This document shows positions 1-64,000 of a stretch of 64,000 nucleotides of DNA, piece after piece. Position 1 is the stretch's first letter, and every line of letters starts with the position of its first letter. This stretch comes from Candidatus Methanomethylicia archaeon (GTDB taxonomy: Archaea > Thermoproteota > Methanomethylicia > Culexarchaeales > Culexarchaeaceae), in the NCBI GenBank assembly GCA_038727515.1, contig JAVYVS010000002.1, forward strand, positions 75,683 through 139,682, given 5' to 3'. The notes below the pieces were generated by a model. It was not told where the DNA came from. It made no database searches and worked only from the letters and a program-made list of their open reading frames with translations. Position numbers and translations under genes: made by a program.

Positions 1-400
1 GATAGAAATGATGTGCGGGGTTCTAGCCCATGCTGGAGGCCATGGATGCATTGGGCGCCACCCTCTATACCAATGTTAGCGTCAAGTCAAATCCTCCACC
101 TCTACCTCATTTTATCATCTCATTTTGTGATATATCACGTAATATGAGTGGATGGTGTTGATGTAAATGATATAGGTATGAGATTATTGGTAGGAAGTCA
201 TCTCCAATAAAGTATCAACCACCATCAATACTGATAGATTTAGAGAAGTTTTCATTTGGAGAAGCTTGAATTAGAATGAATATATCTAGGAAGACTGTTT
301 GGCGGTTAGTAAAAAACGCTAGGGAGAAGATTATTAAAGCATTAATTGATGGTAAACCAATAATAATACAAAAATAGTAGGTAGGTTTGTATTATATCAT

Positions 401-838
401 TTAAAAGGGTATTGAAAATCTAGATAAGACTTTAATTATATCTTTCAAAATTCTATCTTCATATTCCTTGAAATGTCTAGCTAAATCCCGTGTACTAAAC
501 ATCCCATATATTATTCCATCTTTTACCACTGGTATTCTACGTAGATCATATTTAACCATAATTTCAACAACTTCATCTAAAGTTGCATCTGGATCTACTG
601 TTATTAGAGGTTTACTCATAATCTCACTAACCTTAACTTTTGACGGTTCTTTCTCTAAAGCCATAACCTTAAATACTAGATCTCTCTCACTAACTATTCC
701 AATAGGTCTTCCTTTCTCTAAAACTATTAAATATCCAATATTTTTATCCAGCATCAATTTTGAAGCTTCTAGAGCTGTAGCTTCAACATCTATAGTAAAG
801 AATTCTCTCCTCATATACTCCTTTACACGATAAGACAT
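401..838 (-). CDS. CBS-domain pair protein
   Basis: 145 aa with two CBS-like repeats (GIVSERDL...; RIPVVKDGIIYGMFSTRDL), typical of standalone archaeal CBS proteins. Confidence 0.7.
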   Translation of the reverse strand: MSYRVKEYMRREFFTIDVEATALEASKLMLDKNIGYLIVLEKGRPIGIVSERDLVFKVMALEKEPSKVKVSEIMSKPLITVDPDATLDEVVEIMVKYDLRRIPVVKDGIIYGMFSTRDLARHFKEYEDRILKDIIKVLSRFSIPF

Positions 839-1038
839 ATTAACACCTATTTTTTCTATTTTTAATTGCCAATTTAAATAGTTATTTTTGTTTTAATGAT
901 TTTGAATAGTATTTTTGTTATAGATTAATTTAGATAGATATATCTAGTTTCAACACCAGTATACTAATCACTAGATATAACAGTTTATATTTTGTTTTAT
1001 AGAAGTGTTTAATAACTTCTATAAAGAGTTGGAGTGAT

Positions 1039-2214
1039 ATGGTTAAACGTGAATATTCTATTGTTTGGATATGGCTTTCAGTAATGCACTTCATAAATGA
1101 TTTTATAACTTCACTAATTCCAGCAATAATACTTGTTTTAAAGTATGAGTGGAATTTAAGTTATTCTAGTCAAGGCTTGTTGACGACTATACCCACATTT
1201 TTCATGGTTTTACCTCAGATTTTTACTGGTCATTTAGCTGATAGAATTCATGTTTCAAAATTGGTATTTACATGTATGTTTATGCTTGGTTTTGGAACTA
1301 TATTGATGGGTTTCTCATACGACTTTAATCAATTTATTATTTCAGCATGTATTATGAGTTTAGGTGCATCCTTTACCCATCCAACAATATACTCTATAAC
1401 CAGTAATCAGTATACTGGTGTTGAAACTAGATTTTTGAGTTTCGTTAGTGCAGCTGGAGATTTATCTTTACCAATAGTTTTTGCTCTCACTGGATTTTTA
1501 TTGAAGTTTCTTGGTTGGAGGATTATATTGTTATGTTATGGATTTATCGTTTTGATTTTAAGTGTAACACTTAAGTATTTTACTTCAACAATTGTGGTAA
1601 AATCTCTACCTAAATATGATTTAAAATCTATATCTTCAATTTTTAAGAGGGTTTTTTATCCATTGATTACCTTAGGTATTATGGTGGCATGTTATAGGAT
1701 AATACTAACTTTTACAACAACTTTCCTAAGTTTCATCGGTTTTATTGGTGAACAAGCGAATTATGTATTTGCACTAATGCTTTTGATTGGTGCTTTTGGA
1801 CCTATACTCATGGGTTTACTATCAAAACCTGGACATGAGGGTAGAATTGTATTTCTAGGTTTAACTCTCATATCTGCATTCTCCTTTATGATTGTACTTA
1901 GTAGGAGTTATTTATCTGCTGGAATACTTTCCCTCTTCCTCTCTATGGTTATCCTTATTATTCTTGGAATATGGCCCTCAATATACTCACTTATATCTAA
2001 AAGTTCTTTTAGTGGTTTAATGGGTTTAACTTATGGTTTTTCATTAACATTTACATGGGCCTTTGGATCTACTTGGCCATTTATAGCTGGTTTAGTATCT
2101 GACGTTTTTGGAATCGAATTTGCTTATTTGATTATAAGTTTGCTATCTATCATAGCTGGATTAATAGTTTTAAAATTTATTTTGCTGGATAAACATTTAC
2201 AAACTATTAAATAA
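1039..2214 (+). CDS. MFS-type membrane transporter
   Basis: 391 aa, about 12 hydrophobic helices with two 6-TM halves, MFS-like topology. Confidence 0.55.
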   Translation: MVKREYSIVWIWLSVMHFINDFITSLIPAIILVLKYEWNLSYSSQGLLTTIPTFFMVLPQIFTGHLADRIHVSKLVFTCMFMLGFGTILMGFSYDFNQFIISACIMSLGASFTHPTIYSITSNQYTGVETRFLSFVSAAGDLSLPIVFALTGFLLKFLGWRIILLCYGFIVLILSVTLKYFTSTIVVKSLPKYDLKSISSIFKRVFYPLITLGIMVACYRIILTFTTTFLSFIGFIGEQANYVFALMLLIGAFGPILMGLLSKPGHEGRIVFLGLTLISAFSFMIVLSRSYLSAGILSLFLSMVILIILGIWPSIYSLISKSSFSGLMGLTYGFSLTFTWAFGSTWPFIAGLVSDVFGIEFAYLIISLLSIIAGLIVLKFILLDKHLQTIK

Positions 2215-2235
2215 CCTTTTGATGTTATATAATTT

Positions 2236-3054
2236 ATGGTTTTAATGAAGTCTAAACCCATTATAACTTTACTAACTGATTTTGGTTTGAGGGATTCTTA
2301 TGTAGCTGAAATGAAAGCTGTTATTTTATCGATATGTCCTGAAGCTCATATTGTTGATATATCCCATGGAATTAGGAAATATGATATTCGTATGGGTGCA
2401 TACATTCTTTCTAGAGCTTCTCGATATTTCCCTGAAGGTACAATTCATGTCGCTGTTGTAGATCCTGGTGTTGGTGGTATTAGACGTCCAATAATTATAG
2501 AAAGTTTTAGAGCTTTCTATGTTGGTCCTGATAATGGTCTTTTAACACCTTCTGCGATTATGGATGGTATTAAACATGTATATTTGATTACAAATGATAA
2601 GTATATGCTTAAATGTGTTTCAAGAACTTTTCATGGTAGGGATATATTTTGTCCTGTGGCAGCGTATTTAGCTAAGGGTATTCCTCCCTCTGATTTCGGT
2701 CCTGAAATTTTTGATCCAATAATCCCAACTTTTGTAAATCCAAAAGTTTATGGAAATATTGTTGAAGGTGAAGTCATTCATATTGATGATTTTGGAAATA
2801 TTGTTACAAATATTTCTAGTGAACATTTAAGGTTAATTGGTTTATCTGAAGGTGATTTTTTGAATGTTAAATTTGGGGATAATCTTTTGAAATTGAAGTT
2901 TTGTAAAGCTTATAGTGATGTTCCATTGGGTCAACCTCTAATTATAATTGGTAGTGGTGGTTTTATTGAATTATCTATTAATCAAGGTGATGCAGCTAAA
3001 ACCTTTAATATTAATGTTGGTGATAAAATTGTTTTTCAGAGTAATGAACATTAG
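2236..3054 (+). CDS. S-adenosyl-L-methionine hydroxide adenosyltransferase (DUF62)
   Basis: Motifs LLTDFG, HVAVVDPGVG, FHGRDIF and IDDFGN match the archaeal DUF62 / SAM hydroxide adenosyltransferase family (e.g. Pyrococcus PH0463). Confidence 0.8.
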   Translation: MVLMKSKPIITLLTDFGLRDSYVAEMKAVILSICPEAHIVDISHGIRKYDIRMGAYILSRASRYFPEGTIHVAVVDPGVGGIRRPIIIESFRAFYVGPDNGLLTPSAIMDGIKHVYLITNDKYMLKCVSRTFHGRDIFCPVAAYLAKGIPPSDFGPEIFDPIIPTFVNPKVYGNIVEGEVIHIDDFGNIVTNISSEHLRLIGLSEGDFLNVKFGDNLLKLKFCKAYSDVPLGQPLIIIGSGGFIELSINQGDAAKTFNINVGDKIVFQSNEH

Positions 3055-3129
3055 ATACTTCCTTACTTAAATCTATGATTTCCTTAAATTTATGGTTAAG
3101 TTTTTATTCTTAACTTATTTAATCTTTGG

Positions 3130-4314
3130 TTGTCTTTGGTGGTTTATTTGGAGCGTAGGTTTCTGCTTATAATTTTAGCTGTTGTTGTTATGATGGTTAT
3201 TAGTATATATCAGTATTCATGGTCTCTATTTGCAGATTCTATAATTTCATGTTTGGGTTGGGATTCTGCAACTGTGGGTTTAGCTTTTACCATATTTACT
3301 TATACTGCAACCTTCATTCAACCTTTCTCTGGATTTTTGGCTGATGTTTATGGTGCTAGGAAGATAGCTATTTTAGCTTCAATAATTTGTGGTTTCGGTT
3401 TTATTTTATCATCTATAGCTGTTTCTCCAATGGTTTTATACTTTTTCTATGGTTTTGGAGGTTTAGGTGTTGGTATATTGTATGGTATTTCAACAGCTAT
3501 AGCTGTTAAATGGTTCCCCGAGAAACGTGGTTTTGCTACTGGTATTGTCGTTTTTGGTTTCGGTTCTGGTGCTGCCATTTTCAATCTCTTTATTCAATGG
3601 CTTATTTCAAATTATGGTTTGAGTTTTACATTTCAATTTATTGGAGTTTTAATTCTCTTCATAACCCTCTTTGCTTCATCTTTTTATTCTTATCCTAAGT
3701 ATTCCAGTGATGTTAAGCGTAGTAGTATAAATGTTAATTATAAACCTTTAGATATGGTTTTAACTTGGCAATGGCCTCTAATATACTTTTCATTTATATT
3801 TACTGTTGCTATAGTTCTAATTTTTGCTGCTCAATTAAAGATGCTTGCTAAAACCTTTAATATCTCTGGGTGGTATTTGAATATAGCTTTATTCCTATTT
3901 CCAATTGGTAATGGATTGAGTAGGATTTTTGCTGGCATCGCTTCTGATTGTATTGGGAGAATTAAGTCAATGTTTATATTCTATTTACTTCTTGGATTGT
4001 CTACTCTATCCTTAATATATCTTGGTGGTAATCCAAATCTATTTGTTATTTTGAGTTTTATTGTGGCTTTATTTGGAGGTTCACCCTTCGCATTTTATCC
4101 TTCTATTATAGGTGATTATTATGGATCTCTTTATGCTACTGCTAATTATGGTTTAACTTATACTGCTAAAGCTTGGGCTGGCTTAATATCTGGCTGGCTT
4201 ACTGGATACTTATATTTGATTTTTGGTTCTTATGATCAAATACTTCTCTTTTTAGCTTTTTCATCTATTATTGCTGCTTTCCTCTCTCTTATTCTTAAAC
4301 CTCCTACTAAATGA
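3130..4314 (+). CDS. MFS transporter (oxalate/formate antiporter-like)
   Basis: 394 aa polytopic membrane protein with a GxxADxxG-type loop (GFLADVYGARK) between TM2 and TM3. Confidence 0.55.
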   Translation: MSLVVYLERRFLLIILAVVVMMVISIYQYSWSLFADSIISCLGWDSATVGLAFTIFTYTATFIQPFSGFLADVYGARKIAILASIICGFGFILSSIAVSPMVLYFFYGFGGLGVGILYGISTAIAVKWFPEKRGFATGIVVFGFGSGAAIFNLFIQWLISNYGLSFTFQFIGVLILFITLFASSFYSYPKYSSDVKRSSINVNYKPLDMVLTWQWPLIYFSFIFTVAIVLIFAAQLKMLAKTFNISGWYLNIALFLFPIGNGLSRIFAGIASDCIGRIKSMFIFYLLLGLSTLSLIYLGGNPNLFVILSFIVALFGGSPFAFYPSIIGDYYGSLYATANYGLTYTAKAWAGLISGWLTGYLYLIFGSYDQILLFLAFSSIIAAFLSLILKPPTK

Positions 4315-4379
4315 TTATTTGTTTCCATTGTAACTCTAATTTTATATTGGTCTTATCCCATTTATCATTTGGGAATTTT

Positions 4380-6323
4380 ATGGTTGAATATAACCCCTTT
4401 GGTTTATTTAGGTCTGAGTGTGTTAATGCTATTTCTAATGCTTTATCAGAACTTGGATATTCTAGTTTTGAATTTTCTTTGGAGTATCCACCTCCTGGTA
4501 TTTCAGCTGATTTAGCTTTTCCAACATTTACACTTGCTAAATCTATTGGGATTAATCCAAATAGATTTGCACTTGATATTGCTTCTAGAATTGATAATTC
4601 AAAGTTTAATTTGATTGGTAGCATTGAAGTTTCTGGTGGTTACATAAATTTTAGGGTTAATTATCCTAAACTTGCACTTATAACTTTTAATTCTATTGAA
4701 TCTCTAGATTTAATGTATGGTTCTATTCCGGTGGATAAACCTTTAAGAATTGTTGTTGAGCATACTAGTGCAAACCCTATTCATCCTCTCCATATAGGTG
4801 CGGGTAGAAATGCCATTATTGGAGATAGTTTAGCTAGAATTTTGAAGTTTATGGGGCATATGGTTAAAACCCATTTTTATATAGATGATGTTGGTCTTCA
4901 GGTTTCAATAGCTGCATATGGTTATATGGGTGTTAAAGATAAGGTTAAGTGTGATTTGAAGTCTGATCATTTTATTGGTTTGATTTATGCTATTACAAAC
5001 TGTCTCATTGAAATTAAACGTATAAATACTCTCTTATCTACTTTGAAATCCTCCAATGCTAATGTTGATGAAATTTCTAAATTGAATTCTGAACTTTCAG
5101 ATTGGATCTCTGTAGCCGCTGAATTGAGGGAAAGGAATCCACATCTTTTTGATGTTTTATCTGACTATATTAATTCAGATCCAGATCCTATTGCCTCAAT
5201 TAATAAGCTTGATTTAGATTATGAAATGGGGTTGAATTATGCTAAGAATATTATTCGTGAGCTTTGTACAATGGTTATTGATGGTTTTAAGAGTACTCTT
5301 TCAAATCTTAATATTGAACATGAATTTTGGGATTGGGAGAGTGATGTTGTTTGGAGTGGTGATGTTAATAGGATTCTTGATAGCCTTAGGAGGAGTGGTT
5401 ATGTTAAATTTGATGGTAATGCTTGGATATTTGATGTGGAATCTGTTTGTAGAGATTTAGGTTTAAAGAAGATTTTAAAGATAGATGAACACCATGAGCT
5501 TCCACAACTTACATTGAGGAGGTCTGATGGTAGAACGCTTTATACAACTAGGGATATCGCTTATACGATTAAACAGTTTAAAGATGCTGATATGGTTATT
5601 CATGTTATTGGCCATGAGCAATCTTTAGCTCAAACTCAATTAAGGGTTGCTTTGGCTTGTATGGGGCTTATGAATTATGCTTTGAATTTAATGCATTATT
5701 CCTATGAATTAGTTCATCTTCCAGGTTTTAAGATGTCTAGTAGACGTGGTAGATATGTGGATCTAGATGGATTATTTAAGGAAGCTGTGGATAGATGTAT
5801 TATTGAAGTTTCTAAGAGGAATCCTAATTTAAGTGAATCTGAAGTTAAAGCTATTGCTAAAATTATTGCTGCTGGAGCTATAAGGTATGCGATGCTTTCA
5901 GTCTCTCCAAATAAAAGGATTGTTTTCGATTGGAATAAGGTTTTAGATTTTAATCAGAATAGTGGTCCCTTTATTCAGTATGCACATGCAAGAGCGTATA
6001 ACATTTTGGATAAGGTGAATTGGGATTATAGTAATTATGATGTTTATAAACTTAAAGATCCATTGGAGCATAGGCTTATAGTGGATGTTGCTAAGTTTCC
6101 AGAGGTTATTTCTGAAACTTATTCTAGACTTAGCTTCGAATCTTTATGTGTATATTTGAATAATCTAGCTATGGATTTCAATTTATTCTATGATAATCTT
6201 CCAGTTTTAAAGTGTGAAGATGAGGGGTTGAGGAATGCTAGAGTTATGCTTGTAAAATCCGTTATGAAGACTTTAAGGAATGGTTTAAATATTCTTGGGA
6301 TAGAAGCTCCAAAGAGAATGTAA
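4380..6323 (+). CDS. argS: arginyl-tRNA synthetase
   Basis: Class-I HIGH-like (ANPIHPLHIGAGRN) and KMSK-like (FKMSSRRG) motifs with a DALR-type C-terminus. The start is moved to the ATG at 4380 (MVEYNPFG...) because the upstream ORF-track extension overlaps the MFS gene. Confidence 0.88.
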   Translation: MVEYNPFGLFRSECVNAISNALSELGYSSFEFSLEYPPPGISADLAFPTFTLAKSIGINPNRFALDIASRIDNSKFNLIGSIEVSGGYINFRVNYPKLALITFNSIESLDLMYGSIPVDKPLRIVVEHTSANPIHPLHIGAGRNAIIGDSLARILKFMGHMVKTHFYIDDVGLQVSIAAYGYMGVKDKVKCDLKSDHFIGLIYAITNCLIEIKRINTLLSTLKSSNANVDEISKLNSELSDWISVAAELRERNPHLFDVLSDYINSDPDPIASINKLDLDYEMGLNYAKNIIRELCTMVIDGFKSTLSNLNIEHEFWDWESDVVWSGDVNRILDSLRRSGYVKFDGNAWIFDVESVCRDLGLKKILKIDEHHELPQLTLRRSDGRTLYTTRDIAYTIKQFKDADMVIHVIGHEQSLAQTQLRVALACMGLMNYALNLMHYSYELVHLPGFKMSSRRGRYVDLDGLFKEAVDRCIIEVSKRNPNLSESEVKAIAKIIAAGAIRYAMLSVSPNKRIVFDWNKVLDFNQNSGPFIQYAHARAYNILDKVNWDYSNYDVYKLKDPLEHRLIVDVAKFPEVISETYSRLSFESLCVYLNNLAMDFNLFYDNLPVLKCEDEGLRNARVMLVKSVMKTLRNGLNILGIEAPKRM

Positions 6324-6373
6324 ATTTATTAGAAAAATTTATTTTTAGCATCATTAACCAAATTAATATTTGG

Positions 6374-8803
6374 TTGGTGATTCCTATTGGTGGAAAGCTT
6401 AGACCTAAGATAGTTGAAAAGCGTTGGGATAGATCTGAAGAGTCTAAGATCATCGATTCTTGGTGGAGTGAGGGTATATATAAGTTCAATTATGATGTTA
6501 ATGATCCTAGACCTATAATTGTATTTGATACACCTCCACCATATGCTTCAGGTCCTTGGAATGTTGGTAATTTAGCTCATTATATGCAGATTGATATGGT
6601 TGGAAGATACTTTAGGATGAGGGGATTTAATGTTTTATTACCTTTCTATGCTGATAGAAATGGTCTTCCAGTGGAAGTTCAAGTGGAGCGTAAACTTGGT
6701 TTAAATATTCATGAGATTGCGTCAACCCCTATTGGTAGAGAGAAGTTCATAGAACTATGTAAGGCTGAATTGGATAATGTTGAGAAACTCCTCATTGACG
6801 GTTTGATTAAAAGTGGATGTAGCTTTGAATATTGGCGTTCTGGAACTGATAGCCCTGAGTATAGACGTATAACTCAAGCTACATTTATTGAGTTATTTAA
6901 GAATAATTTGATTTATGAAGCTGAAAGGCCTGTTAATTGGTGTCCACGTTGTAGAACTACACTTGCAGATGCTGAATTAGAGTATAGATCTAGTTTAGCT
7001 AAGCTCTACTATATTAAGTTTGGTATTCATGAGACTGGTGGGGAAATAGTTATTGCCACCACTAGACCTGAGCTCTTGGGAGCATGCGCCATAGTCATAT
7101 ATAATCCAAATGATGATAGATATAAGCATTTAAAGGGGTTGCATGCTATTGTACCAATATATGATAGAGTAGTTCCAATTGTGGAGAGACCTGAAGCTAA
7201 ACCAGATTTTGGAACTGGGTTAGCAATGATATGTAGTTATGGTGATAGTGTTGATGTAAAGATCTTTAGAGATATGAATCTTGAACCTAGAGTATTAATT
7301 GATAGAGATGGAAGAATGAATGATTATTCAGGCTTTCTTAGAGGGTTAAGTATTACTGAAGCTAGAGATAGTATAGTTAATGAACTTAAATCTAGAAATC
7401 TAATCGTTAAAATTGAAAATATTGAACATGAACATCCAGTTTGCTGGAGGTGTAAGACTTCAATTGAATTTATACATTCCAAAGAGTACTTTTTGAAACA
7501 AGTGGAATTTAAAGAAGATTTAAAGAAGATTATTGATCTTATGATATTTTATCCTGAAGAACATAAGAAGAGACTTATTGATTGGATTACATCTGTATCT
7601 ACTGATTGGCCTATTAGTAAAGATAGATATTATGCCACTGAAGTTCCAGTTTGGAAATGTAAAGTTTGCAATAATATTCTACTTCCAGAGCCTGGTAGAT
7701 ATTATAGGCCTTGGATTGATAAACCACCTTTCAATTTATGTCCAATTTGTGGTGCAAGTATTGATAATATTTATGGAGAAGTTAAAGTTCTTGATACATG
7801 GTTTGATTCATCAATAAGTGTACTATATGTTTCAATGTATGGTGATAAATTATTCGATAAGTTATTTAATAATACCGTTAGACCACAGGGATATGATATT
7901 ATTAGAACTTGGCTTTATTATTCAATTCTAAGAGTTTATCAATTATTGAAAAAACCTGCATTCAAGTATGTTAGGATTAGCGGTATGGGCTTAGATGAAA
8001 AGGGTGAAGCTATGCATAAATCTAAGGGTAACGTTATAGATCCAAAACCATATATAGATAAGTATGGTGTAGATGCATTTAGATTTTGGGCGGCAGCTGC
8101 TTCTAAACTTGGTAGTGATTATAGATTTTCAGAACAGTTAATAAAGACTGGAGCTTTATTTGTAACTAAGCTTTGGAATTTAGCTAGATTTATATCTTCA
8201 TTTCCATTTCCAGAAATTAGTGATGTAGAATTTAGACCATTAGATCTAGCAATGATATCAGCATTAAATAAACTTATTGAAAAATGTATTTCAGCATATG
8301 ATTCCATGGATGTTTATACACCTGCAAATGAAATATACAATTTCGCTTGGAATGTATTTGCGTCACATTATCTAGAAGCGGTTAAATCTAGAGTATATAA
8401 TGAACATGGTAAATATAGGGAATCTCAACAGAAAGCTTCATGGTATACTCTCCATACAGTATTTTCAAATATACTTAAATTGTTAGCACCAATAATGCCA
8501 ATAATAACGGATTCCATATGGAGAATGCTATACTCTAATAGGAGCATACATTTAGAGAGAATAATGGATCCGGATCCAAGATGGAATTATCCTACAAAGT
8601 CGCTTGAATTATTAATTTCAGCCAATAGCAAAATATGGAGTTATAAGAGGAGTATGGGATTACGTTTAAATGATCCATTGAAGGTTGAAGTTAAATTTGC
8701 AATTGAATACAGCGATATTATTGATGAATTAGTAGATTTACATTTATTGATGAACTATAAAATCATTGAATCAACTGGTGAACGCATAGAGTTTCAATCA
8801 TAA
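6374..8803 (+). CDS. valS: valyl-tRNA synthetase (class Ia)
   Basis: An N-terminus like archaeal ValRS (W..W.EGIYKF, TPPPYASG), a KMSKS box (KMHKSKGNV) and an editing-domain region; 809 aa fits archaeal ValRS. The HIGH box is degenerate (WNVGNLAH). Confidence 0.75.
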   Translation: MVIPIGGKLRPKIVEKRWDRSEESKIIDSWWSEGIYKFNYDVNDPRPIIVFDTPPPYASGPWNVGNLAHYMQIDMVGRYFRMRGFNVLLPFYADRNGLPVEVQVERKLGLNIHEIASTPIGREKFIELCKAELDNVEKLLIDGLIKSGCSFEYWRSGTDSPEYRRITQATFIELFKNNLIYEAERPVNWCPRCRTTLADAELEYRSSLAKLYYIKFGIHETGGEIVIATTRPELLGACAIVIYNPNDDRYKHLKGLHAIVPIYDRVVPIVERPEAKPDFGTGLAMICSYGDSVDVKIFRDMNLEPRVLIDRDGRMNDYSGFLRGLSITEARDSIVNELKSRNLIVKIENIEHEHPVCWRCKTSIEFIHSKEYFLKQVEFKEDLKKIIDLMIFYPEEHKKRLIDWITSVSTDWPISKDRYYATEVPVWKCKVCNNILLPEPGRYYRPWIDKPPFNLCPICGASIDNIYGEVKVLDTWFDSSISVLYVSMYGDKLFDKLFNNTVRPQGYDIIRTWLYYSILRVYQLLKKPAFKYVRISGMGLDEKGEAMHKSKGNVIDPKPYIDKYGVDAFRFWAAAASKLGSDYRFSEQLIKTGALFVTKLWNLARFISSFPFPEISDVEFRPLDLAMISALNKLIEKCISAYDSMDVYTPANEIYNFAWNVFASHYLEAVKSRVYNEHGKYRESQQKASWYTLHTVFSNILKLLAPIMPIITDSIWRMLYSNRSIHLERIMDPDPRWNYPTKSLELLISANSKIWSYKRSMGLRLNDPLKVEVKFAIEYSDIIDELVDLHLLMNYKIIESTGERIEFQS

Positions 8804-8805
8804 TA

Positions 8806-9243
8806 TCATATAGCAATTTCTTCAATCAACTTTTTACATAACATGTGTATGTGCTTAGCTCTATTTAGTGAATCTTCAGCATCCCCTCTTCCTATAACAT
8901 CATTTGGAGATAATAGTGCTTCTTCCCCACCATAGAAGCTTATCTCCCTTTTCCCCACCAAAATTTTTGATGATTGAGATATAAAATTCAATTCTTTCTT
9001 AAACCATTCTGGGAATCTATCTTTTACATCAATTAGAACATCAGATACATCATGAATTTTCGGGTATTCTATTCCCACAGCCTTTAATACTGCTTTTAAA
9101 GATAGTTCCACACATTCTTGACTCAACCTTACTGTGTATGGATAATTCTCTTCAATTAATGCATCTTCTGCATCTTTCAATCTAGCTTCTGCCTGTCTCA
9201 AATATGATTTTGCTATTTTAATCAATTTCAATTTTCTCACCAA
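8806..9243 (-). CDS. HEPN-domain protein (toxin-like partner of MNT)
   Basis: 145 aa with a C-terminal R-x4-H motif (RAKHIH) and HEPN-like helices. It overlaps the upstream nucleotidyltransferase gene by 26 nt on the same strand. Confidence 0.65.
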   Translation of the reverse strand: MVRKLKLIKIAKSYLRQAEARLKDAEDALIEENYPYTVRLSQECVELSLKAVLKAVGIEYPKIHDVSDVLIDVKDRFPEWFKKELNFISQSSKILVGKREISFYGGEEALLSPNDVIGRGDAEDSLNRAKHIHMLCKKLIEEIAI

Positions 9244-9970
9244 ACTTGTAATTTGGTTTTAGATCCCAATACCAAAACTTCTTATTAATGAAAATCCTTT
9301 TTGCATTGATTTCTATCAACTTTGATTTAAAATTCAACAATATTCTTTCTAGGAAACTATTTTTATCATACAATACTATTGCTTCCTCAGTTAAATCTAA
9401 GAATAATAGTGGTAGTTTTTCAGCTTCAACTTTACGTAATGGGTAGAAACTCAATCCAGTATATATCCCATTCTTCCTAAGCCAATTCAATTCATCCCTT
9501 AATTTTTCTTCAATTTTAATTAGGCTATCTATTCTAGAGGCTATTGTACCATGAAAATCATCTGAAATCAATAATATATCCACATCACTAGTGTTAGAGG
9601 TAGTACCCCTAGCCACTGAACCATAAATTGCAAAAGATTCTAAACAAATATTCTCCATGATTAATCTTAAACAATCCAATATCAACTTTAAATATGCTTC
9701 TTGCTTCACTTTATCAAAATTCTTTACCATACCTGAAGCTATGAAAATCATGTTTTCAGGATCAATCAATCTATAAATTCTAGGCCTACTTTTCTTAAAC
9801 ACCAATATAAGCCTTTTAGAATGAAGCATGCTAAAAACTACTGAAAGCTTATTATCATCAAATAACAACACATTCTTAGCATCATTAAAAGTAAACAAAC
9901 CTAGTTTAAACTTCATATATAGTTTAGAGTAACATTCACCAAGCCATTTTGGGATCCACAAAGTTATCAT
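9218..9970 (-). CDS. minimal nucleotidyltransferase (MNT) domain protein with extra N-terminal domain
   Basis: Pol-beta NTase signature GSVARGTTSNTSDVDILL (GS-x9-13-DxD). At 250 aa it is unusually long for an MNT. Confidence 0.7.
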   Translation of the reverse strand: MITLWIPKWLGECYSKLYMKFKLGLFTFNDAKNVLLFDDNKLSVVFSMLHSKRLILVFKKSRPRIYRLIDPENMIFIASGMVKNFDKVKQEAYLKLILDCLRLIMENICLESFAIYGSVARGTTSNTSDVDILLISDDFHGTIASRIDSLIKIEEKLRDELNWLRKNGIYTGLSFYPLRKVEAEKLPLLFLDLTEEAIVLYDKNSFLERILLNFKSKLIEINAKRIFINKKFWYWDLKPNYKFGEKIEID

Positions 9971-10126
9971 GGGAATATTAACCTTAACTATTTATTAATG
10001 TTTTTCTCATCTCTAAAGTTTTGTAGAAATCAATCTTAAGCATCATTCTTCACGAGTCTTAAACTTCGCTCTAAGGTTAGATTGTTTTAGAAAACTATTA
10101 TATTTAATGTAGCCTCTAAATTTATT

Positions 10127-10468
10127 GTGTCTTCAGAGGATAGATCTTTAGGGTTTGCTCCAATTTTTTGGGGTACTTTAGGATTGTTTATGTTTGTTAA
10201 TGGTATTCAAAATAATGATATTGTTTCAACTTCTCTGGGTTTATCCCTAATCTTTACATGTATTTTATTAGCCGCATCTAGATATGTCACAAATATTAAA
10301 TTGAGTAAAATTTTAGAGTATTCTTCTATTATAGGGTCTTTGGGGATAATTCTCCACGGTTATATTATAACTGAAAACATGTTTCTATTATTCATAGCCT
10401 TAACAATAATTATCGTAATAATTTGTAGAATAGTGTATTTAAAAATGATAAAGAAAATTGGTGGATAA
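10127..10468 (+). CDS. small hydrophobic membrane protein (hypothetical)
   Basis: 113 aa, about 3 TM helices, no recognisable motif. Confidence 0.3.
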   Translation: MSSEDRSLGFAPIFWGTLGLFMFVNGIQNNDIVSTSLGLSLIFTCILLAASRYVTNIKLSKILEYSSIIGSLGIILHGYIITENMFLLFIALTIIIVIICRIVYLKMIKKIGG

Positions 10469-10480
10469 GTTTGACACTAA

Positions 10481-11017
10481 CTACCAGCGATTATATTTAA
10501 CTATTTCCTCTAGAGGTTTTCTATCGGTTACTGGATCCTTCTTTTCAGCTGGATATCCCAGTGTTATCATAGTCACAACACGAACATCATCGGGTATTCC
10601 TAAAACCTTTTTAATATCATTTTCATCATGGAATACTCCTATCCAACATGTTCCAAGACCCAATTCCCATGCAGCTAAAACTAAGTTCTGTAATGCTATA
10701 GATACATCAATCTTCCAGAAATCTGTTCCAGGGAAGCTTTCGCTGGGAACAGCACATCCAACAATAACTATAGGTGCTGTAGCAAGCGGACCTCTATAAG
10801 GTCTCCTAGCAGATGGCATCATCCTTTCTTTAATCATTTTTAGTTCCTCTATAATCTTCCTATCATTTACAACGATAAACCTCCAAGGTTGTCTATTACC
10901 TGCTGAAGGTGCAAGTCTAGCTGCTTCTAAAACCTTCTTCAATTTCTCTTCTTCAACAGGTTTATCCTCATAAACCCTTATACTACGTCTCGTTCTAATA
11001 GCTTCAAAAACATCCAT
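10481..11017 (-). CDS. nitroreductase-family flavoprotein
   Basis: N-terminal RRSIRVY and PSAGNRQPWRFIVV motifs typical of the NADH/FMN nitroreductase fold. Confidence 0.8.
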   Translation of the reverse strand: MDVFEAIRTRRSIRVYEDKPVEEEKLKKVLEAARLAPSAGNRQPWRFIVVNDRKIIEELKMIKERMMPSARRPYRGPLATAPIVIVGCAVPSESFPGTDFWKIDVSIALQNLVLAAWELGLGTCWIGVFHDENDIKKVLGIPDDVRVVTMITLGYPAEKKDPVTDRKPLEEIVKYNRW

Positions 11018-11140
11018 ATGAACATCTATGTTAATTAAATTAATAATTATTTTGTTTATTGATGGATTTTAATATATGTGTAGATTCTTTTATCAAAATC
11101 GTAGTAATTTTTTACTCGGTAACTTATGGTTTATTCGGTG

Positions 11141-11236
11141 AATCGAGTAAATGATGAAAGAACGAGTCGGTTCAAAGGGGAAGTTATTTCTTCCAAAGGA
11201 AATTAGGAAAGAGCTTGGTCTCAATGCTAATACAAA
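11141..11236 (+). pseudogene. orphan N-terminal fragment of an AbrB/SpoVT (VapB/MazE-type) antitoxin
   Basis: A 31-codon ORF, MMKERVGSKGKLFLPKEIRKELGLNANTKVI, carrying the swapped-hairpin motif (SKGqitIPKEIRekLGl). It stops prematurely and no toxin gene follows. Confidence 0.4.
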
Positions 11237-11505
11237 AGTTATATAAGATTGAAGATATATTGATGTAAAATACATTTGTGGAAGAATCATTGAAGAGTTT
11301 TAGAGATTTAGGAGAGAATTGTCTAAGAGGGTTGAAATATTGAGAAGATAAAATTTATCAAGAAATAGTGACACCTATAAATCCTAAATTTAAGATACAT
11401 CGATTAACAGATTTTATGGTGGTAGATAGCTTTACCTATTTACGAGATTTGTTAATTGAATTTTAAATCCTCATGCTTATATATGATAACAGTTAATAAC
11501 TATTA

Positions 11506-12543
11506 TTGATGGTATCTGATAATTCTGATTTATCTTTACAAAATTTAATTGTAAAAGCTTTATTAAAGCCTGAAGTCTATAATGAAAAAGTAAAAAAGGT
11601 AAAACTTATTCAAACCTATCATTCTTTTGTTTTTCTTGCTGGAGATTTTGCTTATAAGATTAAGAAGGCTGTAAAATTCCCCTATTTTGATTTTTCCACA
11701 TTAGATAAGAGGAAGGAGGATTTAGAGAAGGAATTGAGATTAAATAAGCGTTTGGCATCAGACCTTTATCTTGGGATAGTTCCTATAACTATGGAAGATG
11801 AAGAGATTAAAATTTGTGGTAAGGGTAGAATTATTGAGTATGCTTTAAAGATGAAGCGAATACCTGAAAGATATTTAATGTCAAAACTTTTGGAAGAGAA
11901 TAAAGTGGGTAATGAAGCTATTGAAAATATTGCTAAAATTATTGCTGATTTCCATTCTAAAGCTGAAAGTAATGAGGAAATAAGTAAATATGGTTCAATT
12001 GAAGTTATAAAGTATAATTGGAATGAGAATTTTGAGCAAACTAGAGAATTTATAAACATTACAATTTCTGAAAATCAATTTAACTTCATAAAGAAGATTA
12101 TTGATGACTTTATATACAAAAATAAAAGTCTTTTTGAGAAGAGGATGAAAGAGGGAATGATTAAAGACTGCCATGGAGACCTATATTCCGAAAGCATCTT
12201 TATAACTCCAAATAAAATCTACATTTTCGATTGTTTAGAGTTTATAGATAGATTTAGATTTTCTGATACTGTAAGTGAAGTAGCATTTCTAGCCATGGAT
12301 TTAGATTTTCATGATAGAAGTGATCTCAGTGATCTTTTTATTGAAAAATATATTGAATTTTCAAAGGATGTAGAACTCCTCAAACTATTGCAATTCTATA
12401 AATGTTATAGAGCCTATGTTAGAGGGAAAGTTGAAAGTTTCAAACTAAAAGATCCAAATATTGGTAAAAGGGATAAGAATATCGCTGTAAAAAATGCTAG
12501 AAAATACTTCAACCTATCCTTTAATTACGCCAAGCAACTTTAA
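11506..12543 (+). CDS. protein-kinase-like (APH/phosphotransferase fold) protein
   Basis: HGDLYSESIF catalytic-loop-like and IFDCLEF (DFG-like) motifs. It is arranged convergently with a P-loop kinase, as in fused COG2187-type proteins. Confidence 0.5.
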   Translation: MMVSDNSDLSLQNLIVKALLKPEVYNEKVKKVKLIQTYHSFVFLAGDFAYKIKKAVKFPYFDFSTLDKRKEDLEKELRLNKRLASDLYLGIVPITMEDEEIKICGKGRIIEYALKMKRIPERYLMSKLLEENKVGNEAIENIAKIIADFHSKAESNEEISKYGSIEVIKYNWNENFEQTREFINITISENQFNFIKKIIDDFIYKNKSLFEKRMKEGMIKDCHGDLYSESIFITPNKIYIFDCLEFIDRFRFSDTVSEVAFLAMDLDFHDRSDLSDLFIEKYIEFSKDVELLKLLQFYKCYRAYVRGKVESFKLKDPNIGKRDKNIAVKNARKYFNLSFNYAKQL

Positions 12544-13044
12544 TTTCTCAATTAAAATATCTGCTGCCTCCACAGATCCTCTAGTTGTATCTATAATTAT
12601 ATGATCCTGCATTATAGGTTCAAATTCTCTTTTCAATTTTAAATAAACTTCCCAATCTGCATCCGAAGAAAATCTCTTATCCCCCTTTAATCTTTCTTTA
12701 ACAACCTCTTCATCACAAATACATTCAATAAAGTATATAGGAACATTATTTCTCTCAGCCAATTCAACAACCTTCCTCCTCCTCTCCTCCTTATTAAAAG
12801 TAGCATCAAGAATACATGGAACACCCTGCTTCACCAAATACTCTGCTACAATAAACATTACCCTATAAACCAATTCCCTCTCATCCTCTGAATAAGTTGG
12901 TTTCTCAATCAACTTCTTCCTTATTTCATCAGTCCTTAAAACTGGTGCTCTAATTTTCTCTGATAAGATATCTGCTATAGTACTCTTACCAGTTCCAGGC
13001 AAACCAGAAATAACTATCAACATACACACTATGTAATAATCCAC
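12514..13044 (-). CDS. P-loop kinase (AAA_33 / zeta-toxin-like family)
   Basis: Walker A ISGLPGTGKST at the N-terminus, about 176 aa, like small nucleotide or 2-phosphoglycerate-type kinases. Confidence 0.65.
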   Translation of the reverse strand: MDYYIVCMLIVISGLPGTGKSTIADILSEKIRAPVLRTDEIRKKLIEKPTYSEDERELVYRVMFIVAEYLVKQGVPCILDATFNKEERRRKVVELAERNNVPIYFIECICDEEVVKERLKGDKRFSSDADWEVYLKLKREFEPIMQDHIIIDTTRGSVEAADILIEKLKLLGVIKG

Positions 13045-13186
13045 TATCGAAAATAAATAGGTATAGGATTCTACAACTTCATAACTTGATTTGTAAAATT
13101 TTCATTTAGTAGAAATTCGTATTTTCTTTCAGGTTTTGAGGTAAGAATTTTAATTAAGTTATATTTATTTTATTATAATATTTTGA

Positions 13187-14098
13187 ATGATACCCTTAGC
13201 ATTCGAAGAAATGCTAAGTCCTGAGCTTGAGAAGGAGTTGTTGAAGATATATGTAGGTCAGAACATTAGGATAGATGCTAGGTTTGGTAAAAGACGGGGG
13301 ATTTTAAGTAAAGATGTAAATCAAATATTGGCTCGTAGACTTCTGCTTATGGGATTTATCAAAGAAGATACTTGGTATCGTCTTACATTATATCAAACGA
13401 CAACAGAAGGTGAAGCGTACATAAAACCGATTATTAAGCTTATATGCACTACATTTAATGACGCTGTTAATAAAGCGGTTGAACATCATGGTATTCCTCC
13501 AAGAATAATTGGATTCGTAGTTCATTATTACCTTTTACCTTCATTAAAATTTCCTGCTATTCAACCATCAGAAACAACGGCTGAATTATATGCATTGGAT
13601 AGAATACTTAGAGATTATGAAGTTTGGGAATACTGCTCTAAGTTCATGCAGATCTTGGAAGAAATGAACCTATGTGTTAAAGCACATTTCTATGTTTCCT
13701 CACATGGAGGTAAAGAAGACGAACCTTACTATGTAATAAGCTTTGAATTACAAGAGTATTTAGAGAATAGCCAGATCCCCCCACCATTTACTGTGGAAGA
13801 AGAGAAAGAATTGAAAATATATGAAGTACTAATTCGCACCATTAGGTTATTCTCAGGTCCAGTCAATACATATGTTGGCTACTCGCTTAGAACGTATCTA
13901 AAGTTACTTGAAGAGTATAGAATTACAGAGGATGATGTGAAATCAATCATCGATAAAGCTAGTGCAAAAGGGCTTACAAGCAAATATGAAGTGTTACCAA
14001 ATAGAAATCCCTTTATAATTCATGATATACATAGGTTTAGCTTCTATATTTACAAGGAGTTAATAGAGCCGAAGATAGAATACCTTTTAGAATTTTAA
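13187..14098 (+). CDS. hypothetical protein
   Basis: 303-aa ORF with coding-like composition and no recognisable motif. Confidence 0.45.
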   Translation: MIPLAFEEMLSPELEKELLKIYVGQNIRIDARFGKRRGILSKDVNQILARRLLLMGFIKEDTWYRLTLYQTTTEGEAYIKPIIKLICTTFNDAVNKAVEHHGIPPRIIGFVVHYYLLPSLKFPAIQPSETTAELYALDRILRDYEVWEYCSKFMQILEEMNLCVKAHFYVSSHGGKEDEPYYVISFELQEYLENSQIPPPFTVEEEKELKIYEVLIRTIRLFSGPVNTYVGYSLRTYLKLLEEYRITEDDVKSIIDKASAKGLTSKYEVLPNRNPFIIHDIHRFSFYIYKELIEPKIEYLLEF

Positions 14099-14347
14099 CA
14101 AATACCGGTATTTAAATGGATAAAAATACATTAAAATTCATCATAAAAGGGATTTTTCAGTATTTATCTATATCTTCTAAAAGTAGCTCATCACACAGTT
14201 TTCCCTAATCTTTTCATTTAGTTTTCTATTTTCCTTCTAGTTTCCATGACATTTTTACTCTAAAAAGTTTAATCTCAGCCTTAACCTAGCCATGGACTAG
14301 CGAGGTGTGGACATTAACTTATTTAAAGATCTGAATATGGGAGGTAG

Positions 14348-14422
14348 CGGGCCCGCCGGGATTTGAACCCGGGGCCTCTGGCTCCGGAGGCCAACGCTCT
14401 ATCCAAACTGAGCTACGGGCCC
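14348..14422 (-). tRNA. tRNA-Arg (anticodon CCG)
   Basis: The reverse complement folds as a cloverleaf: acceptor GGGCCCG/CGGGCCC, D arm GCTC..GAGC, anticodon stem TTGGC/GCCAG with loop CTCCGGA (anticodon CCG), T arm CCGGG-TTCAAAT-CCCGG and discriminator G. CCA is not encoded and there is no intron. Confidence 0.9.
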
Positions 14423-14440
14423 GATTTTTCCTATCCGAAC

Positions 14441-14450
14441 ATTTATATAT
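14441..14450 (-). promoter_or_regulatory. TATA-box-like element upstream of tRNA-Arg
   Basis: In the tRNA sense it reads ATATATAAAT, about 19-28 nt upstream of the mature 5' end, as for archaeal tRNA promoters. Confidence 0.35.
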
Positions 14451-14567
14451 CTCTTCCTCCCCTTTTTCTTGATGCGTCTTGGAGAAGTTTAGTTATAGAC
14501 ACGCATTTTCTAAAAGAGCTCTGAGGCTTACGCAGAAGTTAGGGCTTGATTTGATGAGCTTAAGGTT

Positions 14568-15532
14568 TTGAGAAGTGGAAGAACAGCCCACGACTATCTG
14601 GATATGCTTGCTGGTTTTGTTGAAAGCTCTGGAAAATCCCCTAAAGATTTAGTTGGGCTATCTTCCAGTGAAGCATATGATGTTTTGAGGAAATGGGATT
14701 TATCTGAACTTCGCAAATGTTCCTACACTACTGGAAGACTTTATGTTTTATGGAATGCTGTCAAAAACTTCTTGAAATTTCATGGAATTGAGGTGAAAAA
14801 TAAACCGCCTTTCAAGAAGACTGTGAAATACTTGGACAAGATTCCAACGAAGGAAGAGTTAAGGCAAATATTAAATGCAGCTTCAAGCCTTTCAACCAAA
14901 ATTGCCATTGAGCTGATGCGTTATGGAGGATTAAGACCAAAGGACATATGTGATTTAACCTACTCAAGCATAAAAAACGATTTTGAGGGGGGAAGTCCAT
15001 TTGCAGTGTTTGTTCCACAGGCAAAAAGTGACAGCGTTTACGTCACTTTTATTCCGGAGACAACTGTTGGGCTGATTCGCCAATATTTTAGGTTTAGGGA
15101 AAGTAAGGGAGAGAAAATAATTGATAAAAGCCCTATAATAGCAAACCCGAGGTATCCAAGCAAAGGGATTAGGAGAAAAACGTTAACAGCCAAAATAGAA
15201 AAGGTGATTGCTAAGAGCGGAATTCAATCGCAGTTAACCTTTGGAAACAAAATTCAGAGAATTAGGCCCTACAGTTTAAGAAAGTATTTTTAGGAGCAAT
15301 TTAACTGGGCATGCCCCAAACGAGTATATTGAGGCTTGGCCACACCTCCGGCTTAGAGCATGTATACAGCGGGACAAGGGATCTGGACCCTTCCACAATT
15401 GAAAGGATGCGTGAGGTTTACAAGAGATGTGAACCTTCCCTTTTAGCCACAGCCCAACCGCTAGATCAAAATTCCTTGGTTACAGAAGCAAAAATAGAAG
15501 CCTTGAAAAGCATAGCAAAAAGCCTCCTATGA
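14568..15532 (+). pseudogene. tyrosine recombinase/integrase, disrupted by frameshift and stop
   Basis: ORF 14568-15293 carries the catalytic Arg box (LRPKD) and box II (IRPYSLRKYF). The H/Y box (LGHTSGLEHVYSG) continues in another frame at 15311-15532 after in-frame stops at 15291 and 15302. Confidence 0.65.
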
Positions 15533-15750
15533 ATAGACCTGCTCGATGTTAAAGTTGCAAAAGAAAGGCAGATTGGAAGAGAGTTAAGCAAGGACGAAGA
15601 ACTCTAGCTTTACGAGAAAGAGCTGAAAAAACTAAGAGAGGGAAAACATAACCCCCAAAGGATAATACATGAAAGAGAGCTTGAAAAATACATTTCCCAA
15701 GAAGACATAAAGAAGGTTAAAGAACTGATTATAAAGGCGATCATGGAGAA

Positions 15751-16332
15751 ATGAGCGAAAATTTTGAGGAACTCTTATTTGCGGACATTCTTGTCAGAAA
15801 AATTGAAATTAAGGAGATTTCGCCTTGCACCGCCGACCCGGAAAGGATTAAGTTTTTGGCGCAGGCTGACAAGCTCCTAGAAGATGTTTTGCCGATTCTC
15901 TATTTGGCTATTCCAAACGCCAAATACTCCGAAAAGCTCGGCGCATTAAGCTACGTGTACCAGCAACACCTGATAACCATTTTCGCTAATGGCAGAATCA
16001 GCATGACCTACGTCAAAGATAGAAACGAGGCAAACCAACTCGTCGAAGAGGCTAGGCAACTAATAAACCGCGCCATCATATACCTGAAAACCCATGGAAA
16101 GCCAAGCCCCGAAATGATTCATGCCAAAAAAGAATTAACACCAGTAAAGATTTACGAGTTGTTGCCGAAAACGAACTGCAAAATGTGCGGGGAGCAAAGC
16201 TGCTTCGCTTTTGCAGCCAAACTTCTAAACGGAGAAAAAACATTGCAGGACTGTCCACCATTGGAGTCTAAGGAGTACGAAGCCTTCAAGTTTCAAATAG
16301 AGAGGATGATGAATCCAATTAGGCTGAAGTAG
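15751..16332 (+). CDS. Fe-S cluster-binding domain protein (PF04060-like CxxCGxxxCxxFA...C motif)
   Basis: The C-terminal CKMCGEQSCFAFAAKLLNGEKTLQDCP matches the 'putative Fe-S cluster' domain seen in CdhE/RACo-type proteins. The gene is GC-rich. Confidence 0.45.
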   Translation: MSENFEELLFADILVRKIEIKEISPCTADPERIKFLAQADKLLEDVLPILYLAIPNAKYSEKLGALSYVYQQHLITIFANGRISMTYVKDRNEANQLVEEARQLINRAIIYLKTHGKPSPEMIHAKKELTPVKIYELLPKTNCKMCGEQSCFAFAAKLLNGEKTLQDCPPLESKEYEAFKFQIERMMNPIRLK

Positions 16333-16379
16333 AAGCTTTTAAGAAACATATTTAAATATTTTAATCTCACTATTTATGC

Positions 16380-16766
16380 TTGGTAAACAAAATGCTTGAA
16401 TCTAAAATTGATAAAAGGCTTATGAGGTTGATAAGTTCCGGACGTTGTCCTCATGAAGATCCGCAGAGATACGTTGCTGAGCTAAGACATCTTGCGGATG
16501 ATGTGGCGAGGGTTGATGAGGCTGAGGAGCGATGCAAATTTTTTAAGGCTTTGGCGGACACGACGAGGCTTAGGATTTTGAAGCTTTTGGGCGTTAGGGA
16601 AATGTGTGTTTGCGAGGTTATGATAGCCCTTGATTTAACCCAGCCAACAGCTTCGCATCACTTAAAAATACTGGAAAACGCTGGGCTAGTTAAAGGCAGA
16701 AAAAAGGGAAGATGGGTATACTACAGCGTTAAGAATCCAAAGATAATTGAAAGTATGTTTCAGTAA
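16380..16766 (+). CDS. ArsR/SmtB-family metalloregulatory transcription factor
   Basis: HTH signature ALADTTRLRILKLL..., a metal-site CVCE and a recognition helix ending ...ASHHLKIL. Confidence 0.8.
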   Translation: MVNKMLESKIDKRLMRLISSGRCPHEDPQRYVAELRHLADDVARVDEAEERCKFFKALADTTRLRILKLLGVREMCVCEVMIALDLTQPTASHHLKILENAGLVKGRKKGRWVYYSVKNPKIIESMFQ

Positions 16767-16779
16767 GACTTTGCAAGCC

Positions 16780-17076
16780 TTAACGGTAACCGTATTTCTC
16801 TCGCAATTCTCTAAGCATCTGCTTAAGTTCCTGCCTTGAAGGGAAGCTTATGGCTCCCACTGGGCACCGCGGTCTACATGACTCGCATCCTACTAGACAA
16901 TTGTAAGGTCTTGCAACAACTACCTTGTCGCCCTGCTTTTCGTAAACATGTTCATGGCAGAATTCCACACAGATTCCGCAACCAATGCAAAGCTCATGAT
17001 TAATTGTTGGAAACCATTTAATCTCCTTTCGCGGTATCCCTAAATACGTTTTCTCCTCGCCCATCTTACGCGCCAA
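16780..17076 (-). CDS. 2x[4Fe-4S] ferredoxin-like protein
   Basis: Two cysteine clusters, CIGCGICVEFC and CLVGCESCRPRCP. Confidence 0.7.
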   Translation of the reverse strand: MARKMGEEKTYLGIPRKEIKWFPTINHELCIGCGICVEFCHEHVYEKQGDKVVVARPYNCLVGCESCRPRCPVGAISFPSRQELKQMLRELREKYGYR

Positions 17077-17455
17077 CCACCTTACTTACAGCTTCCTCAA
17101 CCTTCTTCATGGCCTCTGCCGTCTCCATATTCCTCAAATCCAGAGAAATTACTTGCTTGTCAAAGTCTAAGCCCTTTTCAGCAAAAGCGTCCTTAAACAT
17201 TTTCCTCTGCATCCTTGGGTCGCATCCACCGATAATGTATATTTTGTCTTTATCCGTTTCCTTCAAGTAATCCCTGAGAAAGTTGTCCCCATCCGTGACG
17301 CAAAGCTGAGGATGGATTATAGCGTATTCTACGTCAAGCTCATTTCTAACAAAGTTTATAAACTTCCACAAATCCAACTTTGCAAATCCGGGACATTCAC
17401 CAGTACAGAAACACATTATAAATCTTGGCAATTTCCTCTCACTCATATTTTTCAC
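17066..17455 (-). CDS. MvhD/FlpD-like (hydrogenase delta-subunit family) small redox protein
   Basis: FIMCFCTGEC near the N-terminus and a ...IIGGCDPR... region resemble the methyl-viologen-reducing hydrogenase delta subunit (PF02662) layout. Similarity is weak. Confidence 0.35.
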   Translation of the reverse strand: MKNMSERKLPRFIMCFCTGECPGFAKLDLWKFINFVRNELDVEYAIIHPQLCVTDGDNFLRDYLKETDKDKIYIIGGCDPRMQRKMFKDAFAEKGLDFDKQVISLDLRNMETAEAMKKVEEAVSKVVGA

Positions 17456-17538
17456 CTTGTTAGTTGAAGATTATATTTAAACATTTAAATTTATCGTTTT
17501 GAAGTTTCCATTTTAAAGGAAAATTGCGTTAATTTTGA

Positions 17539-17919
17539 CAGCTATTATTAGAAGCCACTCGTGCAGACCTATTTACCACAGACCTGGCCATATATGAAGC
17601 CTGTAACAGCCTCTGGAAGCTTTCAACATTATTGAAATCAATATCCATAGAGGATGCCATAGACACCGCCACCACGATAAAAGACTTAGCCACAAGAGGC
17701 GTGATAAAAACAATAAAATTCACAAAACTAGACTTTTCCCACACATTTCAAATAGCTTACAAAGAAGGGATAACCTTCTACGACGCCTCATACATAGCAA
17801 CAGCTAGAAACGCAGAAGTCACCCTAGTAACAGAAGACGAAAAACTAAAGGAAACAGCAAGAAAATTCATAAAAACAATAACATATTCAGACCTCGAAAA
17901 CAAACTAACTCAAACCTAA
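17539..17919 (+). pseudogene. N-terminally truncated PIN-domain (VapC-like) remnant
   Basis: The C-terminal PIN signature ...ITFYDASYIATARNAEVTLVTEDEKL is present. The open frame begins only after a stop at 17536, so the first acidic strand is missing and no antitoxin gene precedes it. Confidence 0.45.
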
Positions 17920-17986
17920 CAGCCAAAAATGAAAGTGTATCTGAAAACGCGCGAATACCATAGATATAGGTTCGGATAGGATTTTT

Positions 17987-18011
17987 CCTATCCATGCTGA
18001 GCTACGGGCTC
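17987..18011 (-). repeat. duplicated 5' fragment of tRNA-Arg (putative att repeat)
   Basis: The reverse complement GAGCCCGTAGCTCAGCATGGATAG matches tRNA positions 1-24 with 3-4 mismatches. It is followed by a copy of the tRNA-upstream motif GGATAGGAAAAAT. Confidence 0.5.
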
Positions 18012-18123
18012 AATTTTCATGGATTATTTCACTTTATTTTTAATGAATTCTCAATTTTGTTATATTTTTGTTTAAGTTTATTATATAAGTTTCTTTGCAT
18101 AATTTATGTTATTGGTGTAAAGT

Positions 18124-18345
18124 TTGGGTAAAATTGATAGGGGCGTCAATTGTAGTATTGTTGATTGCAATAAATCTGCTATTCGCTCATTATCTTATTC
18201 TGAGTTTTCTAAAGTTGCACCTAAAGCTGGGTTAAGTATTGGCTCTAATGCTCCACGTAGAGTTTATCTCTGTGAGGATCATTATAAGGTTTTTAAGAAG
18301 TTTTTGAGGAAGGAGAAAATGTATGAGAAATGGAGATATGGTTAG
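18124..18345 (+). CDS. small zinc-finger protein (C-x4-C ... C-x2-H), hypothetical
   Basis: 73 aa with CSIVDC ... CEDH. It overlaps the start of polB in another frame. Uses a TTG start. Confidence 0.3.
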   Translation: MGKIDRGVNCSIVDCNKSAIRSLSYSEFSKVAPKAGLSIGSNAPRRVYLCEDHYKVFKKFLRKEKMYEKWRYG

Positions 18346-20950
18346 AAGTGAGGAAGAAGAGGTTTTTGAAGAAGAAGAGGAGTTTAGAGAATCTTTTGAG
18401 GAAGAGGAATTAGAGGTTGTTCCAATTAGTGTTGAAGAACCTGATAATACTGGTCCATGTATACTTTTAGCTGTGGTTTATGATGGTTCTGCTGGTAAAG
18501 CTCTTTGTAAACTTTATGATCCAAATTCAAAGAAGATTTATTATTGGCATGATAAGAGCGGACATATGCCATATTGCCTTACAGATTTAACCCCTAATCA
18601 AGTTAAAATGCATAGTGTAGTTACACATAAGGGTTATAGGGGTGTTGTTGAAGTTGAGAAGTATGATCCTATAAGAGATTCTATTGTTAAGTTGTCTAAA
18701 ATTATTGCTTCAGATCCATTGGCTATTGGTGGTAGGAGGAAGAGTATTAGGGAAATTCTTCCAAAGGCTTGGGAGGATAGGATTCCATACAATAATTGCT
18801 ATATTTATGATACTGGTTTAATTCCTGGGTTATATTATAGGATTGTTAATGGGTATCTACAGCCTGTACCTCTAGATATTCCTACGGATGTTTCAAAACA
18901 AATTATAAAGATTTTTGAAGATGAACCCACTGAAGTTTTAGATTGCGTTAAGGAATGGCTTCCACTATTTCTAGTTCCAGTTCCAGATATACCTAGATTG
19001 GCTGTAGATATTGAGGTTTTATCTACTGCTGATAGAATTCCAGAACCTTCAAAAGCTGAAGACCCTGTTATATGTATTTCATGTGCATCTTCTGATGGTT
19101 TAAAGAAGGTATTTATGCTTAAGAGGGAAGGTATTGATAGTGGGATTAGACCTGTAAATCTTCCAGAGGATGTTGAATTGGAATTTTATGATGATGAGGC
19201 TGAGATGCTTTTAAATGTTTTTAAACTTATAACTTCTTATCCCATAATTCTAACTTTTAATGGTGATGATTTCGATTTAAATTATCTTAGGCATAGAGCT
19301 TCAAATATTGGTATTAAACGTGAAAATATTCCATTGGCTATGGGTAGGAATTATGTTGATGTTGTTCCAGGGGTTCATATAGATTTATATAAGTTCTTTA
19401 GTAATAGGTCGATTCAAGTTTATGCGTTTGGAAATAAGTATAAGGATGCAACTCTAGATGCTATAGCTAATTCTCTCCTTGGAATTGGAAAGATAAGTTT
19501 AGATCGTTTGATTAGTGAATTATCATATTATGATCTTGCTGCGTACTGTTTTAGGGATGCTGAAATAACGCTTAAGCTAACTACATTTAATGATGGAGTT
19601 GTTATGAAGCTTATACTATTACTTATGCGAATTAGTAAACTTAGTATGGGTGATGTAGTTCGTAGGGGGGTTTCTGTTTGGATTAGGAATATGCTCTATT
19701 ATGAACATAGGAAGAGGAATTATTTGATTCCATCTAAAGAGGATATTATTGCTTCTAAGGGTGTTTCTGTTACTAAAGCTTTAATTAAGGGTAAAAAGTA
19801 TATGGGGGCTATTGTAATTGAACCTAAATCTGGTGTATACTTTGATGTAACAGTTCTAGATTTTGCTTCTCTATATCCTTCTGTACTCTATAGATGGAAT
19901 TTATCTTATGAAACCATTAATTGCCCACATGAAGAATGTAAGAGTAATAGGGTTCCAGAACTTCCACATTGGGTTTGTGTTAAGAGGAGGGGGTTATCTT
20001 CAATAATAATTGGCATGCTTAGAAATATGAGGGTTTATTGGTTTAAACCTAAGGCTAAAGATAAGAGTTTAGATGATGCTGTTAGGACTTGGTATTCAGT
20101 TGTTGAGCAGGGTTTAAAAGTGTTTTTAAATGCTAGTTATGGAGTTATGGGTGATGAAAACTTTCCATTATATTGCCCACCGGTTGCTGAAAGTATAACT
20201 GCTATTGGTAGATATGTAATTTCTAAAACTATTGGAAAAGCTAGGGAATTGGGTGTTGAAGTATTATATGGCGATACCGATAGCATCTTTCTACATAGAC
20301 CAACTCAAGAGCAAGTTAAGAAGCTTATTGATTGGTCTATTAAAGAGTTTAAGATCGATTTAGATATAGATAAAGTATATAGATATATAACGTTTTCAGG
20401 TCTTAAGAAGAATTATCTAGGGGTTTTTAATGATGGTTCTGTTGATGTTAAAGGTCTTGTTGGTAAGAAGAGGAATACTCCTGAATTCCTTAAGAAATTG
20501 TTTATGGATGTTGTAGATATTTTAGGTGATGTTCAGACTTTAAAGGATTTTGATGATGCTAAATCTAAGATTAAATCTGTTGTTAGAGATTATTATGTTA
20601 AGTTGAAGAATAGGGAATTGAATCTTGATGATTTAGCCTTTAGAGTTAAATTGTCTAGAGATTTAGATCACTATGTTAAGACTACTCCACAACATGTTAA
20701 AGCAGCTAAACTTTTAGAGAAGTTTCAATCTAGAAAACTTGGTGCTGGAGATATAATATCATATGTTAAAGTTAAAGGTGATATCGGGGTTAAACCTATT
20801 CAACTTGCTAGGATAGATGAAATAGATGTAGAGAAATATATTGGGCATATGGAAACTACTTTAAGACAGATTCTAGAAGCTATTGGGATAAATCTTGATG
20901 AAATTTTTGGTGTTAAGAGTTTAGATAGATTTTTCTTTAGTAAGAGGTAG
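18323..20950 (+). CDS. polB: DNA polymerase, family B
   Basis: 3'-5' exonuclease motifs (DIEV...; FNGDDFD), polymerase motif A DFASLYPS, K...NASYG and motif C YGDTDS. No intein. It has a 45-aa acidic N-terminal extension. An alternative start at 18338 is preceded by GGAG. Confidence 0.9.
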   Translation: MRNGDMVRSEEEEVFEEEEEFRESFEEEELEVVPISVEEPDNTGPCILLAVVYDGSAGKALCKLYDPNSKKIYYWHDKSGHMPYCLTDLTPNQVKMHSVVTHKGYRGVVEVEKYDPIRDSIVKLSKIIASDPLAIGGRRKSIREILPKAWEDRIPYNNCYIYDTGLIPGLYYRIVNGYLQPVPLDIPTDVSKQIIKIFEDEPTEVLDCVKEWLPLFLVPVPDIPRLAVDIEVLSTADRIPEPSKAEDPVICISCASSDGLKKVFMLKREGIDSGIRPVNLPEDVELEFYDDEAEMLLNVFKLITSYPIILTFNGDDFDLNYLRHRASNIGIKRENIPLAMGRNYVDVVPGVHIDLYKFFSNRSIQVYAFGNKYKDATLDAIANSLLGIGKISLDRLISELSYYDLAAYCFRDAEITLKLTTFNDGVVMKLILLLMRISKLSMGDVVRRGVSVWIRNMLYYEHRKRNYLIPSKEDIIASKGVSVTKALIKGKKYMGAIVIEPKSGVYFDVTVLDFASLYPSVLYRWNLSYETINCPHEECKSNRVPELPHWVCVKRRGLSSIIIGMLRNMRVYWFKPKAKDKSLDDAVRTWYSVVEQGLKVFLNASYGVMGDENFPLYCPPVAESITAIGRYVISKTIGKARELGVEVLYGDTDSIFLHRPTQEQVKKLIDWSIKEFKIDLDIDKVYRYITFSGLKKNYLGVFNDGSVDVKGLVGKKRNTPEFLKKLFMDVVDILGDVQTLKDFDDAKSKIKSVVRDYYVKLKNRELNLDDLAFRVKLSRDLDHYVKTTPQHVKAAKLLEKFQSRKLGAGDIISYVKVKGDIGVKPIQLARIDEIDVEKYIGHMETTLRQILEAIGINLDEIFGVKSLDRFFFSKR

Positions 20951-21335
20951 ATGGACTTCTTCTTTCTACTATATAAGCACCTAAAACTCCACCTAATATT
21001 TGCACACTAACAATTTCTATTAATAATTGCATTGGCATACCCCTTATTAATGATGTAAATAACATATTCACTAATATTGCTGATACGCCAACTGTTAGTC
21101 CAATGGTCATTCTATCTCTATATGCAATTCTACATATCAAATAACTTGAAACTATCGTAGAAATCAAGTATGATACTACTATTAATGCTTCTGCAAATAA
21201 TATCGTAGTTTCTATGTATTCTGCGATATACGATATCAATGCTATTACAAGCCATCCAGGGGCATTTGATAATAATGCTCCAGCAATGTATTCTTCCAAT
21301 TTAGGCATTCTGTAAGTCATGTTTTCACCTAACAC
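20937..21335 (-). CDS. hypothetical membrane protein
   Basis: 132 aa with 4 predicted TM helices. Confidence 0.4.
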   Translation of the reverse strand: MLGENMTYRMPKLEEYIAGALLSNAPGWLVIALISYIAEYIETTILFAEALIVVSYLISTIVSSYLICRIAYRDRMTIGLTVGVSAILVNMLFTSLIRGMPMQLLIEIVSVQILGGVLGAYIVERRSPSTSY

Positions 21336-21343
21336 TTATTTAC

Positions 21344-22273
21344 ATGTTTGATAATATTTTATATGAGTGTTTTGGTGACTTTATGAACGATATTTTGAGG
21401 TCTTTCCTTGAAGATAAACGTATTCTTGATAGAGTTAAATTTGAAGATTTTCTCTCAGTTTACTTTGATATTAGACCTGCATCATTCTTTACGATGATTG
21501 CAGAACTTCCCAATGCTAAGGAGATTGGTGAAAAGATAGATTCTGAATGTAAAAGTGATTTAATGACGATAATGTCTGCTAGAGATATTCAATTGAGGGG
21601 TGAATTAATAATGGAGTTGAGAAGTAAAATTGATAAATTGTTTAAGAAGTATGTTTTGGATTCAGATGTTTTTAAAGCTCATGAATATTGGGCTAAGAAG
21701 CTTGGTTTAAGGATGGAGATGGATAAAATTAGACCAAGTATATGTGAAGTTTATTTGTTTAAAGATAAGAATATAGGTAGAAAACTTAAAGATTTATTCT
21801 ACATTAGAAGGGAGATTAGGAGAGCTATATATCAAATGCAAAATATAAGTTTACCACCATCATTATTGGCATATCCTGAAGAATTATCTTCAAAATTTGT
21901 TAGTGAACTTGGCTTAATCCTTGGATATCCTGAATGCTGTGTTAAAAAGTATGCTGAAGAAAGAGCTTCTGGAGTATATGTTGAAGGTAGAATATCTAAT
22001 CAAATTAAAGAATTAAAGAAGTCTGATGATAAACCAAATGTTTTCTCATTCTTCTCAAGTAATTTCATACCTCATGATCCAAAGTGTGAAAAGGCTGCTG
22101 AGATTGGATTAAAACTCTATGAAACTTTAAGAGAGAGAATTCCAGGAGCTCATGAAATCTATTATAAGCTTTTATTGGAAAACGTTAATACTGCTGAAAA
22201 CTTTCCAGAAATAATTAAATCTTATAGGCAATATGCTGATTCTAGAATGAGAGATCTACTTATGCACCTATAA
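21344..22273 (+). CDS. hypothetical protein with GYPECC motif
   Basis: 309 aa containing a conserved-looking LGYPECCVKKY and HDPKCEKA. Family not recognised. Confidence 0.45.
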   Translation: MFDNILYECFGDFMNDILRSFLEDKRILDRVKFEDFLSVYFDIRPASFFTMIAELPNAKEIGEKIDSECKSDLMTIMSARDIQLRGELIMELRSKIDKLFKKYVLDSDVFKAHEYWAKKLGLRMEMDKIRPSICEVYLFKDKNIGRKLKDLFYIRREIRRAIYQMQNISLPPSLLAYPEELSSKFVSELGLILGYPECCVKKYAEERASGVYVEGRISNQIKELKKSDDKPNVFSFFSSNFIPHDPKCEKAAEIGLKLYETLRERIPGAHEIYYKLLLENVNTAENFPEIIKSYRQYADSRMRDLLMHL

Positions 22274-22311
22274 CAGAAAAATTTAATTACGTATCATTTC
22301 CAATTAAATAT

Positions 22312-22707
22312 TTGGTGTTTTATTTGGCTTATGTTAATTTGGATTTAACTCCTGAAAGGAGGAAGGAACTCATAGATAGAATTGCAACTGAAATTGTTAA
22401 AAGGGGTCTTGAAACCCCTGCTATAATGCTTCTTGAAACATTTAAACCATTAAGTTTTATTGGAGCTGAAATGGCTATATTCTACCTATTCCCATATATT
22501 AAAGCTATAACTACAAATCCAGTTGTAGATGAGATTACAGCTATATTTCATGATAGATCTGCTGTTGAAGAATTGATTAAAAGGATTGAAGAACTTGTAG
22601 AGATTGAAAAGGAAAAGGAGAGAGCTGCTAAAGAAGCTAAAAAGAGAGCTAAACAATTAATGTCTGGAAATGAAAAGAAGAAGAGATTTTGGATTTTTGG
22701 AAGTTAA
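22312..22707 (+). CDS. hypothetical protein with Lys-rich C-terminus
   Basis: 131 aa, hydrophobic core plus a KEKERAAKEAKKRAKQ tail. Confidence 0.35.
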   Translation: MVFYLAYVNLDLTPERRKELIDRIATEIVKRGLETPAIMLLETFKPLSFIGAEMAIFYLFPYIKAITTNPVVDEITAIFHDRSAVEELIKRIEELVEIEKEKERAAKEAKKRAKQLMSGNEKKKRFWIFGS

Positions 22708-23132
22708 CCTTCCTCCTCATCCTCTTTTACTGTTGTTAATGTTATCTCTCTGCTCCATTCCAGTAGCTCATTTTTTGCTTCTTCTCTTAATGGTGATCCT
22801 ATTGTAACTATGAATACTCTATTGTCTTTATATCCATCATCAAACCATTCATTATCAAATGATATCACATAAACTGGTAATTCTATTATCACAGTCTTTT
22901 GAGCGGTTCTTTGCATACTAAATTTAGAATATACATCGTATTCTTCACTTGTCAGTGGTAGTTTTAATTCCATTGGATAGTTGTCTCTTATTATTATGAA
23001 ATCTGATTTACTTGCATTCCACAATTCCATGGCTTCTTTAGCAACTTCTTTAACTGCTTCTTCTAATTCAATATTCAATTCCTTATGTATTTTCGCATTT
23101 CCATTTTCAGATAATATCACAATACTCTTCAA
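22704..23132 (-). CDS. hypothetical protein
   Basis: 142 aa. Its start overlaps the upstream 103-aa ORF by 4 nt, so the two are probably an operon. Confidence 0.4.
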   Translation of the reverse strand: MKSIVILSENGNAKIHKELNIELEEAVKEVAKEAMELWNASKSDFIIIRDNYPMELKLPLTSEEYDVYSKFSMQRTAQKTVIIELPVYVISFDNEWFDDGYKDNRVFIVTIGSPLREEAKNELLEWSREITLTTVKEDEEEG

Positions 23133-23440
23133 TTTAATTCACCCATAGCTCTAAGAATTATTTCTTTTGCCTCCTTTATATTTGGCCCACCTTTATCATC
23201 TAATGGAACTCTAGACATAACATACTTTATTTCATCCTTCTCATTTTGTATGAATACTTGAGGTATATCTATCCCTCCATACTCATTTTTTACTCCATAC
23301 TTATCTAGGAAATCATAATCTTCTTCTTTAAATTCAACTTCAAACCCTTTTTCCTTAGCCAACTCTGTTACCGCTTTTCTAACATATTTCGAAGCTTCCT
23401 CCCAAGATGCTAATACAACAATGATCTTCTTAACAGTCAT
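23129..23440 (-). CDS. hypothetical small alpha/beta protein
   Basis: 103 aa, IIVVLASW... with a Rossmann/thioredoxin-like beginning and no cysteines. Confidence 0.4.
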   Translation of the reverse strand: MTVKKIIVVLASWEEASKYVRKAVTELAKEKGFEVEFKEEDYDFLDKYGVKNEYGGIDIPQVFIQNEKDEIKYVMSRVPLDDKGGPNIKEAKEIILRAMGELN

Positions 23441-23648
23441 TTAATATACACCTTACCTAAAGCTTAAACATCAAGACAAATATTTATCTTTTTGGTTTAT
23501 TTACTATTAGAATTTATGAATATTTATTCATTATTGAAATTCTCTTAGGAGAAGATTTCTTCACTCCTTCGCTTATCCATTAAATTGATTATAATTTGAA
23601 ATTTTATTTAATGCGAAAATATTATTTATAGCTTTGTAATTTCATTTT

Positions 23649-23861
23649 ATGATTTTTATGAGTGAATCTGAAGTTGTGGATATTTCAAAGATACCTGAAG
23701 ATTTGAAGCATAGGATAGTTTATGAATGGGTTCATTATAATTATACTTTTGATGAATTAGCAAGTAAATATGGTTTAACTTGGGATCAAATTTTTGAGAT
23801 TATAAAGAATTCTCCAACTATGTATGCTTGGATTAAGCCCAAGGAATTTACTCCAAAATAA
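23649..23861 (+). CDS. hypothetical small protein
   Basis: 70 aa, possibly a helix-turn-helix (LASKYGLTWDQIFEII). Confidence 0.3.
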   Translation: MIFMSESEVVDISKIPEDLKHRIVYEWVHYNYTFDELASKYGLTWDQIFEIIKNSPTMYAWIKPKEFTPK

Positions 23862-24032
23862 TTGCGCAACTCATTTTAAGCGGCTTCATCACAATTACTC
23901 AGAGCTTTGACCCTATATCATTGTTGCGCAGGCTCCGACGGTCTAACGTCATCACATATCAGAACCCGAGTTCATCTTCACAGCCATTTACTTATTTATT
24001 TAAGTTACAAATTAATTTTTGGTGTTCACTTT

Positions 24033-24512
24033 TTGCTTGAATCTCTTAAAAATCTTAATGGTGGAACATATACTCTTATAATTGCTTCTCCATATGATCG
24101 TAGGATTAAAATTGGATGTATTGGTTTAATAGACTTTCATAGTGGCATATACACTTATACTGGTTCAGCACTTAAGAAGAAGTTTGCATTGTATAATCGG
24201 ATATCTAGGCATTTATCTCAAAATAAAAGGTTATGGTGGCATATAGATTACCTACTTAATACCTCTGGAATTGAAGTTAAAGCTATATGTGCATCACATA
24301 GTGATTTAAGATTTGAATGCATCATTGCCAATGATATACTTAATACTCTCAATGGTTCTCCAGTAATTGGATTTGGAAGTTCTGATTGTAAATGTATAAG
24401 TCACTTACACTTTTTCGGTAATATTGACTACTTAAAAGTTTTAGATATGATTTACAACTTATATTTAAAATTCAATTTAAAACCAATAAAAATAATTTTT
24501 AACCATCAATAA
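24033..24512 (+). CDS. DUF123 (GIY-YIG-like nuclease superfamily) protein
   Basis: Signature GIYTYTGSA ... RISRH ... WHIDYL matches archaeal DUF123. The ORF-track start at 23907 lies in GC-rich non-coding-looking sequence, so a TTG at 24033 is proposed instead. Confidence 0.55.
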   Translation: MLESLKNLNGGTYTLIIASPYDRRIKIGCIGLIDFHSGIYTYTGSALKKKFALYNRISRHLSQNKRLWWHIDYLLNTSGIEVKAICASHSDLRFECIIANDILNTLNGSPVIGFGSSDCKCISHLHFFGNIDYLKVLDMIYNLYLKFNLKPIKIIFNHQ

Positions 24513-25309
24513 CCCATCGATAACTTAACTATACACTTAAATATTATATCCCCATATGTTAACGTCAGTATTAATCCTATAAGCATGAAAACTATTAGTG
24601 GCATAGCCGGCGTAACCCATATATATCCCTCTCCTATTAAACCTTCTTCATAAAGTTTAATTATGTTATTAAGCTTATCTTCACCAATGGATATTCCAAC
24701 CCTTATATTCAATCTCCTTTTAATTGTATTCCCTTCAAAATTTAATTCCTCTATTGGATATACAAACTTTTTCTCCTTTAACTTTTTCAATTCAATTCTG
24801 TAACCAGTTGCCATGGCCAACAATTTTTTAAATATACTTTCTTCTTCTAAACCTTGAAATATATTTTCACCTATGATAATCCTATATACGTTTTTCATGA
24901 GTAAATATACTGCAGGCATTATTGAGATTAACATGGAGTTATTGAATGTTGAAACTGGTATTATATTATGAGTTCCTAATTTTATTGCAATTTCTTCCGG
25001 CATTATTGGCATTAATATGCTTAATGCTATTATAGCCTTTGAGTCGGCTCCTCCAAAGAAATCTAATTTGTAAGTTAATAATCCAATGGCTATTGAGAAT
25101 AATATTGATATCACCATTAAGTTCATCCAGATAGTCATCCATTTGATTGCTGCTTCATATATGAGTAATGGTATTCCCATGGCGACCATTATTATCCATA
25201 TCCAATCGCATATTTCTCTACTTTTTAAATCTTGTAATGAAGCTAATGAAAAACATATTATAGCCACTATATACCTTATATAGTAGACTTCATTTAACAT
25301 TGATTTCAA
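24506..25309 (-). CDS. A24-family type IV prepilin/preflagellin peptidase (FlaK/PibD-like)
   Basis: Polytopic membrane protein whose first catalytic Asp sits in SLQDLKSREI and whose second sits in a GGAD motif. Confidence 0.65.
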   Translation of the reverse strand: MKSMLNEVYYIRYIVAIICFSLASLQDLKSREICDWIWIIMVAMGIPLLIYEAAIKWMTIWMNLMVISILFSIAIGLLTYKLDFFGGADSKAIIALSILMPIMPEEIAIKLGTHNIIPVSTFNNSMLISIMPAVYLLMKNVYRIIIGENIFQGLEEESIFKKLLAMATGYRIELKKLKEKKFVYPIEELNFEGNTIKRRLNIRVGISIGEDKLNNIIKLYEEGLIGEGYIWVTPAMPLIVFMLIGLILTLTYGDIIFKCIVKLSMGY

Positions 25310-25387
25310 CCCTAAATACCTTAACCCACTTAAAGTATATTAATGATATCGTTTATATGAAAATCTTTATCTCTTTGTTTTAACGTC

Positions 25388-25576
25388 ATGTCTTATTGGT
25401 GTAAATACTTGAAGTTTAAGTCTGGTGGCTCCAAGATACTTATTTGCCCAAAATGTGGATATAGATTTGATTTAACATATTCAAGGACTTTCTCATGTGG
25501 TGGATGTCAATACTCTGTTTTTGGATCCTGTGGTTATGCTAAGTGTCCGAAATGTGGGCATGAATTTCCACTTTAA
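25388..25576 (+). CDS. zinc-ribbon protein
   Basis: 62 aa with CPKCG ... CGGC ... CPKCGHEF. Confidence 0.4.
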   Translation: MSYWCKYLKFKSGGSKILICPKCGYRFDLTYSRTFSCGGCQYSVFGSCGYAKCPKCGHEFPL

Positions 25577-25645
25577 ATCATTTAAATACATTCTTATCTA
25601 GTTTAAATAGTGGTTTAAATTAAGAGTGTTGAATACTCTTTAAAC

Positions 25646-26050
25646 TTGCTTTTATCAGTAATCTTTTCATTAACTTTAGTTTTAACCTTTGGATTTGTAA
25701 CTTATGGTAGTATTAATCAAATTTCATTTGATGAAAATCGCTTTATATGTACTTACATATTTTCCGTAATCAATGAAGCTTTAAGCTTAAGGGATTTTAA
25801 TGGTTTAGAACATGTCACTATTAAACTTAGTTTTCCATATAGGCTTTCTACTTTACCATACGTTATAAAGTTTATAAATATCGATGGATCTGGGAAGATT
25901 ATTGTTGGTGAAGGTGATTCTGCCTATTCTATTACACTTCCACATGGGGTTATTACTTCAGAATATTCACTGAAATTTTATGGGGGTTTCATAATTATTA
26001 ACATGTTTTTTCATGAATCATTTATTGAAATAAGTATTTCAAGTGGTTAA
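25646..26050 (+). CDS. pilin-like/secreted small protein 1 (hypothetical)
   Basis: N-terminal hydrophobic helix, TTG start, and first of four overlapping tandem ORFs. Confidence 0.3.
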   Translation: MLLSVIFSLTLVLTFGFVTYGSINQISFDENRFICTYIFSVINEALSLRDFNGLEHVTIKLSFPYRLSTLPYVIKFINIDGSGKIIVGEGDSAYSITLPHGVITSEYSLKFYGGFIIINMFFHESFIEISISSG

Positions 26051-26432
26051 TATGTCTATTTCCATTGAGTTTTCTCTCTCTATCTTTATAATAACATTAA
26101 CGATCATTTTCCTATTTCACAATATCTCTATCATCGGGTCCTTTGTATGTTCTAATTTAGAAGATTCAAGTAGGATTATTATGGCTAAAAGTATCGCTAT
26201 AGGAATGTTTACATCTAAATATAAGAGCAATGATTTCTTTCATATATTCAATGAGTGTCGAAATCAATGTGATATTGATATTCAAAATTTAAATTGTAAG
26301 CTTAAGTGTATAATTTTAGAGTTTAATACAACTAATTTTGAAAATCCTCCTAACCTCTATTTTAGTTTCTTTATTGAATTTAATGGTAAACTATATGTTG
26401 TTAGAGTTTTGAGGTGTGAAGCTAGTGGTTAG
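26043..26432 (+). CDS. pilin-like small protein 2 (hypothetical)
   Basis: N-terminal hydrophobic segment with a Cys-rich C-terminal part. It overlaps the previous ORF by 8 nt. Confidence 0.3.
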   Translation: MVNMSISIEFSLSIFIITLTIIFLFHNISIIGSFVCSNLEDSSRIIMAKSIAIGMFTSKYKSNDFFHIFNECRNQCDIDIQNLNCKLKCIILEFNTTNFENPPNLYFSFFIEFNGKLYVVRVLRCEASG

Positions 26433-26817
26433 AGGTATATATTCTATTGAAGCTGTACTATTTATGTTGATACTTACATCATCCATGGTTTTCATATATA
26501 GTATGCTCCCAAAATTTTATTTCTTCAATTTTTTTAGAGACTCAGATGAATATGTTAAGTTTATTTCTCTCTTAATTTCTATAGATGAAATTGGACTTCT
26601 TGATGAAATTTGTATTTCTAGAGATTATATGAAGCTTTACTCACTTTTAAAATCATGTTTTAATGGTGATCTTAAGATTATAATTTTTGATGCATTTAGT
26701 GGGTTTACAATATACCAATACCCTGAAGACATTAATTTCCCCATTAAATTATGCTATTACTTTTATTCCTCTATTAGTAATAGGCTTTTTATAATTGTTT
26801 TAGGGTGGAAGTATTGA
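26416..26817 (+). CDS. putative class III (type IV pilin-like) signal-peptide protein 3
   Basis: MKLVVRG|IYSIEAVLFMLIL has a basic N-terminus, Gly at -1, Glu at +5 and then a hydrophobic helix. Confidence 0.45.
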   Translation: MKLVVRGIYSIEAVLFMLILTSSMVFIYSMLPKFYFFNFFRDSDEYVKFISLLISIDEIGLLDEICISRDYMKLYSLLKSCFNGDLKIIIFDAFSGFTIYQYPEDINFPIKLCYYFYSSISNRLFIIVLGWKY

Positions 26818-27470
26818 GGGGGGAGACTTTCCTATTCTCTTCATTAATAATTGCATTGATTATACTCTTTTTTGGAATTAATGTTTTCATGATGTCTCCA
26901 ATATCATTGAAATCTTTTGATGCTGAAGTTTTGTATTGTAGGTCTTTAAACATACTTATTGATAAATACTTTTATATGGTTTTAAGGCATTATCCATTGA
27001 GCCGTGATTACATTGATAAATCTATGAACAACTTTGTTTATCATATCTTAAGGTATAAGTCTCTTGGTGGTCTTAATGTCAATCATATTAGTGTTTCCAC
27101 ATTATTTTCATGTAGATATAATCATACCTTTTCATATATTTATTGTTCTTCCACTTTTAATATTTCTATAGGTGATCTTTCTTTTAAGCGTAGTTTAAAG
27201 TATAATTTATCTCTTTCAATTTTAAATTATAATCTTAATGGTTCAATTCTCTCCTTAAATTACTCTTTCATTGAGAATGAATTACCAATTCATCCAGTTA
27301 ATGCTACTATTTGGTTTTATTATAATGGGTCTTGGGTTAAGATTAAACATGGTTTTAAAGTTTTCGATAACCATATTGTAATATGTTTAGATAGAGTTTC
27401 CCCATCAAAATTATTTTTAGATTTTATTGGATTTATAGGTGTTAGAATTACTGCAATTGTGGATTTCTAA
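26805..27470 (+). CDS. putative class III signal-peptide (pilin-like) protein 4 with N-glycosylation sequons
   Basis: MEVLRG|ETFLFSSLIIALIILFF, with many NxS/T sites in the C-terminal domain. Confidence 0.4.
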   Translation: MEVLRGETFLFSSLIIALIILFFGINVFMMSPISLKSFDAEVLYCRSLNILIDKYFYMVLRHYPLSRDYIDKSMNNFVYHILRYKSLGGLNVNHISVSTLFSCRYNHTFSYIYCSSTFNISIGDLSFKRSLKYNLSLSILNYNLNGSILSLNYSFIENELPIHPVNATIWFYYNGSWVKIKHGFKVFDNHIVICLDRVSPSKLFLDFIGFIGVRITAIVDF

Positions 27471-27471
27471 T

Positions 27472-29088
27472 TTATTCTAATAGCTTCAATCTTTTCACTA
27501 TGAATTCTTCATTTAAACTTAAAATGAAGGGTGCTAATCTAGGTCCGCTATCCCTCCCCAATATTACCTTATAGAGTATTTGAAATGCTCTTTTAATATC
27601 AATACCCATTCTCCTAGCGTTTTCCACTATTTCTGCTTCAAATTCTTTTGGTGTTGGTTTTCTATTTTCAATCTTTTCTGCTAAGGTTTTTAAGAACTCC
27701 CTTTCACTCATACTTATTGAACTTATTACTTCTACTGGCACTTTATCAACTATCTTTATCTTCATGTTTTCTGGAGCATAATTTTCTATGTAATATTCCG
27801 CTCTATCCATTATCATCTTTATCTTTTCAATTTCCTCTTCACAGGGTTTAGATTTTAGATGTCCAGTTTTCATTAATCTTAATACAACTTCATCCATCCA
27901 TCTCTCCCCCTTTGGAACTATTTGTACTAGTACCATGGCAAATGTATATGGTATTTGTAATGGCATTTCTTTACTTGGATTTTCATTATGTGTTAATTCA
28001 TAACTTCTTTTAATCATCATTTCAATCTTCTTATCCTTTATTGATTCCACACCATAATATATTCTTTCGGCTTTTTCATATTCTTCACATATTTGCGGTA
28101 TTTTCTCCACTGAAAACTCTAGGTGCGTCATTGGTTTTGATATATAATACCAGTATTTTAATGCATATGGATCTGCAACTTTATCCCATTCTGCAAAATC
28201 AAATGATATACCTCCTGAACTTGACATAGCTTCTCCATTTAGGTATACCCATTCATATGGAAATCCTTCTGGAGGTTCTATTCCTAATATCTCCTTTGCA
28301 AGTGCAGTACATGTTTCTCTACTTCCACCTGCAGCCGCATGATCCTTTCCATAGGGTTCAAAGGTTACTTTAAGTACTTTCCATAAAGCTGCCCACTCCA
28401 ATCTCCATTCCAATTTTCCCTCATTCATTTTTACAATACCCTTACTCCCACATTTTGGACATTCATATTCAACTTCTTCTCTATCTAAGTCTACTGAAAT
28501 CGCTTTTGTTGTAGATATGTTTTTACATTTTGGGCATAAGGGTTTAAATGGTATCCAATCTTTACCATATTTTTGCCCTCTATACCTATTTAGTATTTCT
28601 CTAACTTCATCTCTTTTCCTTATATACGTTTTTATTGTTTCAATCATATCCCTTGTTTCATATAATTTTGAGGTTTCAATGAATTCAATATCTCCCAATC
28701 CATATTTTCCATAGGATTTATAGAATGGAGTCATCCAATGTTCAACCCAATTCTTACAACATCCTTCTGGGCATGGTACATCCAGTATTCTAGTACCTTT
28801 CCATATTTCTTCGAATTCCTTTGTTATTAATGGTGGTTTTGCTTTTAATGGATCTTGCGTGTATACTACTAGTAGATGTTTAACATTTTCACCCATTTTC
28901 CTAAGTCTATTGGCTACTGCTGCTTGTAGGAATATTTCTCCACGGGTTTTTCCTATATGTATCCTCCCAGAGGCTGCCATTCCACCATTTATCACATGTT
29001 CTTCAAGTTTTTTGGATGCCAATTTTTCCGCTAATACATCTATCCAATGTTTTACCTCAACTTCATGCATTTCTACACACCATTTCAT
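27472..29088 (-). CDS. lysK: lysyl-tRNA synthetase, class I (archaeal type)
   Basis: GGMAASGRIHIGKTRGE (HIGH-like), KMSSSGG-type motif (AMSSSGGIS), zinc-binding cysteines and a C-terminus like Pyrococcus LysRS1 (RLAPFILSLNEEFIVKRLKL). Confidence 0.9.
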   Translation of the reverse strand: MKWCVEMHEVEVKHWIDVLAEKLASKKLEEHVINGGMAASGRIHIGKTRGEIFLQAAVANRLRKMGENVKHLLVVYTQDPLKAKPPLITKEFEEIWKGTRILDVPCPEGCCKNWVEHWMTPFYKSYGKYGLGDIEFIETSKLYETRDMIETIKTYIRKRDEVREILNRYRGQKYGKDWIPFKPLCPKCKNISTTKAISVDLDREEVEYECPKCGSKGIVKMNEGKLEWRLEWAALWKVLKVTFEPYGKDHAAAGGSRETCTALAKEILGIEPPEGFPYEWVYLNGEAMSSSGGISFDFAEWDKVADPYALKYWYYISKPMTHLEFSVEKIPQICEEYEKAERIYYGVESIKDKKIEMMIKRSYELTHNENPSKEMPLQIPYTFAMVLVQIVPKGERWMDEVVLRLMKTGHLKSKPCEEEIEKIKMIMDRAEYYIENYAPENMKIKIVDKVPVEVISSISMSEREFLKTLAEKIENRKPTPKEFEAEIVENARRMGIDIKRAFQILYKVILGRDSGPRLAPFILSLNEEFIVKRLKLLE

Positions 29089-29160
29089 CCTTTTGCCTTA
29101 TATATTATATATTGGGTTTCTTATATTTTGTATTGTTATTGGTATTGGTGTGTAAAGTTG

Positions 29161-29721
29161 ATGGATAAATTGAGAAAGTGGGTTGAAGGTCTTCTTAATC
29201 CTATAGCTATTTTCCTCCTTAAGATTAGAATTTCTCCAAATATCCTCACAATTATGGGTTTCTTCTTTGCTTTCCTCTCATCCATCTACATATATTTTGG
29301 AAATACATTTTTAGGTGGTATATTAATTTTGGTTTCAGGTTTCTTTGATGTTATGGATGGATTTTTGGCTAGGGTTGGTGGTTTATCTTCAAAATTGGGT
29401 GGATTTCTAGATTCAGTTTTCGATCGTTTTTCTGATGCATTAATCTTTTCTTCAATAATTTATTCTGGTATGTGTGATTTATTGATTGGTTTATATGTTC
29501 TTGTAGGTAGTTTTTTGATTAGTTATATTAGGTGTAAAGGTGAATGTCTTAATGTTTATTTGGCTGGAGTTGGTTTAGCTGAACGTTCTGAGAGGCTTTT
29601 AATTGTTTCCATTGGATTACTATTGAATGAAGTTCAAATATCACTTTATATATTATCTATACTTGTGACTTTTACTATCATTGAGAGGTTTTATAGGGTT
29701 GTTAAATCTATTGGTGATTGA
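29161..29721 (+). CDS. CDP-alcohol phosphatidyltransferase family protein
   Basis: DGxxAR..G...D...D motif (FFDVMDGFLARVGGLSSKLGGFLDSVFDRFSD). The start is set at the ATG at 29161 to avoid overlapping lysK. Confidence 0.7.
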   Translation: MDKLRKWVEGLLNPIAIFLLKIRISPNILTIMGFFFAFLSSIYIYFGNTFLGGILILVSGFFDVMDGFLARVGGLSSKLGGFLDSVFDRFSDALIFSSIIYSGMCDLLIGLYVLVGSFLISYIRCKGECLNVYLAGVGLAERSERLLIVSIGLLLNEVQISLYILSILVTFTIIERFYRVVKSIGD

Positions 29722-30314
29722 TTTTGAGGAGGATTTTCCTAGTTAAATCCTCCACTGCTTTTACAGCTCCAAAATTTAATCTTAGGTGTATTGCTGGATC
29801 TAGTGGTAGACTTGATGTTATTTGTAGATGTATTTTAAATGCATTTTTCATTGATGAATCTAATTTTAGACGTAATGTTGTTTTCTATGGTGTTCTTGAA
29901 GGTCCTCCAGACCCTCCTAAAACTTTGTGTATTGATGGATTTGAAGTTGAACATATGGTTTTGGATGAAGTTTGGATTGCAAATATGATTTTAGATTTGT
30001 TTTCTGGGAAGATTTTTAAAGGATTTAAAATTTCTAAGATGAGTTTTAGAAGTGTTGTTGAATTTCTTAGAAATTCTGGTGTTAATATTGTTTATATGCA
30101 TGAAGATGGTATTCCCATTGAAAATTATAGTTTTAAATCTGATTTTGATTATTGTTTTATTATTGGTGATCAAATAGGTTTAGATCATCATTCTGAGAAA
30201 TTTTTAGATTCCATTGGTGTTATTAGGATTAGTCTTGGAAAAATTCCCTATTTATCAAGTCAATGTATATGGTTGATAAATGCTTTTCTTGATGGATTAA
30301 ATTTAAATGATTAA
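29718..30314 (+). CDS. trmY: tRNA (pseudouridine54-N1)-methyltransferase TrmY (SPOUT, DUF358)
   Basis: About 198 aa with AGSSGRLDVICRCILNAFF... and ...NVVFYGVLEGPP matching the COG1901/TrmY family. Confidence 0.7.
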   Translation: MILRRIFLVKSSTAFTAPKFNLRCIAGSSGRLDVICRCILNAFFIDESNFRRNVVFYGVLEGPPDPPKTLCIDGFEVEHMVLDEVWIANMILDLFSGKIFKGFKISKMSFRSVVEFLRNSGVNIVYMHEDGIPIENYSFKSDFDYCFIIGDQIGLDHHSEKFLDSIGVIRISLGKIPYLSSQCIWLINAFLDGLNLND

Positions 30315-30604
30315 GTTTTTCCTTTAGCTTTTGTAAGTTTTCTTTCTTCTTCTGCTCTTACCTTTACTAAACCTCTATATACTGCACATGATATGCAATA
30401 TGTCTTTGTAACTGGGTATTTTGCTATTATCGTACCCTTTTTCTCTAATTCTTTAGCTAATTGTGGATCTACTGGTGAAACATATGTGGTTATTCTTTTT
30501 GCTTTACTTCTCGGTACCCATGCTCCACAGGAATCGCATTGAACTCTTGATTCTTTACCCTTTTGCCCTTTACCTCTCCCCCTAGACTTCCTCTTCTTAG
30601 GCAA
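30311..30604 (-). CDS. rps26e: 30S ribosomal protein eS26
   Basis: Basic N-terminus MPKKRKSRGRGKG, the four-Cys zinc site (CDSCGAWVP ... CISCAVYRG) and a length of about 97 aa. Confidence 0.85.
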   Translation of the reverse strand: MPKKRKSRGRGKGQKGKESRVQCDSCGAWVPRSKAKRITTYVSPVDPQLAKELEKKGTIIAKYPVTKTYCISCAVYRGLVKVRAEEERKLTKAKGKT

Positions 30605-30746
30605 ATTTCACACCGTCCCTTTCCGTCCATACATATGGTTTTACATCTTAATATGTTTTTGCTAATTTATTAATTAATAATTTCTTGTATTTTGAATAAA
30701 CCTTAAAACTTATAAATTATTACAATTATATGCGTTTATTGAGTGT

Positions 30747-31088
30747 GTGGTGGCTCTTTTGTGGTCTGAACTATTATATTCTCCAGTAATAGTTTTCATA
30801 TTGATACTGATTTTAATGTATATTTCCTTTATATATTTGAAGAGGATTGGTATTAAGCCTAGGGGTAGTGAATTAAGTTTAGAACCTTATGCATGTGGTG
30901 AAGGTACTGATAGATTCCCCCCTGAAAAAGTTCAACTTAATGTTCAGTTATATAGATATGCTCTGTATTTTACAATATTTGATGTTGCAGCTTTCATTTT
31001 GCTATTATCTTTCAATGCAAATATTGTTTATGTTTTAGTTTATGTAGGGATCATATTATCTGCAATATTTTTCCTCCCTAAGAGGTGA
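30747..31088 (+). CDS. NuoA-like membrane subunit of complex-I-like hydrogenase
   Basis: 113 aa, 3 TM helices, conserved LEPYACGE motif. First gene of the nuo-ordered cluster. Confidence 0.7.
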   Translation: MVALLWSELLYSPVIVFILILILMYISFIYLKRIGIKPRGSELSLEPYACGEGTDRFPPEKVQLNVQLYRYALYFTIFDVAAFILLLSFNANIVYVLVYVGIILSAIFFLPKR

Positions 31089-31092
31089 TTTT

Positions 31093-31518
31093 ATGGTTTC
31101 AATTGTAACTTGGTCTAGGGTTAGGAGTCCATGGATATTGTATATGTGTACTGGTGCATGTAATGCATGTGATATTGAAGTTTTAGCTGCTTTAGCTCCT
31201 AAGTATGATGTTGAACGTTTTGGAATTCTACTTAAGGGTAGTCCTAGACATGCTGATGTTCTAGTGGTTACTGGTGCAGTTACTAGGCAAGTTGCCCCTA
31301 GACTTAAAAGGATATATGAGCAAATGCCTGATCCAAAATTTGTTATTGCTGCTGGTACATGTGCAACTTCAGGTGGAGTTTATTGGGGTTGTTATAATGT
31401 TCTTGGTGGTGTTGATAAGGTTATTCCTGTGAGTATGTATATTCCAGGTTGTCCCGTCAGACCTGAAGCTGTTATTGATGGTGTTGCAAAACTCATATCT
31501 AAACTTTTATCTGGTTAA
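31093..31518 (+). CDS. group-4 [NiFe]-hydrogenase small subunit / NuoB homolog
   Basis: Proximal 4Fe-4S ligands CNACDIE (hydrogenase type, unlike the NuoB tandem CC), GTCATSGG and PGCPVRP. Confidence 0.8.
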   Translation: MVSIVTWSRVRSPWILYMCTGACNACDIEVLAALAPKYDVERFGILLKGSPRHADVLVVTGAVTRQVAPRLKRIYEQMPDPKFVIAAGTCATSGGVYWGCYNVLGGVDKVIPVSMYIPGCPVRPEAVIDGVAKLISKLLSG

Positions 31519-31533
31519 TGGAGGTTAAGTATC

Positions 31534-31995
31534 ATGTCGAGTTTTGATGTAAATTTTATTCTTAAAGATATTTCAAATGCATTTCCAAATAGGATTTTAG
31601 ATTATAGATTTGATGGTCCTAGGAGTGTATTTATGAGTGTTGATCCAAGTGCTTTACATGATGTTATTAAGTATTTAAAGGATAAATATGATTTAAGGCA
31701 TATTGTAACTATAACTGGGACTGATCTTGGTGATTCCATTGAATTAATCTATCATCTATCTCCTTTAAATCGTAGAATTCTTGTTAATATTAAAGTTAAG
31801 ATTCCTAGGGATAATCCACATTTCCCATCTATCGTTTCAATACTTCCTGGAGCCATTTTATATGAGAGAGAGGTTCATGATCTTTTGGGGGTTGTTTTTG
31901 ATGGCCATCCATCTCTTGAAAGACTTATCCTACCTGATGATTGGCCTGATGGTGTTTATCCCCTTAGGAAAGATTGGAAGGTGGAGGTGAAGTAG
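31534..31995 (+). CDS. NuoC-like (30 kDa) subunit
   Basis: 153 aa. Its position and size fit the NuoC/HycE N-terminal-domain family. Confidence 0.65.
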   Translation: MSSFDVNFILKDISNAFPNRILDYRFDGPRSVFMSVDPSALHDVIKYLKDKYDLRHIVTITGTDLGDSIELIYHLSPLNRRILVNIKVKIPRDNPHFPSIVSILPGAILYEREVHDLLGVVFDGHPSLERLILPDDWPDGVYPLRKDWKVEVK

Positions 31996-31996
31996 T

Positions 31997-33172
31997 TTGA
32001 GTTATTATACTATTCCAATAGGACCTCAGCATCCAGCTATTAAAGAAGCTTTTCAATTCAACTTTGTTTTAGATGGTGAAGTTATTGTTGATGTTAAACC
32101 TAGATTTGGATTTGTTCATAGAGGTATTGAGAAGGCTATGGAGCTTAGAACTTGGGTTCAAGGTATATTCTTGGCTGAACGTATATGTGGTATATGTAAT
32201 GTTCCACATACAACATGCTATTGTCTTGCTGTGGAAAAGGTTTATGGTATAGATGTTCCTGAACGTGCTAAGTATCTTAGGATCATAATTAATGAGTTAA
32301 ATAGGATTCATAGCCATCTATTGTGGATTGGGGTTTTAGGTATGGAGTTAGGTTTCCATACTGTGTTTATGTATGTTTGGAGGGATAGGGAGAGAGTTAT
32401 GGATCTCGTTGAAATGATTAGTGGTAATAGAGTTACTCCATCTATGAATTGTATTGGTGGAGTTGTTTATGATATTACCCCTGAAATGGAGCCAATTATT
32501 AAGAGGAATCTAGATTATCTTGAGGAGAGAACTAAGTATTATAAGAAGGTGCTCATGGAAGATCCTAGTTTAAAGGCTAGAACTGAAGGTGTAGGTGTTT
32601 TAAGTAAGGATAAAGCTTTAGATCTATGTGCAGTAGGTCCTACTGCTAGAGCTTCTGATGTTAAGAGTGATGTTAGATTTGATGATCCATATACATTGTA
32701 TGATGAAATAGATTTCAATATGGTGACTTATTCAACATGTGATGTTTGGGGTAGAGCTATGGTTAGGGTTGATGAAACTATTGAATCTATAAAAGCTATT
32801 AGGCATGCACTTGAGAAGATGCGTCCAGGGCCAATAAATGTTAAGGTTAAACGTATTCCACCTATTGGTGAAGCTACTGCTAGAGTTGAAGCTCCTAGAG
32901 GTGAACTTCTACACTATGTTAAATCTGATGGCAAAGAGGTTCCATATAGAGCTAAAATGAGGACTCCAACATTAGCCAATATACCAGCATTATGTGAAAT
33001 GTTAAAGGGGCATTATATTGCTGATATACCTGCTATTGTTGCTAGTATTGATCCATGTTATTGTTGTACTGAGAGGTTAATGTTCACAGATATTGGGAAT
33101 GGTAAAAGTTGGATCTGGAGTTATGATGAACTTAGAAGGTATAGTCTTAAATATTATGGTTTGGGGGTGTAA
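31997..33172 (+). CDS. [NiFe]-hydrogenase large subunit (NuoD/HycE/EchE homolog) with intact Ni-Fe ligands
   Basis: N-terminal L1 motif ERICGICNVPH and C-terminal L2 motif IDPCYCCTER are both present. A 30-aa extension follows the conserved Arg, as in HycE. The body aligns to HycE (GFVHRGIEK, VPERA, RIHSHLLW, APRGEL). Confidence 0.85.
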   Translation: MSYYTIPIGPQHPAIKEAFQFNFVLDGEVIVDVKPRFGFVHRGIEKAMELRTWVQGIFLAERICGICNVPHTTCYCLAVEKVYGIDVPERAKYLRIIINELNRIHSHLLWIGVLGMELGFHTVFMYVWRDRERVMDLVEMISGNRVTPSMNCIGGVVYDITPEMEPIIKRNLDYLEERTKYYKKVLMEDPSLKARTEGVGVLSKDKALDLCAVGPTARASDVKSDVRFDDPYTLYDEIDFNMVTYSTCDVWGRAMVRVDETIESIKAIRHALEKMRPGPINVKVKRIPPIGEATARVEAPRGELLHYVKSDGKEVPYRAKMRTPTLANIPALCEMLKGHYIADIPAIVASIDPCYCCTERLMFTDIGNGKSWIWSYDELRRYSLKYYGLGV

Positions 33173-34134
33173 TGATGGATCCATTAATATTTATTCTTAG
33201 AATCTTAATATTTCCTGGTATACTCTTCCTACTATTTCTAGCATTTATATTTGAGTGGGTTGATAGAAAGGCTTATGCTAGATTTCAAAATAGGATTGGC
33301 CCCCTATATGCTGGCCCTAGTGGAATCCTTCAACCATTAGCTGATTTCATTAAGCTTATGGCTAAAGAGGATATAACCCCAAAATATGTTGATTCCATCT
33401 TCTTCAATAACATTCCAATACTTGCAGTTGTTATACCATTATTTGCATCTCTATATATACCATTAGATGGTTCTCCAATTTTAATTCCCTTTGAAGGTGA
33501 TATCGTCCTACTACTAACTTTAATGACTATTTACACTATTTTTGTATTCATTGCTGGTTGGGCATCAACCAATAGGTTTAGTATTGTTGGTGCCACTAGA
33601 GCTATTCTACAATTTTTAGCTTATGAAATTCCAATGTTTATTTCAGCAGCTTCCGTTGTTATGTATGTTGGATCTACTTCTGTAACAATTATATCTCAAA
33701 ATCAATTGATACCTTTAGCTTTACTTCAACCAATAGGATTCATAGTCTTTATTACAGCTCTTCAAGCAGAACTTGAACGTATACCCTTCGATATCCCTGA
33801 AGCTGAAAGTGAAATTGTTGCTGGATGGCTTACTGAGTATTGTGGTCCAAAACTTGCTTTCCTAAGACTTGCTGAAGATTTAAAGCTAGTCTTTGGATCT
33901 GCTTTAGCTACCGCATTATTTCTAGGTGGTGGAAGCGGCCCTATACTTCCACCTATCGTCTGGTTTATTTTAAAGATGCTCTTCATAGTATTACTAAGCT
34001 CTTATATTAGATCTTTATTTGCTAGGTTGAGGATTGATCAAATGGTTTCAGGTTGTTGGAGGATTTTAATTCCATTATCAATTCTACAATTTGTTTTAAG
34101 TAGGTTTTTGGGGGTTGGTTTTAGATGGCTATGA
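33172..34134 (+). CDS. NuoH-like membrane subunit
   Basis: 320 aa, 8 TM helices, quinone-site-region motifs (RFQNRIGP, EAESEIVAG..EY). Confidence 0.8.
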   Translation: MMDPLIFILRILIFPGILFLLFLAFIFEWVDRKAYARFQNRIGPLYAGPSGILQPLADFIKLMAKEDITPKYVDSIFFNNIPILAVVIPLFASLYIPLDGSPILIPFEGDIVLLLTLMTIYTIFVFIAGWASTNRFSIVGATRAILQFLAYEIPMFISAASVVMYVGSTSVTIISQNQLIPLALLQPIGFIVFITALQAELERIPFDIPEAESEIVAGWLTEYCGPKLAFLRLAEDLKLVFGSALATALFLGGGSGPILPPIVWFILKMLFIVLLSSYIRSLFARLRIDQMVSGCWRILIPLSILQFVLSRFLGVGFRWL

Positions 34135-34481
34135 TACGTGAAGTATTTAAACACCTATTTAAACGACCAGTTACAGTTAAATATCCATTTGAGAGAACTC
34201 CTACTGCTGAGAGGTATAGGGGGAAGCATATATTCTATATTGATAGATGTGTTGGTTGTGGATTATGCGCCCGTGAATGTCCAGCTATGGCTATTGAACT
34301 AATTTCCTCAGATAAGACCATTAATGGTAGAAGACCAATATTCTATTTGGATAGATGTATATTTTGTATGCAGTGTGAAAGGATATGTCCCAGGGCAGCT
34401 ATACATTTAACACAATTCTATGAATTGGCTTCCCATGATCGTAAGTTGCTTGTACATAGTGAAGAAAAGGTTAGTTCTTGA
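34125..34481 (+). CDS. NuoI-like 2x[4Fe-4S] ferredoxin subunit
   Basis: CVGCGLCARECP and CIFCMQCERICP. Confidence 0.8.
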   Translation: MAMIREVFKHLFKRPVTVKYPFERTPTAERYRGKHIFYIDRCVGCGLCARECPAMAIELISSDKTINGRRPIFYLDRCIFCMQCERICPRAAIHLTQFYELASHDRKLLVHSEEKVSS

Positions 34482-34576
34482 AAATCAACGTTTTTTATCT
34501 TCCAATTATTTGTGTTTTAATAATTTGAGGCAATAAATTTAAGCTTCTAAGAATAGATGATAGTTAGCTGAGTAAA

Positions 34577-35839
34577 ATGAAGGTTTATGCAGATTTACAT
34601 TTACATTCAAAGTATAGTGGTGGTTCTAGTGTTCAAATGAATATTCCAACATTGGTTTCATATGCTTTAATTAAAGGTTTAAATCTTCTTGGTACTGGTG
34701 ATTGTCTACATCCAAGTTGGCTTAGAGAATTGAAAAACGATCTTGTACATGCTGGTGGAGGATTCTATCATTATAGGCTTAATTCCAACGTTTTCTTTAT
34801 TGTTAATTGTGAAGTTGGTACGGTTTTCGAATTTGGAGGTAAATCTAGAAGGGTTCATCATGTTATTTTAATGCCTAGTTTAGAGGTTGCTGAACAACTT
34901 TCCGATGTTTTATCACGTTATGGTGATGTAATTTCCAATGGGCGTCCAATATTTAATATGCATCCATCAGAACTTGTCGATATAGTTTTTAGTATTGAAT
35001 CCTCTTGTTTCATATTTCCAGCTCATATATGGACTCCTTGGTGGAGTATGTTTGGATCTTTTAGTGGTGTTGATAATGTTAAGGATTGTTATGGTGATAG
35101 AATTGATAAGATTTATGCTATTGAAACTGGTTTGAGTAGTGATCCAGAGATGAATTGGCGTGTAAGTCAATTGGATAGATTTTCAATTCTTAGCTTCTCA
35201 GATTCTCATTCACCATATCCATTTAGACTTGGTAGAGAAGCTTGTTTATTCGATCTTAATGATATGAATTATAGAGAACTTATAGAAGCTATTAAATTTA
35301 GGGAGAAGGGTAAGTTCTTAATGACTATAGAAGTTGATCCAGCTTATGGTAAATATCATTGGTCTGGTCATAGGAATTGTAATGTTGGGCCTATCCCTCC
35401 TGAAGAAGCTAGAAAAATGAATTATAAATGCCCAGTTTGTGGGAAAAAACTTACTAAGGGTGTTGATGATAGAGTTGAAGAACTTGCTGATAGAAGTAGA
35501 GGATTTAGACCTAAAAGTTATATACCCTTCATAAAGGTTTTACCATTACAAACTATAATAGCTTTCAGTATGGGTGTTAGTGAAGATGATTTTTCTAAAT
35601 TTAATAGTGGTAGAATTTGGGATATATATTCCAATCTAGTTTCTAAATTTGGTTCTGAATTTAATGTTTTATTGAATGCTCCAATAAATGAGATTGCAAA
35701 AATATCTTCTCAAACAATTGCATCTTACATTAAATGTATGAGGGAAGGTAAATATTCAATTACACCTGGTTTTGATGGTGTTTATGGCAAGATAAGTACA
35801 TTTGGTTTGAAAATGGATTTAAGAAACTTTATAACCTAA
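34577..35839 (+). CDS. endoQ: endonuclease Q (EndoQ), deaminated-base DNA repair nuclease
   Basis: PHP-like metal site DLHLHSKYSGG, a central region like Pyrococcus EndoQ (GTGDCLHPSWL, RRVHHVI, PAHIWTPW, LSSDPEMNW, FSDSHSPYPFRLGRE) and a Zn finger YKCPVCGKKLTKGVDDRVEELAD. Confidence 0.85.
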   Translation: MKVYADLHLHSKYSGGSSVQMNIPTLVSYALIKGLNLLGTGDCLHPSWLRELKNDLVHAGGGFYHYRLNSNVFFIVNCEVGTVFEFGGKSRRVHHVILMPSLEVAEQLSDVLSRYGDVISNGRPIFNMHPSELVDIVFSIESSCFIFPAHIWTPWWSMFGSFSGVDNVKDCYGDRIDKIYAIETGLSSDPEMNWRVSQLDRFSILSFSDSHSPYPFRLGREACLFDLNDMNYRELIEAIKFREKGKFLMTIEVDPAYGKYHWSGHRNCNVGPIPPEEARKMNYKCPVCGKKLTKGVDDRVEELADRSRGFRPKSYIPFIKVLPLQTIIAFSMGVSEDDFSKFNSGRIWDIYSNLVSKFGSEFNVLLNAPINEIAKISSQTIASYIKCMREGKYSITPGFDGVYGKISTFGLKMDLRNFIT

Positions 35840-35840
35840 A

Positions 35841-36515
35841 TCAACCTTTACCCTTCTCTATCAACAATTCCTTCCATCTACCTTTAATTATCATTATTAT
35901 AAGCCCCCTCGGGCCTTCTCTATCAAGTATATCTGCAACCTTTATCCAATCTATTTTCAATATGCTTAATGTTGTTATTGTTAGTATTATCAATGAAATC
36001 AATATTCCATATATATTTTCTTCACCGAAAACTATGTTTAAGTATTCCGTAAAGTATTTTCCAGTTAATGCTACTACTGTACTTAATATGATCTTTCCTA
36101 GCGTTGTAGCTATGAAGAATTTTATGAAGCTATATTTTATGAGTCCTAGTGGTATTATCACTACATCATCTGGTGATGGCGTTACTGTTACGAAGAATAC
36201 TGCTATCGCTCCATACTTACCCAATAATTCTTTAAATTTCTCTATTTGCTTTCTCTTTTCTTCACTTGTAATTAATTTACTTCCTTCAAATCCCAACATA
36301 TATACTACGCTTTTTCCAATTGCTCCACCAAAGCCACTCACAATTCCAAGTATTATTGGGTCTACTTGTAGGTATCCTGCCATATAATATATTGCCAATA
36401 AGTAGGGTATTGGTAGAAATGGTATAAAATTTCCAAGTATAGATACAATTAAAGCTCCAATATATCCATAGTTTAAGGCTATCTTCATCATTAAGTCAGA
36501 GATCCATTCAAACAA
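35841..36515 (-). CDS. DedA/SNARE-associated (VTT-domain) membrane protein
   Basis: 224 aa, with re-entrant-loop motifs (...GNFIPFLPIPY... and ...G.S..FF..) typical of the DedA family. Confidence 0.65.
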   Translation of the reverse strand: MFEWISDLMMKIALNYGYIGALIVSILGNFIPFLPIPYLLAIYYMAGYLQVDPIILGIVSGFGGAIGKSVVYMLGFEGSKLITSEEKRKQIEKFKELLGKYGAIAVFFVTVTPSPDDVVIIPLGLIKYSFIKFFIATTLGKIILSTVVALTGKYFTEYLNIVFGEENIYGILISLIILTITTLSILKIDWIKVADILDREGPRGLIIMIIKGRWKELLIEKGKG

Positions 36516-36618
36516 TCCTCTTCACTTACCTTTTATTTCTACATGTTAATAATGTTTGTTTTTTGGAAAGCTTTAAAACTTATTAATTATAAATTGCATA
36601 ATAGTTTGTTGTTGTGAG

Positions 36619-36876
36619 GTGAAGTTGTTGAGCTTTAATTTTGTTAGTTTGATTTTAGGTGTTTCCATAGTGGCTTTAGCAGTTTTAAGTTTGGAATTTA
36701 AGAAGATTATGCATTCAATCATAACTTTATGTGGTTTTAGTATTGTTTTGGCTATTGCATTCTTCTATTTATCTGCACCATTGGTTGGAGTATTTCAATT
36801 GGCTGTTTTAGCTGGTGCAGTTACAGTATTGTTTCTAGTTGCTTTAATGTTGACTGGTAAAGTGGAGGTGGATTAA
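36619..36876 (+). CDS. NuoJ-like subunit, N-terminal part (split J1)
   Basis: 85 aa, 3 TM helices, ...AVLAGAVTVLFLVALML resembles the NuoJ TM3 region. It is followed 1 nt later by a second small TM ORF. Confidence 0.55.
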   Translation: MKLLSFNFVSLILGVSIVALAVLSLEFKKIMHSIITLCGFSIVLAIAFFYLSAPLVGVFQLAVLAGAVTVLFLVALMLTGKVEVD

Positions 36877-36877
36877 C

Positions 36878-37156
36878 TTGAAGTTTAGTGAATTGATTGG
36901 AACTATGTTGGGTTTAGCTTTAGCCTTTATACTCACGCAACTCTTAGTTTATGGTGTTTCTAATGTTGGTTTATTTGCTTATGATAATGCTCCATTAACT
37001 ATTCTAAAGCCTGATTACTCCTTCCATAATCTGGGTGTTTATATAAGTGAACTTTTATGGGTTGATTGCAGTTTTGATGTAATAGCTCAAGCCATACTCA
37101 TATTTGCTTCAGCCATAGGTGTTATTGCACTTTTACGTGAGGAGGTGAAGCATTAA
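36878..37156 (+). CDS. NuoJ-like subunit, C-terminal part (split J2)
   Basis: 92 aa membrane protein between J1 and NuoK, as in Fpo/Nuo operons that have a split J. Confidence 0.45.
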   Translation: MKFSELIGTMLGLALAFILTQLLVYGVSNVGLFAYDNAPLTILKPDYSFHNLGVYISELLWVDCSFDVIAQAILIFASAIGVIALLREEVKH

Positions 37157-37473
37157 TGTCCACTGAACCATACACATTCATAGCTGTTTCAGGAGTTTTA
37201 TTTTGTATTGGCATGTACGGCCTTATGACTAAACGTAATATGATTAAAATGGTTATTTCACTTGAGATAATGTTTAGTTCAGCTATATTGAATTTAGTGA
37301 ATTTTTCATATTTTAGAATTTTTGGATTTATAGACCCAATGGCTCACGTTGTAGCTATAATTGCTATTTCTGTTGAAGCCTGTTTAATAGGTGTTGCTTT
37401 AGCATTTGTTATAAATGCTTATAAACATTATAAGACATTGGACATTAGAGAGTTGAGGAGGTTGAGGTGGTAG
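37156..37473 (+). CDS. NuoK-like subunit
   Basis: 105 aa, 3 TM helices, conserved membrane Glu in SLEIMF. Confidence 0.75.
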   Translation: MSTEPYTFIAVSGVLFCIGMYGLMTKRNMIKMVISLEIMFSSAILNLVNFSYFRIFGFIDPMAHVVAIIAISVEACLIGVALAFVINAYKHYKTLDIRELRRLRW

Positions 37474-38975
37474 GTTTTATGGAAATATTATATCCAATGC
37501 TAATATTAGCATTCTTCGGTGTAACAACGCCAATTATTGGTTGGATTTGTGAGAGGTATGGTTTACGTAATCTTGTTAGCGGTTGGGCTTTATTTGGTTT
37601 TCTAACTTCCCTAATGGCTTGCCTTAAACTAGTAGGTTTACTCTATGAAAAGCCAATTATAAGGTATAGTATATACCAAGCTGTTGATGGTTTTAAAATT
37701 GGCTTTACAGTTTTAGATTGGCTTAGCTTCACATTTACCCTTGGCTTCATCCTTTTAGGTTTAATATCCACTTTGCATTCAATTGATTACATGTCTCATG
37801 ACACAGGTTTACCAGCTTACTACTCCCTACTATTGCTAATGGTTTGCGGTATGATTGGAGTTATTATGGCAGGTGACTTCCTAACGCTATATGTATTCTG
37901 GGAGTTGATGAGCATATCCTCATATTGTTTGGTTGGATTTAGAAAGCATCTCTGGGAGCCTGTGGAAGCAGGCTTCAAATATCTATTGATGAGCGCTGTA
38001 GGTTCAGCCTTCATATTATTCTCAATGTCATATCTATATGGTTTAACTGGATCCTTAAGCTTCGCTCAAATAACTCTCTCCCTAATGAATGCTAAATCTT
38101 CTCCACTACTATACCTACTATTCATATTATTGATCGTAGGCTTCGGCGTTAAAGCTGCTATTGTACCATTTCATTCATGGCTTCCAGATGCACATCCAGC
38201 TGCCCCCAGCCCTATAAGTGCTATGCTTTCAGGTGTAGTAATAAAAACTGGCGTTTATGCAATAATAAGAACTTCATATCTAATCTTTGATGTTTCAATT
38301 GTGGATTATAGATTGATGTTAGCTTTCCTATCAGTATTGACCATGAGTGTTGGAAACATTCTAGCTTTAGTTCAAAAGGATATTAAACGTTTACTTGCAT
38401 ATTCAAGTATAGCTCAAATTGGATATTTACTATTGGCTTTATCCTTAGGAACGGAATTTGGTTTAATGGCTGGTATTGTACACTTCTTTAATCATGCCTT
38501 AATGAAGGGACTTGCATTTCTCTGCGCTGGATCAATCATACATGAACTTAATACGAGGAATCTTGATGAAATTATTGGTGTTGGTAGAAGAATGCCTATA
38601 ACTGGTGTGTCACTATCTATAGCACTTCTCTCACTAGCTGGAATGCCATTTCTCAATGGTTTTATAAGTAAGTATTTAATATTTGCAGCAGCCATAGATG
38701 CTCAAGCATATTTATTGACAGCCATAGGATTACTAAATAGTGCTATTGGAGTAGTATACTATATCCGTGTAATACAGACAATATTTAGGAAGCCTATTGA
38801 AAGTGTTATGAAGGCAAGTGAATCTTCACCATTTATACTGTCTTCCTTAATAATCCTATCAGTACTTTGCATAGTCTTAGGCGTATGGCCTCAACCATTA
38901 TCTTCAATGGCTGAAACAGCAGCACACTTCACAATGCAAAAACTCCTTTACATAAGGTCGATAATACCATTATAA
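37467..38975 (+). CDS. NuoN/NuoM-like antiporter-type subunit
   Basis: 502 aa, Mrp-antiporter fold motifs (FVFWELMS, WLPDAHPAAPSPISAML, AYSSIAQIGY). Confidence 0.75.
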   Translation: MVGFMEILYPMLILAFFGVTTPIIGWICERYGLRNLVSGWALFGFLTSLMACLKLVGLLYEKPIIRYSIYQAVDGFKIGFTVLDWLSFTFTLGFILLGLISTLHSIDYMSHDTGLPAYYSLLLLMVCGMIGVIMAGDFLTLYVFWELMSISSYCLVGFRKHLWEPVEAGFKYLLMSAVGSAFILFSMSYLYGLTGSLSFAQITLSLMNAKSSPLLYLLFILLIVGFGVKAAIVPFHSWLPDAHPAAPSPISAMLSGVVIKTGVYAIIRTSYLIFDVSIVDYRLMLAFLSVLTMSVGNILALVQKDIKRLLAYSSIAQIGYLLLALSLGTEFGLMAGIVHFFNHALMKGLAFLCAGSIIHELNTRNLDEIIGVGRRMPITGVSLSIALLSLAGMPFLNGFISKYLIFAAAIDAQAYLLTAIGLLNSAIGVVYYIRVIQTIFRKPIESVMKASESSPFILSSLIILSVLCIVLGVWPQPLSSMAETAAHFTMQKLLYIRSIIPL

Positions 38976-39050
38976 ACGGTATACAATAAAAAATTTAATA
39001 ATCACATATCTACATAATCTTTATCGAAAATTTCCTCCTCTTCTGCGGAG

Positions 39051-40664
39051 TTGTGCGATATGTCAAGTATAATTAAGTCAGCTGAAATGTGCAAAGTTCA
39101 ACTAGTGTTGCCAAAGCACTATTACTATGATGTCAAATTGGCTTTAATCAATTTAAAGGTTTTTCATCCAGATGAATGGTGGGTTAATGAAGAATTTGTA
39201 GAGTTTATTAAAGAATTGAAAGCTGAAGAAAATATAGATTTAAAATCGTTAAGTAAACCTCATGAGGAAAGTGCTAAGTTTAAATCTTTATTGGATAAGG
39301 TGAATCGATTAATTAATACCCTTGGGTTGGAAGCATCAACTATTACATTTAAGCTAAAGCATGTAGATAGGAGTTATTTAAATGATCTTGAGAATAAGCT
39401 AAACTTCATTGAATCAAAAATCAATGAGTTTTCACAATCCCCTGAAAACGTCGAACTTAAAGTTAAGTTAAATGAAGTATGCCAGAATTATGAAAATATT
39501 ATTTTAGAAGCAAAACAAGTTTTTGAAAGTGTTTTAGATAGGGATGAAAATACCTTCCATAGTGATTACTTTTCATATATGTTTGGATGGGTTCCAAAGG
39601 ATAGGGTTAACGAAATTATTGAAACCATTGAGAAAACTACAAATAAATCAGTAGTAATCTCAGTTTCACAACCTGGCAAACATGATAATCCCCCATTTCT
39701 ATCTAAATCTCCAAAACCTCTAAAACCATTTGAATCTCTAATAAAAACTTATGATATTCCATCAACCCATGAAATTAATCCAACATTAATCGTTAGTATA
39801 ACCTTCCCATTACTATTTGGATTAGCTTTCGCGGATGTTGGCCATGGACTCTTACTAGCACTATTTGGAATTGCAACTTACATACTTAAACGTAAAGGGT
39901 TCTCTGGCGGTGAAATGATCAATTTAGTTCTCTCTGGAGCTGAATTATATATTTTATGTGGTATTGCAGCTATATTTGGCGGTTTAATGTTCGGTGAATT
40001 CTTCGGTTTTCACATACATCATCCACCTCTAGAATTCATACTTGAAGCTATACCGGGAATTGGTCATGCTTTTAGTCCATTGGAAGAACCTATGAAAATG
40101 TTTAAACTCTCACTAATGGTTGGAATTATGCATATAAGTTTAGGATTAACATTAAGTGTAATCAACGCTGTACTTGAGGGAGAATATAAAAAGGCTTTCT
40201 TTGGACATATATGCTGGTTATGGTTCTATTTAGGTGCAATGTACTTAGGTTTATTCGTATATAAATTTGATATTAGTAAATGGATGTCTGGCAGTTTAAC
40301 CATACCATTAGTGGTAGCACCATTAGTCTTAATGCTTGTAGGAATGATGTTAACTGAAAATCCAATAGATGGCTTCGCTCATACATTTGAAGCAGCAATA
40401 AGCTCACTTTCACATACAGTATCATATGGACGTATACTTGCATTATCACTTTCCCATGGAATGTTAAGTCAATTATTATCTTCAGCAATCCCAGCACTTG
40501 GAGCTGCAGGCTATATAGTCCTAGCTATAGGAACAATAACCCTAGTAATGGCTCTTGAAGGACTTGTATCATTCACACATGTACTAAGGCTTACATGGGT
40601 TGAATTTGGCTTTAAATACTTCCGTGGTGGTGGAGAAGAATATAAACCTCTAGGTGTTAAATAA
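39051..40664 (+). CDS. atpI: A-type/V-type ATPase subunit I (a subunit; Ao sector)
   Basis: Soluble N-terminal domain followed by TM helices with ...HTVSYGRILALSLSHGML... (essential Arg) and C-terminal LRLTWVEFGFKYFRGGG. At 537 aa it is shorter than typical. Confidence 0.75.
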   Translation: MCDMSSIIKSAEMCKVQLVLPKHYYYDVKLALINLKVFHPDEWWVNEEFVEFIKELKAEENIDLKSLSKPHEESAKFKSLLDKVNRLINTLGLEASTITFKLKHVDRSYLNDLENKLNFIESKINEFSQSPENVELKVKLNEVCQNYENIILEAKQVFESVLDRDENTFHSDYFSYMFGWVPKDRVNEIIETIEKTTNKSVVISVSQPGKHDNPPFLSKSPKPLKPFESLIKTYDIPSTHEINPTLIVSITFPLLFGLAFADVGHGLLLALFGIATYILKRKGFSGGEMINLVLSGAELYILCGIAAIFGGLMFGEFFGFHIHHPPLEFILEAIPGIGHAFSPLEEPMKMFKLSLMVGIMHISLGLTLSVINAVLEGEYKKAFFGHICWLWFYLGAMYLGLFVYKFDISKWMSGSLTIPLVVAPLVLMLVGMMLTENPIDGFAHTFEAAISSLSHTVSYGRILALSLSHGMLSQLLSSAIPALGAAGYIVLAIGTITLVMALEGLVSFTHVLRLTWVEFGFKYFRGGGEEYKPLGVK

Positions 40665-40732
40665 ATGCATAAATCAATAACGTTTATAAATAAATCAACA
40701 TTATTGTAGTAATAGTTGTTGGAGGAAGAAAT

Positions 40733-41182
40733 ATGGATGAAACGATAATCGGTCTTATAGGCGTTCTACTTTCAAGTTGCATACCAATATCAGGTGCAGC
40801 CTACGGAATTGTAACCGCAGGTATATCTATGGCTGGAGCTGGAACTGAACGCCCTGAAATAGTTACAAAGCTACTTTTAGCAGTTGTATTAGCTGAAGCT
40901 ATAGGAATCTATGGATTACTTACCTCAATAATGCTCATAGGAAAACTCTCCATAATCCTTGCTTCATATGAAGCAGCCATGAAAGCTTTATCAGCAGGTT
41001 TAGTAATGGCTGTATGTGGTTTATTAGCTTCAATAGCAATTGCATATACTGGATCAGCTATGGCTGGAGCTGGAGTTGAAAAACCTGAAATAGTTACAAA
41101 GACTCTTCTAGCAGTTGTATTAGCTGAAGCTTTAGCAATCTATGGATTACTAATATCCATAATGTTAATAGGCACTATATAA
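40733..41182 (+). CDS. atpK: A-type ATPase proteolipid subunit K (c subunit), tandem double-hairpin form
   Basis: 149 aa made of two repeats, each with AGxGxE..RPEIVTK..LLAVVLAEA.GIYGLL and a conserved ion-binding Glu. Confidence 0.8.
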   Translation: MDETIIGLIGVLLSSCIPISGAAYGIVTAGISMAGAGTERPEIVTKLLLAVVLAEAIGIYGLLTSIMLIGKLSIILASYEAAMKALSAGLVMAVCGLLASIAIAYTGSAMAGAGVEKPEIVTKTLLAVVLAEALAIYGLLISIMLIGTI

Positions 41183-41195
41183 GTGGAGTGCCTAA

Positions 41196-41864
41196 ATGAT
41201 GAATAGTAAAAGCAACGAACTAGAGAAACTAAATGAACAATTAAAGTATACTAGGAGAAAGTATAAAAAGACCATTATAAATTCAAAGATAAAACTTTTG
41301 AAAACAAAAATTGCATCCAAAAATTGTATAACCAAAATTGAAGCTTATAAAGGGAATTGCATCAATAGAGTTGTAAATACTAAAGATATGACTATTAAAC
41401 TTGTAGAAAATTCCATCAAAAATAATGTTAATATGATAAGCAGTGAGGGTTTCGTTCCTGATGAAAGTCTAGTTAAACTTTACTCTTTAATTGATAAAAC
41501 AACATACATTCTAAAGTCCAAACCATCAAAGATACCAAGTTTTAGACAATACATTTCTAAAGTTTTTTCTGCGATTTCCAATAGCTTATCTACTCTACGT
41601 ATATACTTTGCTAGAAAGCTTGCTTTTCCACCAATACTTTATTCTAAATCTTTCACTATGTCTATAATTGAAGTTAAATCATGGCATAGTAACTTATATT
41701 TAAGATTGACTACTGGATTTAAAGATTTTAGAAAAACTTTATTGAATTATAAATCTAAGCTTGACAAATATGATTCAATTTTACTTTCATCAAAGGCTAG
41801 GTGTAATAATGCCATCCAAGTATCTATATCCAAGGGTAAAACTATTACTCGAAGATTTCTATAA
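41196..41864 (+). CDS. hypothetical protein (Lys/Ser-rich)
   Basis: 222-aa ORF after atpK with an N-terminal coiled-coil-like stretch, perhaps a diverged stalk subunit. No clear motif. Confidence 0.3.
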   Translation: MMNSKSNELEKLNEQLKYTRRKYKKTIINSKIKLLKTKIASKNCITKIEAYKGNCINRVVNTKDMTIKLVENSIKNNVNMISSEGFVPDESLVKLYSLIDKTTYILKSKPSKIPSFRQYISKVFSAISNSLSTLRIYFARKLAFPPILYSKSFTMSIIEVKSWHSNLYLRLTTGFKDFRKTLLNYKSKLDKYDSILLSSKARCNNAIQVSISKGKTITRRFL

Positions 41865-41880
41865 TAAATATTATAAATAT

Positions 41881-42936
41881 TTAAATTATTATTTCCTCCA
41901 TAATTTTTCGTTTTGGTATTTCAAGTGATTTCCCATATATTATCACTTTTAAATTTCTTATTTCAGTCCATTTCTTAGTTAAGTATGCCAGTGTTGGTGA
42001 TATATCGTATTGAAATCCCTTTTTCCAAACTTTTTGATAACCCTTATATATTTCTTTATTAAATAGTTTCTCTAATTCTTCTATTCCTCCCTTATTTATT
42101 GCTTCTATACTTTGCTTTAATAACGGTTTATATTCTTTTTCCATTAATTCGGTTAACACTTCCTTTTGATCTTCTTTTTCAAAAGCTCTTCTTATCTTTT
42201 GCATATTTATTTTGTATGTTGGGGTTATGATGTTTTCTTCTAGTTCATTCCAATCTATTTTAAGTTTCTTTGCTCTTAGGGTGTTTTTTATATTTGTTAA
42301 ATCTATTTCTATTCCCAGCATTTCTCTAACACTTTTTGAGCTTTTACCATCAAGTCTTTTTGCTTCATTTATTATAGCTTCATATACTATTTTATCTATT
42401 TTTGCTTCAACAATTTTTGCATCTTCTTCTTTAAATTCTTTTTCAAATATTTTATGTATTGGTATCGGCACTCCTATTTCAACTAGTTTTTCCAATAATT
42501 CCCTTAGGTTTTTTGATTCTTCATATACTTTAACGTATTCTTCAATTTTGAGTCCTAGTGGGATGGGTGTTAAATGTTGTTTTAATCTTTCTACTGAAGC
42601 TCCTAATGTTTTTAATCTTATTGCAGCCTTTATGTTTTCAGCTTCATATTTCATCATATATAATGCTATTACTCTCATTGCTTGTTTCGGAAGCCATTTT
42701 AATACTTTTAGATATGATCTCGTCAATGATTTTATCAATATTTTCTCCATTTCTATTGGTGTTGGTGTTTCTTGAAGACCTCTTACTTCTTCTCTATATG
42801 GAGTTTCCATTAATACCTTTACAATTTCTTTATAGGGTGCTTCTATGATTTTATTGTAATCCTCTTTTCTCAGGTATTCCCTTTTTAATCCCCTAATTTT
42901 TGTGTTTATGAATCCATATCTAATTATTCCAAGCAA
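41881..42936 (-). CDS. atpC: A-type ATPase subunit C (d subunit)-like
   Basis: 351-aa all-helical protein resembling the AtpC/V0-d family, on the opposite strand from atpI/K. Confidence 0.55.
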   Translation of the reverse strand: MLGIIRYGFINTKIRGLKREYLRKEDYNKIIEAPYKEIVKVLMETPYREEVRGLQETPTPIEMEKILIKSLTRSYLKVLKWLPKQAMRVIALYMMKYEAENIKAAIRLKTLGASVERLKQHLTPIPLGLKIEEYVKVYEESKNLRELLEKLVEIGVPIPIHKIFEKEFKEEDAKIVEAKIDKIVYEAIINEAKRLDGKSSKSVREMLGIEIDLTNIKNTLRAKKLKIDWNELEENIITPTYKINMQKIRRAFEKEDQKEVLTELMEKEYKPLLKQSIEAINKGGIEELEKLFNKEIYKGYQKVWKKGFQYDISPTLAYLTKKWTEIRNLKVIIYGKSLEIPKRKIMEEIII

Positions 42937-42991
42937 AGTTATCAGCCTACACTTTATTCTTTAATACGCTAAATACCAATATTGTTATTCA

Positions 42992-43543
42992 CTATTTATA
43001 CTTAATTGGTTTTAAGATTATGTATGTTGTTATTATCAATAACCATATTACTACTCCAATAACTACTCCAATTCCAGCATAAAACTCACTTATCCTACTT
43101 CCAATAGTATATCCCATTAATATTAATGGTATCATTAAAGATAGTAATGCTATACTCCTACTTATCATGAATCTAAATAATCTCTTACCTTCATCTTCAA
43201 TTCTTTCATCTACAACTTTCTCCTTCACCTCTTTGACTTTCTCTTTTACTTTAATACTTTCTTTCTCCTCTAATCCCCCTCTTCTTGAGATAACGGTTGC
43301 CTTTTCAATTACTTCAGATAATGTATTGTATGGTTTATTATGCCTTAAGTTTATTCTACATGTTTCATATAATATTTTCATTGGTATCCATTCTTCTCCA
43401 TTAATCCATTTTTCTAATTCTTCTTCCTTTATCTTTAATCTTTTTAGATATTCATCTCTTCCTAATGTTTCAATAGCTGTTTTTAAAGCTTTCAAAACTT
43501 TTTCTGTAGGTTCAATATATATTTCTTCTGTCATTTCATCCAT
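42992..43543 (-). CDS. hypothetical protein with C-terminal double TM anchor
   Basis: 183 aa with a charged coiled-coil-like N-terminal part and two C-terminal TM helices, upstream of atpC on the same strand. Confidence 0.4.
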   Translation of the reverse strand: MDEMTEEIYIEPTEKVLKALKTAIETLGRDEYLKRLKIKEEELEKWINGEEWIPMKILYETCRINLRHNKPYNTLSEVIEKATVISRRGGLEEKESIKVKEKVKEVKEKVVDERIEDEGKRLFRFMISRSIALLSLMIPLILMGYTIGSRISEFYAGIGVVIGVVIWLLIITTYIILKPIKYK

Positions 43544-43650
43544 ACCATATCTTTATATGCGTATCAAAATTATTTAAATCGTTAGTTTTTTATATAGTTG
43601 TTATTTGAATTCTTTTTAGATTTTTAATTTTATTCGTATGGACTTTAGAG

Positions 43651-45825
43651 GTGGATGATTTGCTTAATTATTCACCTTGGCTTGTTTGGATTATTCCAAT
43701 TATAGGTGCACTTTTAACACCTTTAATTGCACGTTTAGGTGATAGAATTCGAGATATCTCTGCTGTCTTCTTCTCTTTTCTAGCTGCTTTAATGGCTACA
43801 GTAAACTTTTCATATGTTATGTCTGGAGGTATGTATATTCCAGGGGTTGGATATGTTAAGGTTCCCATTGATTGGCGTTTTAAATGGTTTATTGTTCCTG
43901 GGTTCCATTTAGATGTTGGAGTTTTACTGGATCCTCTTAGTGCTTTAATGGGTGTTATTGTTGCTTGGATTTCATTTTTAATTATGATTTATAGCTTGGG
44001 TTATATGCATGGTGAAGAAGGTTTAACTAGATACTGGTTTTTCATGAATTTCTTTATTGGGAATATGCTTCTACTCGTCATGTCCGATAATATTCTACAG
44101 ATGTTATTTGGGTGGGAGGGTGTTGGACTATGTAGTTATCAATTGATTGGCTTCTATTATAGTGATGAAAGGAAGCGTTGGATTGGCAATGTTCCTCCAT
44201 CACATGCTGGTATGAAAGCCTTCATAACCACTAAAATTGGAGATATATCCCTCATGATAGCTTCCTTCATAATATTCACTATATCTGGAACTTTTAATTT
44301 CCTAGATCTTCAAGCAAATTATGAATGGATAATTGAACTTGCTAAGATGGGGTTGATAATTCCAGTTGTATTATTATTCTTTGGTGGACCTATTGGGAAA
44401 TCTGCTCAATTTCCATTGCATGAATGGCTTCCAGAGGCTATGGCAGGCCCTACTTCAGTTTCAGCATTAATACATGCTGCTACTATGGTTAAAGCTGGAG
44501 TTTACCTTGTTGCTAGAATGGTTCCAATATTTTATGGAAGTTTTACCCATGCGATTGCACATGTTCATGGATTAGCCATTGAAAACTTAATTTTACAAGC
44601 TAGAAACAGCTTCTTCTTAACTGTTGCATGGATTGGTGCATTTACAGCTTTTCTAGCTGCTACTCAAGCCATGGTTAGTAGAGAATTGAAGAAAGTTCTT
44701 GCGTATTCTACGATTTCTCAAATTGGTTATATGATGTTAGGTTTAGGTGCTGGAGGTTTAATGGAAAATGTAGCTATAGGTTTTGTTGCTGGAGTATTTC
44801 ATTTAGCTAGTCATGCGATCTTTAAAGCTTTGCTATTTATGGCTGCTGGTGCAGTTATTCATGCATGTGAGAGTACTGATATGTTTAATATGGGTGGTAT
44901 TAGACGTGATATGCCTATAACTTTTGTTTGTATGCTTATTGGAGCTTTATCTCTTTCAGGTATACCTCCACTTAGTGGTTTTTGGAGTAAAGAAGCTGTT
45001 TTCACAGCTTGTTTAGTTTCTGGTCAGTATATACTATTGGCTTTTGCAGCTGTAACTGCCGCTATAACATTCTTCTATAGTTTAAGAATGATTGCAATAA
45101 CATTTCTTGGAGAGAAGAGTGAGCATTTAGAGGAATTGGAACATGAAGGTCATCATGTTCATGAAGTTTCAAAGGTTATGTGGATTCCATATGCAATATT
45201 AGCTATCTCAACTATTGCCATAGGTTTGATAGGTCCATTTTTCGAAGAGTACTTACATGAATTCCTAGAGCCTTCTATTCATATGATTCATCATGAAATT
45301 GCAATTTCAAGTGTTGTTTATGGTGCTGAAGTTGAAGTTTCTGGTTTTCCAACGAAATTAACAACTATGCTAATAACTTTATGCATGCTTATCTTAGGAG
45401 GTTATCCAGCATATTTAATGTATATTTCACGTAAAGTTGATCCTGAATCCTTTGTCGAATCTCATGGGTTAAAGGGCATATACAACTTCTTATGGAATAG
45501 ATGGTATATTAATCCAACCTATTATGGTGTATTTGTATATCCTTTGATTCATGGTAGTGTTAAAGTCTTTAGAGGCTTTGAGAAAGCTGTTATTGATAGA
45601 TTTAATTATGTTTTAGCGAATATAGTATTGAGCTTTAGCAATATTGTTTATAGATATTTTGAAAAGCCTATTTTAGATGGATTTAATTATTTTGTAGCTA
45701 ATGTTTTCATGGTGTTTTCACAGATTTTCAGAAGAATTCAAACTGGTGTTTCTTCATTTAACATTATGGGTATTGGTTTAGGTATACTAATATTGATATT
45801 AATGATACTATTCGGTTTTATTTAA
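43651..45825 (+). CDS. NuoL-like antiporter-type subunit
   Basis: 724 aa with a core antiporter fold (WLPEAMAGPTSVSALIHAATMV) and a long C-terminal extension for the lateral helix. Confidence 0.8.
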   Translation: MDDLLNYSPWLVWIIPIIGALLTPLIARLGDRIRDISAVFFSFLAALMATVNFSYVMSGGMYIPGVGYVKVPIDWRFKWFIVPGFHLDVGVLLDPLSALMGVIVAWISFLIMIYSLGYMHGEEGLTRYWFFMNFFIGNMLLLVMSDNILQMLFGWEGVGLCSYQLIGFYYSDERKRWIGNVPPSHAGMKAFITTKIGDISLMIASFIIFTISGTFNFLDLQANYEWIIELAKMGLIIPVVLLFFGGPIGKSAQFPLHEWLPEAMAGPTSVSALIHAATMVKAGVYLVARMVPIFYGSFTHAIAHVHGLAIENLILQARNSFFLTVAWIGAFTAFLAATQAMVSRELKKVLAYSTISQIGYMMLGLGAGGLMENVAIGFVAGVFHLASHAIFKALLFMAAGAVIHACESTDMFNMGGIRRDMPITFVCMLIGALSLSGIPPLSGFWSKEAVFTACLVSGQYILLAFAAVTAAITFFYSLRMIAITFLGEKSEHLEELEHEGHHVHEVSKVMWIPYAILAISTIAIGLIGPFFEEYLHEFLEPSIHMIHHEIAISSVVYGAEVEVSGFPTKLTTMLITLCMLILGGYPAYLMYISRKVDPESFVESHGLKGIYNFLWNRWYINPTYYGVFVYPLIHGSVKVFRGFEKAVIDRFNYVLANIVLSFSNIVYRYFEKPILDGFNYFVANVFMVFSQIFRRIQTGVSSFNIMGIGLGILILILMILFGFI

Positions 45826-45853
45826 TTTAAATTTTCTTTATATTAATTTTGGA

Positions 45854-47284
45854 GTGGTGAATTTGAAAGTTAGAGTTAGAGGTATATACTCTACAGCTCT
45901 ATCTAAACTTTTAATTGATGAAGGTTATAGTATTGTTCAACCGTCAAAGGTTATTAAGGATAGATTTAATATTGGCGATGAAATGGATTATATGTTTTAT
46001 GATGTTGATATTCTTGATCGTGATGATAAGCATGGAGTATACATTTTGACTTCCAATGAGAATTTAAGAACTATCATAGACATTATTCATAGAAATCTTT
46101 TTGATGCTATTATTAGAATTGCACCGTATGATGTCAATGGAATTTATAAAGGTGTTGTAGAAGCTATTGATAAAGTTAGAAATTTAGCTTTTATATCCAT
46201 TATGCCTAAGCTCTTAGGTGTATTACCGTTATCTAGAGATTCCCCTCTTAAAGTTGGTGATGAAATTCTTGTTCAAGTGGATAAGAGTAGTTTAGGTTTA
46301 AGGATTCCACGTTTAACTACACGTATAGGTTTAGCTGGTAGGTATGTTGTATTATTTAAAGGTGATGGTTTAAAGTTTAGTAGGAAGCTTACTGGAAGTT
46401 TCATTGATTATATGAATATATCTGAGACATTAAAAGGAGTTCTGCCTGAAACTTTTGGAGTTATCATTAGATCTTCTTTTAAAAGTGCTTCTAAAGATGA
46501 TATTTTAAATGAAATTTCAAATTTATTGGATAACTACAATCGATTGATGGATTTATTTAGGGTTTCACCTTCAAGAAGGCTGATAGTTAATGGGTTAAAG
46601 GTATTGGATGTTGAGTTTCCATATAATTCTAAGAGGATTCTTGATTCAATTAGGAGTTTTGTTACTTCAACAATAAATTTTCATCATTACTTTAAGATTT
46701 TAGGTGAAAATTATTCTAAAATGGTTGATAATGTTGAATCCCTATTATCTAAAGGTTTGAATGTAGATGATACCTTACTTAATATAGATCTTCTTAGAGG
46801 GGAATTTGCTTCTAATTTGAGAGTTATTGAACATGTTAAATTGAATGGAAAAGTCATATTGTTTAGGAACATTGAATCCATTGATTTTAATGGTAAGTTT
46901 TTAACTATTTATAGGAGGGTTAAATCGCCTGGATTTTATGATGGTTTAAACATAGTTAAGATGGTTGGTGATAAAATTGTTACGAAGATTGGTTTTGGAG
47001 ATTGGTATTATGTTTCTCGATATTATTCTTCTGATGGTCAATTTCTAGGTTCATATATTAACATAAATACTCCAATTGAAATTTATGGTGATAGATTGAG
47101 ATATGTGGATTTAGAAGTTGATGTATGTGTTAAATCAAATGGTGAATTTAAAATTTTAGATATGGATCATTTATATAAAGCCTTTAAAATGGGTGTTGTA
47201 TCTGAGAGTTTATTTAGATTCATATCCAAACTTGTGGATAATATTAAATCTAAAATTATACATGGAGAATTTGATGATATTTGA
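45854..47284 (+). CDS. FAU-1/RNase E-like (DUF402) RNA-binding protein candidate
   Basis: 476 aa. The N-terminus (VRVRGIYSTALSKLLIDEGYSIVQPS) and overall length resemble archaeal FAU-1. Assigned from recall only. Confidence 0.45.
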   Translation: MVNLKVRVRGIYSTALSKLLIDEGYSIVQPSKVIKDRFNIGDEMDYMFYDVDILDRDDKHGVYILTSNENLRTIIDIIHRNLFDAIIRIAPYDVNGIYKGVVEAIDKVRNLAFISIMPKLLGVLPLSRDSPLKVGDEILVQVDKSSLGLRIPRLTTRIGLAGRYVVLFKGDGLKFSRKLTGSFIDYMNISETLKGVLPETFGVIIRSSFKSASKDDILNEISNLLDNYNRLMDLFRVSPSRRLIVNGLKVLDVEFPYNSKRILDSIRSFVTSTINFHHYFKILGENYSKMVDNVESLLSKGLNVDDTLLNIDLLRGEFASNLRVIEHVKLNGKVILFRNIESIDFNGKFLTIYRRVKSPGFYDGLNIVKMVGDKIVTKIGFGDWYYVSRYYSSDGQFLGSYININTPIEIYGDRLRYVDLEVDVCVKSNGEFKILDMDHLYKAFKMGVVSESLFRFISKLVDNIKSKIIHGEFDDI

Positions 47285-47337
47285 ATAATAAAGGTTTTAT
47301 ATTGACTTGAGATAAATTTTGTTGTATTTATTGGGGT

Positions 47338-48834
47338 GTGGTTTGCGTGTCGTTTGAAGGCTTAGTTTTATCATTAATTTTAGTTCCAATATGCTTTCTA
47401 CCGGTAACGTATATAGCTGGTAGACGCCTTGGTAGTAAATGTGGTTGGGTCACCTTTGTCCCATTACTATACTCATTTTTAATATCATTAATACTTCTAT
47501 CCGCTGTTTCTCTTAAGGGTTCCATCTACGTGGTATTTCCACTAGCTCCTTCTGTTGGTTTAAATTTTGGATTTCTAATTGATGGTTTAAGTTTACCCAT
47601 AGTGTTTACAATAACATTGTTATGTATGGTTGTTTCAATATTCTCAATACCCTACATGGAGCATCATATTGGTGAAGATAAAGCTCAACATGCAGCATAC
47701 TATGCCTTATATCTACTTTATGCATTGGGGATGGTTGGTACAGCTTTATCCACAAATTTAATTCAATTCTACTTCTTCTGGGAGCTTATGCTTCTTCCAT
47801 CTTGGGCTTTAATAAATATTTGGGGTTATGGTGAAAGGGAGAAGATTGCATTGAAATACTTTATATATACACATGTGGGTGCATTAGCTCTTTTAGCTGG
47901 TATATTAAGCTTATACTCCATATTTGGGACATTTGAACTTCCATTAATAATATCGTTAAGTAAGTTTATTCATGTTGGAGATATGATTAAGTGGATTACC
48001 ATAGCCATGTTCTTTGGATTTGCTGTTAAAATGGCTATAGTCCCATTACATACATGGCTTCCAGATGCACATGCTGAAGCTCCAACACCTATAAGTGCAC
48101 TTTTATCTCCAGCTATGATTGGACTTGGTGGATATGCAACTGTTAGGATAATATATTCTGCTTTTCCAGAGGTTTGGGATTCCCTCAGTTTCATATTGAG
48201 TCTTCTAGCTTTAATAACAATGGTTTATTCTGGTGCTATGGCTTTAGCTCAAGATGATATTAAGAGGCTCTTAGCATATTCCAGTGCTTCACAGATGGGA
48301 TATATTTTAATGGGTCTTGCAAGTGCAGATCCTATGGGTATTGGTGGAGCTATGTATCATTATGTCAGTCATGGAACTTGTAAAGCTATACTCTTCATGG
48401 TTGCAGGGGCAATAATTCTTGAAGCTCATGGTTTGAGAAGTATATCCAAACTTGGAGGTTTAGCTAAGAAAATGCCTTTAACAGCTACAATGGCGTTAAT
48501 AGGATTTCTAGGTATTGCTGGTACACCTCCATTAAATGGTTTTCAAAGTGAATGGCTTATATTTACTGGTGCATTTCATGGAGCTATTGAAGCTCATGAT
48601 ACCTTAAGACTTATTGTAGTTGCACTTGGACTTATTGGAAGTGTATTAACAGCTGGTTATGCCCTTTGGACTATGAGGAGAGTATTCTTTGGAGAATTAC
48701 GTGAAGGTTTAGAAGAAGTTCATGAACCATCAATATACGTTTTAGCTCCAATGATGGTCCTAGCAATATTCACAGTTATACTTGGCATATACCCAAGGCT
48801 TTTAATGGATTTATTAACATCCTTTCTAAGTTAA
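47338..48834 (+). CDS. NuoM/NuoN-like antiporter-type subunit
   Basis: 498 aa with motifs FFWELMLLPS, WLPDAHAEAPTPISALL and AYSSASQMGY. Confidence 0.75.
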   Translation: MVCVSFEGLVLSLILVPICFLPVTYIAGRRLGSKCGWVTFVPLLYSFLISLILLSAVSLKGSIYVVFPLAPSVGLNFGFLIDGLSLPIVFTITLLCMVVSIFSIPYMEHHIGEDKAQHAAYYALYLLYALGMVGTALSTNLIQFYFFWELMLLPSWALINIWGYGEREKIALKYFIYTHVGALALLAGILSLYSIFGTFELPLIISLSKFIHVGDMIKWITIAMFFGFAVKMAIVPLHTWLPDAHAEAPTPISALLSPAMIGLGGYATVRIIYSAFPEVWDSLSFILSLLALITMVYSGAMALAQDDIKRLLAYSSASQMGYILMGLASADPMGIGGAMYHYVSHGTCKAILFMVAGAIILEAHGLRSISKLGGLAKKMPLTATMALIGFLGIAGTPPLNGFQSEWLIFTGAFHGAIEAHDTLRLIVVALGLIGSVLTAGYALWTMRRVFFGELREGLEEVHEPSIYVLAPMMVLAIFTVILGIYPRLLMDLLTSFLS

Positions 48835-49332
48835 ATTAAGCTTTATACTTTCAATTTTAAGTTTATCTATTTCTATCCCAGCATCATATAAGTTTTTTAA
48901 TGAATGAATTGTTATTACCCCACTAATAATTCCCTCACTCTTATATATTGCCTTCCACTTTAGAGTTGTATGTTTACTTCTACTCCTATACGTTATTTGA
49001 TGTATAACATCTGCTCTAACAATATCAACAATTTCACCACTATGTATTTCAAAGCTACCTACAACCTCTTTTCTATTGGCATTCAACCATATTCTACCGG
49101 AAATCTCTGGGTACAAATTTTTCTGATTGAAATGCTTCTCTATTATTGGCATATTATTTCTAGCTATAGATATCAATATGAACTTCTTAAATTCATTTAA
49201 TTTAACTCTCCCCTCAACTTTAAATAAAACTTCATTCTTAAGTCTCTCAGCATTTCTCTCAGATAAACATTTATCGCATATCCCACCCTTAGCTTGCCTA
49301 CCACAGTATATACATTCTTCTTCAGATGACAT
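48826..49332 (-). CDS. hypothetical protein with N-terminal zinc ribbon
   Basis: 168 aa with CIYCGRQAKGGICDKC at the N-terminus. Confidence 0.4.
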   Translation of the reverse strand: MSSEEECIYCGRQAKGGICDKCLSERNAERLKNEVLFKVEGRVKLNEFKKFILISIARNNMPIIEKHFNQKNLYPEISGRIWLNANRKEVVGSFEIHSGEIVDIVRADVIHQITYRSRSKHTTLKWKAIYKSEGIISGVITIHSLKNLYDAGIEIDKLKIESIKLNLT

Positions 49333-49354
49333 TTAATACGCCTCAATACATCAT

Positions 49355-49741
49355 TTAAAGATCGTTTGATCTATCAACGTAATTCTTTATGTATTTCTTA
49401 GGCTTTAATGTTTCGATAATGTAATTGAAGGCTGCTTCGGGATCTGTTTTCCCACATGTAAATACATCTACTGTAGCATATTTTAGGTATGGCCATGCAT
49501 GTATCGATATATGTGATTCCAATACTATCCCTATAACTGCATTATACCCCTCAATACTATATACTTCTACATCAACCAATTTTGCTCTAGCAACTTCAAC
49601 AGCCTTAATAACTACATTTCTAAGAAATGTGGGGTCAGCTAAAACATTCTCACTACATCCATATAAGTTTCCATATATATGTTTGCCGACAGCCTTTATC
49701 TCCCCCACTTCCATTTCATTTCTTAAGAATAATTTAAACAT
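49355..49741 (-). CDS. speH: pyruvoyl-dependent S-adenosylmethionine decarboxylase proenzyme (SpeH family; could be arginine decarboxylase paralog)
   Basis: KHIYGNLYGC, the self-processing site LESHISIHAWP and VDVFTCG. Confidence 0.8.
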   Translation of the reverse strand: MFKLFLRNEMEVGEIKAVGKHIYGNLYGCSENVLADPTFLRNVVIKAVEVARAKLVDVEVYSIEGYNAVIGIVLESHISIHAWPYLKYATVDVFTCGKTDPEAAFNYIIETLKPKKYIKNYVDRSNDL

Positions 49742-50009
49742 AAATTTAAAGCTTTCTATTACTTTATTTCAATTTTTATTAGAAATTTTATTTCTAAAAT
49801 CATTTTTAAGCATAGTTTCTACTGAAGTTTACATTTAAACATTAATTTTCAAATTAAATCAAATTTAAACATTTAATTTCCATTCTTTTCCAGAAAAAAC
49901 ATATATTTACCATTTTTTCCTATTAATCTCCTATATTTTTTCTTTTTGCATATCATTTTTTCATATTGTGCGTTTAATTCAAATATTTCAATTACAATTG
50001 ATGTATTGT

Positions 50010-51383
50010 ATGGTTAAATATAGGTTGTTTGGGACTTCTGGTGTTAGAGGTGAGATAAACTTATTTCTAACTCCAGAATTAGCTGTTAAACTTTCTATGG
50101 CTTTTTCAAGATTTTTAGGGGGATCCGGCGATATTGCTATAGGTTTTGATTCACGTCTCCCCTCTAGAGCTTTAGTTGAAGCATGTATTTCTGGAGCTAT
50201 GTTTTCTGGTTTAAATGTTTTCTATCTTGGACTTATACCAACACCAGTACTTTTACATGTGGTTAAGGAATTTAAGCTGGATGGTGCCATTATGGTTTCT
50301 GCAAGTCATACTCCACCTAGATATTGTGGTTTAATCTTTTTTAAGGGTGATACTGGAGAGCTATCTCCAATGGAATCGAAAATTATTGAAGATTTAGTTT
50401 TTTCTGAATTTTCAACTTCTAATGTTTTTGGTTCTTTACATTTTTTGGGTGATGTTAGTGACATATATGTTGAATCTATATTGAGAAATTTTAATTTTGG
50501 AAGTTTCAATGATTTAAATTTGAAGATTGTTTGTGACATTGGTAATAGTCCATATGCACTATACTTCAATAAGCTTTTTGAATATTTAGGTATTGATTTT
50601 ATTTCTATTAATTGTCATCCAGATGGATTTTTCCCAGGTAGAGGTGCTAATGTGGATGTAAATAGTTTAAGTTATGTTTCTAATATTGTGAAGGGTGGTT
50701 TAGCGAATTTCGGTTTTGGAGTTGATGGTGATGGTGATAGATGTTTATTTGTAGATGAAAATGGCGTAGTTTTGTCTGGTGATATTATTGGAGCATTATT
50801 TTCACGTGAAGCTTTACTTAGGGTTCATAGTGGAATTATTGTTTGCCCAATAAATACTTCAAATATAATACTTGATATTTCAAGTAAATTCAATGGTAAA
50901 GTATATTTCACTAGGGTTGGTCCTCCAGAGATAATTGAAGCTATTAGAAAGATCGATAATGTTGTATTTGCTTTTGAAGAATCTGGTAAATATATTTGGC
51001 CTAAAAACATATTGTATGGAGATCCTGGATATACCCTCATAAAAATGTTGGAAATTATCTTGAAGTATGGATCTATTCATGAAGCAATAAAAGATTTCCC
51101 AAGATACTTTCAATTTAAAACTTCTATTCCATGTCAAGATGATTATAAAAATAAGGTTTTATCCTATTTAAGGTGTAAGTTGGATGTTTTCAATCCTAAG
51201 GAGGTTATTGATTTAGATGGGTTAAAAATTATTTTAGATGATGGTTGGATATTATTTAGACCTTCTGGAACTGAAGATGTATTTAGAGTTTTCGTTGAGG
51301 GATTTGATGAACATAAAACTATAAAAATGTTGGATTTAAGTGTAAAACTCGTAAAAGATGCTATTAAAATGCTATCTAAATAG
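50010..51383 (+). CDS. phosphohexomutase (phosphoglucosamine/phosphomannomutase family)
   Basis: N-terminal RLFGTSGVRG, an active-site Ser loop SASHTPP, a metal loop GVDGDGDR and a C-terminal RPSGTE. The start is set at the ATG at 50010. Confidence 0.8.
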   Translation: MVKYRLFGTSGVRGEINLFLTPELAVKLSMAFSRFLGGSGDIAIGFDSRLPSRALVEACISGAMFSGLNVFYLGLIPTPVLLHVVKEFKLDGAIMVSASHTPPRYCGLIFFKGDTGELSPMESKIIEDLVFSEFSTSNVFGSLHFLGDVSDIYVESILRNFNFGSFNDLNLKIVCDIGNSPYALYFNKLFEYLGIDFISINCHPDGFFPGRGANVDVNSLSYVSNIVKGGLANFGFGVDGDGDRCLFVDENGVVLSGDIIGALFSREALLRVHSGIIVCPINTSNIILDISSKFNGKVYFTRVGPPEIIEAIRKIDNVVFAFEESGKYIWPKNILYGDPGYTLIKMLEIILKYGSIHEAIKDFPRYFQFKTSIPCQDDYKNKVLSYLRCKLDVFNPKEVIDLDGLKIILDDGWILFRPSGTEDVFRVFVEGFDEHKTIKMLDLSVKLVKDAIKMLSK

Positions 51384-52136
51384 GTCTTTCTCCTCTGGAT
51401 ATATTATATTCTTTATTGAATCTTCACCCTTTGGATAATCATATCCTCTAATTACAACCACCGGTATCCCTTTACTCTTACCCATTGCAAGTTCTGCTGC
51501 TGCAGCAAGTTCATCTACAATTGCCATTTGCGTTACTCTTAAAGTGTAGCCATACATATCTTGAGTCCCCCTATAATCCTTTATAACATTTATTCCAGCT
51601 ATACCTATAGCGAAGTTTACATGTCCCCTCCTCCAAGCTCTACCAAATGTATCTGAAATTATTACTGCTACATCTACACCCTTCAACTCTCTTATACGAT
51701 CTCTAATTCCTCTAGCAGATCTATCAGGATCTTCTGGTAATAGTGAAACTATGTCTTCTCCACCTGCAACATTTGATTTATCTATACCAGCATTAGCACA
51801 TACAAATCCATGTTTTGTTTCAACTATTAAATGTCCACCCCTCATTCTAACGATCTTATTGCTTTCCCTCAATATCAATTCTACAAGTTCAGGGGTTTTA
51901 CCAGTTAATTCTGCAACTCTTTTCGCAAAGGGTGAGGGTTGTATATCACTAAGCTTAACTATTCTACCTTCAGCTTTTGCCACTATTTTACTTGCTACAA
52001 CTATTATATCATTATCCCTTAATCCTCCAATTTGTTCTTCAGCTTTCTCACAAATCATCTTTGCAATATCATCTCCAGCCTTTATATCTGGAAAACCCTT
52101 TAATCCCACTATGGTTATAACATCTTTATCATTCAA
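51372..52136 (-). CDS. CofE-like protein (F420-0:gamma-glutamyl ligase family)
   Basis: HGFVCANAGIDKSNV, IISDTFGRAWRRG and AAAAELAMGK match the CofE family. Confidence 0.7.
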   Translation of the reverse strand: MNDKDVITIVGLKGFPDIKAGDDIAKMICEKAEEQIGGLRDNDIIVVASKIVAKAEGRIVKLSDIQPSPFAKRVAELTGKTPELVELILRESNKIVRMRGGHLIVETKHGFVCANAGIDKSNVAGGEDIVSLLPEDPDRSARGIRDRIRELKGVDVAVIISDTFGRAWRRGHVNFAIGIAGINVIKDYRGTQDMYGYTLRVTQMAIVDELAAAAELAMGKSKGIPVVVIRGYDYPKGEDSIKNIIYPEEKDLFR

Positions 52137-53700
52137 TTTTTATCACCTTTGAAATAATAATCACTATTATACCACCCCATAAGATAACAGTTAAACTTAT
52201 TGCTAAGTATGATATAAAGATGCCTATTTCACCAATTATTATTGCCAACCAATCATATTCTGAAGTTAATAATCTTTGTGATAAATTCAACAGTATATTT
52301 GCAATCCATGCAAAGGGTTGTGCAAAATTCTTTCGCATCAATATGTATTTTGCTTCAATTATCTCCTTATATATCCATAATCCACCTGAAATCTTAAATC
52401 CCCATTCAATGAATTTTATCGTTAAATCCTTTTGTGATGCTATGTTTAAATAGTTTATGAAGGTTTCTGTATCACTAATAGTTAATCCCTTAATTTCATT
52501 GAATAATTTCTGCAATAAGTTTAATCCACCATACCCCTCTAATATTGTTTTTATTATTGCATATGATGCAGCATAGTAATTGAGTATGTTTGATGGGGTT
52601 TCCACGGGATTCCACCATTGTATAAATCCATAATTCTCCTTTAATTGTAATGATATTTCCTCCAATGTCTTCATTCTCGATAGAGCTCCTTCCCATCCCA
52701 TATTCATCGTTAATTTTATGCTTAGATATTCAGCTAAACCTTCATGTACCCATAATAGGTTTGGAGATATTCCTGCCTTCCAAGCAAAATGATGTATTAA
52801 TTCATGTAAGGCTATTTGCTCCCAGAATCCTTGTGCAGTTCTAATGTATAATAGGTTTAGATATATATTTCCAAGATGAGTTCCATTAAATGGTATATAT
52901 CCACCAGTTCCAAGATCTGCTATTCTAGGTGCAAAGAACATAACTTTTACAATCGTTAAATTTACACCAAATATCTTCGTTAGATTATTGTAGAATGTTT
53001 TATATGTTTTTATCAGATTTTCCGCTACTTCTCTATATCTTTCTGGTGTTACCACTTGGAATATTCCATCACTATACACCCTCATATTTCCAGTTTGCAT
53101 TGTAGTATATTCTATGGCTATTCTAGCACTATTTGACTGTAATCTTATAGTTATCTTCCATTTTCCCCCCTCTAATCCTATGTCTGTTGGCGATGGTTGT
53201 ACTCCACTTCTTGATACCCTTGAGTTTCCTGGTAGATATATGTATACTATACCTGCATCCCTTTGACTAAAGTATATTTGTGGTGAATAGAAGAAGCAAT
53301 TTGGTTCAACTATTAAAGCTCCATTATTCATTGTATAGTTTATTTCTAATTTAAATACTGGGCTTCCAATATATGTGAACGTATAATTATCATAAAATGT
53401 AAATTCTTCTCCAGTTGCTGTATATGCTCTCTTTAATTCACTACTCTTTATGCGTCCACTAATTTCCCTTATTGTGTATTTCGTAAAGTTTCTTGGAACT
53501 AGAAGCCATGATTCCCCTGAACTTCTTGAGGATTCATAGATTATCGTTATTTTAGTTATACCATCATCATCTACATCACATATATAACTGTATGTTCCAC
53601 TATACTGTTGTGAAAGTATTTGATCATTATATGAATACGATATGTTTACAATTAATGGTATTATTAACATTATTATTAGGGTGAATATTGTTTTCCTCAA
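52129..53700 (-). CDS. secreted, C-terminally membrane-anchored HExxH zinc metalloprotease-like protein
   Basis: N-terminal signal/TM segment, a beta-rich domain with many NxS/T sequons, HELIHHF ... EGLAEY (HExxH plus a downstream Glu, gluzincin-like) and a C-terminal TM helix. Confidence 0.5.
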   Translation of the reverse strand: MRKTIFTLIIMLIIPLIVNISYSYNDQILSQQYSGTYSYICDVDDDGITKITIIYESSRSSGESWLLVPRNFTKYTIREISGRIKSSELKRAYTATGEEFTFYDNYTFTYIGSPVFKLEINYTMNNGALIVEPNCFFYSPQIYFSQRDAGIVYIYLPGNSRVSRSGVQPSPTDIGLEGGKWKITIRLQSNSARIAIEYTTMQTGNMRVYSDGIFQVVTPERYREVAENLIKTYKTFYNNLTKIFGVNLTIVKVMFFAPRIADLGTGGYIPFNGTHLGNIYLNLLYIRTAQGFWEQIALHELIHHFAWKAGISPNLLWVHEGLAEYLSIKLTMNMGWEGALSRMKTLEEISLQLKENYGFIQWWNPVETPSNILNYYAASYAIIKTILEGYGGLNLLQKLFNEIKGLTISDTETFINYLNIASQKDLTIKFIEWGFKISGGLWIYKEIIEAKYILMRKNFAQPFAWIANILLNLSQRLLTSEYDWLAIIIGEIGIFISYLAISLTVILWGGIIVIIISKVIKIE

Positions 53701-54479
53701 ACATCTTCACCTAAAATTTTTCTTGCAAAAACTATATATCCAGTATGTCCAATCATTATTGTTTCCGGTCTAGTTTCATTAACCTTCACTTTCCATCTCC
53801 TTTGAATATTTTCTATACATTCTATCCCTATGAAATTTGATTTCTCCAATGCTTCAACAGTCTTTATAACTTGTTCTATTGTTGGACTATAACTTACAAA
53901 TACACCCCAATCTGCTAATGCTTTATATGCATTATTTACCACTAGCCATGGTGTAGCTACATCCAACATTACAGCATCAACATCTTCTTCATCAAATCCT
54001 TGAGTTACATCTTTAAGTTTTAATTCTACGTATTCCATTAAACCAGCTCTCTCAAGATTCTTCTTCGCTATTTTAATATGTTCCTCTCTACTCTCATAAC
54101 TATATACTTTTCCATCTGGTTTTACATAGTATGCCAATGCCATGGTTAAAGCTCCTGAACCAGTTCCAGCTTCTATAACTCTTGACCCTGGACCTATACC
54201 TGAATAATGTATTATTACTGCTATATCCTTTGGATATATTATTTGAGTTTTCCTTAGTGATTTCATTATGTAATCTCTTATTGTTGGTTTAAGTACATAG
54301 AATTCAAATCCAATATTACTTTTAACCTTTGATCCATATCTTTTCCCAATTATATTATTAGTATCTAGATATCCCTTATGACTATGGAATTTTTGATCTC
54401 TCTTTAAATTCACCATATAACTCCTCTTTTGATCGATATATAATATGACATTTTCATTTTCCCTTACTACCTTCTCCAA
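53697..54479 (-). CDS. trmI: tRNA (adenine57/58-N1)-methyltransferase TrmI
   Basis: SAM-binding VIEAGTGSGALT and a GCD14/TrmI-like N-terminal domain. Confidence 0.8.
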   Translation of the reverse strand: MEKVVRENENVILYIDQKRSYMVNLKRDQKFHSHKGYLDTNNIIGKRYGSKVKSNIGFEFYVLKPTIRDYIMKSLRKTQIIYPKDIAVIIHYSGIGPGSRVIEAGTGSGALTMALAYYVKPDGKVYSYESREEHIKIAKKNLERAGLMEYVELKLKDVTQGFDEEDVDAVMLDVATPWLVVNNAYKALADWGVFVSYSPTIEQVIKTVEALEKSNFIGIECIENIQRRWKVKVNETRPETIMIGHTGYIVFARKILGEDV

Positions 54480-54519
54480 AAGTTTCCCTCCAATTCAGAT
54501 ATAAATTACCATCTTCTAT

Positions 54520-54735
54520 TTATTTTCTCGACATTAAAATAGTTCGTATTTCATCAATCTTCTTCTCCAATCTACTTATGTCTTCAATAATTTTCATCAA
54601 TAATCTAACTACTTCATTGTGAACGTATAATTCTTGTAGTGGTCTATCTACACTTTCACCAATCAATCTATAAAATATCAATCTATCCCTCATTAATCTA
54701 TCTAATTCCCTTTTCTTTTCCTCTTCTAAATTCAT
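54520..54735 (-). CDS. hypothetical small coiled-coil protein
   Basis: 71-aa charged, helical ORF upstream of trmI. Confidence 0.3.
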   Translation of the reverse strand: MNLEEEKKRELDRLMRDRLIFYRLIGESVDRPLQELYVHNEVVRLLMKIIEDISRLEKKIDEIRTILMSRK

Positions 54736-54836
54736 TTCAACTCAAATATATTCACGATTATTAATCTTGTAAATTTTTCTTTGAATTACAGCTAAACATT
54801 TTATATAAGTTTTTAATATTTTTAATGGTGTTTTAA

Positions 54837-55601
54837 TTGAATTTTAGAGAGTTTATCTCTTCAGCTTCAAAGATGAATCATAGTAGAATTATTCTTGCTT
54901 TAGATCTATCTATGATGCCTAGGGATAGTGGATTTAATCTTTTAAAGAATACTGCTATGAAAATACTTTCATCTGTAGCCAATTATATATGTGCTGTTAA
55001 AATTAATATGCAATTACTCTTGCCATTGGGCCTTTATGATGGTGTTAGTGATATTATACGTTTAGCACATGATTTTAATATTCCTACAATTATGGATTGT
55101 AAGTTAAGTGATGTTGGTCATACAAATCTATGGGCTTCAAAACATTATTTTGAAGCTGGTTTTGATGCTATTATTGTTAATCCAATGGTTGGTTGGAGTG
55201 AAGGGGTTGAACCAGTATTTAATGTAGCTAGGGATTATGGTGGTAGGGGAGTTATATTGTTAACGTATATGAGCCATAAAGCTTCCCCTGAAAGTTATGA
55301 ATTGCCAATTTTAATTGAAGGTTCTCCTAAACCCCTCTATAAGATTTTTGCTGAAAGGGCTTTGAAATGGGGTGCTGATGGAGTAATCGTTGGTGGAACA
55401 TATCCAGAGAAGATAAGGGAGATTAAGAGTATTCTATTGGGGAAAATCCCAATATACACTCCAGGCATTGGTTTACAGGGTGGTGAAATTAAAGCTTGTA
55501 TTGATGCTGGATCTGAATATTTCATTGTTGGTAGATCAATATTTCAAGCTGAAGATCCTGTTGAAGCTGCTAGAAGATTTAGAGATTTAAGCTGGTTTTA
55601 A
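54837..55601 (+). CDS. pyrF: orotidine 5'-phosphate decarboxylase
   Basis: IILALD, the MDCKLSDVGHT (DxKxxDIGxT) catalytic motif and a C-terminal VGRSIF. Confidence 0.8.
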   Translation: MNFREFISSASKMNHSRIILALDLSMMPRDSGFNLLKNTAMKILSSVANYICAVKINMQLLLPLGLYDGVSDIIRLAHDFNIPTIMDCKLSDVGHTNLWASKHYFEAGFDAIIVNPMVGWSEGVEPVFNVARDYGGRGVILLTYMSHKASPESYELPILIEGSPKPLYKIFAERALKWGADGVIVGGTYPEKIREIKSILLGKIPIYTPGIGLQGGEIKACIDAGSEYFIVGRSIFQAEDPVEAARRFRDLSWF

Positions 55602-56062
55602 CCCGTGTATTCATAGATCCTCCATAATTCAATAACCTTTGTTAGAAAGTTTTCTATTAAATATCCTTGTCCTACACCTGGACATAATGCATCTACATAC
55701 AAGTATAACTTCCCCTCATTTACTTCTACTTCTGCTCTTTTCTCATCTAATCCTTCAATGGGCCTTCTTGAGACATGAAATGGATATAATTTACAGCATA
55801 ATGGTCTCTCAAGATAATTCATACAATAAGCTATATTGTTAATCTTTGTTAGGAATATACATGTTCCATCAGCCTTCTTTGATAGATAATATCTCCCATT
55901 ATAATATACCAATATTGGACCATATTTCCTCATTAATGATATTGCCTCATGATTTTTTAATGGTACAATATATGTTGTACAACATCTTCCACATCTAATA
56001 CATCTCCATGATTTTGCATCTTTCCACGGTATATATCTCTCAGCCTTCTGCATATTACTCAT
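55598..56062 (-). CDS. YkgJ/UPF0153-family zinc/iron-chelating (CxxCxxCC) protein
   Basis: CIRCGRCC with further conserved Cys residues. Confidence 0.6.
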   Translation of the reverse strand: MSNMQKAERYIPWKDAKSWRCIRCGRCCTTYIVPLKNHEAISLMRKYGPILVYYNGRYYLSKKADGTCIFLTKINNIAYCMNYLERPLCCKLYPFHVSRRPIEGLDEKRAEVEVNEGKLYLYVDALCPGVGQGYLIENFLTKVIELWRIYEYTG

Positions 56063-56119
56063 ACCATCAATGAAAGTTAATTATTTATAATTTATAATTA
56101 AATTTTATGTGGTATATTT

Positions 56120-56551
56120 ATGTGCTCCATATTCCTGGGCGATATAAGATCTCTAAATTTTAATGATTTAATTAATCGTTTAAAATCTACGTCTCCCAAT
56201 GTTGGTTGTGTATTGTTGTTTATTGGGTTTGTTAGGTCTGAAGGTGTAGATGGTGGTAATGTTAGGAATCTTGTTTATGAAGCTTATAAAGATCTCGCGG
56301 AGAGGGAGTTGAAATCAATTGTGGATGATTCTATGAAGGTTGATGGTGTTTACTCCATTGAGATTATGCATATGATTGGTTCAGCGGTTCCTGGGGAGCA
56401 TACATTTATTGTTGGGGTTGCATCTAAACATAGAAATGAAGGATTTAGAGTTTTAAGAGATGTAGTTGAAAGAGTTAAAAGAGAAGTTCACATATGGAAG
56501 AAGGAGATTACGGATAAAGGTGAAAATTGGATTATTGGTGGGGATAGTTAA
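56120..56551 (+). CDS. moaE: molybdopterin synthase catalytic subunit MoaE-like
   Basis: About 143 aa. ...GFVR...VRNL.YEAY..., IMHMIGSAVPGE, VASKHR and ...HIWKKE match MoaE. Confidence 0.6.
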   Translation: MCSIFLGDIRSLNFNDLINRLKSTSPNVGCVLLFIGFVRSEGVDGGNVRNLVYEAYKDLAERELKSIVDDSMKVDGVYSIEIMHMIGSAVPGEHTFIVGVASKHRNEGFRVLRDVVERVKREVHIWKKEITDKGENWIIGGDS

Positions 56552-56597
56552 TAGTTATGCTTTTTAAGTTTAATTAAACAGTATTATTGGTGTTTAT

Positions 56598-57503
56598 ATG
56601 GCTATGGATTTAGCTTCGAAAATTGAAGATGCAACTGTAATGCTTATTAAAGCTGCATCAATATATCTACCATTGGATGTTAAAAATGCATTAATTAAAG
56701 CTAGAGATTTAGAGGTTAATACATTGGCTAAAGCTCAACTTGAAGCTATAATCAAGAATTGTGAACTTGCAGAAGCTGAAGGTAAACCTATATGTCAAGA
56801 TACTGGTCTCATATCATTCTATGTATCCATAGGTGATGATTTTCCAATTAAAAGTAAACTTATCGATATTCTGAATAAAGCTACTATAAGAGCTACAAAG
56901 GAGATTCCACTAAGACCTAATGCTGTTGATGTTTTAAGTGGTAAGAATAGTGGTGATAATACTGGTAGATATATTCCAAGTATTGATTGGGAACTTATAT
57001 CGAATAGCGGTGAAGTTAAAATAACAGTTTTTCCAAAGGGTGGTGGAAGTGAAGGACCTTGTATAGCTAAAGTTATACTTCCAACTGAAGGTTTAAAATA
57101 TGCTAAAAAGCTTGTTTTAGATGCTGTTGCTGATGCTGGGGCAAAACCTTGCCCACCTACAGTTGTAGGTGTTGGTTTAGGTGGAACAATAGATTTAGCT
57201 GTTAAACTTGCTAAGAAATCTCTACTAAGACCTATAGGTGTTAGAAGTGAAATTGAGGAAATTGCTAAACTTGAAGAAGAATTAATTGAACTTGTAAATA
57301 GTTTGGGTATTGGCCCCCATGGTGTTGGTGGAAAAACAACTGTACTAGATGTACATGTTGATTGTGCTCATAGACATCCTGCATCTTATGCTGTAGCTGT
57401 ATTATTTAATTGCTGGGCTGTTAGGAGATCCACTATGACTATAGATTCAAAGGGTAATGTTAATTTCATAACACATGAATTTATGAATAAATTTTGGAGG
57501 TGA
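56598..57503 (+). CDS. fumA: class I fumarate hydratase / Fe-S hydro-lyase, alpha subunit
   Basis: CQDTG motif, Fe-S ligand region, and an overlapping downstream beta-subunit gene. Confidence 0.85.
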   Translation: MAMDLASKIEDATVMLIKAASIYLPLDVKNALIKARDLEVNTLAKAQLEAIIKNCELAEAEGKPICQDTGLISFYVSIGDDFPIKSKLIDILNKATIRATKEIPLRPNAVDVLSGKNSGDNTGRYIPSIDWELISNSGEVKITVFPKGGGSEGPCIAKVILPTEGLKYAKKLVLDAVADAGAKPCPPTVVGVGLGGTIDLAVKLAKKSLLRPIGVRSEIEEIAKLEEELIELVNSLGIGPHGVGGKTTVLDVHVDCAHRHPASYAVAVLFNCWAVRRSTMTIDSKGNVNFITHEFMNKFWR

Positions 57504-58114
57504 ATATTTTGGAGTATTATCTCAATACCCCCATAAGTGATGAAGATATTAGGAAACTTAAGGTTGGAGACATAGTTTATTTAAGTGGTATTATAGTTAC
57601 AGCTAGAGATGCAGCTCATAATAGAGCTTTATCCATATTGAATTCCGGTAAACAATTACCAATAGATTTAAGGGGTTTAGCTGTTTACCATTGTGGTCCA
57701 GTTGTTGATAAGAGGAATGGAGAATGGGTTATTGTAGTTGCAGGACCCACCACTAGTACTAGGATGGATGCATTAGAATATGATTTCATTGAGAAAACTG
57801 GTGTAAAGATGGTTATTGGTAAAGGTGGTATGGGTAATAGAACTGTTGAAGCTTGTAAGAAGTTTGGTGCAGTCTATACAATATTTACTGGTGGTGCAGC
57901 AGTTTTAGCTGCTAAAGGTATGAAGAGAGTTTTAGATGTACATTGGCTTGATTTAGGTGTTCCAGAAGCTCTATGGGTTATTGAAGTTGATAAATTTGGG
58001 CCATTAATGGTTACCATTGATTCTCATGGAAATAACTTCTATGATTCCATTAATAAAGAGGTTTATAGAAGGCTTAGGGAAGAGATTTATCCAAAGATTG
58101 GAGTTAAAGCTTAA
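57494..58114 (+). CDS. fumB: class I fumarate hydratase / Fe-S hydro-lyase, beta subunit
   Basis: 206 aa with the typical beta-subunit sequence (HCGPVV..., GKGGMG). Confidence 0.85.
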   Translation: MEVNILEYYLNTPISDEDIRKLKVGDIVYLSGIIVTARDAAHNRALSILNSGKQLPIDLRGLAVYHCGPVVDKRNGEWVIVVAGPTTSTRMDALEYDFIEKTGVKMVIGKGGMGNRTVEACKKFGAVYTIFTGGAAVLAAKGMKRVLDVHWLDLGVPEALWVIEVDKFGPLMVTIDSHGNNFYDSINKEVYRRLREEIYPKIGVKA

Positions 58115-58115
58115 T

Positions 58116-58613
58116 TTAAACAATATTTTCTTTTTGATATATTCCTTCATATATTTTATGTGGTTCTCCACTTAATTTAATGAATATTAATTGTACTATC
58201 CTTGCATTTTTATATAGGTATATTCCCTTTTCATTGAATACATGTAGTAGACTTTCACTTCTACCAATATATCCTGGATCCCATATAGCTGTATATATTG
58301 TTGCTCCACATCTTATTAATGATGATCTTGGATATCCAATTGCTATAACATCCTTTGGCATCTTTATTATTTCATTATACTTTACTCTATATACTCCTGC
58401 TTCTAAGAATATTTTTCCATCTTCTCCAAAGGATAATGGTTCTGTTTTCGGTATCTTCCTAAATTTATTTGTTAAATCTATAACTCCTGCTTCCAAAATT
58501 CTTTCAATACTATTCAATGTTAATTCTATACCAGCTGGTTGAACTTGTAATTCTGGATTTACCAAATTTTCCACAATACCCATTTTATATGCTTCTAATC
58601 CAGTTATAATCAT
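58116..58613 (-). CDS. dcd: dCTP deaminase/dUTPase-family protein
   Basis: Jelly-roll dUTPase-like motifs (AGIELTL; IWDPGYIGRSE) in 165 aa. Confidence 0.65.
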   Translation of the reverse strand: MIITGLEAYKMGIVENLVNPELQVQPAGIELTLNSIERILEAGVIDLTNKFRKIPKTEPLSFGEDGKIFLEAGVYRVKYNEIIKMPKDVIAIGYPRSSLIRCGATIYTAIWDPGYIGRSESLLHVFNEKGIYLYKNARIVQLIFIKLSGEPHKIYEGIYQKENIV

Positions 58614-58615
58614 GT

Positions 58616-61411
58616 TTACTCACCCCAAAACATTCTAGTCCTTAAATATTCCTTTTCTGCTTCTAATATTTCAAGGTAAAATTCTTCTTCAGTTTTTTGA
58701 GGTCCTCTAAGTATTCTTGAAGCTGTTGTAGGTCCAATTCCTCTTGCAGCTAATGCTATTAATGCTCTTTTACCATAACTCATTATTAGACTTATACTTT
58801 TCTGGAAGTTTTCTAAATCCTTCTTTTCATCTTCACTTAGCTTTCTACCTTTAAATTTTTTATCAATTATTTTTAGGATGTCTTCTCTATATGTTGTTCC
58901 TATAGCTTTAGCTCCACATTTTGGGCATGTTATTTCATCTGGAATATATTTCAATCTATATTTACCCATCCATTTTCTACAATGTATACATGCCAATATA
59001 ATCTCTCTATTTTGAATTCTCTCTTTAACTATTTCCACTAGATTTAATGGGGCTTCTGAACTTGGAATTAAACCTTGTGGTAATGTTTGCATTAATATTT
59101 GCTTTGTTAATGGTGAAATTTCTTCATTTAAATTCCTCCTTACAACTATTATCTCCACTTTTCCACTATTAATATCATTTAGATACTTTTTTACCGATTC
59201 TACTTCAAAATAATCTTGTAATGCTTCTCTAATAGCTTCCCCTTCAACGATGCTTCCTTCTAAATATGGAATTATTGATTCTATCCTACTAATTTTTGCT
59301 TCTTTCTCTATTACCCCCATCCTTCTAGCAACATGGAAAATCTTCCATTTATATTCTGATGTATTCTTTAAAGCTTTCACTAAATCTTCCATTTCCATAT
59401 TTATTTCATGTATTATTTGAATTATTGATTCTGGATTTAATGGTCTTGAGGTTATTAATGCTATCCTATATGGATCGCTTGCTATTCTCACATTAATTCT
59501 AAGTTTTTCATGTATTTTCAATGCTATTAATGATGCTATAGTCCTATTACCATTAGTTCCAAGTGGTATATGTATCACTATTATCTTACCCAATCCTTCC
59601 ACTATAACCCTCTTTGATGTTGGTATCTTAATTCCAAGTTTAACATGTTCATTTAATGCCCCCCTAATTTTACCTAAAATCTCCCCTCTTAATGGGTATC
59701 CACTCAATCTTTCACCTTTAAATATTTTCTCCCTTAAATCTGCAGCTTCCATGGCTACATCTACTGGTACTGGTATTAATTCTCCAATCCATGCTGGTAT
59801 TGCAGCTAAATCTTCCCCCATATATTCCACGTAAATTTTCAATTCATTTTCATCTATGTTTATAATGTTCCATGTTCTTCCAGCTAATATAAATGGTTCC
59901 TTTCCATGTATTACTACAAATTCTTCATCTAAATTTCCAATGGGTCTTCTATCTTCTACTGATATTACAGTAAACTTTCTAGTGTCTGGTATTACTGATA
60001 AATTTTCATAGTAGTATTTCCAAGTTCTATTTTTCCTCACCTTTAAATTTCCATCTTCCCCATAATATTTTATTACGCCTATTTCCGATAGGAATGATGC
60101 AACTTCAATTACATCTTCTTCTTTTAAATCTCTATATGGGTATGCTTTGCTAAATATCCTTTTTACATCCTTTACATTTATGGATCCTAAATCCAATATT
60201 AATCCAACCATTTGATGTGCTAATACATCTAAAGCTTTTTCATGCATCTTTAAATCCTCTATCCTCTTCTCCATAACTCTCTTTGCCAATACTGCAGATT
60301 CAATTATATCATCTATTGTAGATGCTATTATTGTTCCACATGATGTTTCCCAAATTTTATGTCCAGATCTTCCGACTCTTTGCATTAAGTTTGTTGCTTG
60401 TCTTGGTGATGTATATTGTATAACATGGTCTATCGATCCAATATCTATCCCAAGTTCTAGTGATGATGTACAGATCAAAAGTTTTATTATTCCATTTCTA
60501 AATTCTTCTTCAATTCTTATCCTCTCCTCTTTTGATATTGAGCCATGATGTACTCCAATTTTAAATGGTGGATTTAACTTCTTAATCATAGTTGATAATG
60601 CTTCAGCAGTTTCTCTAGTGTTTGTGAATAATAGTATAGAATTACCTTTTGAAGCTAATTCTATTATCCTCCTAAGTCTCTTTACCATGTGTACTGGTAT
60701 ACCTTCTACTTCTGAATAATTTTCTTCATCATCAAATACTGCTTCAACATTTATTTCGAAATTCTTCTTTTCTGTTGAATCTATTATCTTTACTTTCCTA
60801 TCTGTTCCAGCTAGGAATTTCGCTGCTAAATCCCTATTCCCTATAGTTGCAGATAATCCTATTCTCTGAATCTCCTCCTCACATACTTCTTCAAGTCTCT
60901 CTAAAGCTAATGCTAGTTGAGCCCCCCTCTTATCGGATACTAGCTCATGTAGCTCATCTATGACTACATATCTTACTTTTGATAGATGTTTACGTATAGT
61001 TTTACCTGGTAATATTGCTTGTAGTGTTTCTGGTGTTGTTATCAATATTTTTGGCGGTTTTAAAGCTTGTCTCCTCCTAATTGATTCAGGTGTATCTCCA
61101 TGTCTAACTTCTATTGATATTCCAGCTTTCTCAGCTATTTCCACCATCCTCTTCAATATATCCCTATTTAAAGCTCTTAATGGTGTTACGTATATTGCCC
61201 TTATCCCTCTAATATCTTCATTCATCATCATACTTATTATTGGGAATAATGCTGCCTCAGTTTTACCCGATCCCGTTGGTGCTATTAATAATATATTTTC
61301 TCCATTCAATATTTCTGGTATTGCCTTCTCCTGTGGTTCTGTAGGCTCTATATATCCATAATCCAATATTATCCTTCTAAGTTTTTCATTTAATTTTTGA
61401 AATGCGTTCAT
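58616..61411 (-). CDS. lhr: Lhr-family ATP-dependent DEAD/DEAH-box helicase
   Basis: Q motif/Walker A APTGSGKT, DELHE, SAT and helicase C motifs, followed by an Lhr-type C-terminal domain with a CxxC...CxxC zinc site. 931 aa. Confidence 0.8.
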   Translation of the reverse strand: MNAFQKLNEKLRRIILDYGYIEPTEPQEKAIPEILNGENILLIAPTGSGKTEAALFPIISMMMNEDIRGIRAIYVTPLRALNRDILKRMVEIAEKAGISIEVRHGDTPESIRRRQALKPPKILITTPETLQAILPGKTIRKHLSKVRYVVIDELHELVSDKRGAQLALALERLEEVCEEEIQRIGLSATIGNRDLAAKFLAGTDRKVKIIDSTEKKNFEINVEAVFDDEENYSEVEGIPVHMVKRLRRIIELASKGNSILLFTNTRETAEALSTMIKKLNPPFKIGVHHGSISKEERIRIEEEFRNGIIKLLICTSSLELGIDIGSIDHVIQYTSPRQATNLMQRVGRSGHKIWETSCGTIIASTIDDIIESAVLAKRVMEKRIEDLKMHEKALDVLAHQMVGLILDLGSINVKDVKRIFSKAYPYRDLKEEDVIEVASFLSEIGVIKYYGEDGNLKVRKNRTWKYYYENLSVIPDTRKFTVISVEDRRPIGNLDEEFVVIHGKEPFILAGRTWNIINIDENELKIYVEYMGEDLAAIPAWIGELIPVPVDVAMEAADLREKIFKGERLSGYPLRGEILGKIRGALNEHVKLGIKIPTSKRVIVEGLGKIIVIHIPLGTNGNRTIASLIALKIHEKLRINVRIASDPYRIALITSRPLNPESIIQIIHEINMEMEDLVKALKNTSEYKWKIFHVARRMGVIEKEAKISRIESIIPYLEGSIVEGEAIREALQDYFEVESVKKYLNDINSGKVEIIVVRRNLNEEISPLTKQILMQTLPQGLIPSSEAPLNLVEIVKERIQNREIILACIHCRKWMGKYRLKYIPDEITCPKCGAKAIGTTYREDILKIIDKKFKGRKLSEDEKKDLENFQKSISLIMSYGKRALIALAARGIGPTTASRILRGPQKTEEEFYLEILEAEKEYLRTRMFWGE

Positions 61412-61685
61412 GGTTAATTTAAATCTCCCTAATTATCTTCTTGAATTCTGAACTTGCTTCTAATTCCTTTTTCAAGTGATCTCTTATAGCTGCTCTAATG
61501 AATTCACTTCTACTTGGATATGTTCCTATCCTTATCAATTCATCCATTGCCTTCACATATTGTTCTGGAAGCCTTATACATATAACCTTCATATACTTCC
61601 CAAAACCTAAATTTGTGTTTGTTCAATATAAATTATTGCAAAAAGTATATTTAATTTATAGTACAAGATTTTTTGGTGGATTTCT

Positions 61686-62444
61686 TTGTCTATTATTGTT
61701 GAAAGGTTTAAAACTGGAATTGCTGCTTTAGATGAAGTTCTACCCAATGGTATCCCTAGGAATAATATGATTTTAATTTTAGGTGAAGGTGGAACTGGTA
61801 AATCTGTATTTATGGTTCAACTAATGAATTATAGACTTAACCTGGGTGAACCATGTATATTCATTTGTTTTGATGATATTCCATTGGCAATATTTCAATC
61901 AGCTGCATCCTTTGGATGGAATTTTATGGATTATGCTAATAAGGGGTTGCTTAAATTCGTAGATTGTTTTTCATTTAGAATGAGTCCCGATAAAACTTCA
62001 ATACCTGAATATATAATATACGTTGAAAATCCAAGGGAACTCTACAATTTAATAGATGTTGTAACTACTTTAATGGATAAATTGGAGATGAAGAATAGAG
62101 GTGCAATATTCATAGATTCTGTAACAGAATTATTTAGTTTAAGTGAAACTGCTATTGCACTTGAAGCTGTAAAAATTCTTAGAGCTGAATGCTCTAAGGA
62201 GCGTAACGTCCCAATATTTGGAACCTTCCATTTTGGCATTAAACCATTTGATGATATTGAACAAATATTGGAGTATGTTGTTGATGGACTCATAGATTTA
62301 AGATATGATCCACAGTATATGCAACAAGGATTTCTAATTAAACAATTTAGAGTTAGGAAGATGAAGGGTGTCCCCCACCATACAAATTGGGTTAACTTTA
62401 ACATTGATTCCTCTGGAATATTTAAGATTGATACTAAGAGTTAA
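61686..62444 (+). CDS. KaiC/RecA-superfamily single-domain ATPase
   Basis: Walker A GEGGTGKSVF, Walker B ...IFIDSVTE, and a KaiC-like N-terminus (GIAALDEVLPNGIPRN). Confidence 0.7.
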   Translation: MSIIVERFKTGIAALDEVLPNGIPRNNMILILGEGGTGKSVFMVQLMNYRLNLGEPCIFICFDDIPLAIFQSAASFGWNFMDYANKGLLKFVDCFSFRMSPDKTSIPEYIIYVENPRELYNLIDVVTTLMDKLEMKNRGAIFIDSVTELFSLSETAIALEAVKILRAECSKERNVPIFGTFHFGIKPFDDIEQILEYVVDGLIDLRYDPQYMQQGFLIKQFRVRKMKGVPHHTNWVNFNIDSSGIFKIDTKS

Positions 62445-63168
62445 AATTCCATAAATACTCAAAATATATTTTTGCTATTTTAGTTAGATCTTTATTGTTG
62501 GACCATATTGCTATTAGATTCTTATTTCCTCCACTTAATAGTATTATTGTTTCTTCATCATCAATTATTAATCCTCCACCAAACATCTCCTTTCTTACAT
62601 TGATTTCAAATCCATAATTACTTATCAAATCAATTTTATTCAATGTTTTTTCATCTAATAGTATCCTCACCTTCACTCTCTTCTTCAAATTCATTAATGC
62701 ATCTAAAATTTTCCCATGGATTTCAAGAATTCCCCCTGAAATTGCTATATCCAAATTTCTACGAACATTTTTCAAAGAATTTAAAGCTTTTTCAATTATG
62801 ATGTTTTCACCTTTAAGTATTATTATTTCAGATTTCTCTTCAAAACCAATTTTATCATATATTGGCTGAAGTTCTTCAATAATCTTATTACCTTGCAATT
62901 TTAATTTTTCCATTTCATTCTTCATTAATTCTTCAACCACTTGTATTGGTGGTTTAGCTCTATACCTTTTGGGTTTTCCTTCTTCTATTGTTATCCAACC
63001 TTTATCTCTTAAATTTAATAGTACATTATGTATTTTTGCATATGGGATACCTGCTTTTTCACTTATTTCTTTTGCATTTAATTCCCCTTCTCTAATCATG
63101 ATTACATATGCCTTTGCTTGATATAATGTTAATCCAAACCTTCTTAGGACATTTACTATACTCTCCAA
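62434..63168 (-). CDS. TrmB-family transcriptional regulator
   Basis: N-terminal TrmB HTH (LTLYQAKAYVIMIREGELNAKEISEKAGIPYAKIHNVLLNLRDKGWI) plus a C-terminal effector domain. Confidence 0.75.
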   Translation of the reverse strand: MESIVNVLRRFGLTLYQAKAYVIMIREGELNAKEISEKAGIPYAKIHNVLLNLRDKGWITIEEGKPKRYRAKPPIQVVEELMKNEMEKLKLQGNKIIEELQPIYDKIGFEEKSEIIILKGENIIIEKALNSLKNVRRNLDIAISGGILEIHGKILDALMNLKKRVKVRILLDEKTLNKIDLISNYGFEINVRKEMFGGGLIIDDEETIILLSGGNKNLIAIWSNNKDLTKIAKIYFEYLWNFNS

Positions 63169-63259
63169 TTTAACCTACCATTCAACATTTGAATTGTTTG
63201 ATTAACTTAATATATATTCTATTAAATCACATATTTATTGAATTTGTTGAGGTGTATCT

Positions 63260-64000
63260 ATGAAGATTTTAAGGAGGACTCAAAGTCTATGTCCAGAGTG
63301 TTTAAAGGTTTTAGATGCTGAAGTCTATGTTGATGAAGATAATATAGTTAAGATTCGTAGAACATGTTCTGAACATGGATTTTTCAATGAAGTTTACACA
63401 TTTTCAGATCCTGAACTTTATGAATGGGCTGAGAAATATGCTCATAACCCCAGTGGAATTACAAAATCATTTACACAAACCGTTAATGGATGCCCCTTTG
63501 ATTGTGGTTTATGCCCAAATCATAAATCTGCAACTGTTCTAGCAATAATTGATGTTACAAATAGATGTAATATGCGTTGCCCAATATGTTTTGCTAATGC
63601 TGCTGCTTCAGGTATGGTTTATGAACCAACCCTTGAACAAATTAGGGATATGCTTATTAGGCTTAGGTCCATTGGACCTGTTCCTCCACCAGCATTACAA
63701 TTGAGTGGTGGTGAACCTACTGTTAGAAGTGATCTTATTGATATTGTAAGGATGGCTAAAGAAATGGGTTTTAGACATGTGGAAGTAAATACCAATGGTA
63801 TTGCACTTGCAAATGATATTGATTATTATAAGCGTTTATTAGACGCTGGTGTTAGTACAATATACCTACAATTTGATGGTTTTAATGATGATCTATACAT
63901 TAAGTTGAGGGGTATTCCAATGAGGAATATAAAGTTAAAGGTTATTGAAAATGCTAGGAAGATCGGTCATGAAAGTATAGTTTTAGTGGTTACATTGGCT
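63260..64000 (+). CDS. radical SAM protein with N-terminal zinc ribbon (partial, runs off window)
   Basis: CNMRCPICFA (CxxxCxxC) about 115 aa in, preceded by CPEC...C..H and followed by SGGEPT (SAM-binding). Confidence 0.7.
   Translation, partial: MKILRRTQSLCPECLKVLDAEVYVDEDNIVKIRRTCSEHGFFNEVYTFSDPELYEWAEKYAHNPSGITKSFTQTVNGCPFDCGLCPNHKSATVLAIIDVTNRCNMRCPICFANAAASGMVYEPTLEQIRDMLIRLRSIGPVPPPALQLSGGEPTVRSDLIDIVRMAKEMGFRHVEVNTNGIALANDIDYYKRLLDAGVSTIYLQFDGFNDDLYIKLRGIPMRNIKLKVIENARKIGHESIVLVVTLA

Follow-up and report, generated by a model that had tools for sequence, protein, structure and literature searches.

Among the known systems comparable to the locus described here are archaeal integrases that target tRNA genes in their 5' part. 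The pTN3/TKV4-type integrases of Thermococcales have their attB in this part of the gene, and integration of pTN3 leaves the rebuilt tRNA cut off from its original promoter and placed beside the integrase promoter region (Cossu et al. 2017, PMC5495485; PMC8371274). The pTN3-like enzymes are the only archaeal integrases listed in a review with an attB in the tRNA 5' half (PMC8371274). The attachment sites of suicidal and pNOB8-type archaeal integrases share 40–50 bp, and sites of 8–13 bp have also been documented (PMC8371274). SSV1 of Sulfolobales integrates at an arginyl-tRNA gene (PMC9608457), and CalSub-E1 of Ca. Caldiarchaeum subterraneum is a further comparable system, known from a single reported case (Krupovic et al. 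2019, PMC6563490).

A 64,000-nt stretch of a Candidatus Methanomethylicia archaeon contig (hereafter the window) contains a locus which, compared with pTN3/TKV4 by description, likewise has its attB in the 5' portion of a tRNA gene and a tRNA parted from its original upstream region. We consider it very probable that the interval 14423–17996, flanked by copies of a 15-nt core, is what is left of a small, now defunct integrative element with the history set out below. The intact tRNA-Arg(CCG) that the initial annotation placed beside a tyrosine integrase was found by ARAGORN and Rfam (tRNA, 67.9 bits) at 14347–14422 on the minus strand, with its 5' end facing the element and with zero sequence differences among same-species strains. 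Its positions 1–15 form the attL core CTGAGCTACGGGCCC (14408–14422), which also bounds the conserved arm in a multi-locus alignment. The attR core CTGAGCTACGGGCTC at 17997–18011 repeats these positions with one mismatch, and the interval is thereby flanked by direct repeats of which one copy lies inside the intact tRNA gene. This copy, 3.6 kb away and previously open to reading as a chance match, is not a coincidence: CTGAGCTACGGGCCC has two matches against 0.01 expected from shuffles. Similarity extends beyond the 15-mer, with 26/30 nt identical between 14399–14428 and 17988–18017. The attR 15-mer is perfect in two same-species contigs (L082 and L110), so the mismatch in the window is a recent point change. 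At 15 nt the core is short, which was counted against reading the interval as an element. Directly internal to the direct repeats lies a 22-nt inverted repeat (14429–14450 and 17960–17981, 86% complementary) with a 12-nt core occurring twice against 0.09 expected; it does not figure in the initial annotation. The interval has a mean GC content of 40.4%, with 400-nt windows at 36–46%, while the remainder of the whole stretch (the window) has 31.9%; the reported compositional anomaly is thus real, while the earlier figure of 45–50% was overstated. Taken together with the integrase and the relatives described below, the locus combines a PF00589 recombinase, direct repeats, an empty site and foreign composition and genes, as a tRNA-targeting integrative element does.

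The gene adjoining attL is a tyrosine integrase pseudogene at 14480–15700 on the plus strand, covering aa 1–413 of a 431-aa protein (Pfam PF00589, E = 2.7e-7). Its lesions were located by tblastn of an intact homologue (P0002, 431 aa), which matched in three frames, and by gaps relative to the related loci L086 and L088. The damage amounts to three frameshifts and as many stop codons, besides the missing 3' end: a 10-nt deletion near 14521–14528, a TGA stop at 14547–14549, a 3-nt deletion near 14992, an additional T near 15287–15291, a 5-nt deletion near 15332, a TGA stop at 15530–15532, a TAG stop at 15605–15607 and the loss of the last 18 codons. The gene is thus more heavily damaged than the single frameshift first noted, having at least seven lesions, several of them strain-specific when the window is compared with same-species contigs. 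The catalytic motifs GLRP..., PQAKS, RPYSLRKYF and LGH...Y are still recognisable across the three frames. With such a gene the element is predicted to be unable to move by its own enzyme; the earlier picture of a decayed, immobilised element of foreign composition at tRNA-Arg(CCG) is borne out by the lesions, the repeats, the empty site and the intact homologues beside other tRNA genes. Intact homologues measure 417–431 aa and are 85–89% identical; those of 431 aa are encoded on contigs of 43–47% GC, where they adjoin other tRNA genes, and three other relatives bear Bathyarchaeia-type names. At the nucleotide level the pseudogene is 80–84% identical to active copies, and third codon positions account for most of the differences (48/36/159 and 49/36/119 by position). 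This pattern indicates that most of the divergence arose under selection and that inactivation is recent.

The occupancy of the site varies among relatives. In Ca. Culexmicrobium thermophilum (L003) the same tRNA lies 92 nt from conserved 74-aa and PolB genes with nothing between them. The initial annotation had suggested looking for such an empty site, and the opposing outcome, the same genes in the same place without repeats, was not encountered. The empty site belongs to a different species; among same-species genomes no empty site was found, and L082 and L110 carry the same element. A second relative (L002, with a PolB 82% identical) shows a scar, in which homology to the window comprises the tRNA and 30 nt of the left arm and then picks up again at 18102. 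A relic of an integrase N-terminus, FSCKYKLLKRAFKLYEG, is also part of the scar. The scar could mean that the site was occupied in the common ancestor, which fits poorly with the element's 82% nucleotide identity to active copies. One ancient insertion common to both species, followed by unequal deletion, would explain why L002 has a diverged left arm and an integrase relic at the same tRNA; the alternative is two independent insertions at this gene. We consider the shared insertion unlikely. The two host species share only ~74% identity in coding DNA, so that a neutral relic inherited by both should no longer be recognisable, whereas the pseudogene retains its closeness to active copies, with third-position-weighted differences and a recent inactivation. 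Moreover, the insert still has 40% GC in a 32% GC genome.

The backbone of the element can be read from a sister element (L086) of 2.24 kb, which consists only of an integrase, vapB and PIN and has the same attR architecture. In the window, a VapC-type PIN remnant is found at 17539–17919 (+), where Pfam detects the C-terminal half only. By tblastn, 17539–17904 corresponds in one frame to aa 20–141 of the 144-aa PIN protein of L086 (78% identity), and the region is 82% identical to L086 5156–5523 at the nucleotide level; the gene is therefore truncated, as the initial annotation had it. The vapB-PIN module is complete in the sister element, whereas in the window the PIN gene is without its first 19 codons and vapB is absent. 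Judged by this comparison, the PIN gene belongs to an int-vapB-PIN backbone. The missing parts, namely the integrase 3' end, vapB and PIN codons 1–19, are replaced by a cargo block of ~1.85 kb at 15701–17538. At its left junction, homology to the integrase family stops at 15700 and homology to chromosomal Fe-S loci (L142–144, 88% nucleotide identity) starts at 15702; at its right junction (17538/17539), PIN homology starts again at 17539. The block looks like a later acquisition, captured at the cost of part of the backbone.

Four ORFs make up the cargo. A 193-aa Fe-S protein (PF04060; 15751–16332, +) and an ArsR/SmtB-family regulator identified by Pfam search (16380–16766, +) are intact in the window; the two genes also adjoin each other in Bathyarchaeia loci (L145–147). 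A 98-aa 4Fe-4S ferredoxin, likewise from a Pfam search, follows on the minus strand (16780–17076), next to a gene for a small Cys-rich protein of 129 aa (17066–17455, −). The initial calls of Fe-S, ArsR and ferredoxin proteins hold, but 'MvhD-like' does not suit the 129-aa protein, which has no Pfam match and resembles the HdrA N-terminus, weakly and over the N-terminal ~90 residues only (E = 1.4e-4); its homologues are annotated in the sources as 'HdrA-like polyferredoxin'. In Bathyarchaeia and Nezhaarchaeales the homologues of the cargo are part of the chromosome, and the best homologues of integrase and cargo alike are found on contigs of these types. The Fe-S protein is 85–90% identical to its Bathyarchaeia and Nezhaarchaeales counterparts, and homologues of the 129-aa protein are 85–93% identical in Bathyarchaeia, Brockarchaeota and Odinarchaeum. 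The block is a partial cluster: the ArsP_1 permease gene and the Thioredoxin_3 genes are absent, and so is a 119-aa gene that usually separates the HdrA-like gene from the ferredoxin.

It may be asked whether the element is dead while its cargo is expressed and selected as a redox- or metal-sensing module. All four ORFs are full length, with homologues equal in length, and stem from a gene neighbourhood that many hot-spring archaea have conserved; furthermore, the between-strain divergence of the 129-aa gene is only 0.8%. This low divergence and the intactness of all four ORFs in the window strain were counted against the remnant reading, and the cargo may retain some residual function. Most parts of the insert, including the Fe-S, ArsR and ferredoxin genes, differ from the same-species contigs by 2.4–3.1%, plus indels, against 0.5–1.1% for adjacent host genes; the insert evidently diverges faster than its flanks. 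In addition, both L082 and L110 have the Fe-S gene frameshifted by a 5-nt insertion and a 1-nt deletion in the ArsR gene, and the cargo is just a fragment of the usual cluster. Selection on the cargo as a module is, in our view, decidedly improbable.

The integrase family follows a regular target rule. In 29/35 family loci a divergent tRNA has its 5' end 50–137 nt upstream of the integrase gene, and by this arrangement the family regularly targets tRNA genes at their 5' end, as the window repeats also show for tRNA positions 1–15. The attB thus corresponds to that of pTN3-like integrases, but the pTN3 enzyme is 'suicidal', with attP within the integrase ORF and the gene split upon integration, whereas the window integrase lies whole beside attL. 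The two also differ in the length of att identity (41 bp in pTN3 against about 10–15 nt here) and in their hosts, which are Thermococcales for pTN3 and Bathyarchaeia- and Methanomethylicia-type archaea for the present family. A tRNA target, flanking direct repeats and an integrase whole at the element end by att are shared with type II integrases (pNOB8-like, lambda paradigm), and the 417–431-aa homologues beside tRNAs are likewise uninterrupted by integration. However, pNOB8-type att sites measure 40–50 bp against the 15-nt core, and unlike other type II archaeal integrases the family carries a ~100-aa extension past the catalytic Tyr in which no Pfam match was found. The best curated match is XerA, the archaeal chromosome-dimer resolvase (NCBIfam NF040815, 69.9 bits, far under the family cut-off of 220 bits; PDB 4a8e, E = 6.9e-9). 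Tyrosine-recombinase fold and catalytic motifs are shared with XerA, but the present protein has 431 aa against ~290 aa and is element-borne and tRNA-associated rather than a housekeeping dif recombinase. On these features the window integrase is best classed as classical XerA-like and not SSV-type. In PLSDB plasmids, tblastn gave a single match of 25% identity, to an unrelated archaeal plasmid.

The initial annotation had drawn a parallel to SSV1, and an SSV1-type ('suicidal', type I) provirus or plasmid remnant would share a tyrosine recombinase adjoining a tRNA-Arg gene with the window. The isoacceptor is indeed the same, but this is coincidence only, and an SSV1-type identity is scarcely credible: it is refuted by the gene architecture. 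In SSV-type integration attP lies inside the integrase ORF, and the provirus ends up with Int(N) at one end and Int(C) at the other; here the start codon is 57 nt from attL and aa 1–413 are contiguous at the left end, while the right end holds no Int(N) or other integrase fragment but the PIN remnant. The repeated segment corresponds to the 5' end of the tRNA and not to its 3' half, the nearest curated relatives are XerA, neither phage records nor IMG/VR gave a match, and capsid and other viral genes are absent from the element. That the repeat arose by chance, or that faulty assembly fused Bathyarchaeia DNA to a Methanomethylicia contig, has next to no likelihood. A metagenome-assembled genome is the source of the window, and the GC content changes at each border, but the repeat far exceeds chance expectation, identical junctions in contigs from five sources (NCBI, ENA twice, Logan and JGI) make a chimera unlikely, and the borders coincide exactly with the att-type repeats and the end of homology to relatives.

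As for the remnant itself, its left arm is the 57-nt divergent intergenic region between tRNA and integrase (14423–14479), containing the 14-nt GATTTTTCCTATCC (14423–14436), one inverted-repeat arm (14429–14450) and the TATA-like TTTATATA (14442–14449). The arm, also written GATTTTTCCTATCCGAAC...TTTATATA, lies beside tRNA-Arg(CCG). A near-identical arm abuts tRNA-Lys in L086, tRNA-Arg(GCG) in L088 and intron-containing tRNAs in L097 and L119, and is present at one tRNA-less junction (L085). Since the same arm adjoins different tRNAs, it is most readily understood as element-borne. The distance from a TATA-like box to the tRNA 5' end is 18–27 nt in 20/25 family loci. In the window the box spans −20 to −27 relative to the mature 5' end, a little less than the usual archaeal spacing, which weighs against the promoter reading. 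The right arm (17960–17996) comprises the other inverted-repeat arm (17960–17981), a hairpin GGATAGGA-TTTT-TCCTATCC (17974–17993; fold z = −3.9), a second copy of GATTTTTCCTATCC (17980–17993) and the tRNA-D-arm-like CCTATCCATG, and these features are conserved in the L086 attR. Beyond attR, 18012–18101 is the original upstream DNA of the tRNA gene, which has been moved 3.6 kb away from it; this segment precedes a conserved 73-aa gene and PolB and would formerly have held the tRNA promoter. A crossover within positions 1–15 is favoured in two ways: the intact tRNA keeps the host-type D-loop TTT also present in L002 and L003, and the attR stub passes into the element-type CCTATCCATG that is likewise found in the L086 attR. 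Neither an attP nor a circular form was recovered for any family member, so the attP and the exact crossover position are reconstructed by inference. The tRNA-Arg(CCG) locus would then be a chimera, with positions ~16–76 host-derived, positions 1–15 a shared core and a putative promoter derived from the element.

These features suggest the following history. An element with an int-vapB-PIN backbone, of a kind known from Bathyarchaeia-type contigs and probably from a donor of that lineage, would have entered a Methanomethylicia/Culexmicrobium-type chromosome by tyrosine-recombinase site-specific recombination between its attP and the first ~10–15 nt of the tRNA-Arg(CCG) gene (GGGCCCGTAGCTCAG). 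Because the crossover would lie at the 5' end of the gene, the tRNA body would have stayed on the left, joined to the left arm with its TATA-like box, and the original upstream region with a 15-nt tRNA stub would have been pushed 3.6 kb rightward. A 1.85-kb piece of a chromosomal redox/ArsR neighbourhood would later have replaced the integrase 3' end, vapB and the PIN start, after which frameshifts and stop codons may have built up in the integrase. This order of events is the one we infer, and the whole insert, cargo included, would now be drifting neutrally in the species. Such remnants are ordinary. What distinguishes this one is that its integrase family regularly targets the 5' end of tRNA genes and apparently provides the tRNA with a new promoter, a left-arm promoter that tRNA-Arg(CCG) may use in the window.

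The only tRNA called in the window is a tRNA-Arg(CCG) on the minus strand (14347-14422; ARAGORN, with Rfam support of 67.9 bits), and an Rfam scan of the window from 13 to 19 kb returned nothing besides this tRNA. Its first 15 nt read CTGAGCTACGGGCCC on the plus strand (attL, 14408-14422). The second copy noticed in the initial annotation, with its one mismatch, is confirmed at 17997-18011 (attR), and two matches to the 15-mer core stand against 0.01 expected in shuffles. The similarity widens to 26/30 positions between 14399-14428 and 17988-18017, and immediately inside the direct repeats lies a 22-nt inverted repeat (14429-14450 and 17960-17981) whose 12-nt core, TCCTATCCGAAC, is present exactly two times, with 0.09 expected. 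The enclosed DNA has a GC content of 40.4% compared to 31.9% elsewhere in the window, with GC fractions of 0.36-0.46 in 400-nt windows over 14200-17999; the reported compositional anomaly is thus real, but smaller than the 45-50% originally given. The interval is very probably a decayed element integrated at tRNA-Arg(CCG). The initial annotation identified a real feature, and its main interpretation is supported.

The nearest relatives of the window by its PolB are a Methanomethylicia MAG (locus L002, 82% amino acid identity) and Ca. Culexmicrobium thermophilum (locus L003, 71%). In L003, 92 nt separate the tRNA-Arg(CCG) from a conserved Zn-ribbon gene (74 aa) and PolB, and nothing else lies between them. 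This provides, in a related species, an unoccupied site of the kind that the initial annotation had suggested looking for in related strains. In the window, the tRNA stub at 17997-18011 holds the position of the L003 tRNA, 113 nt from the 73-aa gene, while the intact tRNA is found 3.6 kb away. The homology between L002 and the window covers the tRNA and 30 nt past its 5' end, is interrupted by a gap, and restarts at 18102. The 344-nt gap in L002 contains a relic of the integrase N-terminus (FSCKYKLLKRAFKLYEG vs FSYRYTLSKRALKLYEG), so that L002 bears the scar of a related element rather than an empty site. The 73-74-aa Cys-rich (Zn-ribbon-like) ORF itself (18124-18345) has no Pfam match, overlaps the family-B DNA polymerase gene at its start and is kept in both L002 and L003. 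On the other side, two minus-strand genes overlap in host DNA about 4.5 kb to the left of the element (8806-9970). With products of 145 aa (8806-9243) and 250 aa (9218-9970), and the Pfam families HEPN and NTP_transf_2 in the source annotation, they resemble a HEPN-MNT toxin-antitoxin pair.

The same insert with the same junctions is present in same-species contigs from four other sources (two from ENA, one each from Logan and JGI; L082-L084 and L110), one of which (L082) is 98.8% identical to the window across its 20.6 kb. Identical junctions in contigs from different sources make an assembly chimera very unlikely. The 15-mer of attR is perfect in L082 and L110. Inverted repeats within a direct repeat could also be read as a transposon-like insertion with target duplication, but this is rejected since the repeat is the tRNA core common to the att sites of the family and the enzyme is a tyrosine recombinase.

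The integrase gene (int) is recognizable through an ORF at 14568-15293 that matches Pfam Phage_integrase. The catalytic HxxR-type box (RPYSLRKYF), the next helix (RSNLTGHAPNEYIEAW) and the LGH...Y box are located in three separate frames. A database search with the stitched protein retrieved intact homologues of 417-431 aa with 85-89% identity (P0001, P0002), and the source names of further relatives include Candidatus Bathyarchaeales (P0004), Bathycorpusculaceae (P0027) and Nitrososphaerales (P0008). In tblastn, P0002 aligns to the window in three frames, with residues 1-22 at 14479-14544, 19-275 at 14523-15290 and 292-413 at 15335-15700. Scored relative to the intact genes, the lesions comprise a 10-nt deletion near 14521-14528, a TGA replacing Trp (14547-14549), a 3-nt deletion near 14992, an extra T near 15287-15291, a 5-nt deletion near 15332, a TGA replacing Gly (15530-15532), a TAG replacing Glu (15605-15607) and the loss of the last 18 codons. 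The differences from active copies by codon position amount to 48/36/159 for L086, a sister int-vapB-PIN element, and 49/36/119 for another integrase locus (L088). This concentration at third positions shows that most divergence accumulated under selection and that inactivation is comparatively recent.

Comparison with the same-species contigs shows how the remnant is decaying. Adjacent host genes diverge by 0.5-1.1%, compared to 2.4-3.1% plus indels for the int pseudogene and the Fe-S, ArsR, ferredoxin and PIN segments. Several int lesions are confined to one strain or another, and other strains have a 5-nt insertion in the Fe-S gene and a 1-nt deletion in the ArsR gene. This is the pattern expected if the insert, including its cargo, drifts neutrally. 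The exception is the gene for a 129-aa protein, with a strain divergence of only 0.8%, which could be due to chance or residual constraint.

The best curated relatives of the integrase are archaeal XerA proteins (NCBIfam, 69.9 bits, far under the cut-off; PDB 4a8e), and a library of 1.84 billion representatives contained only 34 matches at E ≤ 1e-30. No relative was found in IMG/VR viral contigs searched with the integrase alignment, nor an integrase match in GenBank phage records, and PLSDB plasmids gave a single match of 25% identity. Bigger members of the family carry HerA/DUF87 ATPases, MCM, SNF2 with DUF499, or ABC genes, a cargo that looks plasmid- or island-type.

The 5' end of the tRNA and the start codon of int are separated by a left arm of 57 nt (14423-14479), GATTTTTCCTATCCGAACATTTATATATCTC... 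Nearly the same arm adjoins tRNA-Lys(TTT) in L086, L087 and L095, tRNA-Arg(GCG) in L088-L090, L093 and L096, and intron-containing tRNAs in L091, L097, L100 and L119; it also occurs at a tRNA-less junction in L085, and is missing from the empty L003 site. The arm is therefore element DNA. The presence of the same arm in L002 could have favoured host origin for 14423-14452, but this is rejected given the arm's occurrence beside other tRNAs and non-tRNA DNA and the int relic in L002. The D-loop of the intact tRNA is of the host type (TTT), matching L002 and L003. At the other end, CCTATCCATG precedes the attR stub and recurs in the L086 attR, which identifies it as element DNA as well. From these boundaries, we infer that strand exchange takes place within tRNA positions 1-15, and probably within the first 10 nt, GGGCCCGTAG, because tRNA-Arg(GCG), tRNA-Lys and the L085 junction share only GGGCCCGTAG with the arm-side sequence.

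The putative attP would be, in short form, GGTTCGGATAGGATTTTTCCTATCCATG-CTGAGCTACGGGCCC-GATTTTTCCTATCCGAAC... (right arm-core-left arm) and, in full, GGTTCGGATAGGA-TTTTTC-CTATCCATG-[CTGAGCTACGGGCCC]-GATTTT-TCCTATCCGAAC. It would thus consist of a tRNA-like 5' segment with inverted arms and two direct copies of GATTTTTCCTATCC at its sides. No circular form or attP was recovered, and the contigs searched showed no terminal overlaps. attR was also sought at about 20 further loci of the family, using a 16-mer (2 mismatches allowed), an 11-mer (1 mismatch allowed) and a right-arm motif, and was found only in the window species and L086; the search covered 1.6-9.3 kb downstream of the integrase, in most cases at least 4.4 kb, and the other elements extend beyond it. 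L085, the locus of the closest intact integrase (P0002), has a full left arm without a tRNA (9900-10010), which meets the 3' end of a 93-aa Lys/Glu-rich ORF via a degenerate tRNA-5'-like piece of about 22 nt (GGTCCATAATTGACTACGGGCCC). Possible explanations are a secondary site, a tandem array or a junction resembling attP.

Scanning metagenomes with 16 aligned integrases yielded 54 loci. In 29 of the 35 loci examined, a divergent tRNA is located upstream, with 50-137 nt between its 5' end and the start of int; among the remaining six, three run into the contig end within tRNA-like sequence, two have a tRNA 5' fragment only and one is an outlier of 28% identity. Ten further relatives of at most 28% identity have no tRNA anywhere in the fetched DNA, so the 5'-tRNA rule is confined to the clade at 40% identity or more. 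The targets of the family include the tRNAs for Arg(CCG), Arg(GCG), Lys(TTT), Pro(GGG) and His(GTG) as well as several with introns, whose anticodon calls are uncertain. Among integrases with 80% identity or more, Arg(CCG), Arg(GCG), Lys(TTT) and several tRNAs with introns serve as targets. A TATA-like box (TTTATATA or a near variant) is found 18-27 nt from the tRNA 5' end in 20/25 arms, highly diverged arms included. In the window, it occupies 14442-14449, at a distance of 20-27 nt to the tRNA and of about 30 nt to the int TTG, which fits a putative divergent promoter region for tRNA and int.

Several of these loci show further peculiarities. L101 (880-995) has only an 18-nt tRNA 5' fragment upstream of an integrase of 59% identity, preceded by a degenerate second copy of core and arm, ATACGGGCCTATTTTAATAAATTC, which suggests that elements integrated in tandem or one after another; an MCM-family helicase is encoded on the same contig (6244-8634). 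Many contigs among L088-L100 start within the tRNA or shortly past it, 25-200 nt ahead of the integrase, consistent with assembly breaks where an element occupies several genomic contexts. In L090, an integrase of 90% identity is followed (1726-9348) by a possible defence island with genes for a metallo-beta-lactamase-fold protein, an SNF2/DEAD helicase with NOV_C and a DUF499 protein of 995 aa.

The backbone of the element can be recognized from L086, in which a 2.24-kb unit comprises tRNA-Lys, the left arm, int, genes for a VapB-like protein of 74 aa and a PIN protein of 144 aa, and an attR built like that of the window. Window positions 17539-17904 correspond to residues 20-141 of the L086 PIN protein in one frame (78% identity), and vapB is missing. 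From int residue 413 (15700) to PIN residue 20 (17539) extends a 1.85-kb block encoding a PF04060 Fe-S protein, an ArsR regulator, a 4Fe-4S ferredoxin and the 129-aa Cys-rich protein. The Fe-S, ArsR and ferredoxin genes listed in the initial annotation are thereby borne out, while its 'MvhD-like' label for the 129-aa protein is unsupported by Pfam. This protein weakly resembles the HdrA N-terminus and has homologues of 85-93% identity (JGI name 'HdrA-like polyferredoxin'). Homologues of the Fe-S protein (85-90% identical) are found in Bathyarchaeia and Nezhaarchaeales, and window 15702-16332 is 88% identical in nucleotides to chromosomal Fe-S loci (L142-144), beginning in the promoter region of the Fe-S gene. 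Elsewhere, the cargo homologues reside in chromosomal neighbourhoods with an ArsP_1 permease, Thioredoxin_3 and more ArsR and ferredoxin genes; the window cargo is only a fragment of this ArsP_1/Thioredoxin_3-type set. None of the other int loci contains the cargo genes, which are therefore not a family feature. In our reading, the block was captured secondarily, and this capture removed part of an int-vapB-PIN backbone. L086 and L087 (JGI) are 99.8% identical over host flank, tRNA-Lys and integrase and split fully about 90 nt past the int stop (from position ~4805) into vapB-PIN with attR versus ABC-transporter-type genes, which could reflect either alternative cargo or a break of the assembly at the element. 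L086 also contains a second, partial Phage_integrase ORF (8870-9250, 126 aa) at the contig end, about 3.3 kb beyond the int-vapBC attR.

Integrated elements linked to tRNA genes, and their decayed remnants, are commonplace in archaea, and the remnant is ordinary as a tRNA-linked island without mobility. The parallel to SSV1 drawn in the initial annotation is a coincidence of the amino acid identity of the target tRNA. The clade that it reveals combines a classical type of integrase with 5'-end targeting, a short core, several tRNA targets and a putative element-borne promoter arm that persists as a scar. The 5' part of tRNA genes is reported to recombine much more rarely than the 3' part (Krupovic et al. 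2019, PMC6563490), and a 2021 review of archaeal tyrosine recombinases describes targeting of the tRNA 5' half as unique to pTN3-like integrases in archaea, with the rebuilt tRNA being expressed from the integrase promoter (PMC8371274). pTN3-like enzymes are suicidal, with the int gene being split and an att identity of 41 bp (PMC5495485). The present clade likewise targets the 5' part of the tRNA gene, but is classical, with the gene left whole, a core of about 10-15 nt and many tRNAs as targets. No paper describing this clade was found in the literature searched, which is not proof of absence.

The hosts of the clade are hot-spring and sediment archaea, several with Bathyarchaeia-type source names, and the core GGGCCCGTAG is common to many archaeal tRNAs. 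With confidence evenly balanced, these observations can be joined into one reading: a clade of classical XerA-like integrases of about 430 aa in such archaea recombines with the first 10-15 nt of tRNA genes and installs an element-borne divergent promoter; the shared core could enable elements to move across archaeal classes, and the L002 scar suggests that the left arm is kept as tRNA promoter after the element has died. The contigs examined with intact close integrase relatives have a GC content of 42.7-47.1%. ENA assembly ERZ27245617 holds the host with the dead element (L083), an intact integrase (L085) and an Fe-S locus (L143) together, as JGI 3300025090 does L110, L089 and L144. The most economical reading would be transfer from a Bathyarchaeia-type donor to a Methanomethylicia-type host via the shared tRNA 5' sequence.

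Intact close integrase relatives and a near-identical Fe-S gene in the host's own metagenome samples suggest gene flow between archaeal classes. In contrast to the picture given in the 2021 review (PMC8371274), the clade provides classical integrases that target the tRNA 5' end as a rule, through a very short core. Furthermore, the element arm presumably serves as the promoter of an essential host gene, which would explain the persistence of scars such as that in L002. If the arm is indeed the promoter, the tRNA-Arg(CCG) of this organism would depend on DNA of foreign origin.

What the first reader, a model, noticed from the sequence alone, without database searches (positions are those of the whole stretch)
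30747..48834. Complex-I-like 11-subunit cluster whose NuoD and NuoB homologs are bona fide [NiFe]-hydrogenase subunits
The gene order A-B-C-D-H-I-J-K-(N/M)-L-(M/N) mirrors a nuo operon lacking E/F/G. The NuoD homolog (31997-33172) still keeps both Ni-Fe ligand pairs (RICGICNVPH and DPCYCC-TER) and a ~30-aa extension after the conserved Arg, like HycE, which needs endopeptidase processing. The NuoB homolog has the hydrogenase-type CNxCDIE box rather than the NuoB tandem CC. True complex I, Fpo and MBS have lost some or all of these ligands. A full complex-I membrane arm (A, H, J, K, L, M, N) combined with an apparently catalytic [NiFe] site is an unusual and possibly uncharacterised hydrogenase/complex-I intermediate.
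Basis: partly seen in the sequence, partly recalled or inferred. Interest (0 to 1): 0.8.

Follow-up and report, generated by a model that had tools for sequence, protein, structure and literature searches.

The report
Complex-I-shaped [NiFe] hydrogenase, already described
This archaeal (Culexarchaeum) locus encodes a membrane hydrogenase that keeps a working-looking nickel-iron site on a complex-I-type proton-pumping arm; this enzyme type was already described from genomes in 2021-2022 ("Hfo", group 4g) but has never been studied biochemically.

Summary
The window (about 32% GC, Candidatus Culexarchaeum, Thermoproteota) encodes homologues of NuoA, B, C, D, H, I, J, K, N, L and M and no NuoE/F/G. 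The 391-aa NuoD homologue keeps all four [NiFe] cysteines. They align with the L1 and L2 motifs of MbhL and HycE and are invariant in 121 family members. Its 31-aa tail after the L2 arginine aligns with the HycE tail. The NuoB homologue has the hydrogenase-type CxxC.

Two corrections apply. The cluster is not contiguous: eight unrelated genes (endonuclease Q, DedA, A-ATPase I, K and C, FAU-1 and two unknowns) split it into three blocks, and this layout is conserved across Culexarchaeia. NuoJ is also split into two ORFs.

Loh et al. 2021 described this architecture as "Hfo", an Fpo-like 11-subunit [NiFe] hydrogenase of HydDB group 4g. Kohtz et al. 2022 listed the 87%-identical Culexarchaeum orthologue as a group 4g catalytic subunit and reported hyp and hycI genes in those genomes.

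The most likely function is reversible, ion-translocating ferredoxin:H+ oxidoreduction. No member has been characterised biochemically or structurally. One small extra: the M-type subunit has a conserved Gly where complex I has its central TM8 Lys.

The parts
30747..31088 (+). NuoA/FpoA-like membrane subunit (113 aa)
   Evidence: Pfam Oxidored_q4, 3.2e-6, above the curated cutoff. It is conserved directly upstream of the small subunit in loci L001-L006.
31093..31518 (+). [NiFe]-hydrogenase small subunit (NuoB homologue, 141 aa) carrying one proximal [4Fe-4S] cluster
   Evidence: Pfam Oxidored_q6, 2.7e-33. The best PDB match is MbhJ (6cfw_J, 2.7e-47). Cys23-x-x-Cys26 aligns with the MbhJ CxxC where complex I has CC; Cys90 (GTCATSGG) and Cys120 (GCP) are also present.
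31534..31995 (+). NuoC homologue (153 aa)
   Evidence: Pfam Complex1_30kDa, 3.5e-34.
31997..33172 (+). [NiFe]-hydrogenase large (catalytic) subunit, the NuoD homologue (391 aa). L1 uses C64 and C67, L2 uses C354 and C357, and a 31-aa tail follows R360.
   Evidence: Pfam Complex1_49kDa plus NiFeSe_Hases. PDB matches are MbhL 1.1e-83, HycE 6.3e-77 and Nqo4 7.7e-75, with the cysteines aligned to L1 and L2 and the tail aligned to the HycE tail. The ligands are invariant in 121 homologues. Orthologues at 75-87% identity (loci L002-L004) are listed as HydDB group 4g in Kohtz et al. 2022.
33172..34134 (+). NuoH homologue (320 aa), the junction between the catalytic module and the membrane arm
   Evidence: Pfam NADHdh, 5.6e-93. 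E. coli NuoH scores 1.7e-49 against 6.9e-27 for MbhM. The PFDxPEAExE loop is conserved.
34125..34481 (+). NuoI homologue (118 aa), a 2x[4Fe-4S] ferredoxin-like subunit and the presumed entry point for electrons from ferredoxin
   Evidence: Pfam Fer4 families. Two CxxCxxCxxxCP motifs are visible in the translation. The role as ferredoxin acceptor is inferred by analogy with MbhN and FpoI.
36619..36876 (+). NuoJ N-terminal part as a separate small subunit (85 aa), MbhD-like
   Evidence: Pfam Oxidored_q3 1.3e-8 and MbhD 1.1e-7. The best PDB matches are MbhD (6cfw_D, 3.9e-5) and MbsD, ahead of NuoJ. It is conserved in loci L001-L003, L005 and L006 and in L089.
36878..37156 (+). Second small membrane ORF (92 aa), presumed to be the C-terminal part of NuoJ
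   Evidence: It has no Pfam, NCBIfam or PDB match. It is conserved between J1 and K in L001-L003, L005 and L006. An equivalent 91-aa ORF without a family sits in the Bathyarchaeota cluster L089. The assignment rests on position only.
37156..37473 (+). NuoK homologue (105 aa)
   Evidence: Pfam Oxidored_q2, 1.6e-23. Both membrane glutamates (SLEIMF and SVEACL) are visible in the translation.
37467..38975 (+). Antiporter-like subunit of NuoN type (502 aa)
   Evidence: Pfam Proton_antipo_M, 5e-82. NCBIfam NDH_I_N scores 278 bits, below its cutoff. The TM5 Glu, TM7 Lys, TM8 Lys and TM12 Lys (ISKY) were read from the translation.
43651..45825 (+). Antiporter-like subunit of NuoL type (724 aa) with the long C-terminal extension (lateral-helix region)
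   Evidence: Pfam Proton_antipo_N, _M and _C. NCBIfam NDH_I_L scores 497 bits against a cutoff of 407.5. NdhF (6hum_F) scores 3.5e-101 against 7.2e-40 for MbhH, and the alignment extends to residue 630-657 of the query.
47338..48834 (+). Antiporter-like subunit of NuoM type (498 aa). The TM12 Glu is kept, and the central TM8 Lys is replaced by Gly.
   Evidence: NCBIfam NDH_I_M scores 339 bits against a cutoff of 263.8. In the alignment to P. denitrificans NuoM (8qby_M, 2.1e-61), LLKMGGY pairs with MIGLGGY. The Gly is conserved in loci L010-L025.

Best explanation
The twelve ORFs encode one membrane-bound, energy-converting group 4 [NiFe] hydrogenase of the 'Hfo' type (an Fpo-like 11-subunit hydrogenase, HydDB group 4g) in a Candidatus Culexarchaeum genome.

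Proposed mechanism, with the basis of each step:
- Reduced ferredoxin donates electrons to the two [4Fe-4S] clusters of the NuoI homologue. This is inferred by analogy with MbhN and FpoI.
- Electrons pass to the single proximal [4Fe-4S] cluster of the small subunit. The ligands are shown to be present.
- Electrons then reach a [NiFe] centre held by C64, C67, C354 and C357 of the large subunit. The ligands and the conserved Glu17/Glu61 are shown. Metal content is inferred.
- At that centre protons are reduced to H2.
- The site occupies the position where complex I binds quinone. Its redox and protonation changes are transmitted through the NuoH/A/J/K junction to three antiporter-like subunits (N, M, L) clamped by the NuoL C-terminal helix. 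These export H+, or possibly Na+. This step is inferred from complex I and MBH structures.
- The large subunit is made as a precursor. Its 31-residue tail would be removed after R360 by a HycI-type protease once the Hyp proteins, encoded elsewhere in the genome, have inserted the metal centre. This is inferred from homology to the HycE tail.

The reaction should be reversible. In a fermentative cell it disposes of ferredoxin electrons as H2 and builds an ion gradient for the A-type ATP synthase. Under high H2 the gradient could drive H2-dependent ferredoxin reduction.
For: - Subunit inventory and domains.
- NiFe ligands aligned with MbhL and HycE, and a HycE-like tail.
- Ligands invariant across 121 homologues, all of which carry a 25-41-aa tail.
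- Hydrogenase-type small subunit closest to MbhJ.
- Quinone ligands of Nqo4 (H38, Y87) replaced by K16 and G65.
- L, M and H subunits of complex-I type with the canonical charged residues.
- Gene order conserved throughout Culexarchaeia.
- The organism, and orthologues at 75-88% identity. The orthologues on three published contigs (87, 79 and 75% identical) are classified as group 4g by HydDB, with hyp and HycI genes in those genomes (Kohtz et al. 2022).
- The same architecture was described and named Hfo by Loh et al. 2021.
- A Bathyarchaeota homologue is flanked by hypF, hypE and hycI.
Against: - No member of group 4g or Hfo has been purified, assayed or solved. Loh et al. say so, and the best PDB hit is only MbhL at 1.1e-83.
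- No hyp or hycI gene lies in the 64-kb window.
- L and M are separated from the other genes by ATPase and RNA-binding-protein genes. Their membership of the same complex is therefore inferred from conserved proximity, not shown.
- Fd-to-H+ electron transfer releases far less energy than NADH-to-quinone transfer. A four-site pump looks over-dimensioned unless H2 is kept very low or some sites are silent. This is my own reasoning.
- The M-type subunit lacks the central TM8 Lys.
- By similarity score alone the large subunit is almost equidistant from MbhL/HycE and Nqo4. It also passes NCBIfam's NuoD equivalog cutoff (381 bits against 360).
- I built no phylogeny of my own.
Confidence: 0.85

Rival explanations
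1. The same complex works physiologically in reverse. It would be an H2-oxidising, ferredoxin-reducing enzyme driven by the ion gradient, playing an Eha/Ehb/Ech-like anaplerotic role. This is what Loh et al. proposed for the Bathyarchaeia Hfo.
For: Loh et al. 2021 argue for this direction in Bathy-6 acetogens. A high H+/2e- ratio from three antiporter-like subunits would suit an uphill reaction (my inference). Culexarchaeia encode several other hydrogenases and can cycle H2.
Against: Kohtz et al. 2022 reconstruct Culexarchaeia as fermentative generalists and assign the group 4g enzyme to ferredoxin oxidation with H2 release. Direction cannot be read from sequence. Both directions use the same machinery, so this is a variant of the best explanation rather than an alternative identity.
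Confidence: 0.3
2. It is a 'headless' Fpo-like or Nuo-like respiratory complex. It would pass ferredoxin electrons to a membrane carrier or a partner such as HdrD, and the cysteines would be an evolutionary relic or bind something other than NiFe.
For: Automatic annotation calls it NuoD. The JGI names of P0001-P0004 say so, and NCBIfam NF004739 scores above its cutoff. The subunit set and the L, M and H subunits are complex-I-like. Fpo-like complexes without FpoFO are known from Methanothrix and Methanomassiliicoccales.
Against: All four Cys, the neighbouring Glu/His/Asp-Pro/Arg and a cleavable-type tail are invariant across 121 sequences down to 55% identity. Relics do not behave this way. 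The quinone-binding His and Tyr of Nqo4 are absent. The small subunit is hydrogenase-type. hypE, hypF and hycI sit next to a homologous cluster. No HdrD or other acceptor module is adjacent.
Confidence: 0.05
3. The genes encode two separate assemblies. One would be an Ech/Mbh-like small hydrogenase (A-B-C-D-H-I, possibly with J-K-N). The other would be an independent L/M antiporter-like module that works with other partners, for example the Ehe hydrogenase of Culexarchaeia or the ATP synthase neighbourhood.
For: The genes lie in three blocks separated by eight unrelated genes, two of them on the opposite strand on either side of L. In the Bathyarchaeota locus L089 no L or M lies within 10 kb of the core. 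Culexarchaeia have other group 4 hydrogenases that need antiporter subunits.
Against: A NuoL-type subunit with the long C-terminal helix region is only known as the clamp of a multi-antiporter arm that includes M, N, J, K and A. Proximity of L and M to the core is conserved across the class. Other loci hold all the genes together (L027, L028, L029). Loh et al. found contiguous 11-gene clusters.
Confidence: 0.1

Closest known systems
Hfo, the Fpo-like 11-subunit [NiFe] hydrogenase (HydDB group 4g, sub-lineage 4g-6) of Bathyarchaeia Bathy-6, with 'Hfo-like' clusters in Ca. Methanomethylicus mesodigestum and Pyrodictium delaneyi (Loh et al. 2021, PMC7886697)
   Same: It has the same 11 subunit types (A, B, C, D, H, I, J, K, L, M, N), no FpoFO or NuoEFG, and a D subunit with intact L1 and L2 motifs. 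No Mrp-type Na+ module genes (MbhA, B, C, F) were seen among the ORFs of the region, though I ran no targeted search. The proposed chemistry is also the same: ferredoxin/H2 coupled to ion translocation. Named Bathyarchaeota and Methanomethylicota homologues are 55-71% identical.
   Different: Here the genes are not one contiguous operon. They form three blocks interleaved with endonuclease Q, DedA, A-ATPase I/K/C and FAU-1 genes. J is split into an MbhD-like ORF plus a second ORF. The M subunit lacks the TM8 Lys. Whether the Bathy-6 enzymes share these last two traits was only partly checked: L089 also has the split J.
Group 4g [NiFe] hydrogenase of Culexarchaeia as catalogued by Kohtz et al. 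2022 (PMC9723716)
   Same: It is the orthologous gene. L002, L003 and L004 are the very contigs whose genes are listed as the 'Group 4g catalytic subunit', at 87, 79 and 75% identity to the window protein. The predicted role is the same.
   Different: The supplementary files held for that paper list only the catalytic subunit (no 'Nuo' or 'Mbh' rows). The main-text passages I retrieved on 'complex I' and 'group 4g' do not describe the membrane arm either. The window comes from a different population: the nearest database protein is 87% identical, and contig Ga0209394_1000462 matches NuoM at 100%.
Membrane-bound hydrogenase MBH of Pyrococcus furiosus (group 4d; PDB 6CFW)
   Same: It gives the best structural-database matches for the large subunit, the small subunit and J1. 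It shares the NiFe ligands and the Glu equivalent to MbhL E21 (Glu17, invariant). It is ferredoxin-dependent.
   Different: MBH has one full antiporter-like subunit plus an Mrp-derived Na+/H+ module, 14 subunits in all. Here there are three antiporter-like subunits, including a NuoL-type with a lateral-helix region. The H, L and M subunits are much closer to complex I or NDH-1 than to MbhM or MbhH. The deposited MbhL chain ends at the L2 Arg (residue 380 of 380).
Respiratory complex I / 11-subunit Fpo-like complexes (Nuo, Nqo, NDH-1, Fpo)
   Same: The subunit set, the gene order within blocks, the L/M/N triad with conserved Glu/Lys residues, the NuoH loop motifs and the two NuoK glutamates all match.
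   Different: The catalytic site is a NiFe site, not a quinone pocket. The Cys ligands are kept, Nqo4 H38 and Y87 are replaced by K16 and G65, and the small subunit has CxxC instead of CC. There is no NADH or F420 input module.
Formate hydrogenlyase complexes of enterobacteria (FHL-1 Hyc, PDB 7Z0S; FHL-2 Hyf)
   Same: The HycE-like C-terminal tail aligns residue by residue after the L2 Arg. From my own knowledge, Hyf also combines a NiFe site with three antiporter-like subunits (see also PMC7384014, listed).
   Different: There is no formate dehydrogenase or HycB/HycF-type electron-input chain here. The large subunit is not fused to NuoC. The host is archaeal, and the A, J and L (lateral helix) subunits are of complex-I type.

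Membership tests
Group 4 [NiFe] hydrogenase (large plus small subunit pair) | L1 motif C[GS][ILV]C[AGNS]xxH with two Ni-ligand Cys near the N-terminus | tested here: met
   C64-G-I-C67-N-V-P-H71 aligns with CGICSFSH of MbhL. It is invariant in 121 homologues.
Group 4 [NiFe] hydrogenase (large plus small subunit pair) | L2 motif [DE][PL]Cx[AGST]Cx[DE][RL] with two Cys near the C-terminus | tested here: met
   D352-P-C354-Y-C-C357-T-E-R360 aligns with DPCLSCTDR of MbhL and DPCYSCTDR of HycE. Position 5 is Cys rather than A/G/S/T, as it is in 29 of the 121 family members.
Group 4 [NiFe] hydrogenase (large plus small subunit pair) | Small subunit with a single proximal [4Fe-4S] cluster ligated by CxxC...C...C(P) rather than the NuoB CC | tested here: met
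   C23-N-A-C26, C90 and C120. The best match is MbhJ, 2.7e-47.
Group 4 [NiFe] hydrogenase (large plus small subunit pair) | Maturation machinery (HypA-F and a HycI-type endopeptidase) in the genome | tested here: inconclusive
   These genes are absent from the 64-kb window. They are reported for Culexarchaeia MAGs, including the contig of L010, and lie next to the Bathyarchaeota homologue. The genome of this window itself is not available.
Group 4 [NiFe] hydrogenase (large plus small subunit pair) | Ni/Fe content and H2 turnover | not testable with these tools
   This needs biochemistry. No group 4g enzyme had been characterised as of Loh et al. 2021.
Hfo / HydDB group 4g (Fpo-like 11-subunit hydrogenase) | Eleven Nuo/Fpo subunit types A, B, C, D, H, I, J, K, L, M, N without FpoFO or NuoEFG | tested here: met
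   All eleven types were found and no E, F, G or FpoF/O genes. J is split in two and the genes lie in three blocks.
Hfo / HydDB group 4g (Fpo-like 11-subunit hydrogenase) | Contiguous gene cluster in Fpo/Nuo order | tested here: not met
   Eight unrelated genes interrupt the cluster, and this is conserved in Culexarchaeia. Order within blocks is Nuo-like. I treat this as a feature of the original description rather than of the enzyme.
Hfo / HydDB group 4g (Fpo-like 11-subunit hydrogenase) | Large subunit classified as 4g by HydDB or by phylogeny (near 4g-6) | not tested
   I ran no HydDB classification or tree. Orthologues at 75-87% identity are listed as 4g in Kohtz et al. 2022. Loh et al. 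place the Methanomethylicus homologue next to 4g-6.
Respiratory complex I / Fpo (NuoD, FpoD type) | Loss of the NiFe cysteines, and a quinone or phenazine pocket with the Nqo4 His38 and Tyr87 equivalents | tested here: not met
   The cysteines are retained. His38 is Lys16 and Tyr87 is Gly65 in the alignment to 2fug_4.
Respiratory complex I / Fpo (NuoD, FpoD type) | NuoB with tandem Cys-Cys ligation of cluster N2 | tested here: not met
   The sequence is CNAC, not CC.
MBH (group 4d, Mrp-linked) | Mrp-derived Na+/H+ module (MbhA, B, C, F) and a single full antiporter-like subunit | tested here: not met
   No homologues of these subunits appear among the ORFs of the region. Three antiporter-like subunits are present instead. 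The L, M and H subunits are closer to complex I.

The most novel reading that the evidence does not exclude
In Culexarchaeia the Hfo-type hydrogenase may be a stoichiometry-tuned mosaic. It combines an Mbh-like catalytic core and split J subunit with complex-I-type H, L and M subunits. The M pump has lost its central TM8 lysine (Lys to Gly, conserved across the class and in homologues at 52-53% identity). This could silence or alter one pumping site, so that a four-site complex-I arm matches the small free energy of ferredoxin-to-proton electron transfer. The conserved interleaving of its genes with the membrane-sector genes of the A-type ATP synthase (I, K, C) might reflect co-regulation of the gradient maker and the gradient user.
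Probability: 0.12. Interest if true: 0.55.

Novelty: already known. Interest (0 to 1): 0.3.

Why it matters
Enzymes of this type are the closest living link between the ancestral energy-converting hydrogenases and respiratory complex I. They place a NiFe proton-reducing site where complex I binds quinone, yet already carry the full L/M/N pumping arm. A structure, or a measured H+/2e- ratio, would show how a low-energy reaction drives (or is driven by) a complex-I-type pump. It would also show which features of the arm predate the switch to quinone.

That significance was already set out by Loh et al. 2021. This window adds another, somewhat rearranged, example from a hot-spring archaeon. It also gives a caution for annotators. 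Curated NuoD models (NCBIfam NF004739) score this hydrogenase above threshold, so pipelines label it 'NADH-quinone oxidoreductase subunit D'.

Tried and rejected
- I looked for hyp and hycI genes in the window by reading all ORFs of at least 90-100 aa. I also ran tblastn with HypE, HypF and HycI from the Bathyarchaeota locus L089. Nothing scored better than E = 0.36.
- I tried to identify the 92-aa ORF after J1 with Pfam, NCBIfam and the PDB. None gave a match, so it is assigned by position only.
- The 222-aa and 183-aa ORFs between the ATPase genes gave no family hits even at E up to 1. The idea that the 222-aa ORF is the ATPase E subunit stays a guess.
- I considered that the intervening 420-aa gene might be a hydrogenase accessory protein. 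It is endonuclease Q, with PfuEndoQ at 1.7e-66, so I rejected that idea.
- I considered a decayed or relic NiFe site. The invariance of the ligands across 121 sequences rules this out.
I relied on the published classifications instead.
- I did not run structure prediction, because the returned values would not give the geometry of the metal site.
- A search for later work using the name 'Hfo' found only the original paper.

Full report
**What is in the window.** The region 30747-48834 lies in a low-GC (about 32%) archaeal sequence. On the + strand it carries twelve ORFs with these Pfam or NCBIfam assignments:
- NuoA: 30747-31088
- NuoB: 31093-31518
- NuoC: 31534-31995
- NuoD: 31997-33172
- NuoH: 33172-34134
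- NuoI: 34125-34481
- A short NuoJ/MbhD-like protein: 36619-36876
- An unassigned 92-aa membrane ORF: 36878-37156
- NuoK: 37156-37473
- Three antiporter-like subunits of N, L and M type: 37467-38975, 43651-45825 and 47338-48834

The cluster is not contiguous, however.
- Between NuoI and J lie endonuclease Q (34577-35839; PfuEndoQ 1.7e-66) and a DedA/VTT protein on the minus strand.
- Between N and L lie A-type ATPase subunits I and K, an unknown 222-aa ORF, ATPase subunit C (minus strand) and an unknown 183-aa ORF (minus strand).
- Between L and M lies a FAU-1-like RNase E/G-DUF402 protein.

**The catalytic pair.** phmmer against all PDB chains puts P. furiosus MbhL first (6cfw_L, 1.1e-83). 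E. coli HycE follows (7z0s_E, 6.3e-77), then T. thermophilus Nqo4 (7.7e-75).
- LAERICGICNVPH lines up with LAERMCGICSFSH of MbhL.
- SIDPCYCCTER lines up with SIDPCLSCTDR of MbhL and with DPCYSCTDR of HycE.
- The 31 residues after Arg360 align along their length with the HycE tail (RLMFTDIGNGKSWIWSYDELRRYSLK against RMTVVDVRKKKSKVVPYKELERYSIE).
- Against Nqo4 the same columns read MDYLHS and DPVM, so complex I has lost the ligands. The quinone-binding His38 and Tyr87 of Nqo4 correspond to Lys16 and Gly65 here.

In a MAFFT alignment of the protein with its 120 best database relatives (55-88% identity), C64, C67, C354, C357, E17, E61, H71, D352, P353 and R360 are invariant. Every sequence has 25-41 residues after the Arg.

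The 141-aa NuoB homologue is closest to MbhJ (2.7e-47). It has C23-N-A-C26 where complex I has the tandem CC, plus C90 and C120.

**The membrane arm is a mosaic.**
- The L subunit matches cyanobacterial NdhF (3.5e-101) and bacterial NuoL far better than MbhH (7.2e-40) or MrpA. The alignment runs into the C-terminal extension that forms the lateral helix in complex I.
- NCBIfam's NDH_I_L and NDH_I_M models score above their curated cutoffs.
- NuoH matches E. coli NuoH (1.7e-49) much better than MbhM (6.9e-27), with the PFDxPEAExE loop intact.
- The short J1 protein is closest to the stand-alone MbhD and MbsD subunits. J is split in two, as in MBH.
- The charged residues that define antiporter-like subunits are present in L and N (TM5 Glu, TM7 Lys, TM8 Lys or His, TM12 Lys or Glu).
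- In M the TM5 Glu, TM7 Lys and the M-specific TM12 Glu are present. The central TM8 Lys is a Gly: MIGLGGY against LLKMGGY of P. denitrificans NuoM.
- That Gly is conserved in every Culexarchaeia locus and in homologues at 52-53% identity. Homologues at 45-47% identity keep the Lys.

**Organism and conservation.** A scan of one genome per GTDB species found the closest relatives in these genomes:
- Candidatus Culexarchaeum nevadense (87%)
- A 'Methanomethylicia archaeon' MAG (88%)
- Candidatus Culexmicrobium (75-79%)
- Two further MAGs (74%)

A metagenome contig, Ga0209394_1000462, is 100% identical over NuoM, so it comes from the same population. tblastn of the window's proteins against these loci gave three results.
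- The order A-B-C-D-H-I, EndoQ, DedA(-), J1-J2-K-N is conserved in all Culexarchaeia loci.
- N, atpI, atpK, the 222-aa ORF, atpC(-), the 183-aa ORF(-), L, FAU-1 and M are conserved in that order in Culexarchaeum.
- L, FAU-1 and M are conserved in that order across the class.

The fragmentation is therefore ancestral to the class. It is not an assembly artefact or recent decay.

**Prior knowledge.** Kohtz et al. 2022 (PMC9723716) defined the Culexarchaeia. [quoted passage not shown] It also lists hypA, hypC, hypF and HycI in these genomes. The text proposes that the enzyme oxidises reduced ferredoxin, releases H2 and exports ions, like MBH of P. furiosus.

Loh et al. [quoted passage not shown] They named it Hfo and noted Hfo-like clusters in Ca. 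Methanomethylicus and Pyrodictium delaneyi. [quoted passage not shown] They also stated that no group 4g enzyme has been characterised.

No later paper in the library uses the name Hfo. The 2026 PDB copy contains nothing closer than MbhL. A Bathyarchaeota homologue (55% identical) has the same split J and a divergent N-K-J2-J1 | A-B-C-D-H-I layout. hypF and hypE lie 6 kb upstream of it and hycI 3.5 kb downstream.

**How it most likely works.**
- Shown: a complete set of ligands for a NiFe centre, one proximal and two distal [4Fe-4S] clusters, a HycE-type precursor tail, loss of the quinone ligands, and a complex-I-type arm with three antiporter-like subunits and a lateral-helix L subunit.
- Inferred: reduced ferredoxin feeds the NuoI clusters, and electrons reach the NiFe site and reduce protons. 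The site sits at the position of the complex I quinone pocket. Its redox and protonation cycle drives ion export through the H/A/J/K junction and through N, M and L. The reaction is reversible, so the gradient could also drive H2-dependent ferredoxin reduction, as Loh et al. propose for acetogenic Bathyarchaeia.
- An open point, from my own reasoning, is energetics. Ferredoxin-to-H+ transfer yields roughly 0.1-0.25 V depending on H2 pressure. That is well short of what four protons per two electrons would need. Either H2 is kept very low, the stoichiometry is lower than in complex I, or the enzyme runs mainly in reverse. The missing TM8 Lys in M may be relevant, but this is speculation.

**Rivals.**
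- A 'headless' Fpo-like respiratory complex is very unlikely, given the invariant ligands, the hydrogenase-type small subunit, the absence of quinone ligands and the hyp/hycI linkage in a relative.
- Two separate assemblies (a core hydrogenase plus an independent L/M module) cannot be excluded from sequence. It is disfavoured by the nature of the L subunit and by conserved proximity.
- The direction of catalysis in vivo stays open.

**Verdict.** Novelty is low, and what interest remains lies in the complete lack of experimental data for this class.

Noticed in passing
window 47338-48834 (residues about 251-267 of the NuoM-type subunit); loci L010-L025: The central TM8 lysine of antiporter-like subunits (LLKMGGY in P. 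denitrificans NuoM) is Gly here (SPAMIGLGGY). The substitution is conserved in all Culexarchaeia loci and in homologues at 52-53% identity. Homologues at 45-47% identity keep the Lys.
   Followed up: partly
window 39051-43543, between the nuoN-type and nuoL-type genes: A-type ATP synthase membrane-sector and stalk genes sit inside the hydrogenase gene set: subunit I (39051-40664), a duplicated c/K subunit with a Glu in both hairpins (40733-41182), and subunit C/d (41881-42936, minus strand). Two ORFs without any family accompany them (41196-41864 and 42992-43543). The arrangement is conserved in Culexarchaeum loci L001, L002 and L010-L014.
   Followed up: partly
window 34577-36515: Endonuclease Q (PfuEndoQ 5zb8, 1.7e-66) and a divergently oriented DedA/VTT membrane protein are inserted between nuoI and nuoJ. 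The insertion is conserved in all Culexarchaeia loci examined.
   Followed up: yes
window 45854-47284: A FAU-1-like protein (RNase E/G plus DUF402 domains) lies between the nuoL-type and nuoM-type genes. It is conserved across Culexarchaeia.
   Followed up: partly
window 31997-33172: NCBIfam's NuoD equivalog model NF004739 scores this NiFe large subunit at 381 bits against a cutoff of 360. JGI names its closest relatives 'NADH-quinone oxidoreductase subunit D', while NCBI calls others 'nickel-dependent hydrogenase large subunit'. This points to systematic mis-annotation of the family.
   Followed up: partly
window about 14000-18000: An island of about 40% GC sits in a 31% GC background. It starts at a tRNA-Arg(CCG) gene (14347-14422, minus strand). 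By my reading of the translations it is followed by an integrase-like ORF (14568-15293) and an ArsR-like regulator (16380-16766); neither was scanned. A protein with the CdhE/AcsC-type 'FeS' domain lies at 15751-16332 (Pfam PF04060). This may be an integrated element.
   Followed up: no
locus L089 15586-18024 (Bathyarchaeota contig JAGHBE010000101.1): A second, smaller NuoB-NuoC-NuoD-like-ferredoxin gene set sits next to hycI, about 4 kb from the Hfo-like core. Its D subunit is 373 aa with only a weak NiFeSe_Hases hit. Whether it keeps the Cys ligands was not checked.
   Followed up: no
loci L007, L008, L009 (Armatimonadota, WS1 and Planctomycetota MAGs): Bacterial homologues of the large subunit (46-49% identity) lie in clusters of a different order (K-L-N-B-C-D-H-I). 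hypF and hycI lie nearby in L009. The family therefore extends into bacteria.
   Followed up: partly

Follow-up and report, generated by a model that had tools for sequence, protein, structure and literature searches.

Why should genes for the membrane part of an ATP synthase be nested inside the gene cluster of a complex-I-like hydrogenase? This question is raised by a stretch of 64,000 nucleotides (hereafter the window) from a hot-spring archaeon. The hydrogenase cluster extends from position 30747 to 48834 of the window, and thus beyond the span 34482-47337 given in an earlier note on this DNA, and it comprises 11 of 11 subunits of an Fpo/Nuo-like [NiFe] hydrogenase ("Hfo-type", group 4g). 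All genes named in that note were recovered where it had placed them by Pfam and NCBIfam searches and, for EndoQ, by a PDB match. The features of the region are as follows.

30701-30720, plus strand: promoter-like box CCTTAAAACTTATAAATTAT upstream of nuoA, a putative promoter; a near-identical box precedes nuoJ
30747-31088, plus: nuoA/hfoA-like membrane subunit (Pfam Oxidored_q4, E = 3.2e-6)
31093-31518, plus: nuoB-like hydrogenase small subunit (Pfam Oxidored_q6, E = 2.7e-33)
31534-31995, plus: nuoC-like subunit (Pfam Complex1_30kDa, E = 3.5e-34)
31997-33172, plus: nuoD-like [NiFe]-hydrogenase large subunit, group 4g (Pfam Complex1_49kDa and NiFeSe_Hases)
33172-34134, plus: nuoH-like subunit (Pfam NADHdh, E = 5.6e-93)
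34125-34481, plus: nuoI-like 2x[4Fe-4S] subunit (Pfam Fer4 families)
34577-35839, plus: EndoQ, passenger gene, 420 aa (PDB 5zb8 PfuEndoQ, E = 1.7e-66, residues 3-407)
35841-36515, minus: DedA/VTT-domain membrane protein, passenger gene (Pfam VTT_dom, E = 3.1e-16)
36571-36590, plus: promoter-like box CTTTAAAACTTATTAATTAT upstream of nuoJ, inside the 103 bp that separate the divergent DedA and nuoJ1
36619-36876, plus: nuoJ N-terminal half, MbhD-like (Pfam Oxidored_q3 and MbhD)
36878-37156, plus: nuoJ C-terminal half, ORF92 (alignment to full-length NuoJ of locus L016)
37156-37473, plus: nuoK-like subunit (Pfam Oxidored_q2, E = 1.6e-23)
37467-38975, plus: nuoN/MrpD-like antiporter subunit (Pfam Proton_antipo_M, E = 5e-82)
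39051-40664, plus: atpI, short (~537 aa) a subunit of an A-type ATP synthase (Pfam V_ATPase_I, E = 5e-49)
40733-41182, plus: atpK, 4-helix (duplicated) c subunit (Pfam ATP-synt_C, two stretches)
41196-41864, plus: ORF222, basic helical protein, directly after atpK; family members follow atpK in relatives
41881-42936, minus: atpC, V-type d/AC39 subunit (Pfam vATP-synt_AC39, PF01992, E = 1.3e-55)
42992-43543, minus: ORF183, membrane-anchored, HTH-like N-domain; homologues adjoin atpI genes
43577-43594, plus: promoter-like box AATCGTTAGTTTTTTATA upstream of nuoL, kept in the window, L002, L003 and L004
43651-45825, plus: nuoL-like antiporter subunit with a long C-terminal extension (Pfam Proton_antipo_N, _M and _C)
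45854-47284, plus: FAU-1-type RNase E/G-like protein, passenger gene (Pfam DUF402 and RNase_E_G)
47338-48834, plus: nuoM-like antiporter subunit (NCBIfam NDH_I_M, 339.4, above the cut-off of 263.8)

According to Pfam and NCBIfam, the core subunits A, B, C, D, H, I, J, K, L, M and N are all encoded together, NuoJ as two ORFs. The N-terminal half of NuoJ aligns to residues 10-77 of a 181-aa NuoJ, and ORF92 to residues 94-176 of the full-length NuoJ of L016 (E = 3.3e-9 with the single sequence, 1.3e-15 with a profile). The nuoL product exceeds the NCBIfam cut-off for NDH_I_L (497 versus 407.5), and the nuoN-like product scores 278 bits with NuoN, under the cut-off of 332.6. All four Ni-Fe cysteines of NuoD are retained, in CGICNVPH and DPCYCCTER. 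With the motif definitions of Loh et al. 2021 (PMC7886697), the former is an exact match to L1 (C[GS][ILV]C[AGNS]xxH), and the latter keeps every cysteine of L2 ([DE][PL]Cx[AGST]Cx[DE][RL]), with a further Cys at one [AGST] position. Neither the cluster genes nor ten scanned neighbours on its flanks contained domains of an NADH- or F420-input module (NuoEFG/FpoFO). A T6 run follows the nuoI stop codon.

The probable assignment to group 4g follows the listing of the NuoD orthologue of sister MAGs in Kohtz et al. 2022 (PMC9723716). Hfo is an Fpo-like 11-subunit group 4g-6 [NiFe] hydrogenase of Bathyarchaeia, Ca. Methanomethylicus and Pyrodictium, encoded by clusters with contiguous Fpo/Nuo gene organisation; no group 4g enzyme has so far been characterised biochemically (PMC7886697). 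The cluster described here shares with Hfo the same 11 subunit families, the lack of a NuoEFG/FpoFO module in the cluster and the L1 and L2 cysteines. In contrast to Hfo, its gene order is broken at I/J, N/L and L/M, the N gene comes before L, NuoJ is divided between two ORFs, and L2 carries the additional Cys. The resulting non-contiguity (order J-K-N-L-M with three interruptions) touches gene organisation only and leaves the subunit content unaffected. By analogy, this membrane-bound complex of the Hfo/group 4g kind would oxidise reduced ferredoxin, make H2 and pump ions through NuoN, L and M, the presumed direction of the reaction resting on the same analogy.

The nuo genes form three co-oriented blocks, A-B-C-D-H-I, J1-J2-K-N and L...M, which match the structural modules of the enzyme. 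As had been reported, EndoQ and the oppositely oriented DedA gene separate I from J, and the flanking nuo-like genes remain co-oriented with short gaps (-10 to 95 bp between co-oriented neighbours). The second interruption consists of atpI-atpK-ORF222 and the minus-strand pair atpC-ORF183, and the third of the FAU-1 gene. J-K-N-L-M is the native order of the clade, which locus L013 displays without interruption; therefore, the atp block, formerly assigned to a position between N/M and L, lies between N and L, and the FAU-1 gene, formerly between L and M/N, between L and M.

EndoQ aligns over its full length with the solved Pyrococcus furiosus enzyme (5zb8/7k30, E ~1e-66), including the PHP-type N-terminus and the Zn-ribbon, and CPVCGKKLTKGV aligns with CPKCGGIIKKGV of the characterised protein. 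The gene occupies the same position in L002, L003, L004 and L007. Likewise, in all Culexarchaeia loci DedA keeps its position and strand, and the FAU-1 gene its place between L and M. The FAU-1-type product combines an RNase_E_G core (PF10150, E = 4.7e-8) with a C-terminal DUF402 (PF04167, E = 1.4e-15). These three genes are probably housekeeping passengers gained in the Culexarchaeia ancestor.

The nested atp genes retain all motifs for rotary proton transport against a c-ring. The essential Arg motif of AtpI in the penultimate helix, SYGRILALSLSHG, aligns with SYLRLWALSLAH of human a1, and its C-terminal motif LRLTWVEF with LRLHWVEF. AtpK carries the ion-binding Glu in both hairpins (LAEAIGIYG in TM2, LAEALAIYG in TM4), and AtpC matches PF01992 over its full length (189.6 bits, cut-off 29), with a score of 148.8 for NCBIfam AhaC, under the equivalog cut-off of 240.5. 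The a-subunit Arg and C-terminal motifs, the proteolipid c and AC39/d are thus like those of the Thermus thermophilus V/A-ATPase (PDB 6qum family) and the eukaryotic V-ATPase Vo, whereas the a subunit is ~100 residues shorter in its N-terminal, cytoplasmic domain than Thermus subunit I. Duplication has given the c subunit four helices, as in the eukaryotic 16-kDa proteolipid, but it retains a carboxylate in both hairpins.

ORF222 and ORF183 represent two unannotated families that travel with the atp genes, probably as lineage-specific companions of AtpI, AtpK and AtpC. ORF222 has no Pfam or NCBIfam match; its family follows atpK in L004, L005, L010 and L025 and shares the motif PPxxY/F..S..E(L/V)..W. 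ORF183 has no Pfam match, and its homologues adjoin atpI in L005, L010, L013, L015, L019 and L029. Its AF2 model (pLDDT 71, MSA of 7 sequences) yielded among the top 50 Foldseek hits in the PDB nearly exclusively XRE-family HTH proteins, with TM-scores of at most 0.68 on the target, but E values of at least 0.28.

With DedA and atpC-ORF183 lying on the opposite strand between the nuo blocks, transcription needs at least five units, in support of the earlier suggestion of several units. TATA/BRE-like boxes precede nuoA, nuoJ and nuoL, the first two being kept at orthologous positions in L002 and L003; such boxes are AT-rich in a genome of 31% G+C, and a window-wide motif test is circular. The putative units are nuoA-I, possibly running on into EndoQ; DedA; nuoJ-N, possibly running on into atpI-K-ORF222; ORF183-atpC; and nuoL-FAU1-nuoM. 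In Culexmicrobium, an opposite-strand TtuA gene splits nuoN from atpI, so that read-through from the former into the latter is not conserved.

A survey of atp-nuo linkage beyond this locus covered the best 80 of 433 confirmed AtpI loci and is therefore skewed towards relatives of the query. In 18 of the 24 assessable lineages (19 were not assessable, and the lineages are not independent of each other phylogenetically), linkage of atp genes to nuoL/M/N-like genes was seen in varied arrangements, with an antiporter-like gene within ~6.3 kb or less; the remaining six lack such linkage. Order and orientation differ among L006, L010, L011/L016, L013/L015, L014, L019, L022, L025, L029, L034, L041 and L096. 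This recurrence across many arrangements suggests selected co-localisation of a gradient maker and a gradient user, and for the same reason the earlier proposal that the Ao genes are co-regulated with the hydrogenase membrane arm is plausible. No earlier description of a habitual linkage between atp and antiporter genes was found by full-text searches of the literature, and we regard the linkage and nesting of ATP synthase genes with complex-I-like antiporter genes, seen on a wide range of Bathyarchaeia-, Culexarchaeia- and related archaeal contigs, as the new point of this analysis.

Taken together, we consider it likely that the region represents two ordinary chemiosmotic machines with interleaved genes, whose linkage reflects selection for gradient generator and consumer staying together. 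One is the 11-subunit hydrogenase; the other, most likely, is the only A-type ATP synthase of the cell, of which the membrane sector and rotor adaptor (AtpI, AtpK and AtpC) are encoded between nuoN and nuoL and the catalytic A1 part elsewhere in the genome. The nesting would be a local form of the widespread atp-nuoL/M/N linkage in related archaea, and its simplest cause would be selection for coordinated expression or membrane assembly of the two.

A less probable but serious alternative is that the linkage is a neutral relic without regulatory or functional meaning, in which ancestral atp and nuo clusters lay side by side and scrambling of the Thermoproteota type stranded the Ao genes. In Thermoproteus tenax, the A1Ao genes are spread over several loci with two atpI copies, as described to be usual for Crenarchaeota/Thermoproteota, and the nuo genes form several operons, with foreign genes amid the complex-I-like cluster (Siebers et al. 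2011, PMC3189178). The scattered atp and nuo genes, the two atpI copies and the foreign genes inside the cluster are likenesses to the present case, and such general scattering in Crenarchaeota favours a relic; in contrast, atpI-1 of T. tenax pairs divergently with a H+-pyrophosphatase gene, and nesting of an a-c-C set is not reported there (PMC3189178). The presence of unrelated passengers (EndoQ, DedA and FAU-1 here; TtuA, RtcA and ORF177 in L004), the relocation of the A1 genes in Culexarchaeia without apparent harm and the six lineages without linkage point in the same direction. However, the linkage outlives the many rearrangements listed above, which pure drift should erase, and L019 joins both sets in one tight co-directional run (nuoK-L-M-N-ORF183-atpC-atpI-atpK, gaps of 14-111 bp).

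Rather improbable is that the recurrent nesting reflects a physical or assembly coupling, in which, for example, the distal pump module of the hydrogenase and Ao would share a supercomplex or an assembly line with a localised proton circuit. Both would then be regulated by the membrane-anchored, HTH-like ORF183 as a sensor of the membrane state, while the short paralogue of the a subunit (I2) would serve as an alternative stator.

Still less credible is the idea that the a-c-C trio works outside ATP synthase, by itself or coupled to the hydrogenase, for instance as a regulated proton conduit or a rotor on the hydrogenase membrane arm. The earlier observation of Ao genes without A1 genes holds for the window: tblastn (E <= 0.01) revealed neither homologues of atpA, B, D, E, F or H nor a second atpI within 64 kb, and hence no complete atp operon nearby. 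A1-less trios likewise lie among antiporter genes in L014, L019 and L022, and the shortened N-terminal domain of the a subunit could fit such a device. The implied oddity largely disappears when sister genomes are considered. The sister Culexarchaeia MAGs hold a full A1 set and carry one atpK and one atpC each, which lie only a few genes away from the catalytic subunit listed as 'group 4g' (Kohtz et al. 2022 supplement, PMC9723716). These are single copies by KO annotation of incomplete MAGs, and small c-subunit genes are easily overlooked. On contig Ga0272449_1000001, the atp genes of the cluster and the catalytic subunit are genes 117, 119, 120 and 129, and atpH-E-F-A-B are genes 387-383; atpD is listed as gene 464 (PMC9723716 supplement). 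A second atpI is found elsewhere in most sister MAGs (same supplement), so that a second, partly unannotated Ao set is possible. Locus L009 contains two Ao sets beside one A1 set. Moreover, orthologous I-K-C trios form part of complete atp clusters that have a single A1 set, on Bathyarchaeia-like contigs (L010, L013, L015 and L025), with ORF183-like and ORF222-like genes alongside, and the short a-subunit family occurs in complete atp clusters (L006, L013, L015 and L025). Finally, AtpC (subunit d) is the socket for the central stalk, and its presence is therefore meaningful only together with A1. Hence, given the single atpK and atpC and the A1 genes elsewhere in sister MAGs and the orthologous trios in complete clusters, the embedded trio most likely belongs to the ATP synthase of the cell, and it is presumably single-copy in the host genome itself, where the catalytic A1 genes would lie at other loci.

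The interrupted layout is genuine and inherited, recurring in related archaea. The same gene order was found in at least seven other assemblies covering both Culexarchaeia genera; it is identical in L001, L002, L003, L007, L008 and L017, and L004, whose AtpI is 47% identical, keeps it with the extra passengers named above. The AtpI protein cluster occurs on more than 20 contigs, the longest of 1.58 Mb. Because synteny comparison shows the same interrupted cluster in close relatives, chimerism from assembly or binning is practically negligible, even though the source is a metagenome-assembled genome with a slight G+C dip at 42-44 kb (0.29): independent NCBI, JGI, Logan and ENA assemblies (L001-L004, L007, L008 and L017) agree, short conserved intergenic regions span every junction, and the published MAG gene numbering agrees with the nested order (PMC9723716 supplement). 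In the Culexarchaeia MAGs of Kohtz et al. 2022 (PMC9723716), the orthologous genes are entered under 'group 4g [NiFe]-hydrogenase' and 'V/A-type ATP synthase'. L003 and L017 are contigs of these MAGs, and by their gene IDs atpC, K and I lie at a distance of 9-12 genes from the one for the hydrogenase catalytic subunit. That study handles hydrogenase and ATP synthase as separate systems, and the portions of its text that were searched do not mention the Ao nesting.

Returning to two ordinary machines with interleaved genes, both are of known kinds, and therefore no new biochemistry is revealed. The analysis does away with the picture of an orphan Ao device and establishes the scrambled cluster as genuine. 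ORF183 and ORF222 emerge from it as candidates for an accessory or regulatory role in archaeal ATP synthases. If the linkage were to reflect co-regulation or co-assembly, with the hydrogenase as the only major gradient generator, it would give simple genomic access to the question of how gradient generation is balanced against ATP synthase in minimal fermentative archaea.

Pfam and NCBIfam identification placed the cluster at 30747-48834 of the window, which corrects the start given in the earlier note. The genes follow one another as listed.

Gene order of the cluster (Pfam/NCBIfam identification unless another source is given)
First block: nuoA, nuoB, nuoC, nuoD, nuoH and nuoI
After nuoI: EndoQ homologue, a 420-aa ORF matched from end to end (PDB 5zb8, E = 1.7e-66)
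Opposite strand, after EndoQ: VTT/DedA protein
After DedA: nuoJ as two small genes, nuoK and a NuoN/MrpD-like antiporter subunit
After nuoN: V_ATPase_I protein (atpI), 537 aa; duplicated c subunit (atpK), 149 aa; the unnamed ORF222
Opposite strand, after ORF222: AC39/atpC and the unnamed ORF183
After ORF183: nuoL, 724 aa, with a C-terminal extension
Between nuoL and nuoM: FAU-1-type protein, DUF402+RNase_E_G
Cluster end: nuoM, above the NuoM cut-off

Co-oriented neighbours are spaced by -10 to 95 bp. As judged by Pfam, NCBIfam, PDB and gap lengths, the gene description of the earlier note is accurate, except for the cluster start and for the order native to the clade, which is J-K-N-L-M. The split nuoJ (36619-37156) comprises genes of 85 and 92 aa, the first aligning to residues 10-77 and the second, ORF92, to residues 94-176 of a 181-aa NuoJ; ORF92 is thus the C-terminal half of NuoJ. 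Two-gene nuoJ also occurs in L006 and L013 of our comparison loci (contig regions around AtpI relatives), whereas L014 and L016 carry a single NuoJ of 163-181 aa. The last 9 bp of nuoM lie within a 168-aa ORF (48826-49332, minus strand), whose position is kept in L002 and L007; neither this ORF nor a 523-aa ORF (52129-53700, minus strand) has a Pfam match.

The NuoD-like protein passes the NCBIfam NuoD cut-off (381 > 360), and the same protein retains all four Ni-Fe cysteines (CGICNVPH and DPCYCCTER). Such a combination defines Hfo, an Fpo/Nuo-like [NiFe] hydrogenase of 11 subunits that belongs to subgroup 4g; it occurs in Bathyarchaeia, Ca. Methanomethylicus and Pyrodictium, and the presumption is that it links ferredoxin/H2 turnover with ion translocation (Loh et al. 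2021, PMC7886697). The sister-MAG orthologue of the gene is listed as a group 4g catalytic subunit (Kohtz et al. 2022, PMC9723716).

Rfam matched one tRNA only in the window and, inside the cluster, no RNA element. The stretch 14348-17500 has a G+C content of ~40%, compared to ~31% both elsewhere in the window and over the window as a whole, and resembles a small element integrated at a tRNA gene, or the remnant of one; a FeS-domain ORF and an ArsR-type HTH ORF follow the integrase-family ORF.

14348-14422, minus strand: tRNA gene
14568-15293, after the tRNA gene: phage-integrase-family ORF

Proteins closely related to AtpI come from MAGs labelled "Candidatus Methanomethylicia archaeon", from Ca. 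Culexarchaeum nevadense (70% identity) and from Ca. Culexmicrobium profundum (47%). AtpI and ORF183 proteins identical to those of the window are encoded on a 1.58-Mb contig from this population. In six loci of Culexarchaeia (L001, L002, L003, L007, L008 and L017) the gene order equals that of the window strand by strand, including EndoQ, the opposite-strand DedA, atpI-atpK-ORF222, the opposite-strand atpC and ORF183, and FAU-1. The Culexmicrobium locus L004 keeps this backbone and adds further passengers, namely TtuA (opposite strand) separating nuoN from atpI, an additional short atpI (opposite strand) with ORF177 ahead of nuoL, and RtcA ahead of FAU-1. An uninterrupted cluster in related genomes had been named as the sign of an assembly chimera; as the relatives, L004 included, share the interrupted cluster, and the order recurs in seven independent loci, we rejected this explanation. 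Judged from these comparisons, the arrangement is inherited across a whole class. Genes for a TrmI/GCD14 tRNA methyltransferase and a Methyltrn_RNA_2 protein (53697-54479 and 29718-30314) recur a few kb from the atp/nuo locus in the distant relatives L011, L014 and L016, suggesting a larger conserved neighbourhood.

Linkage of atp genes to nuoLMN is also seen around more distant AtpI relatives. Outside Culexarchaeia, the locus most like the window is L029, where I-K is followed by C-ORF183 on the opposite strand and then by L-M-atpA. A tight co-directional run, nuoK-L-M-N-ORF183-atpC-atpI-atpK, is present in L019, I-C-K is inserted between M-L and N-K-H-D in L022, and an A1-less I-K-C trio lies between two antiporter-gene sets on the 1.25-Mb contig of L014. 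Moreover, atpC lies directly downstream of nuoJ-K-L-M-N in L011 and L016, nuoM and nuoL follow the atp cluster in L010, a full atp operon adjoins L-M-N-K-J-J-H in L006, and antiporter genes lie on both sides of the entire atp set in L025. In L013 and L015, J-J-K-N-L-M is followed by atpA-atpB-short I, an ORF183-like gene with I-K, and C-x-D-F-E-H on the opposite strand.

To this collection, 80 more metagenome loci (the best 80 of 433 confirmed) were added by means of an AtpI profile; all loci were annotated with local HMMs, and the AtpI genes were grouped into lineages by a 60% identity threshold. In this sample, which favours relatives of the query and consists of non-independent lineages, some clusters being paralogues on one locus, 18 of the 24 lineages counted carry, at ~6.3 kb or less, an antiporter-like gene with a length of 300 aa or more, and 6 have no such linked gene although their flanks measure at least 6 kb; 19 further lineages were not judgeable. 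That the linkage has outlasted so many rearrangements speaks for selected proximity and against chance. The components are already known, but their nesting and the recurrence of the atp-nuoLMN linkage appear to be new: full-text literature searches and a term search in Kohtz 2022 (PMC9723716) yielded no account of the linkage or of atp genes nested in Hfo/nuo clusters, with a coverage that was incomplete, so that an earlier description is possible.

The opposite orientation of DedA and of atpC-ORF183 means that at least three promoters are required for the hydrogenase genes and at least five units for the locus, which supports the earlier reading of several transcription units. Since the organism is an archaeon, boxes were sought in intergenic alignments and not by a sigma-70 promoter/terminator scan.

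30701-30720: box C(C/T)TTAAAACTTAT(A/T)AATTAT, ~45-60 nt upstream of nuoA
36571-36590: the same box at a like distance upstream of nuoJ
43577-43594: distinct box AATCGTTAnnTTTTTTATA, upstream of nuoL

The nuoA/nuoJ box is kept at both positions in L002 and L003, and this conservation alone counts, as the motif search within the window is circular, its two matches being both sources. The nuoL box is kept in the window, L002, L003 and L004. No run of five or more T occurs between nuoN, atpI, atpK and ORF222 in the window, which would permit read-through from nuoN into atpI-atpK-ORF222; in L004 the intervening opposite-strand TtuA would call for a separate atpI promoter in Culexmicrobium. We infer these promoter and read-through assignments from sequence alone. 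Elements resembling (A/T)CGTT...TTTTTAT(A) at 34486-34503 after nuoI, 40683-40700 before atpK and 43577-43594 before nuoL could be BRE/TATA promoters; the one after nuoI could alternatively be a T-run terminator.

ORF183 has no Pfam or NCBIfam match. A word-indexed search returned only 7 close relatives, and an exhaustive search among 1.84 billion proteins a small family of 17 representative clusters; relatives adjoin a-subunit genes in L005, L010, L013, L015, L019 and L029. In the AF2 model (pLDDT 71), an N-domain of five helices is joined by a disordered, charged linker to membrane helices at the C-terminus. The best PDB matches in a fold search were almost all XRE-type HTH domains, though non-significant (E >= 0.28), and a 538-aa relative contains two N-domain copies, one with a classic HTH-like sequence. 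Our working guess, held with low confidence, is that ORF183 may be a membrane-anchored regulator. ORF222, which follows atpK in Culexarchaeia, L005, L010 and L025, is basic and fast-evolving, as relatives with 89-97% identity in AtpK have 36-49% identity in ORF222; its members share a PPxxY/F...E(L/V)..W motif. The single-sequence AF2 model is all-helical and too poor for use (pLDDT 56). A divergent peripheral-stalk subunit was rejected at the sensitivity of hhalign, which gave <1% probability against AtpE/AtpH profiles and 94% in the control, AtpE against AtpH.

The c subunit of the window (40733-41182) is a duplicated, 4-helix form, and each of its hairpins carries a Glu. It is most similar to eukaryotic 16-kDa V-type proteolipids, whereas the aligned eukaryotic c subunits carry the ion-binding Glu in TM4 only. 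Each Glu is followed by Ala (AEA), a pattern in line with coupling to H+ and not to Na+. In the a subunit, both the essential Arg motif and the C-terminal motifs are preserved. Shorter a subunits of ~414-460 aa form a separate family, in which the coiled-coil/distal portion of the cytoplasmic domain is missing but the essential Arg is retained.

L004:14069-15460, minus strand: short a subunit
L010:10001-11263: short a subunit
L013:10001-11260: short a subunit
L015:7420-8679: short a subunit
L012:9845-11125: short a subunit

They occur alongside a ~540-aa a subunit, with only one c, C and A1 set present, and their genes often lie directly after atpA-atpB or beside a HAD hydrolase gene. In 2011 T. 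tenax was reported to be alone among archaea in having two atpI copies (PMC3189178); atpI duplication is evidently widespread. L009:10001-17283 contains two complete Ao sets (I 548, 4-helix c 149 and C 373; I 554, 2-helix c 105 and C 354) beside one A1 set (E-F-A-B-D), which may be alternative rotors for one catalytic head. In the metagenomic locus L023 the atpA ORF of 1138 aa, about twice the normal length, probably contains an intein.

The Ao genes had been described as standing without A1 genes. Within the 64-kb window this holds, as tblastn detected no homologue of atpA, B, D, E, F or H and no second atpI; the oddity, however, is probably explained by scattered atp genes typical of the phylum. 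In T. tenax, the genes for the subunits of ATP synthase are "spread in the genome", a pattern reported for Crenarchaeota, atpI is present in two copies and the nuo genes are split over four operons (PMC3189178); A1/Ao separation is therefore normal for the phylum. The proposed check for A1 genes elsewhere was borne out in the sister MAGs, which have one atpK and one atpC each, both in the hydrogenase cluster, and most of which have a second atpI on another contig (Kohtz 2022 supplement, PMC9723716). On Ga0272449_1000001, C, K, I and the hydrogenase large subunit are genes 117, 119, 120 and 129, atpH-E-F-A-B are genes 387-383 and atpD stands alone as gene 464 (Kohtz 2022, PMC9723716). L012, considered as the second-atpI locus of Culexarchaeum, was rejected because its G+C of 45% assigns it to another lineage.

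The a-subunit family to which the AtpI of the window belongs (~530-550 aa), the same 4-helix c and atpC also occur inside the complete atp clusters of L006, L013, L015 and L025, Bathyarchaeia-type contigs each with a single A1 set. On the simplest reading, the cell would have one A-type ATP synthase only, and the embedded atp genes would encode its membrane sector and rotor socket. Their co-regulation with the hydrogenase is plausible, if unproven, and would fit the broad linkage pattern.
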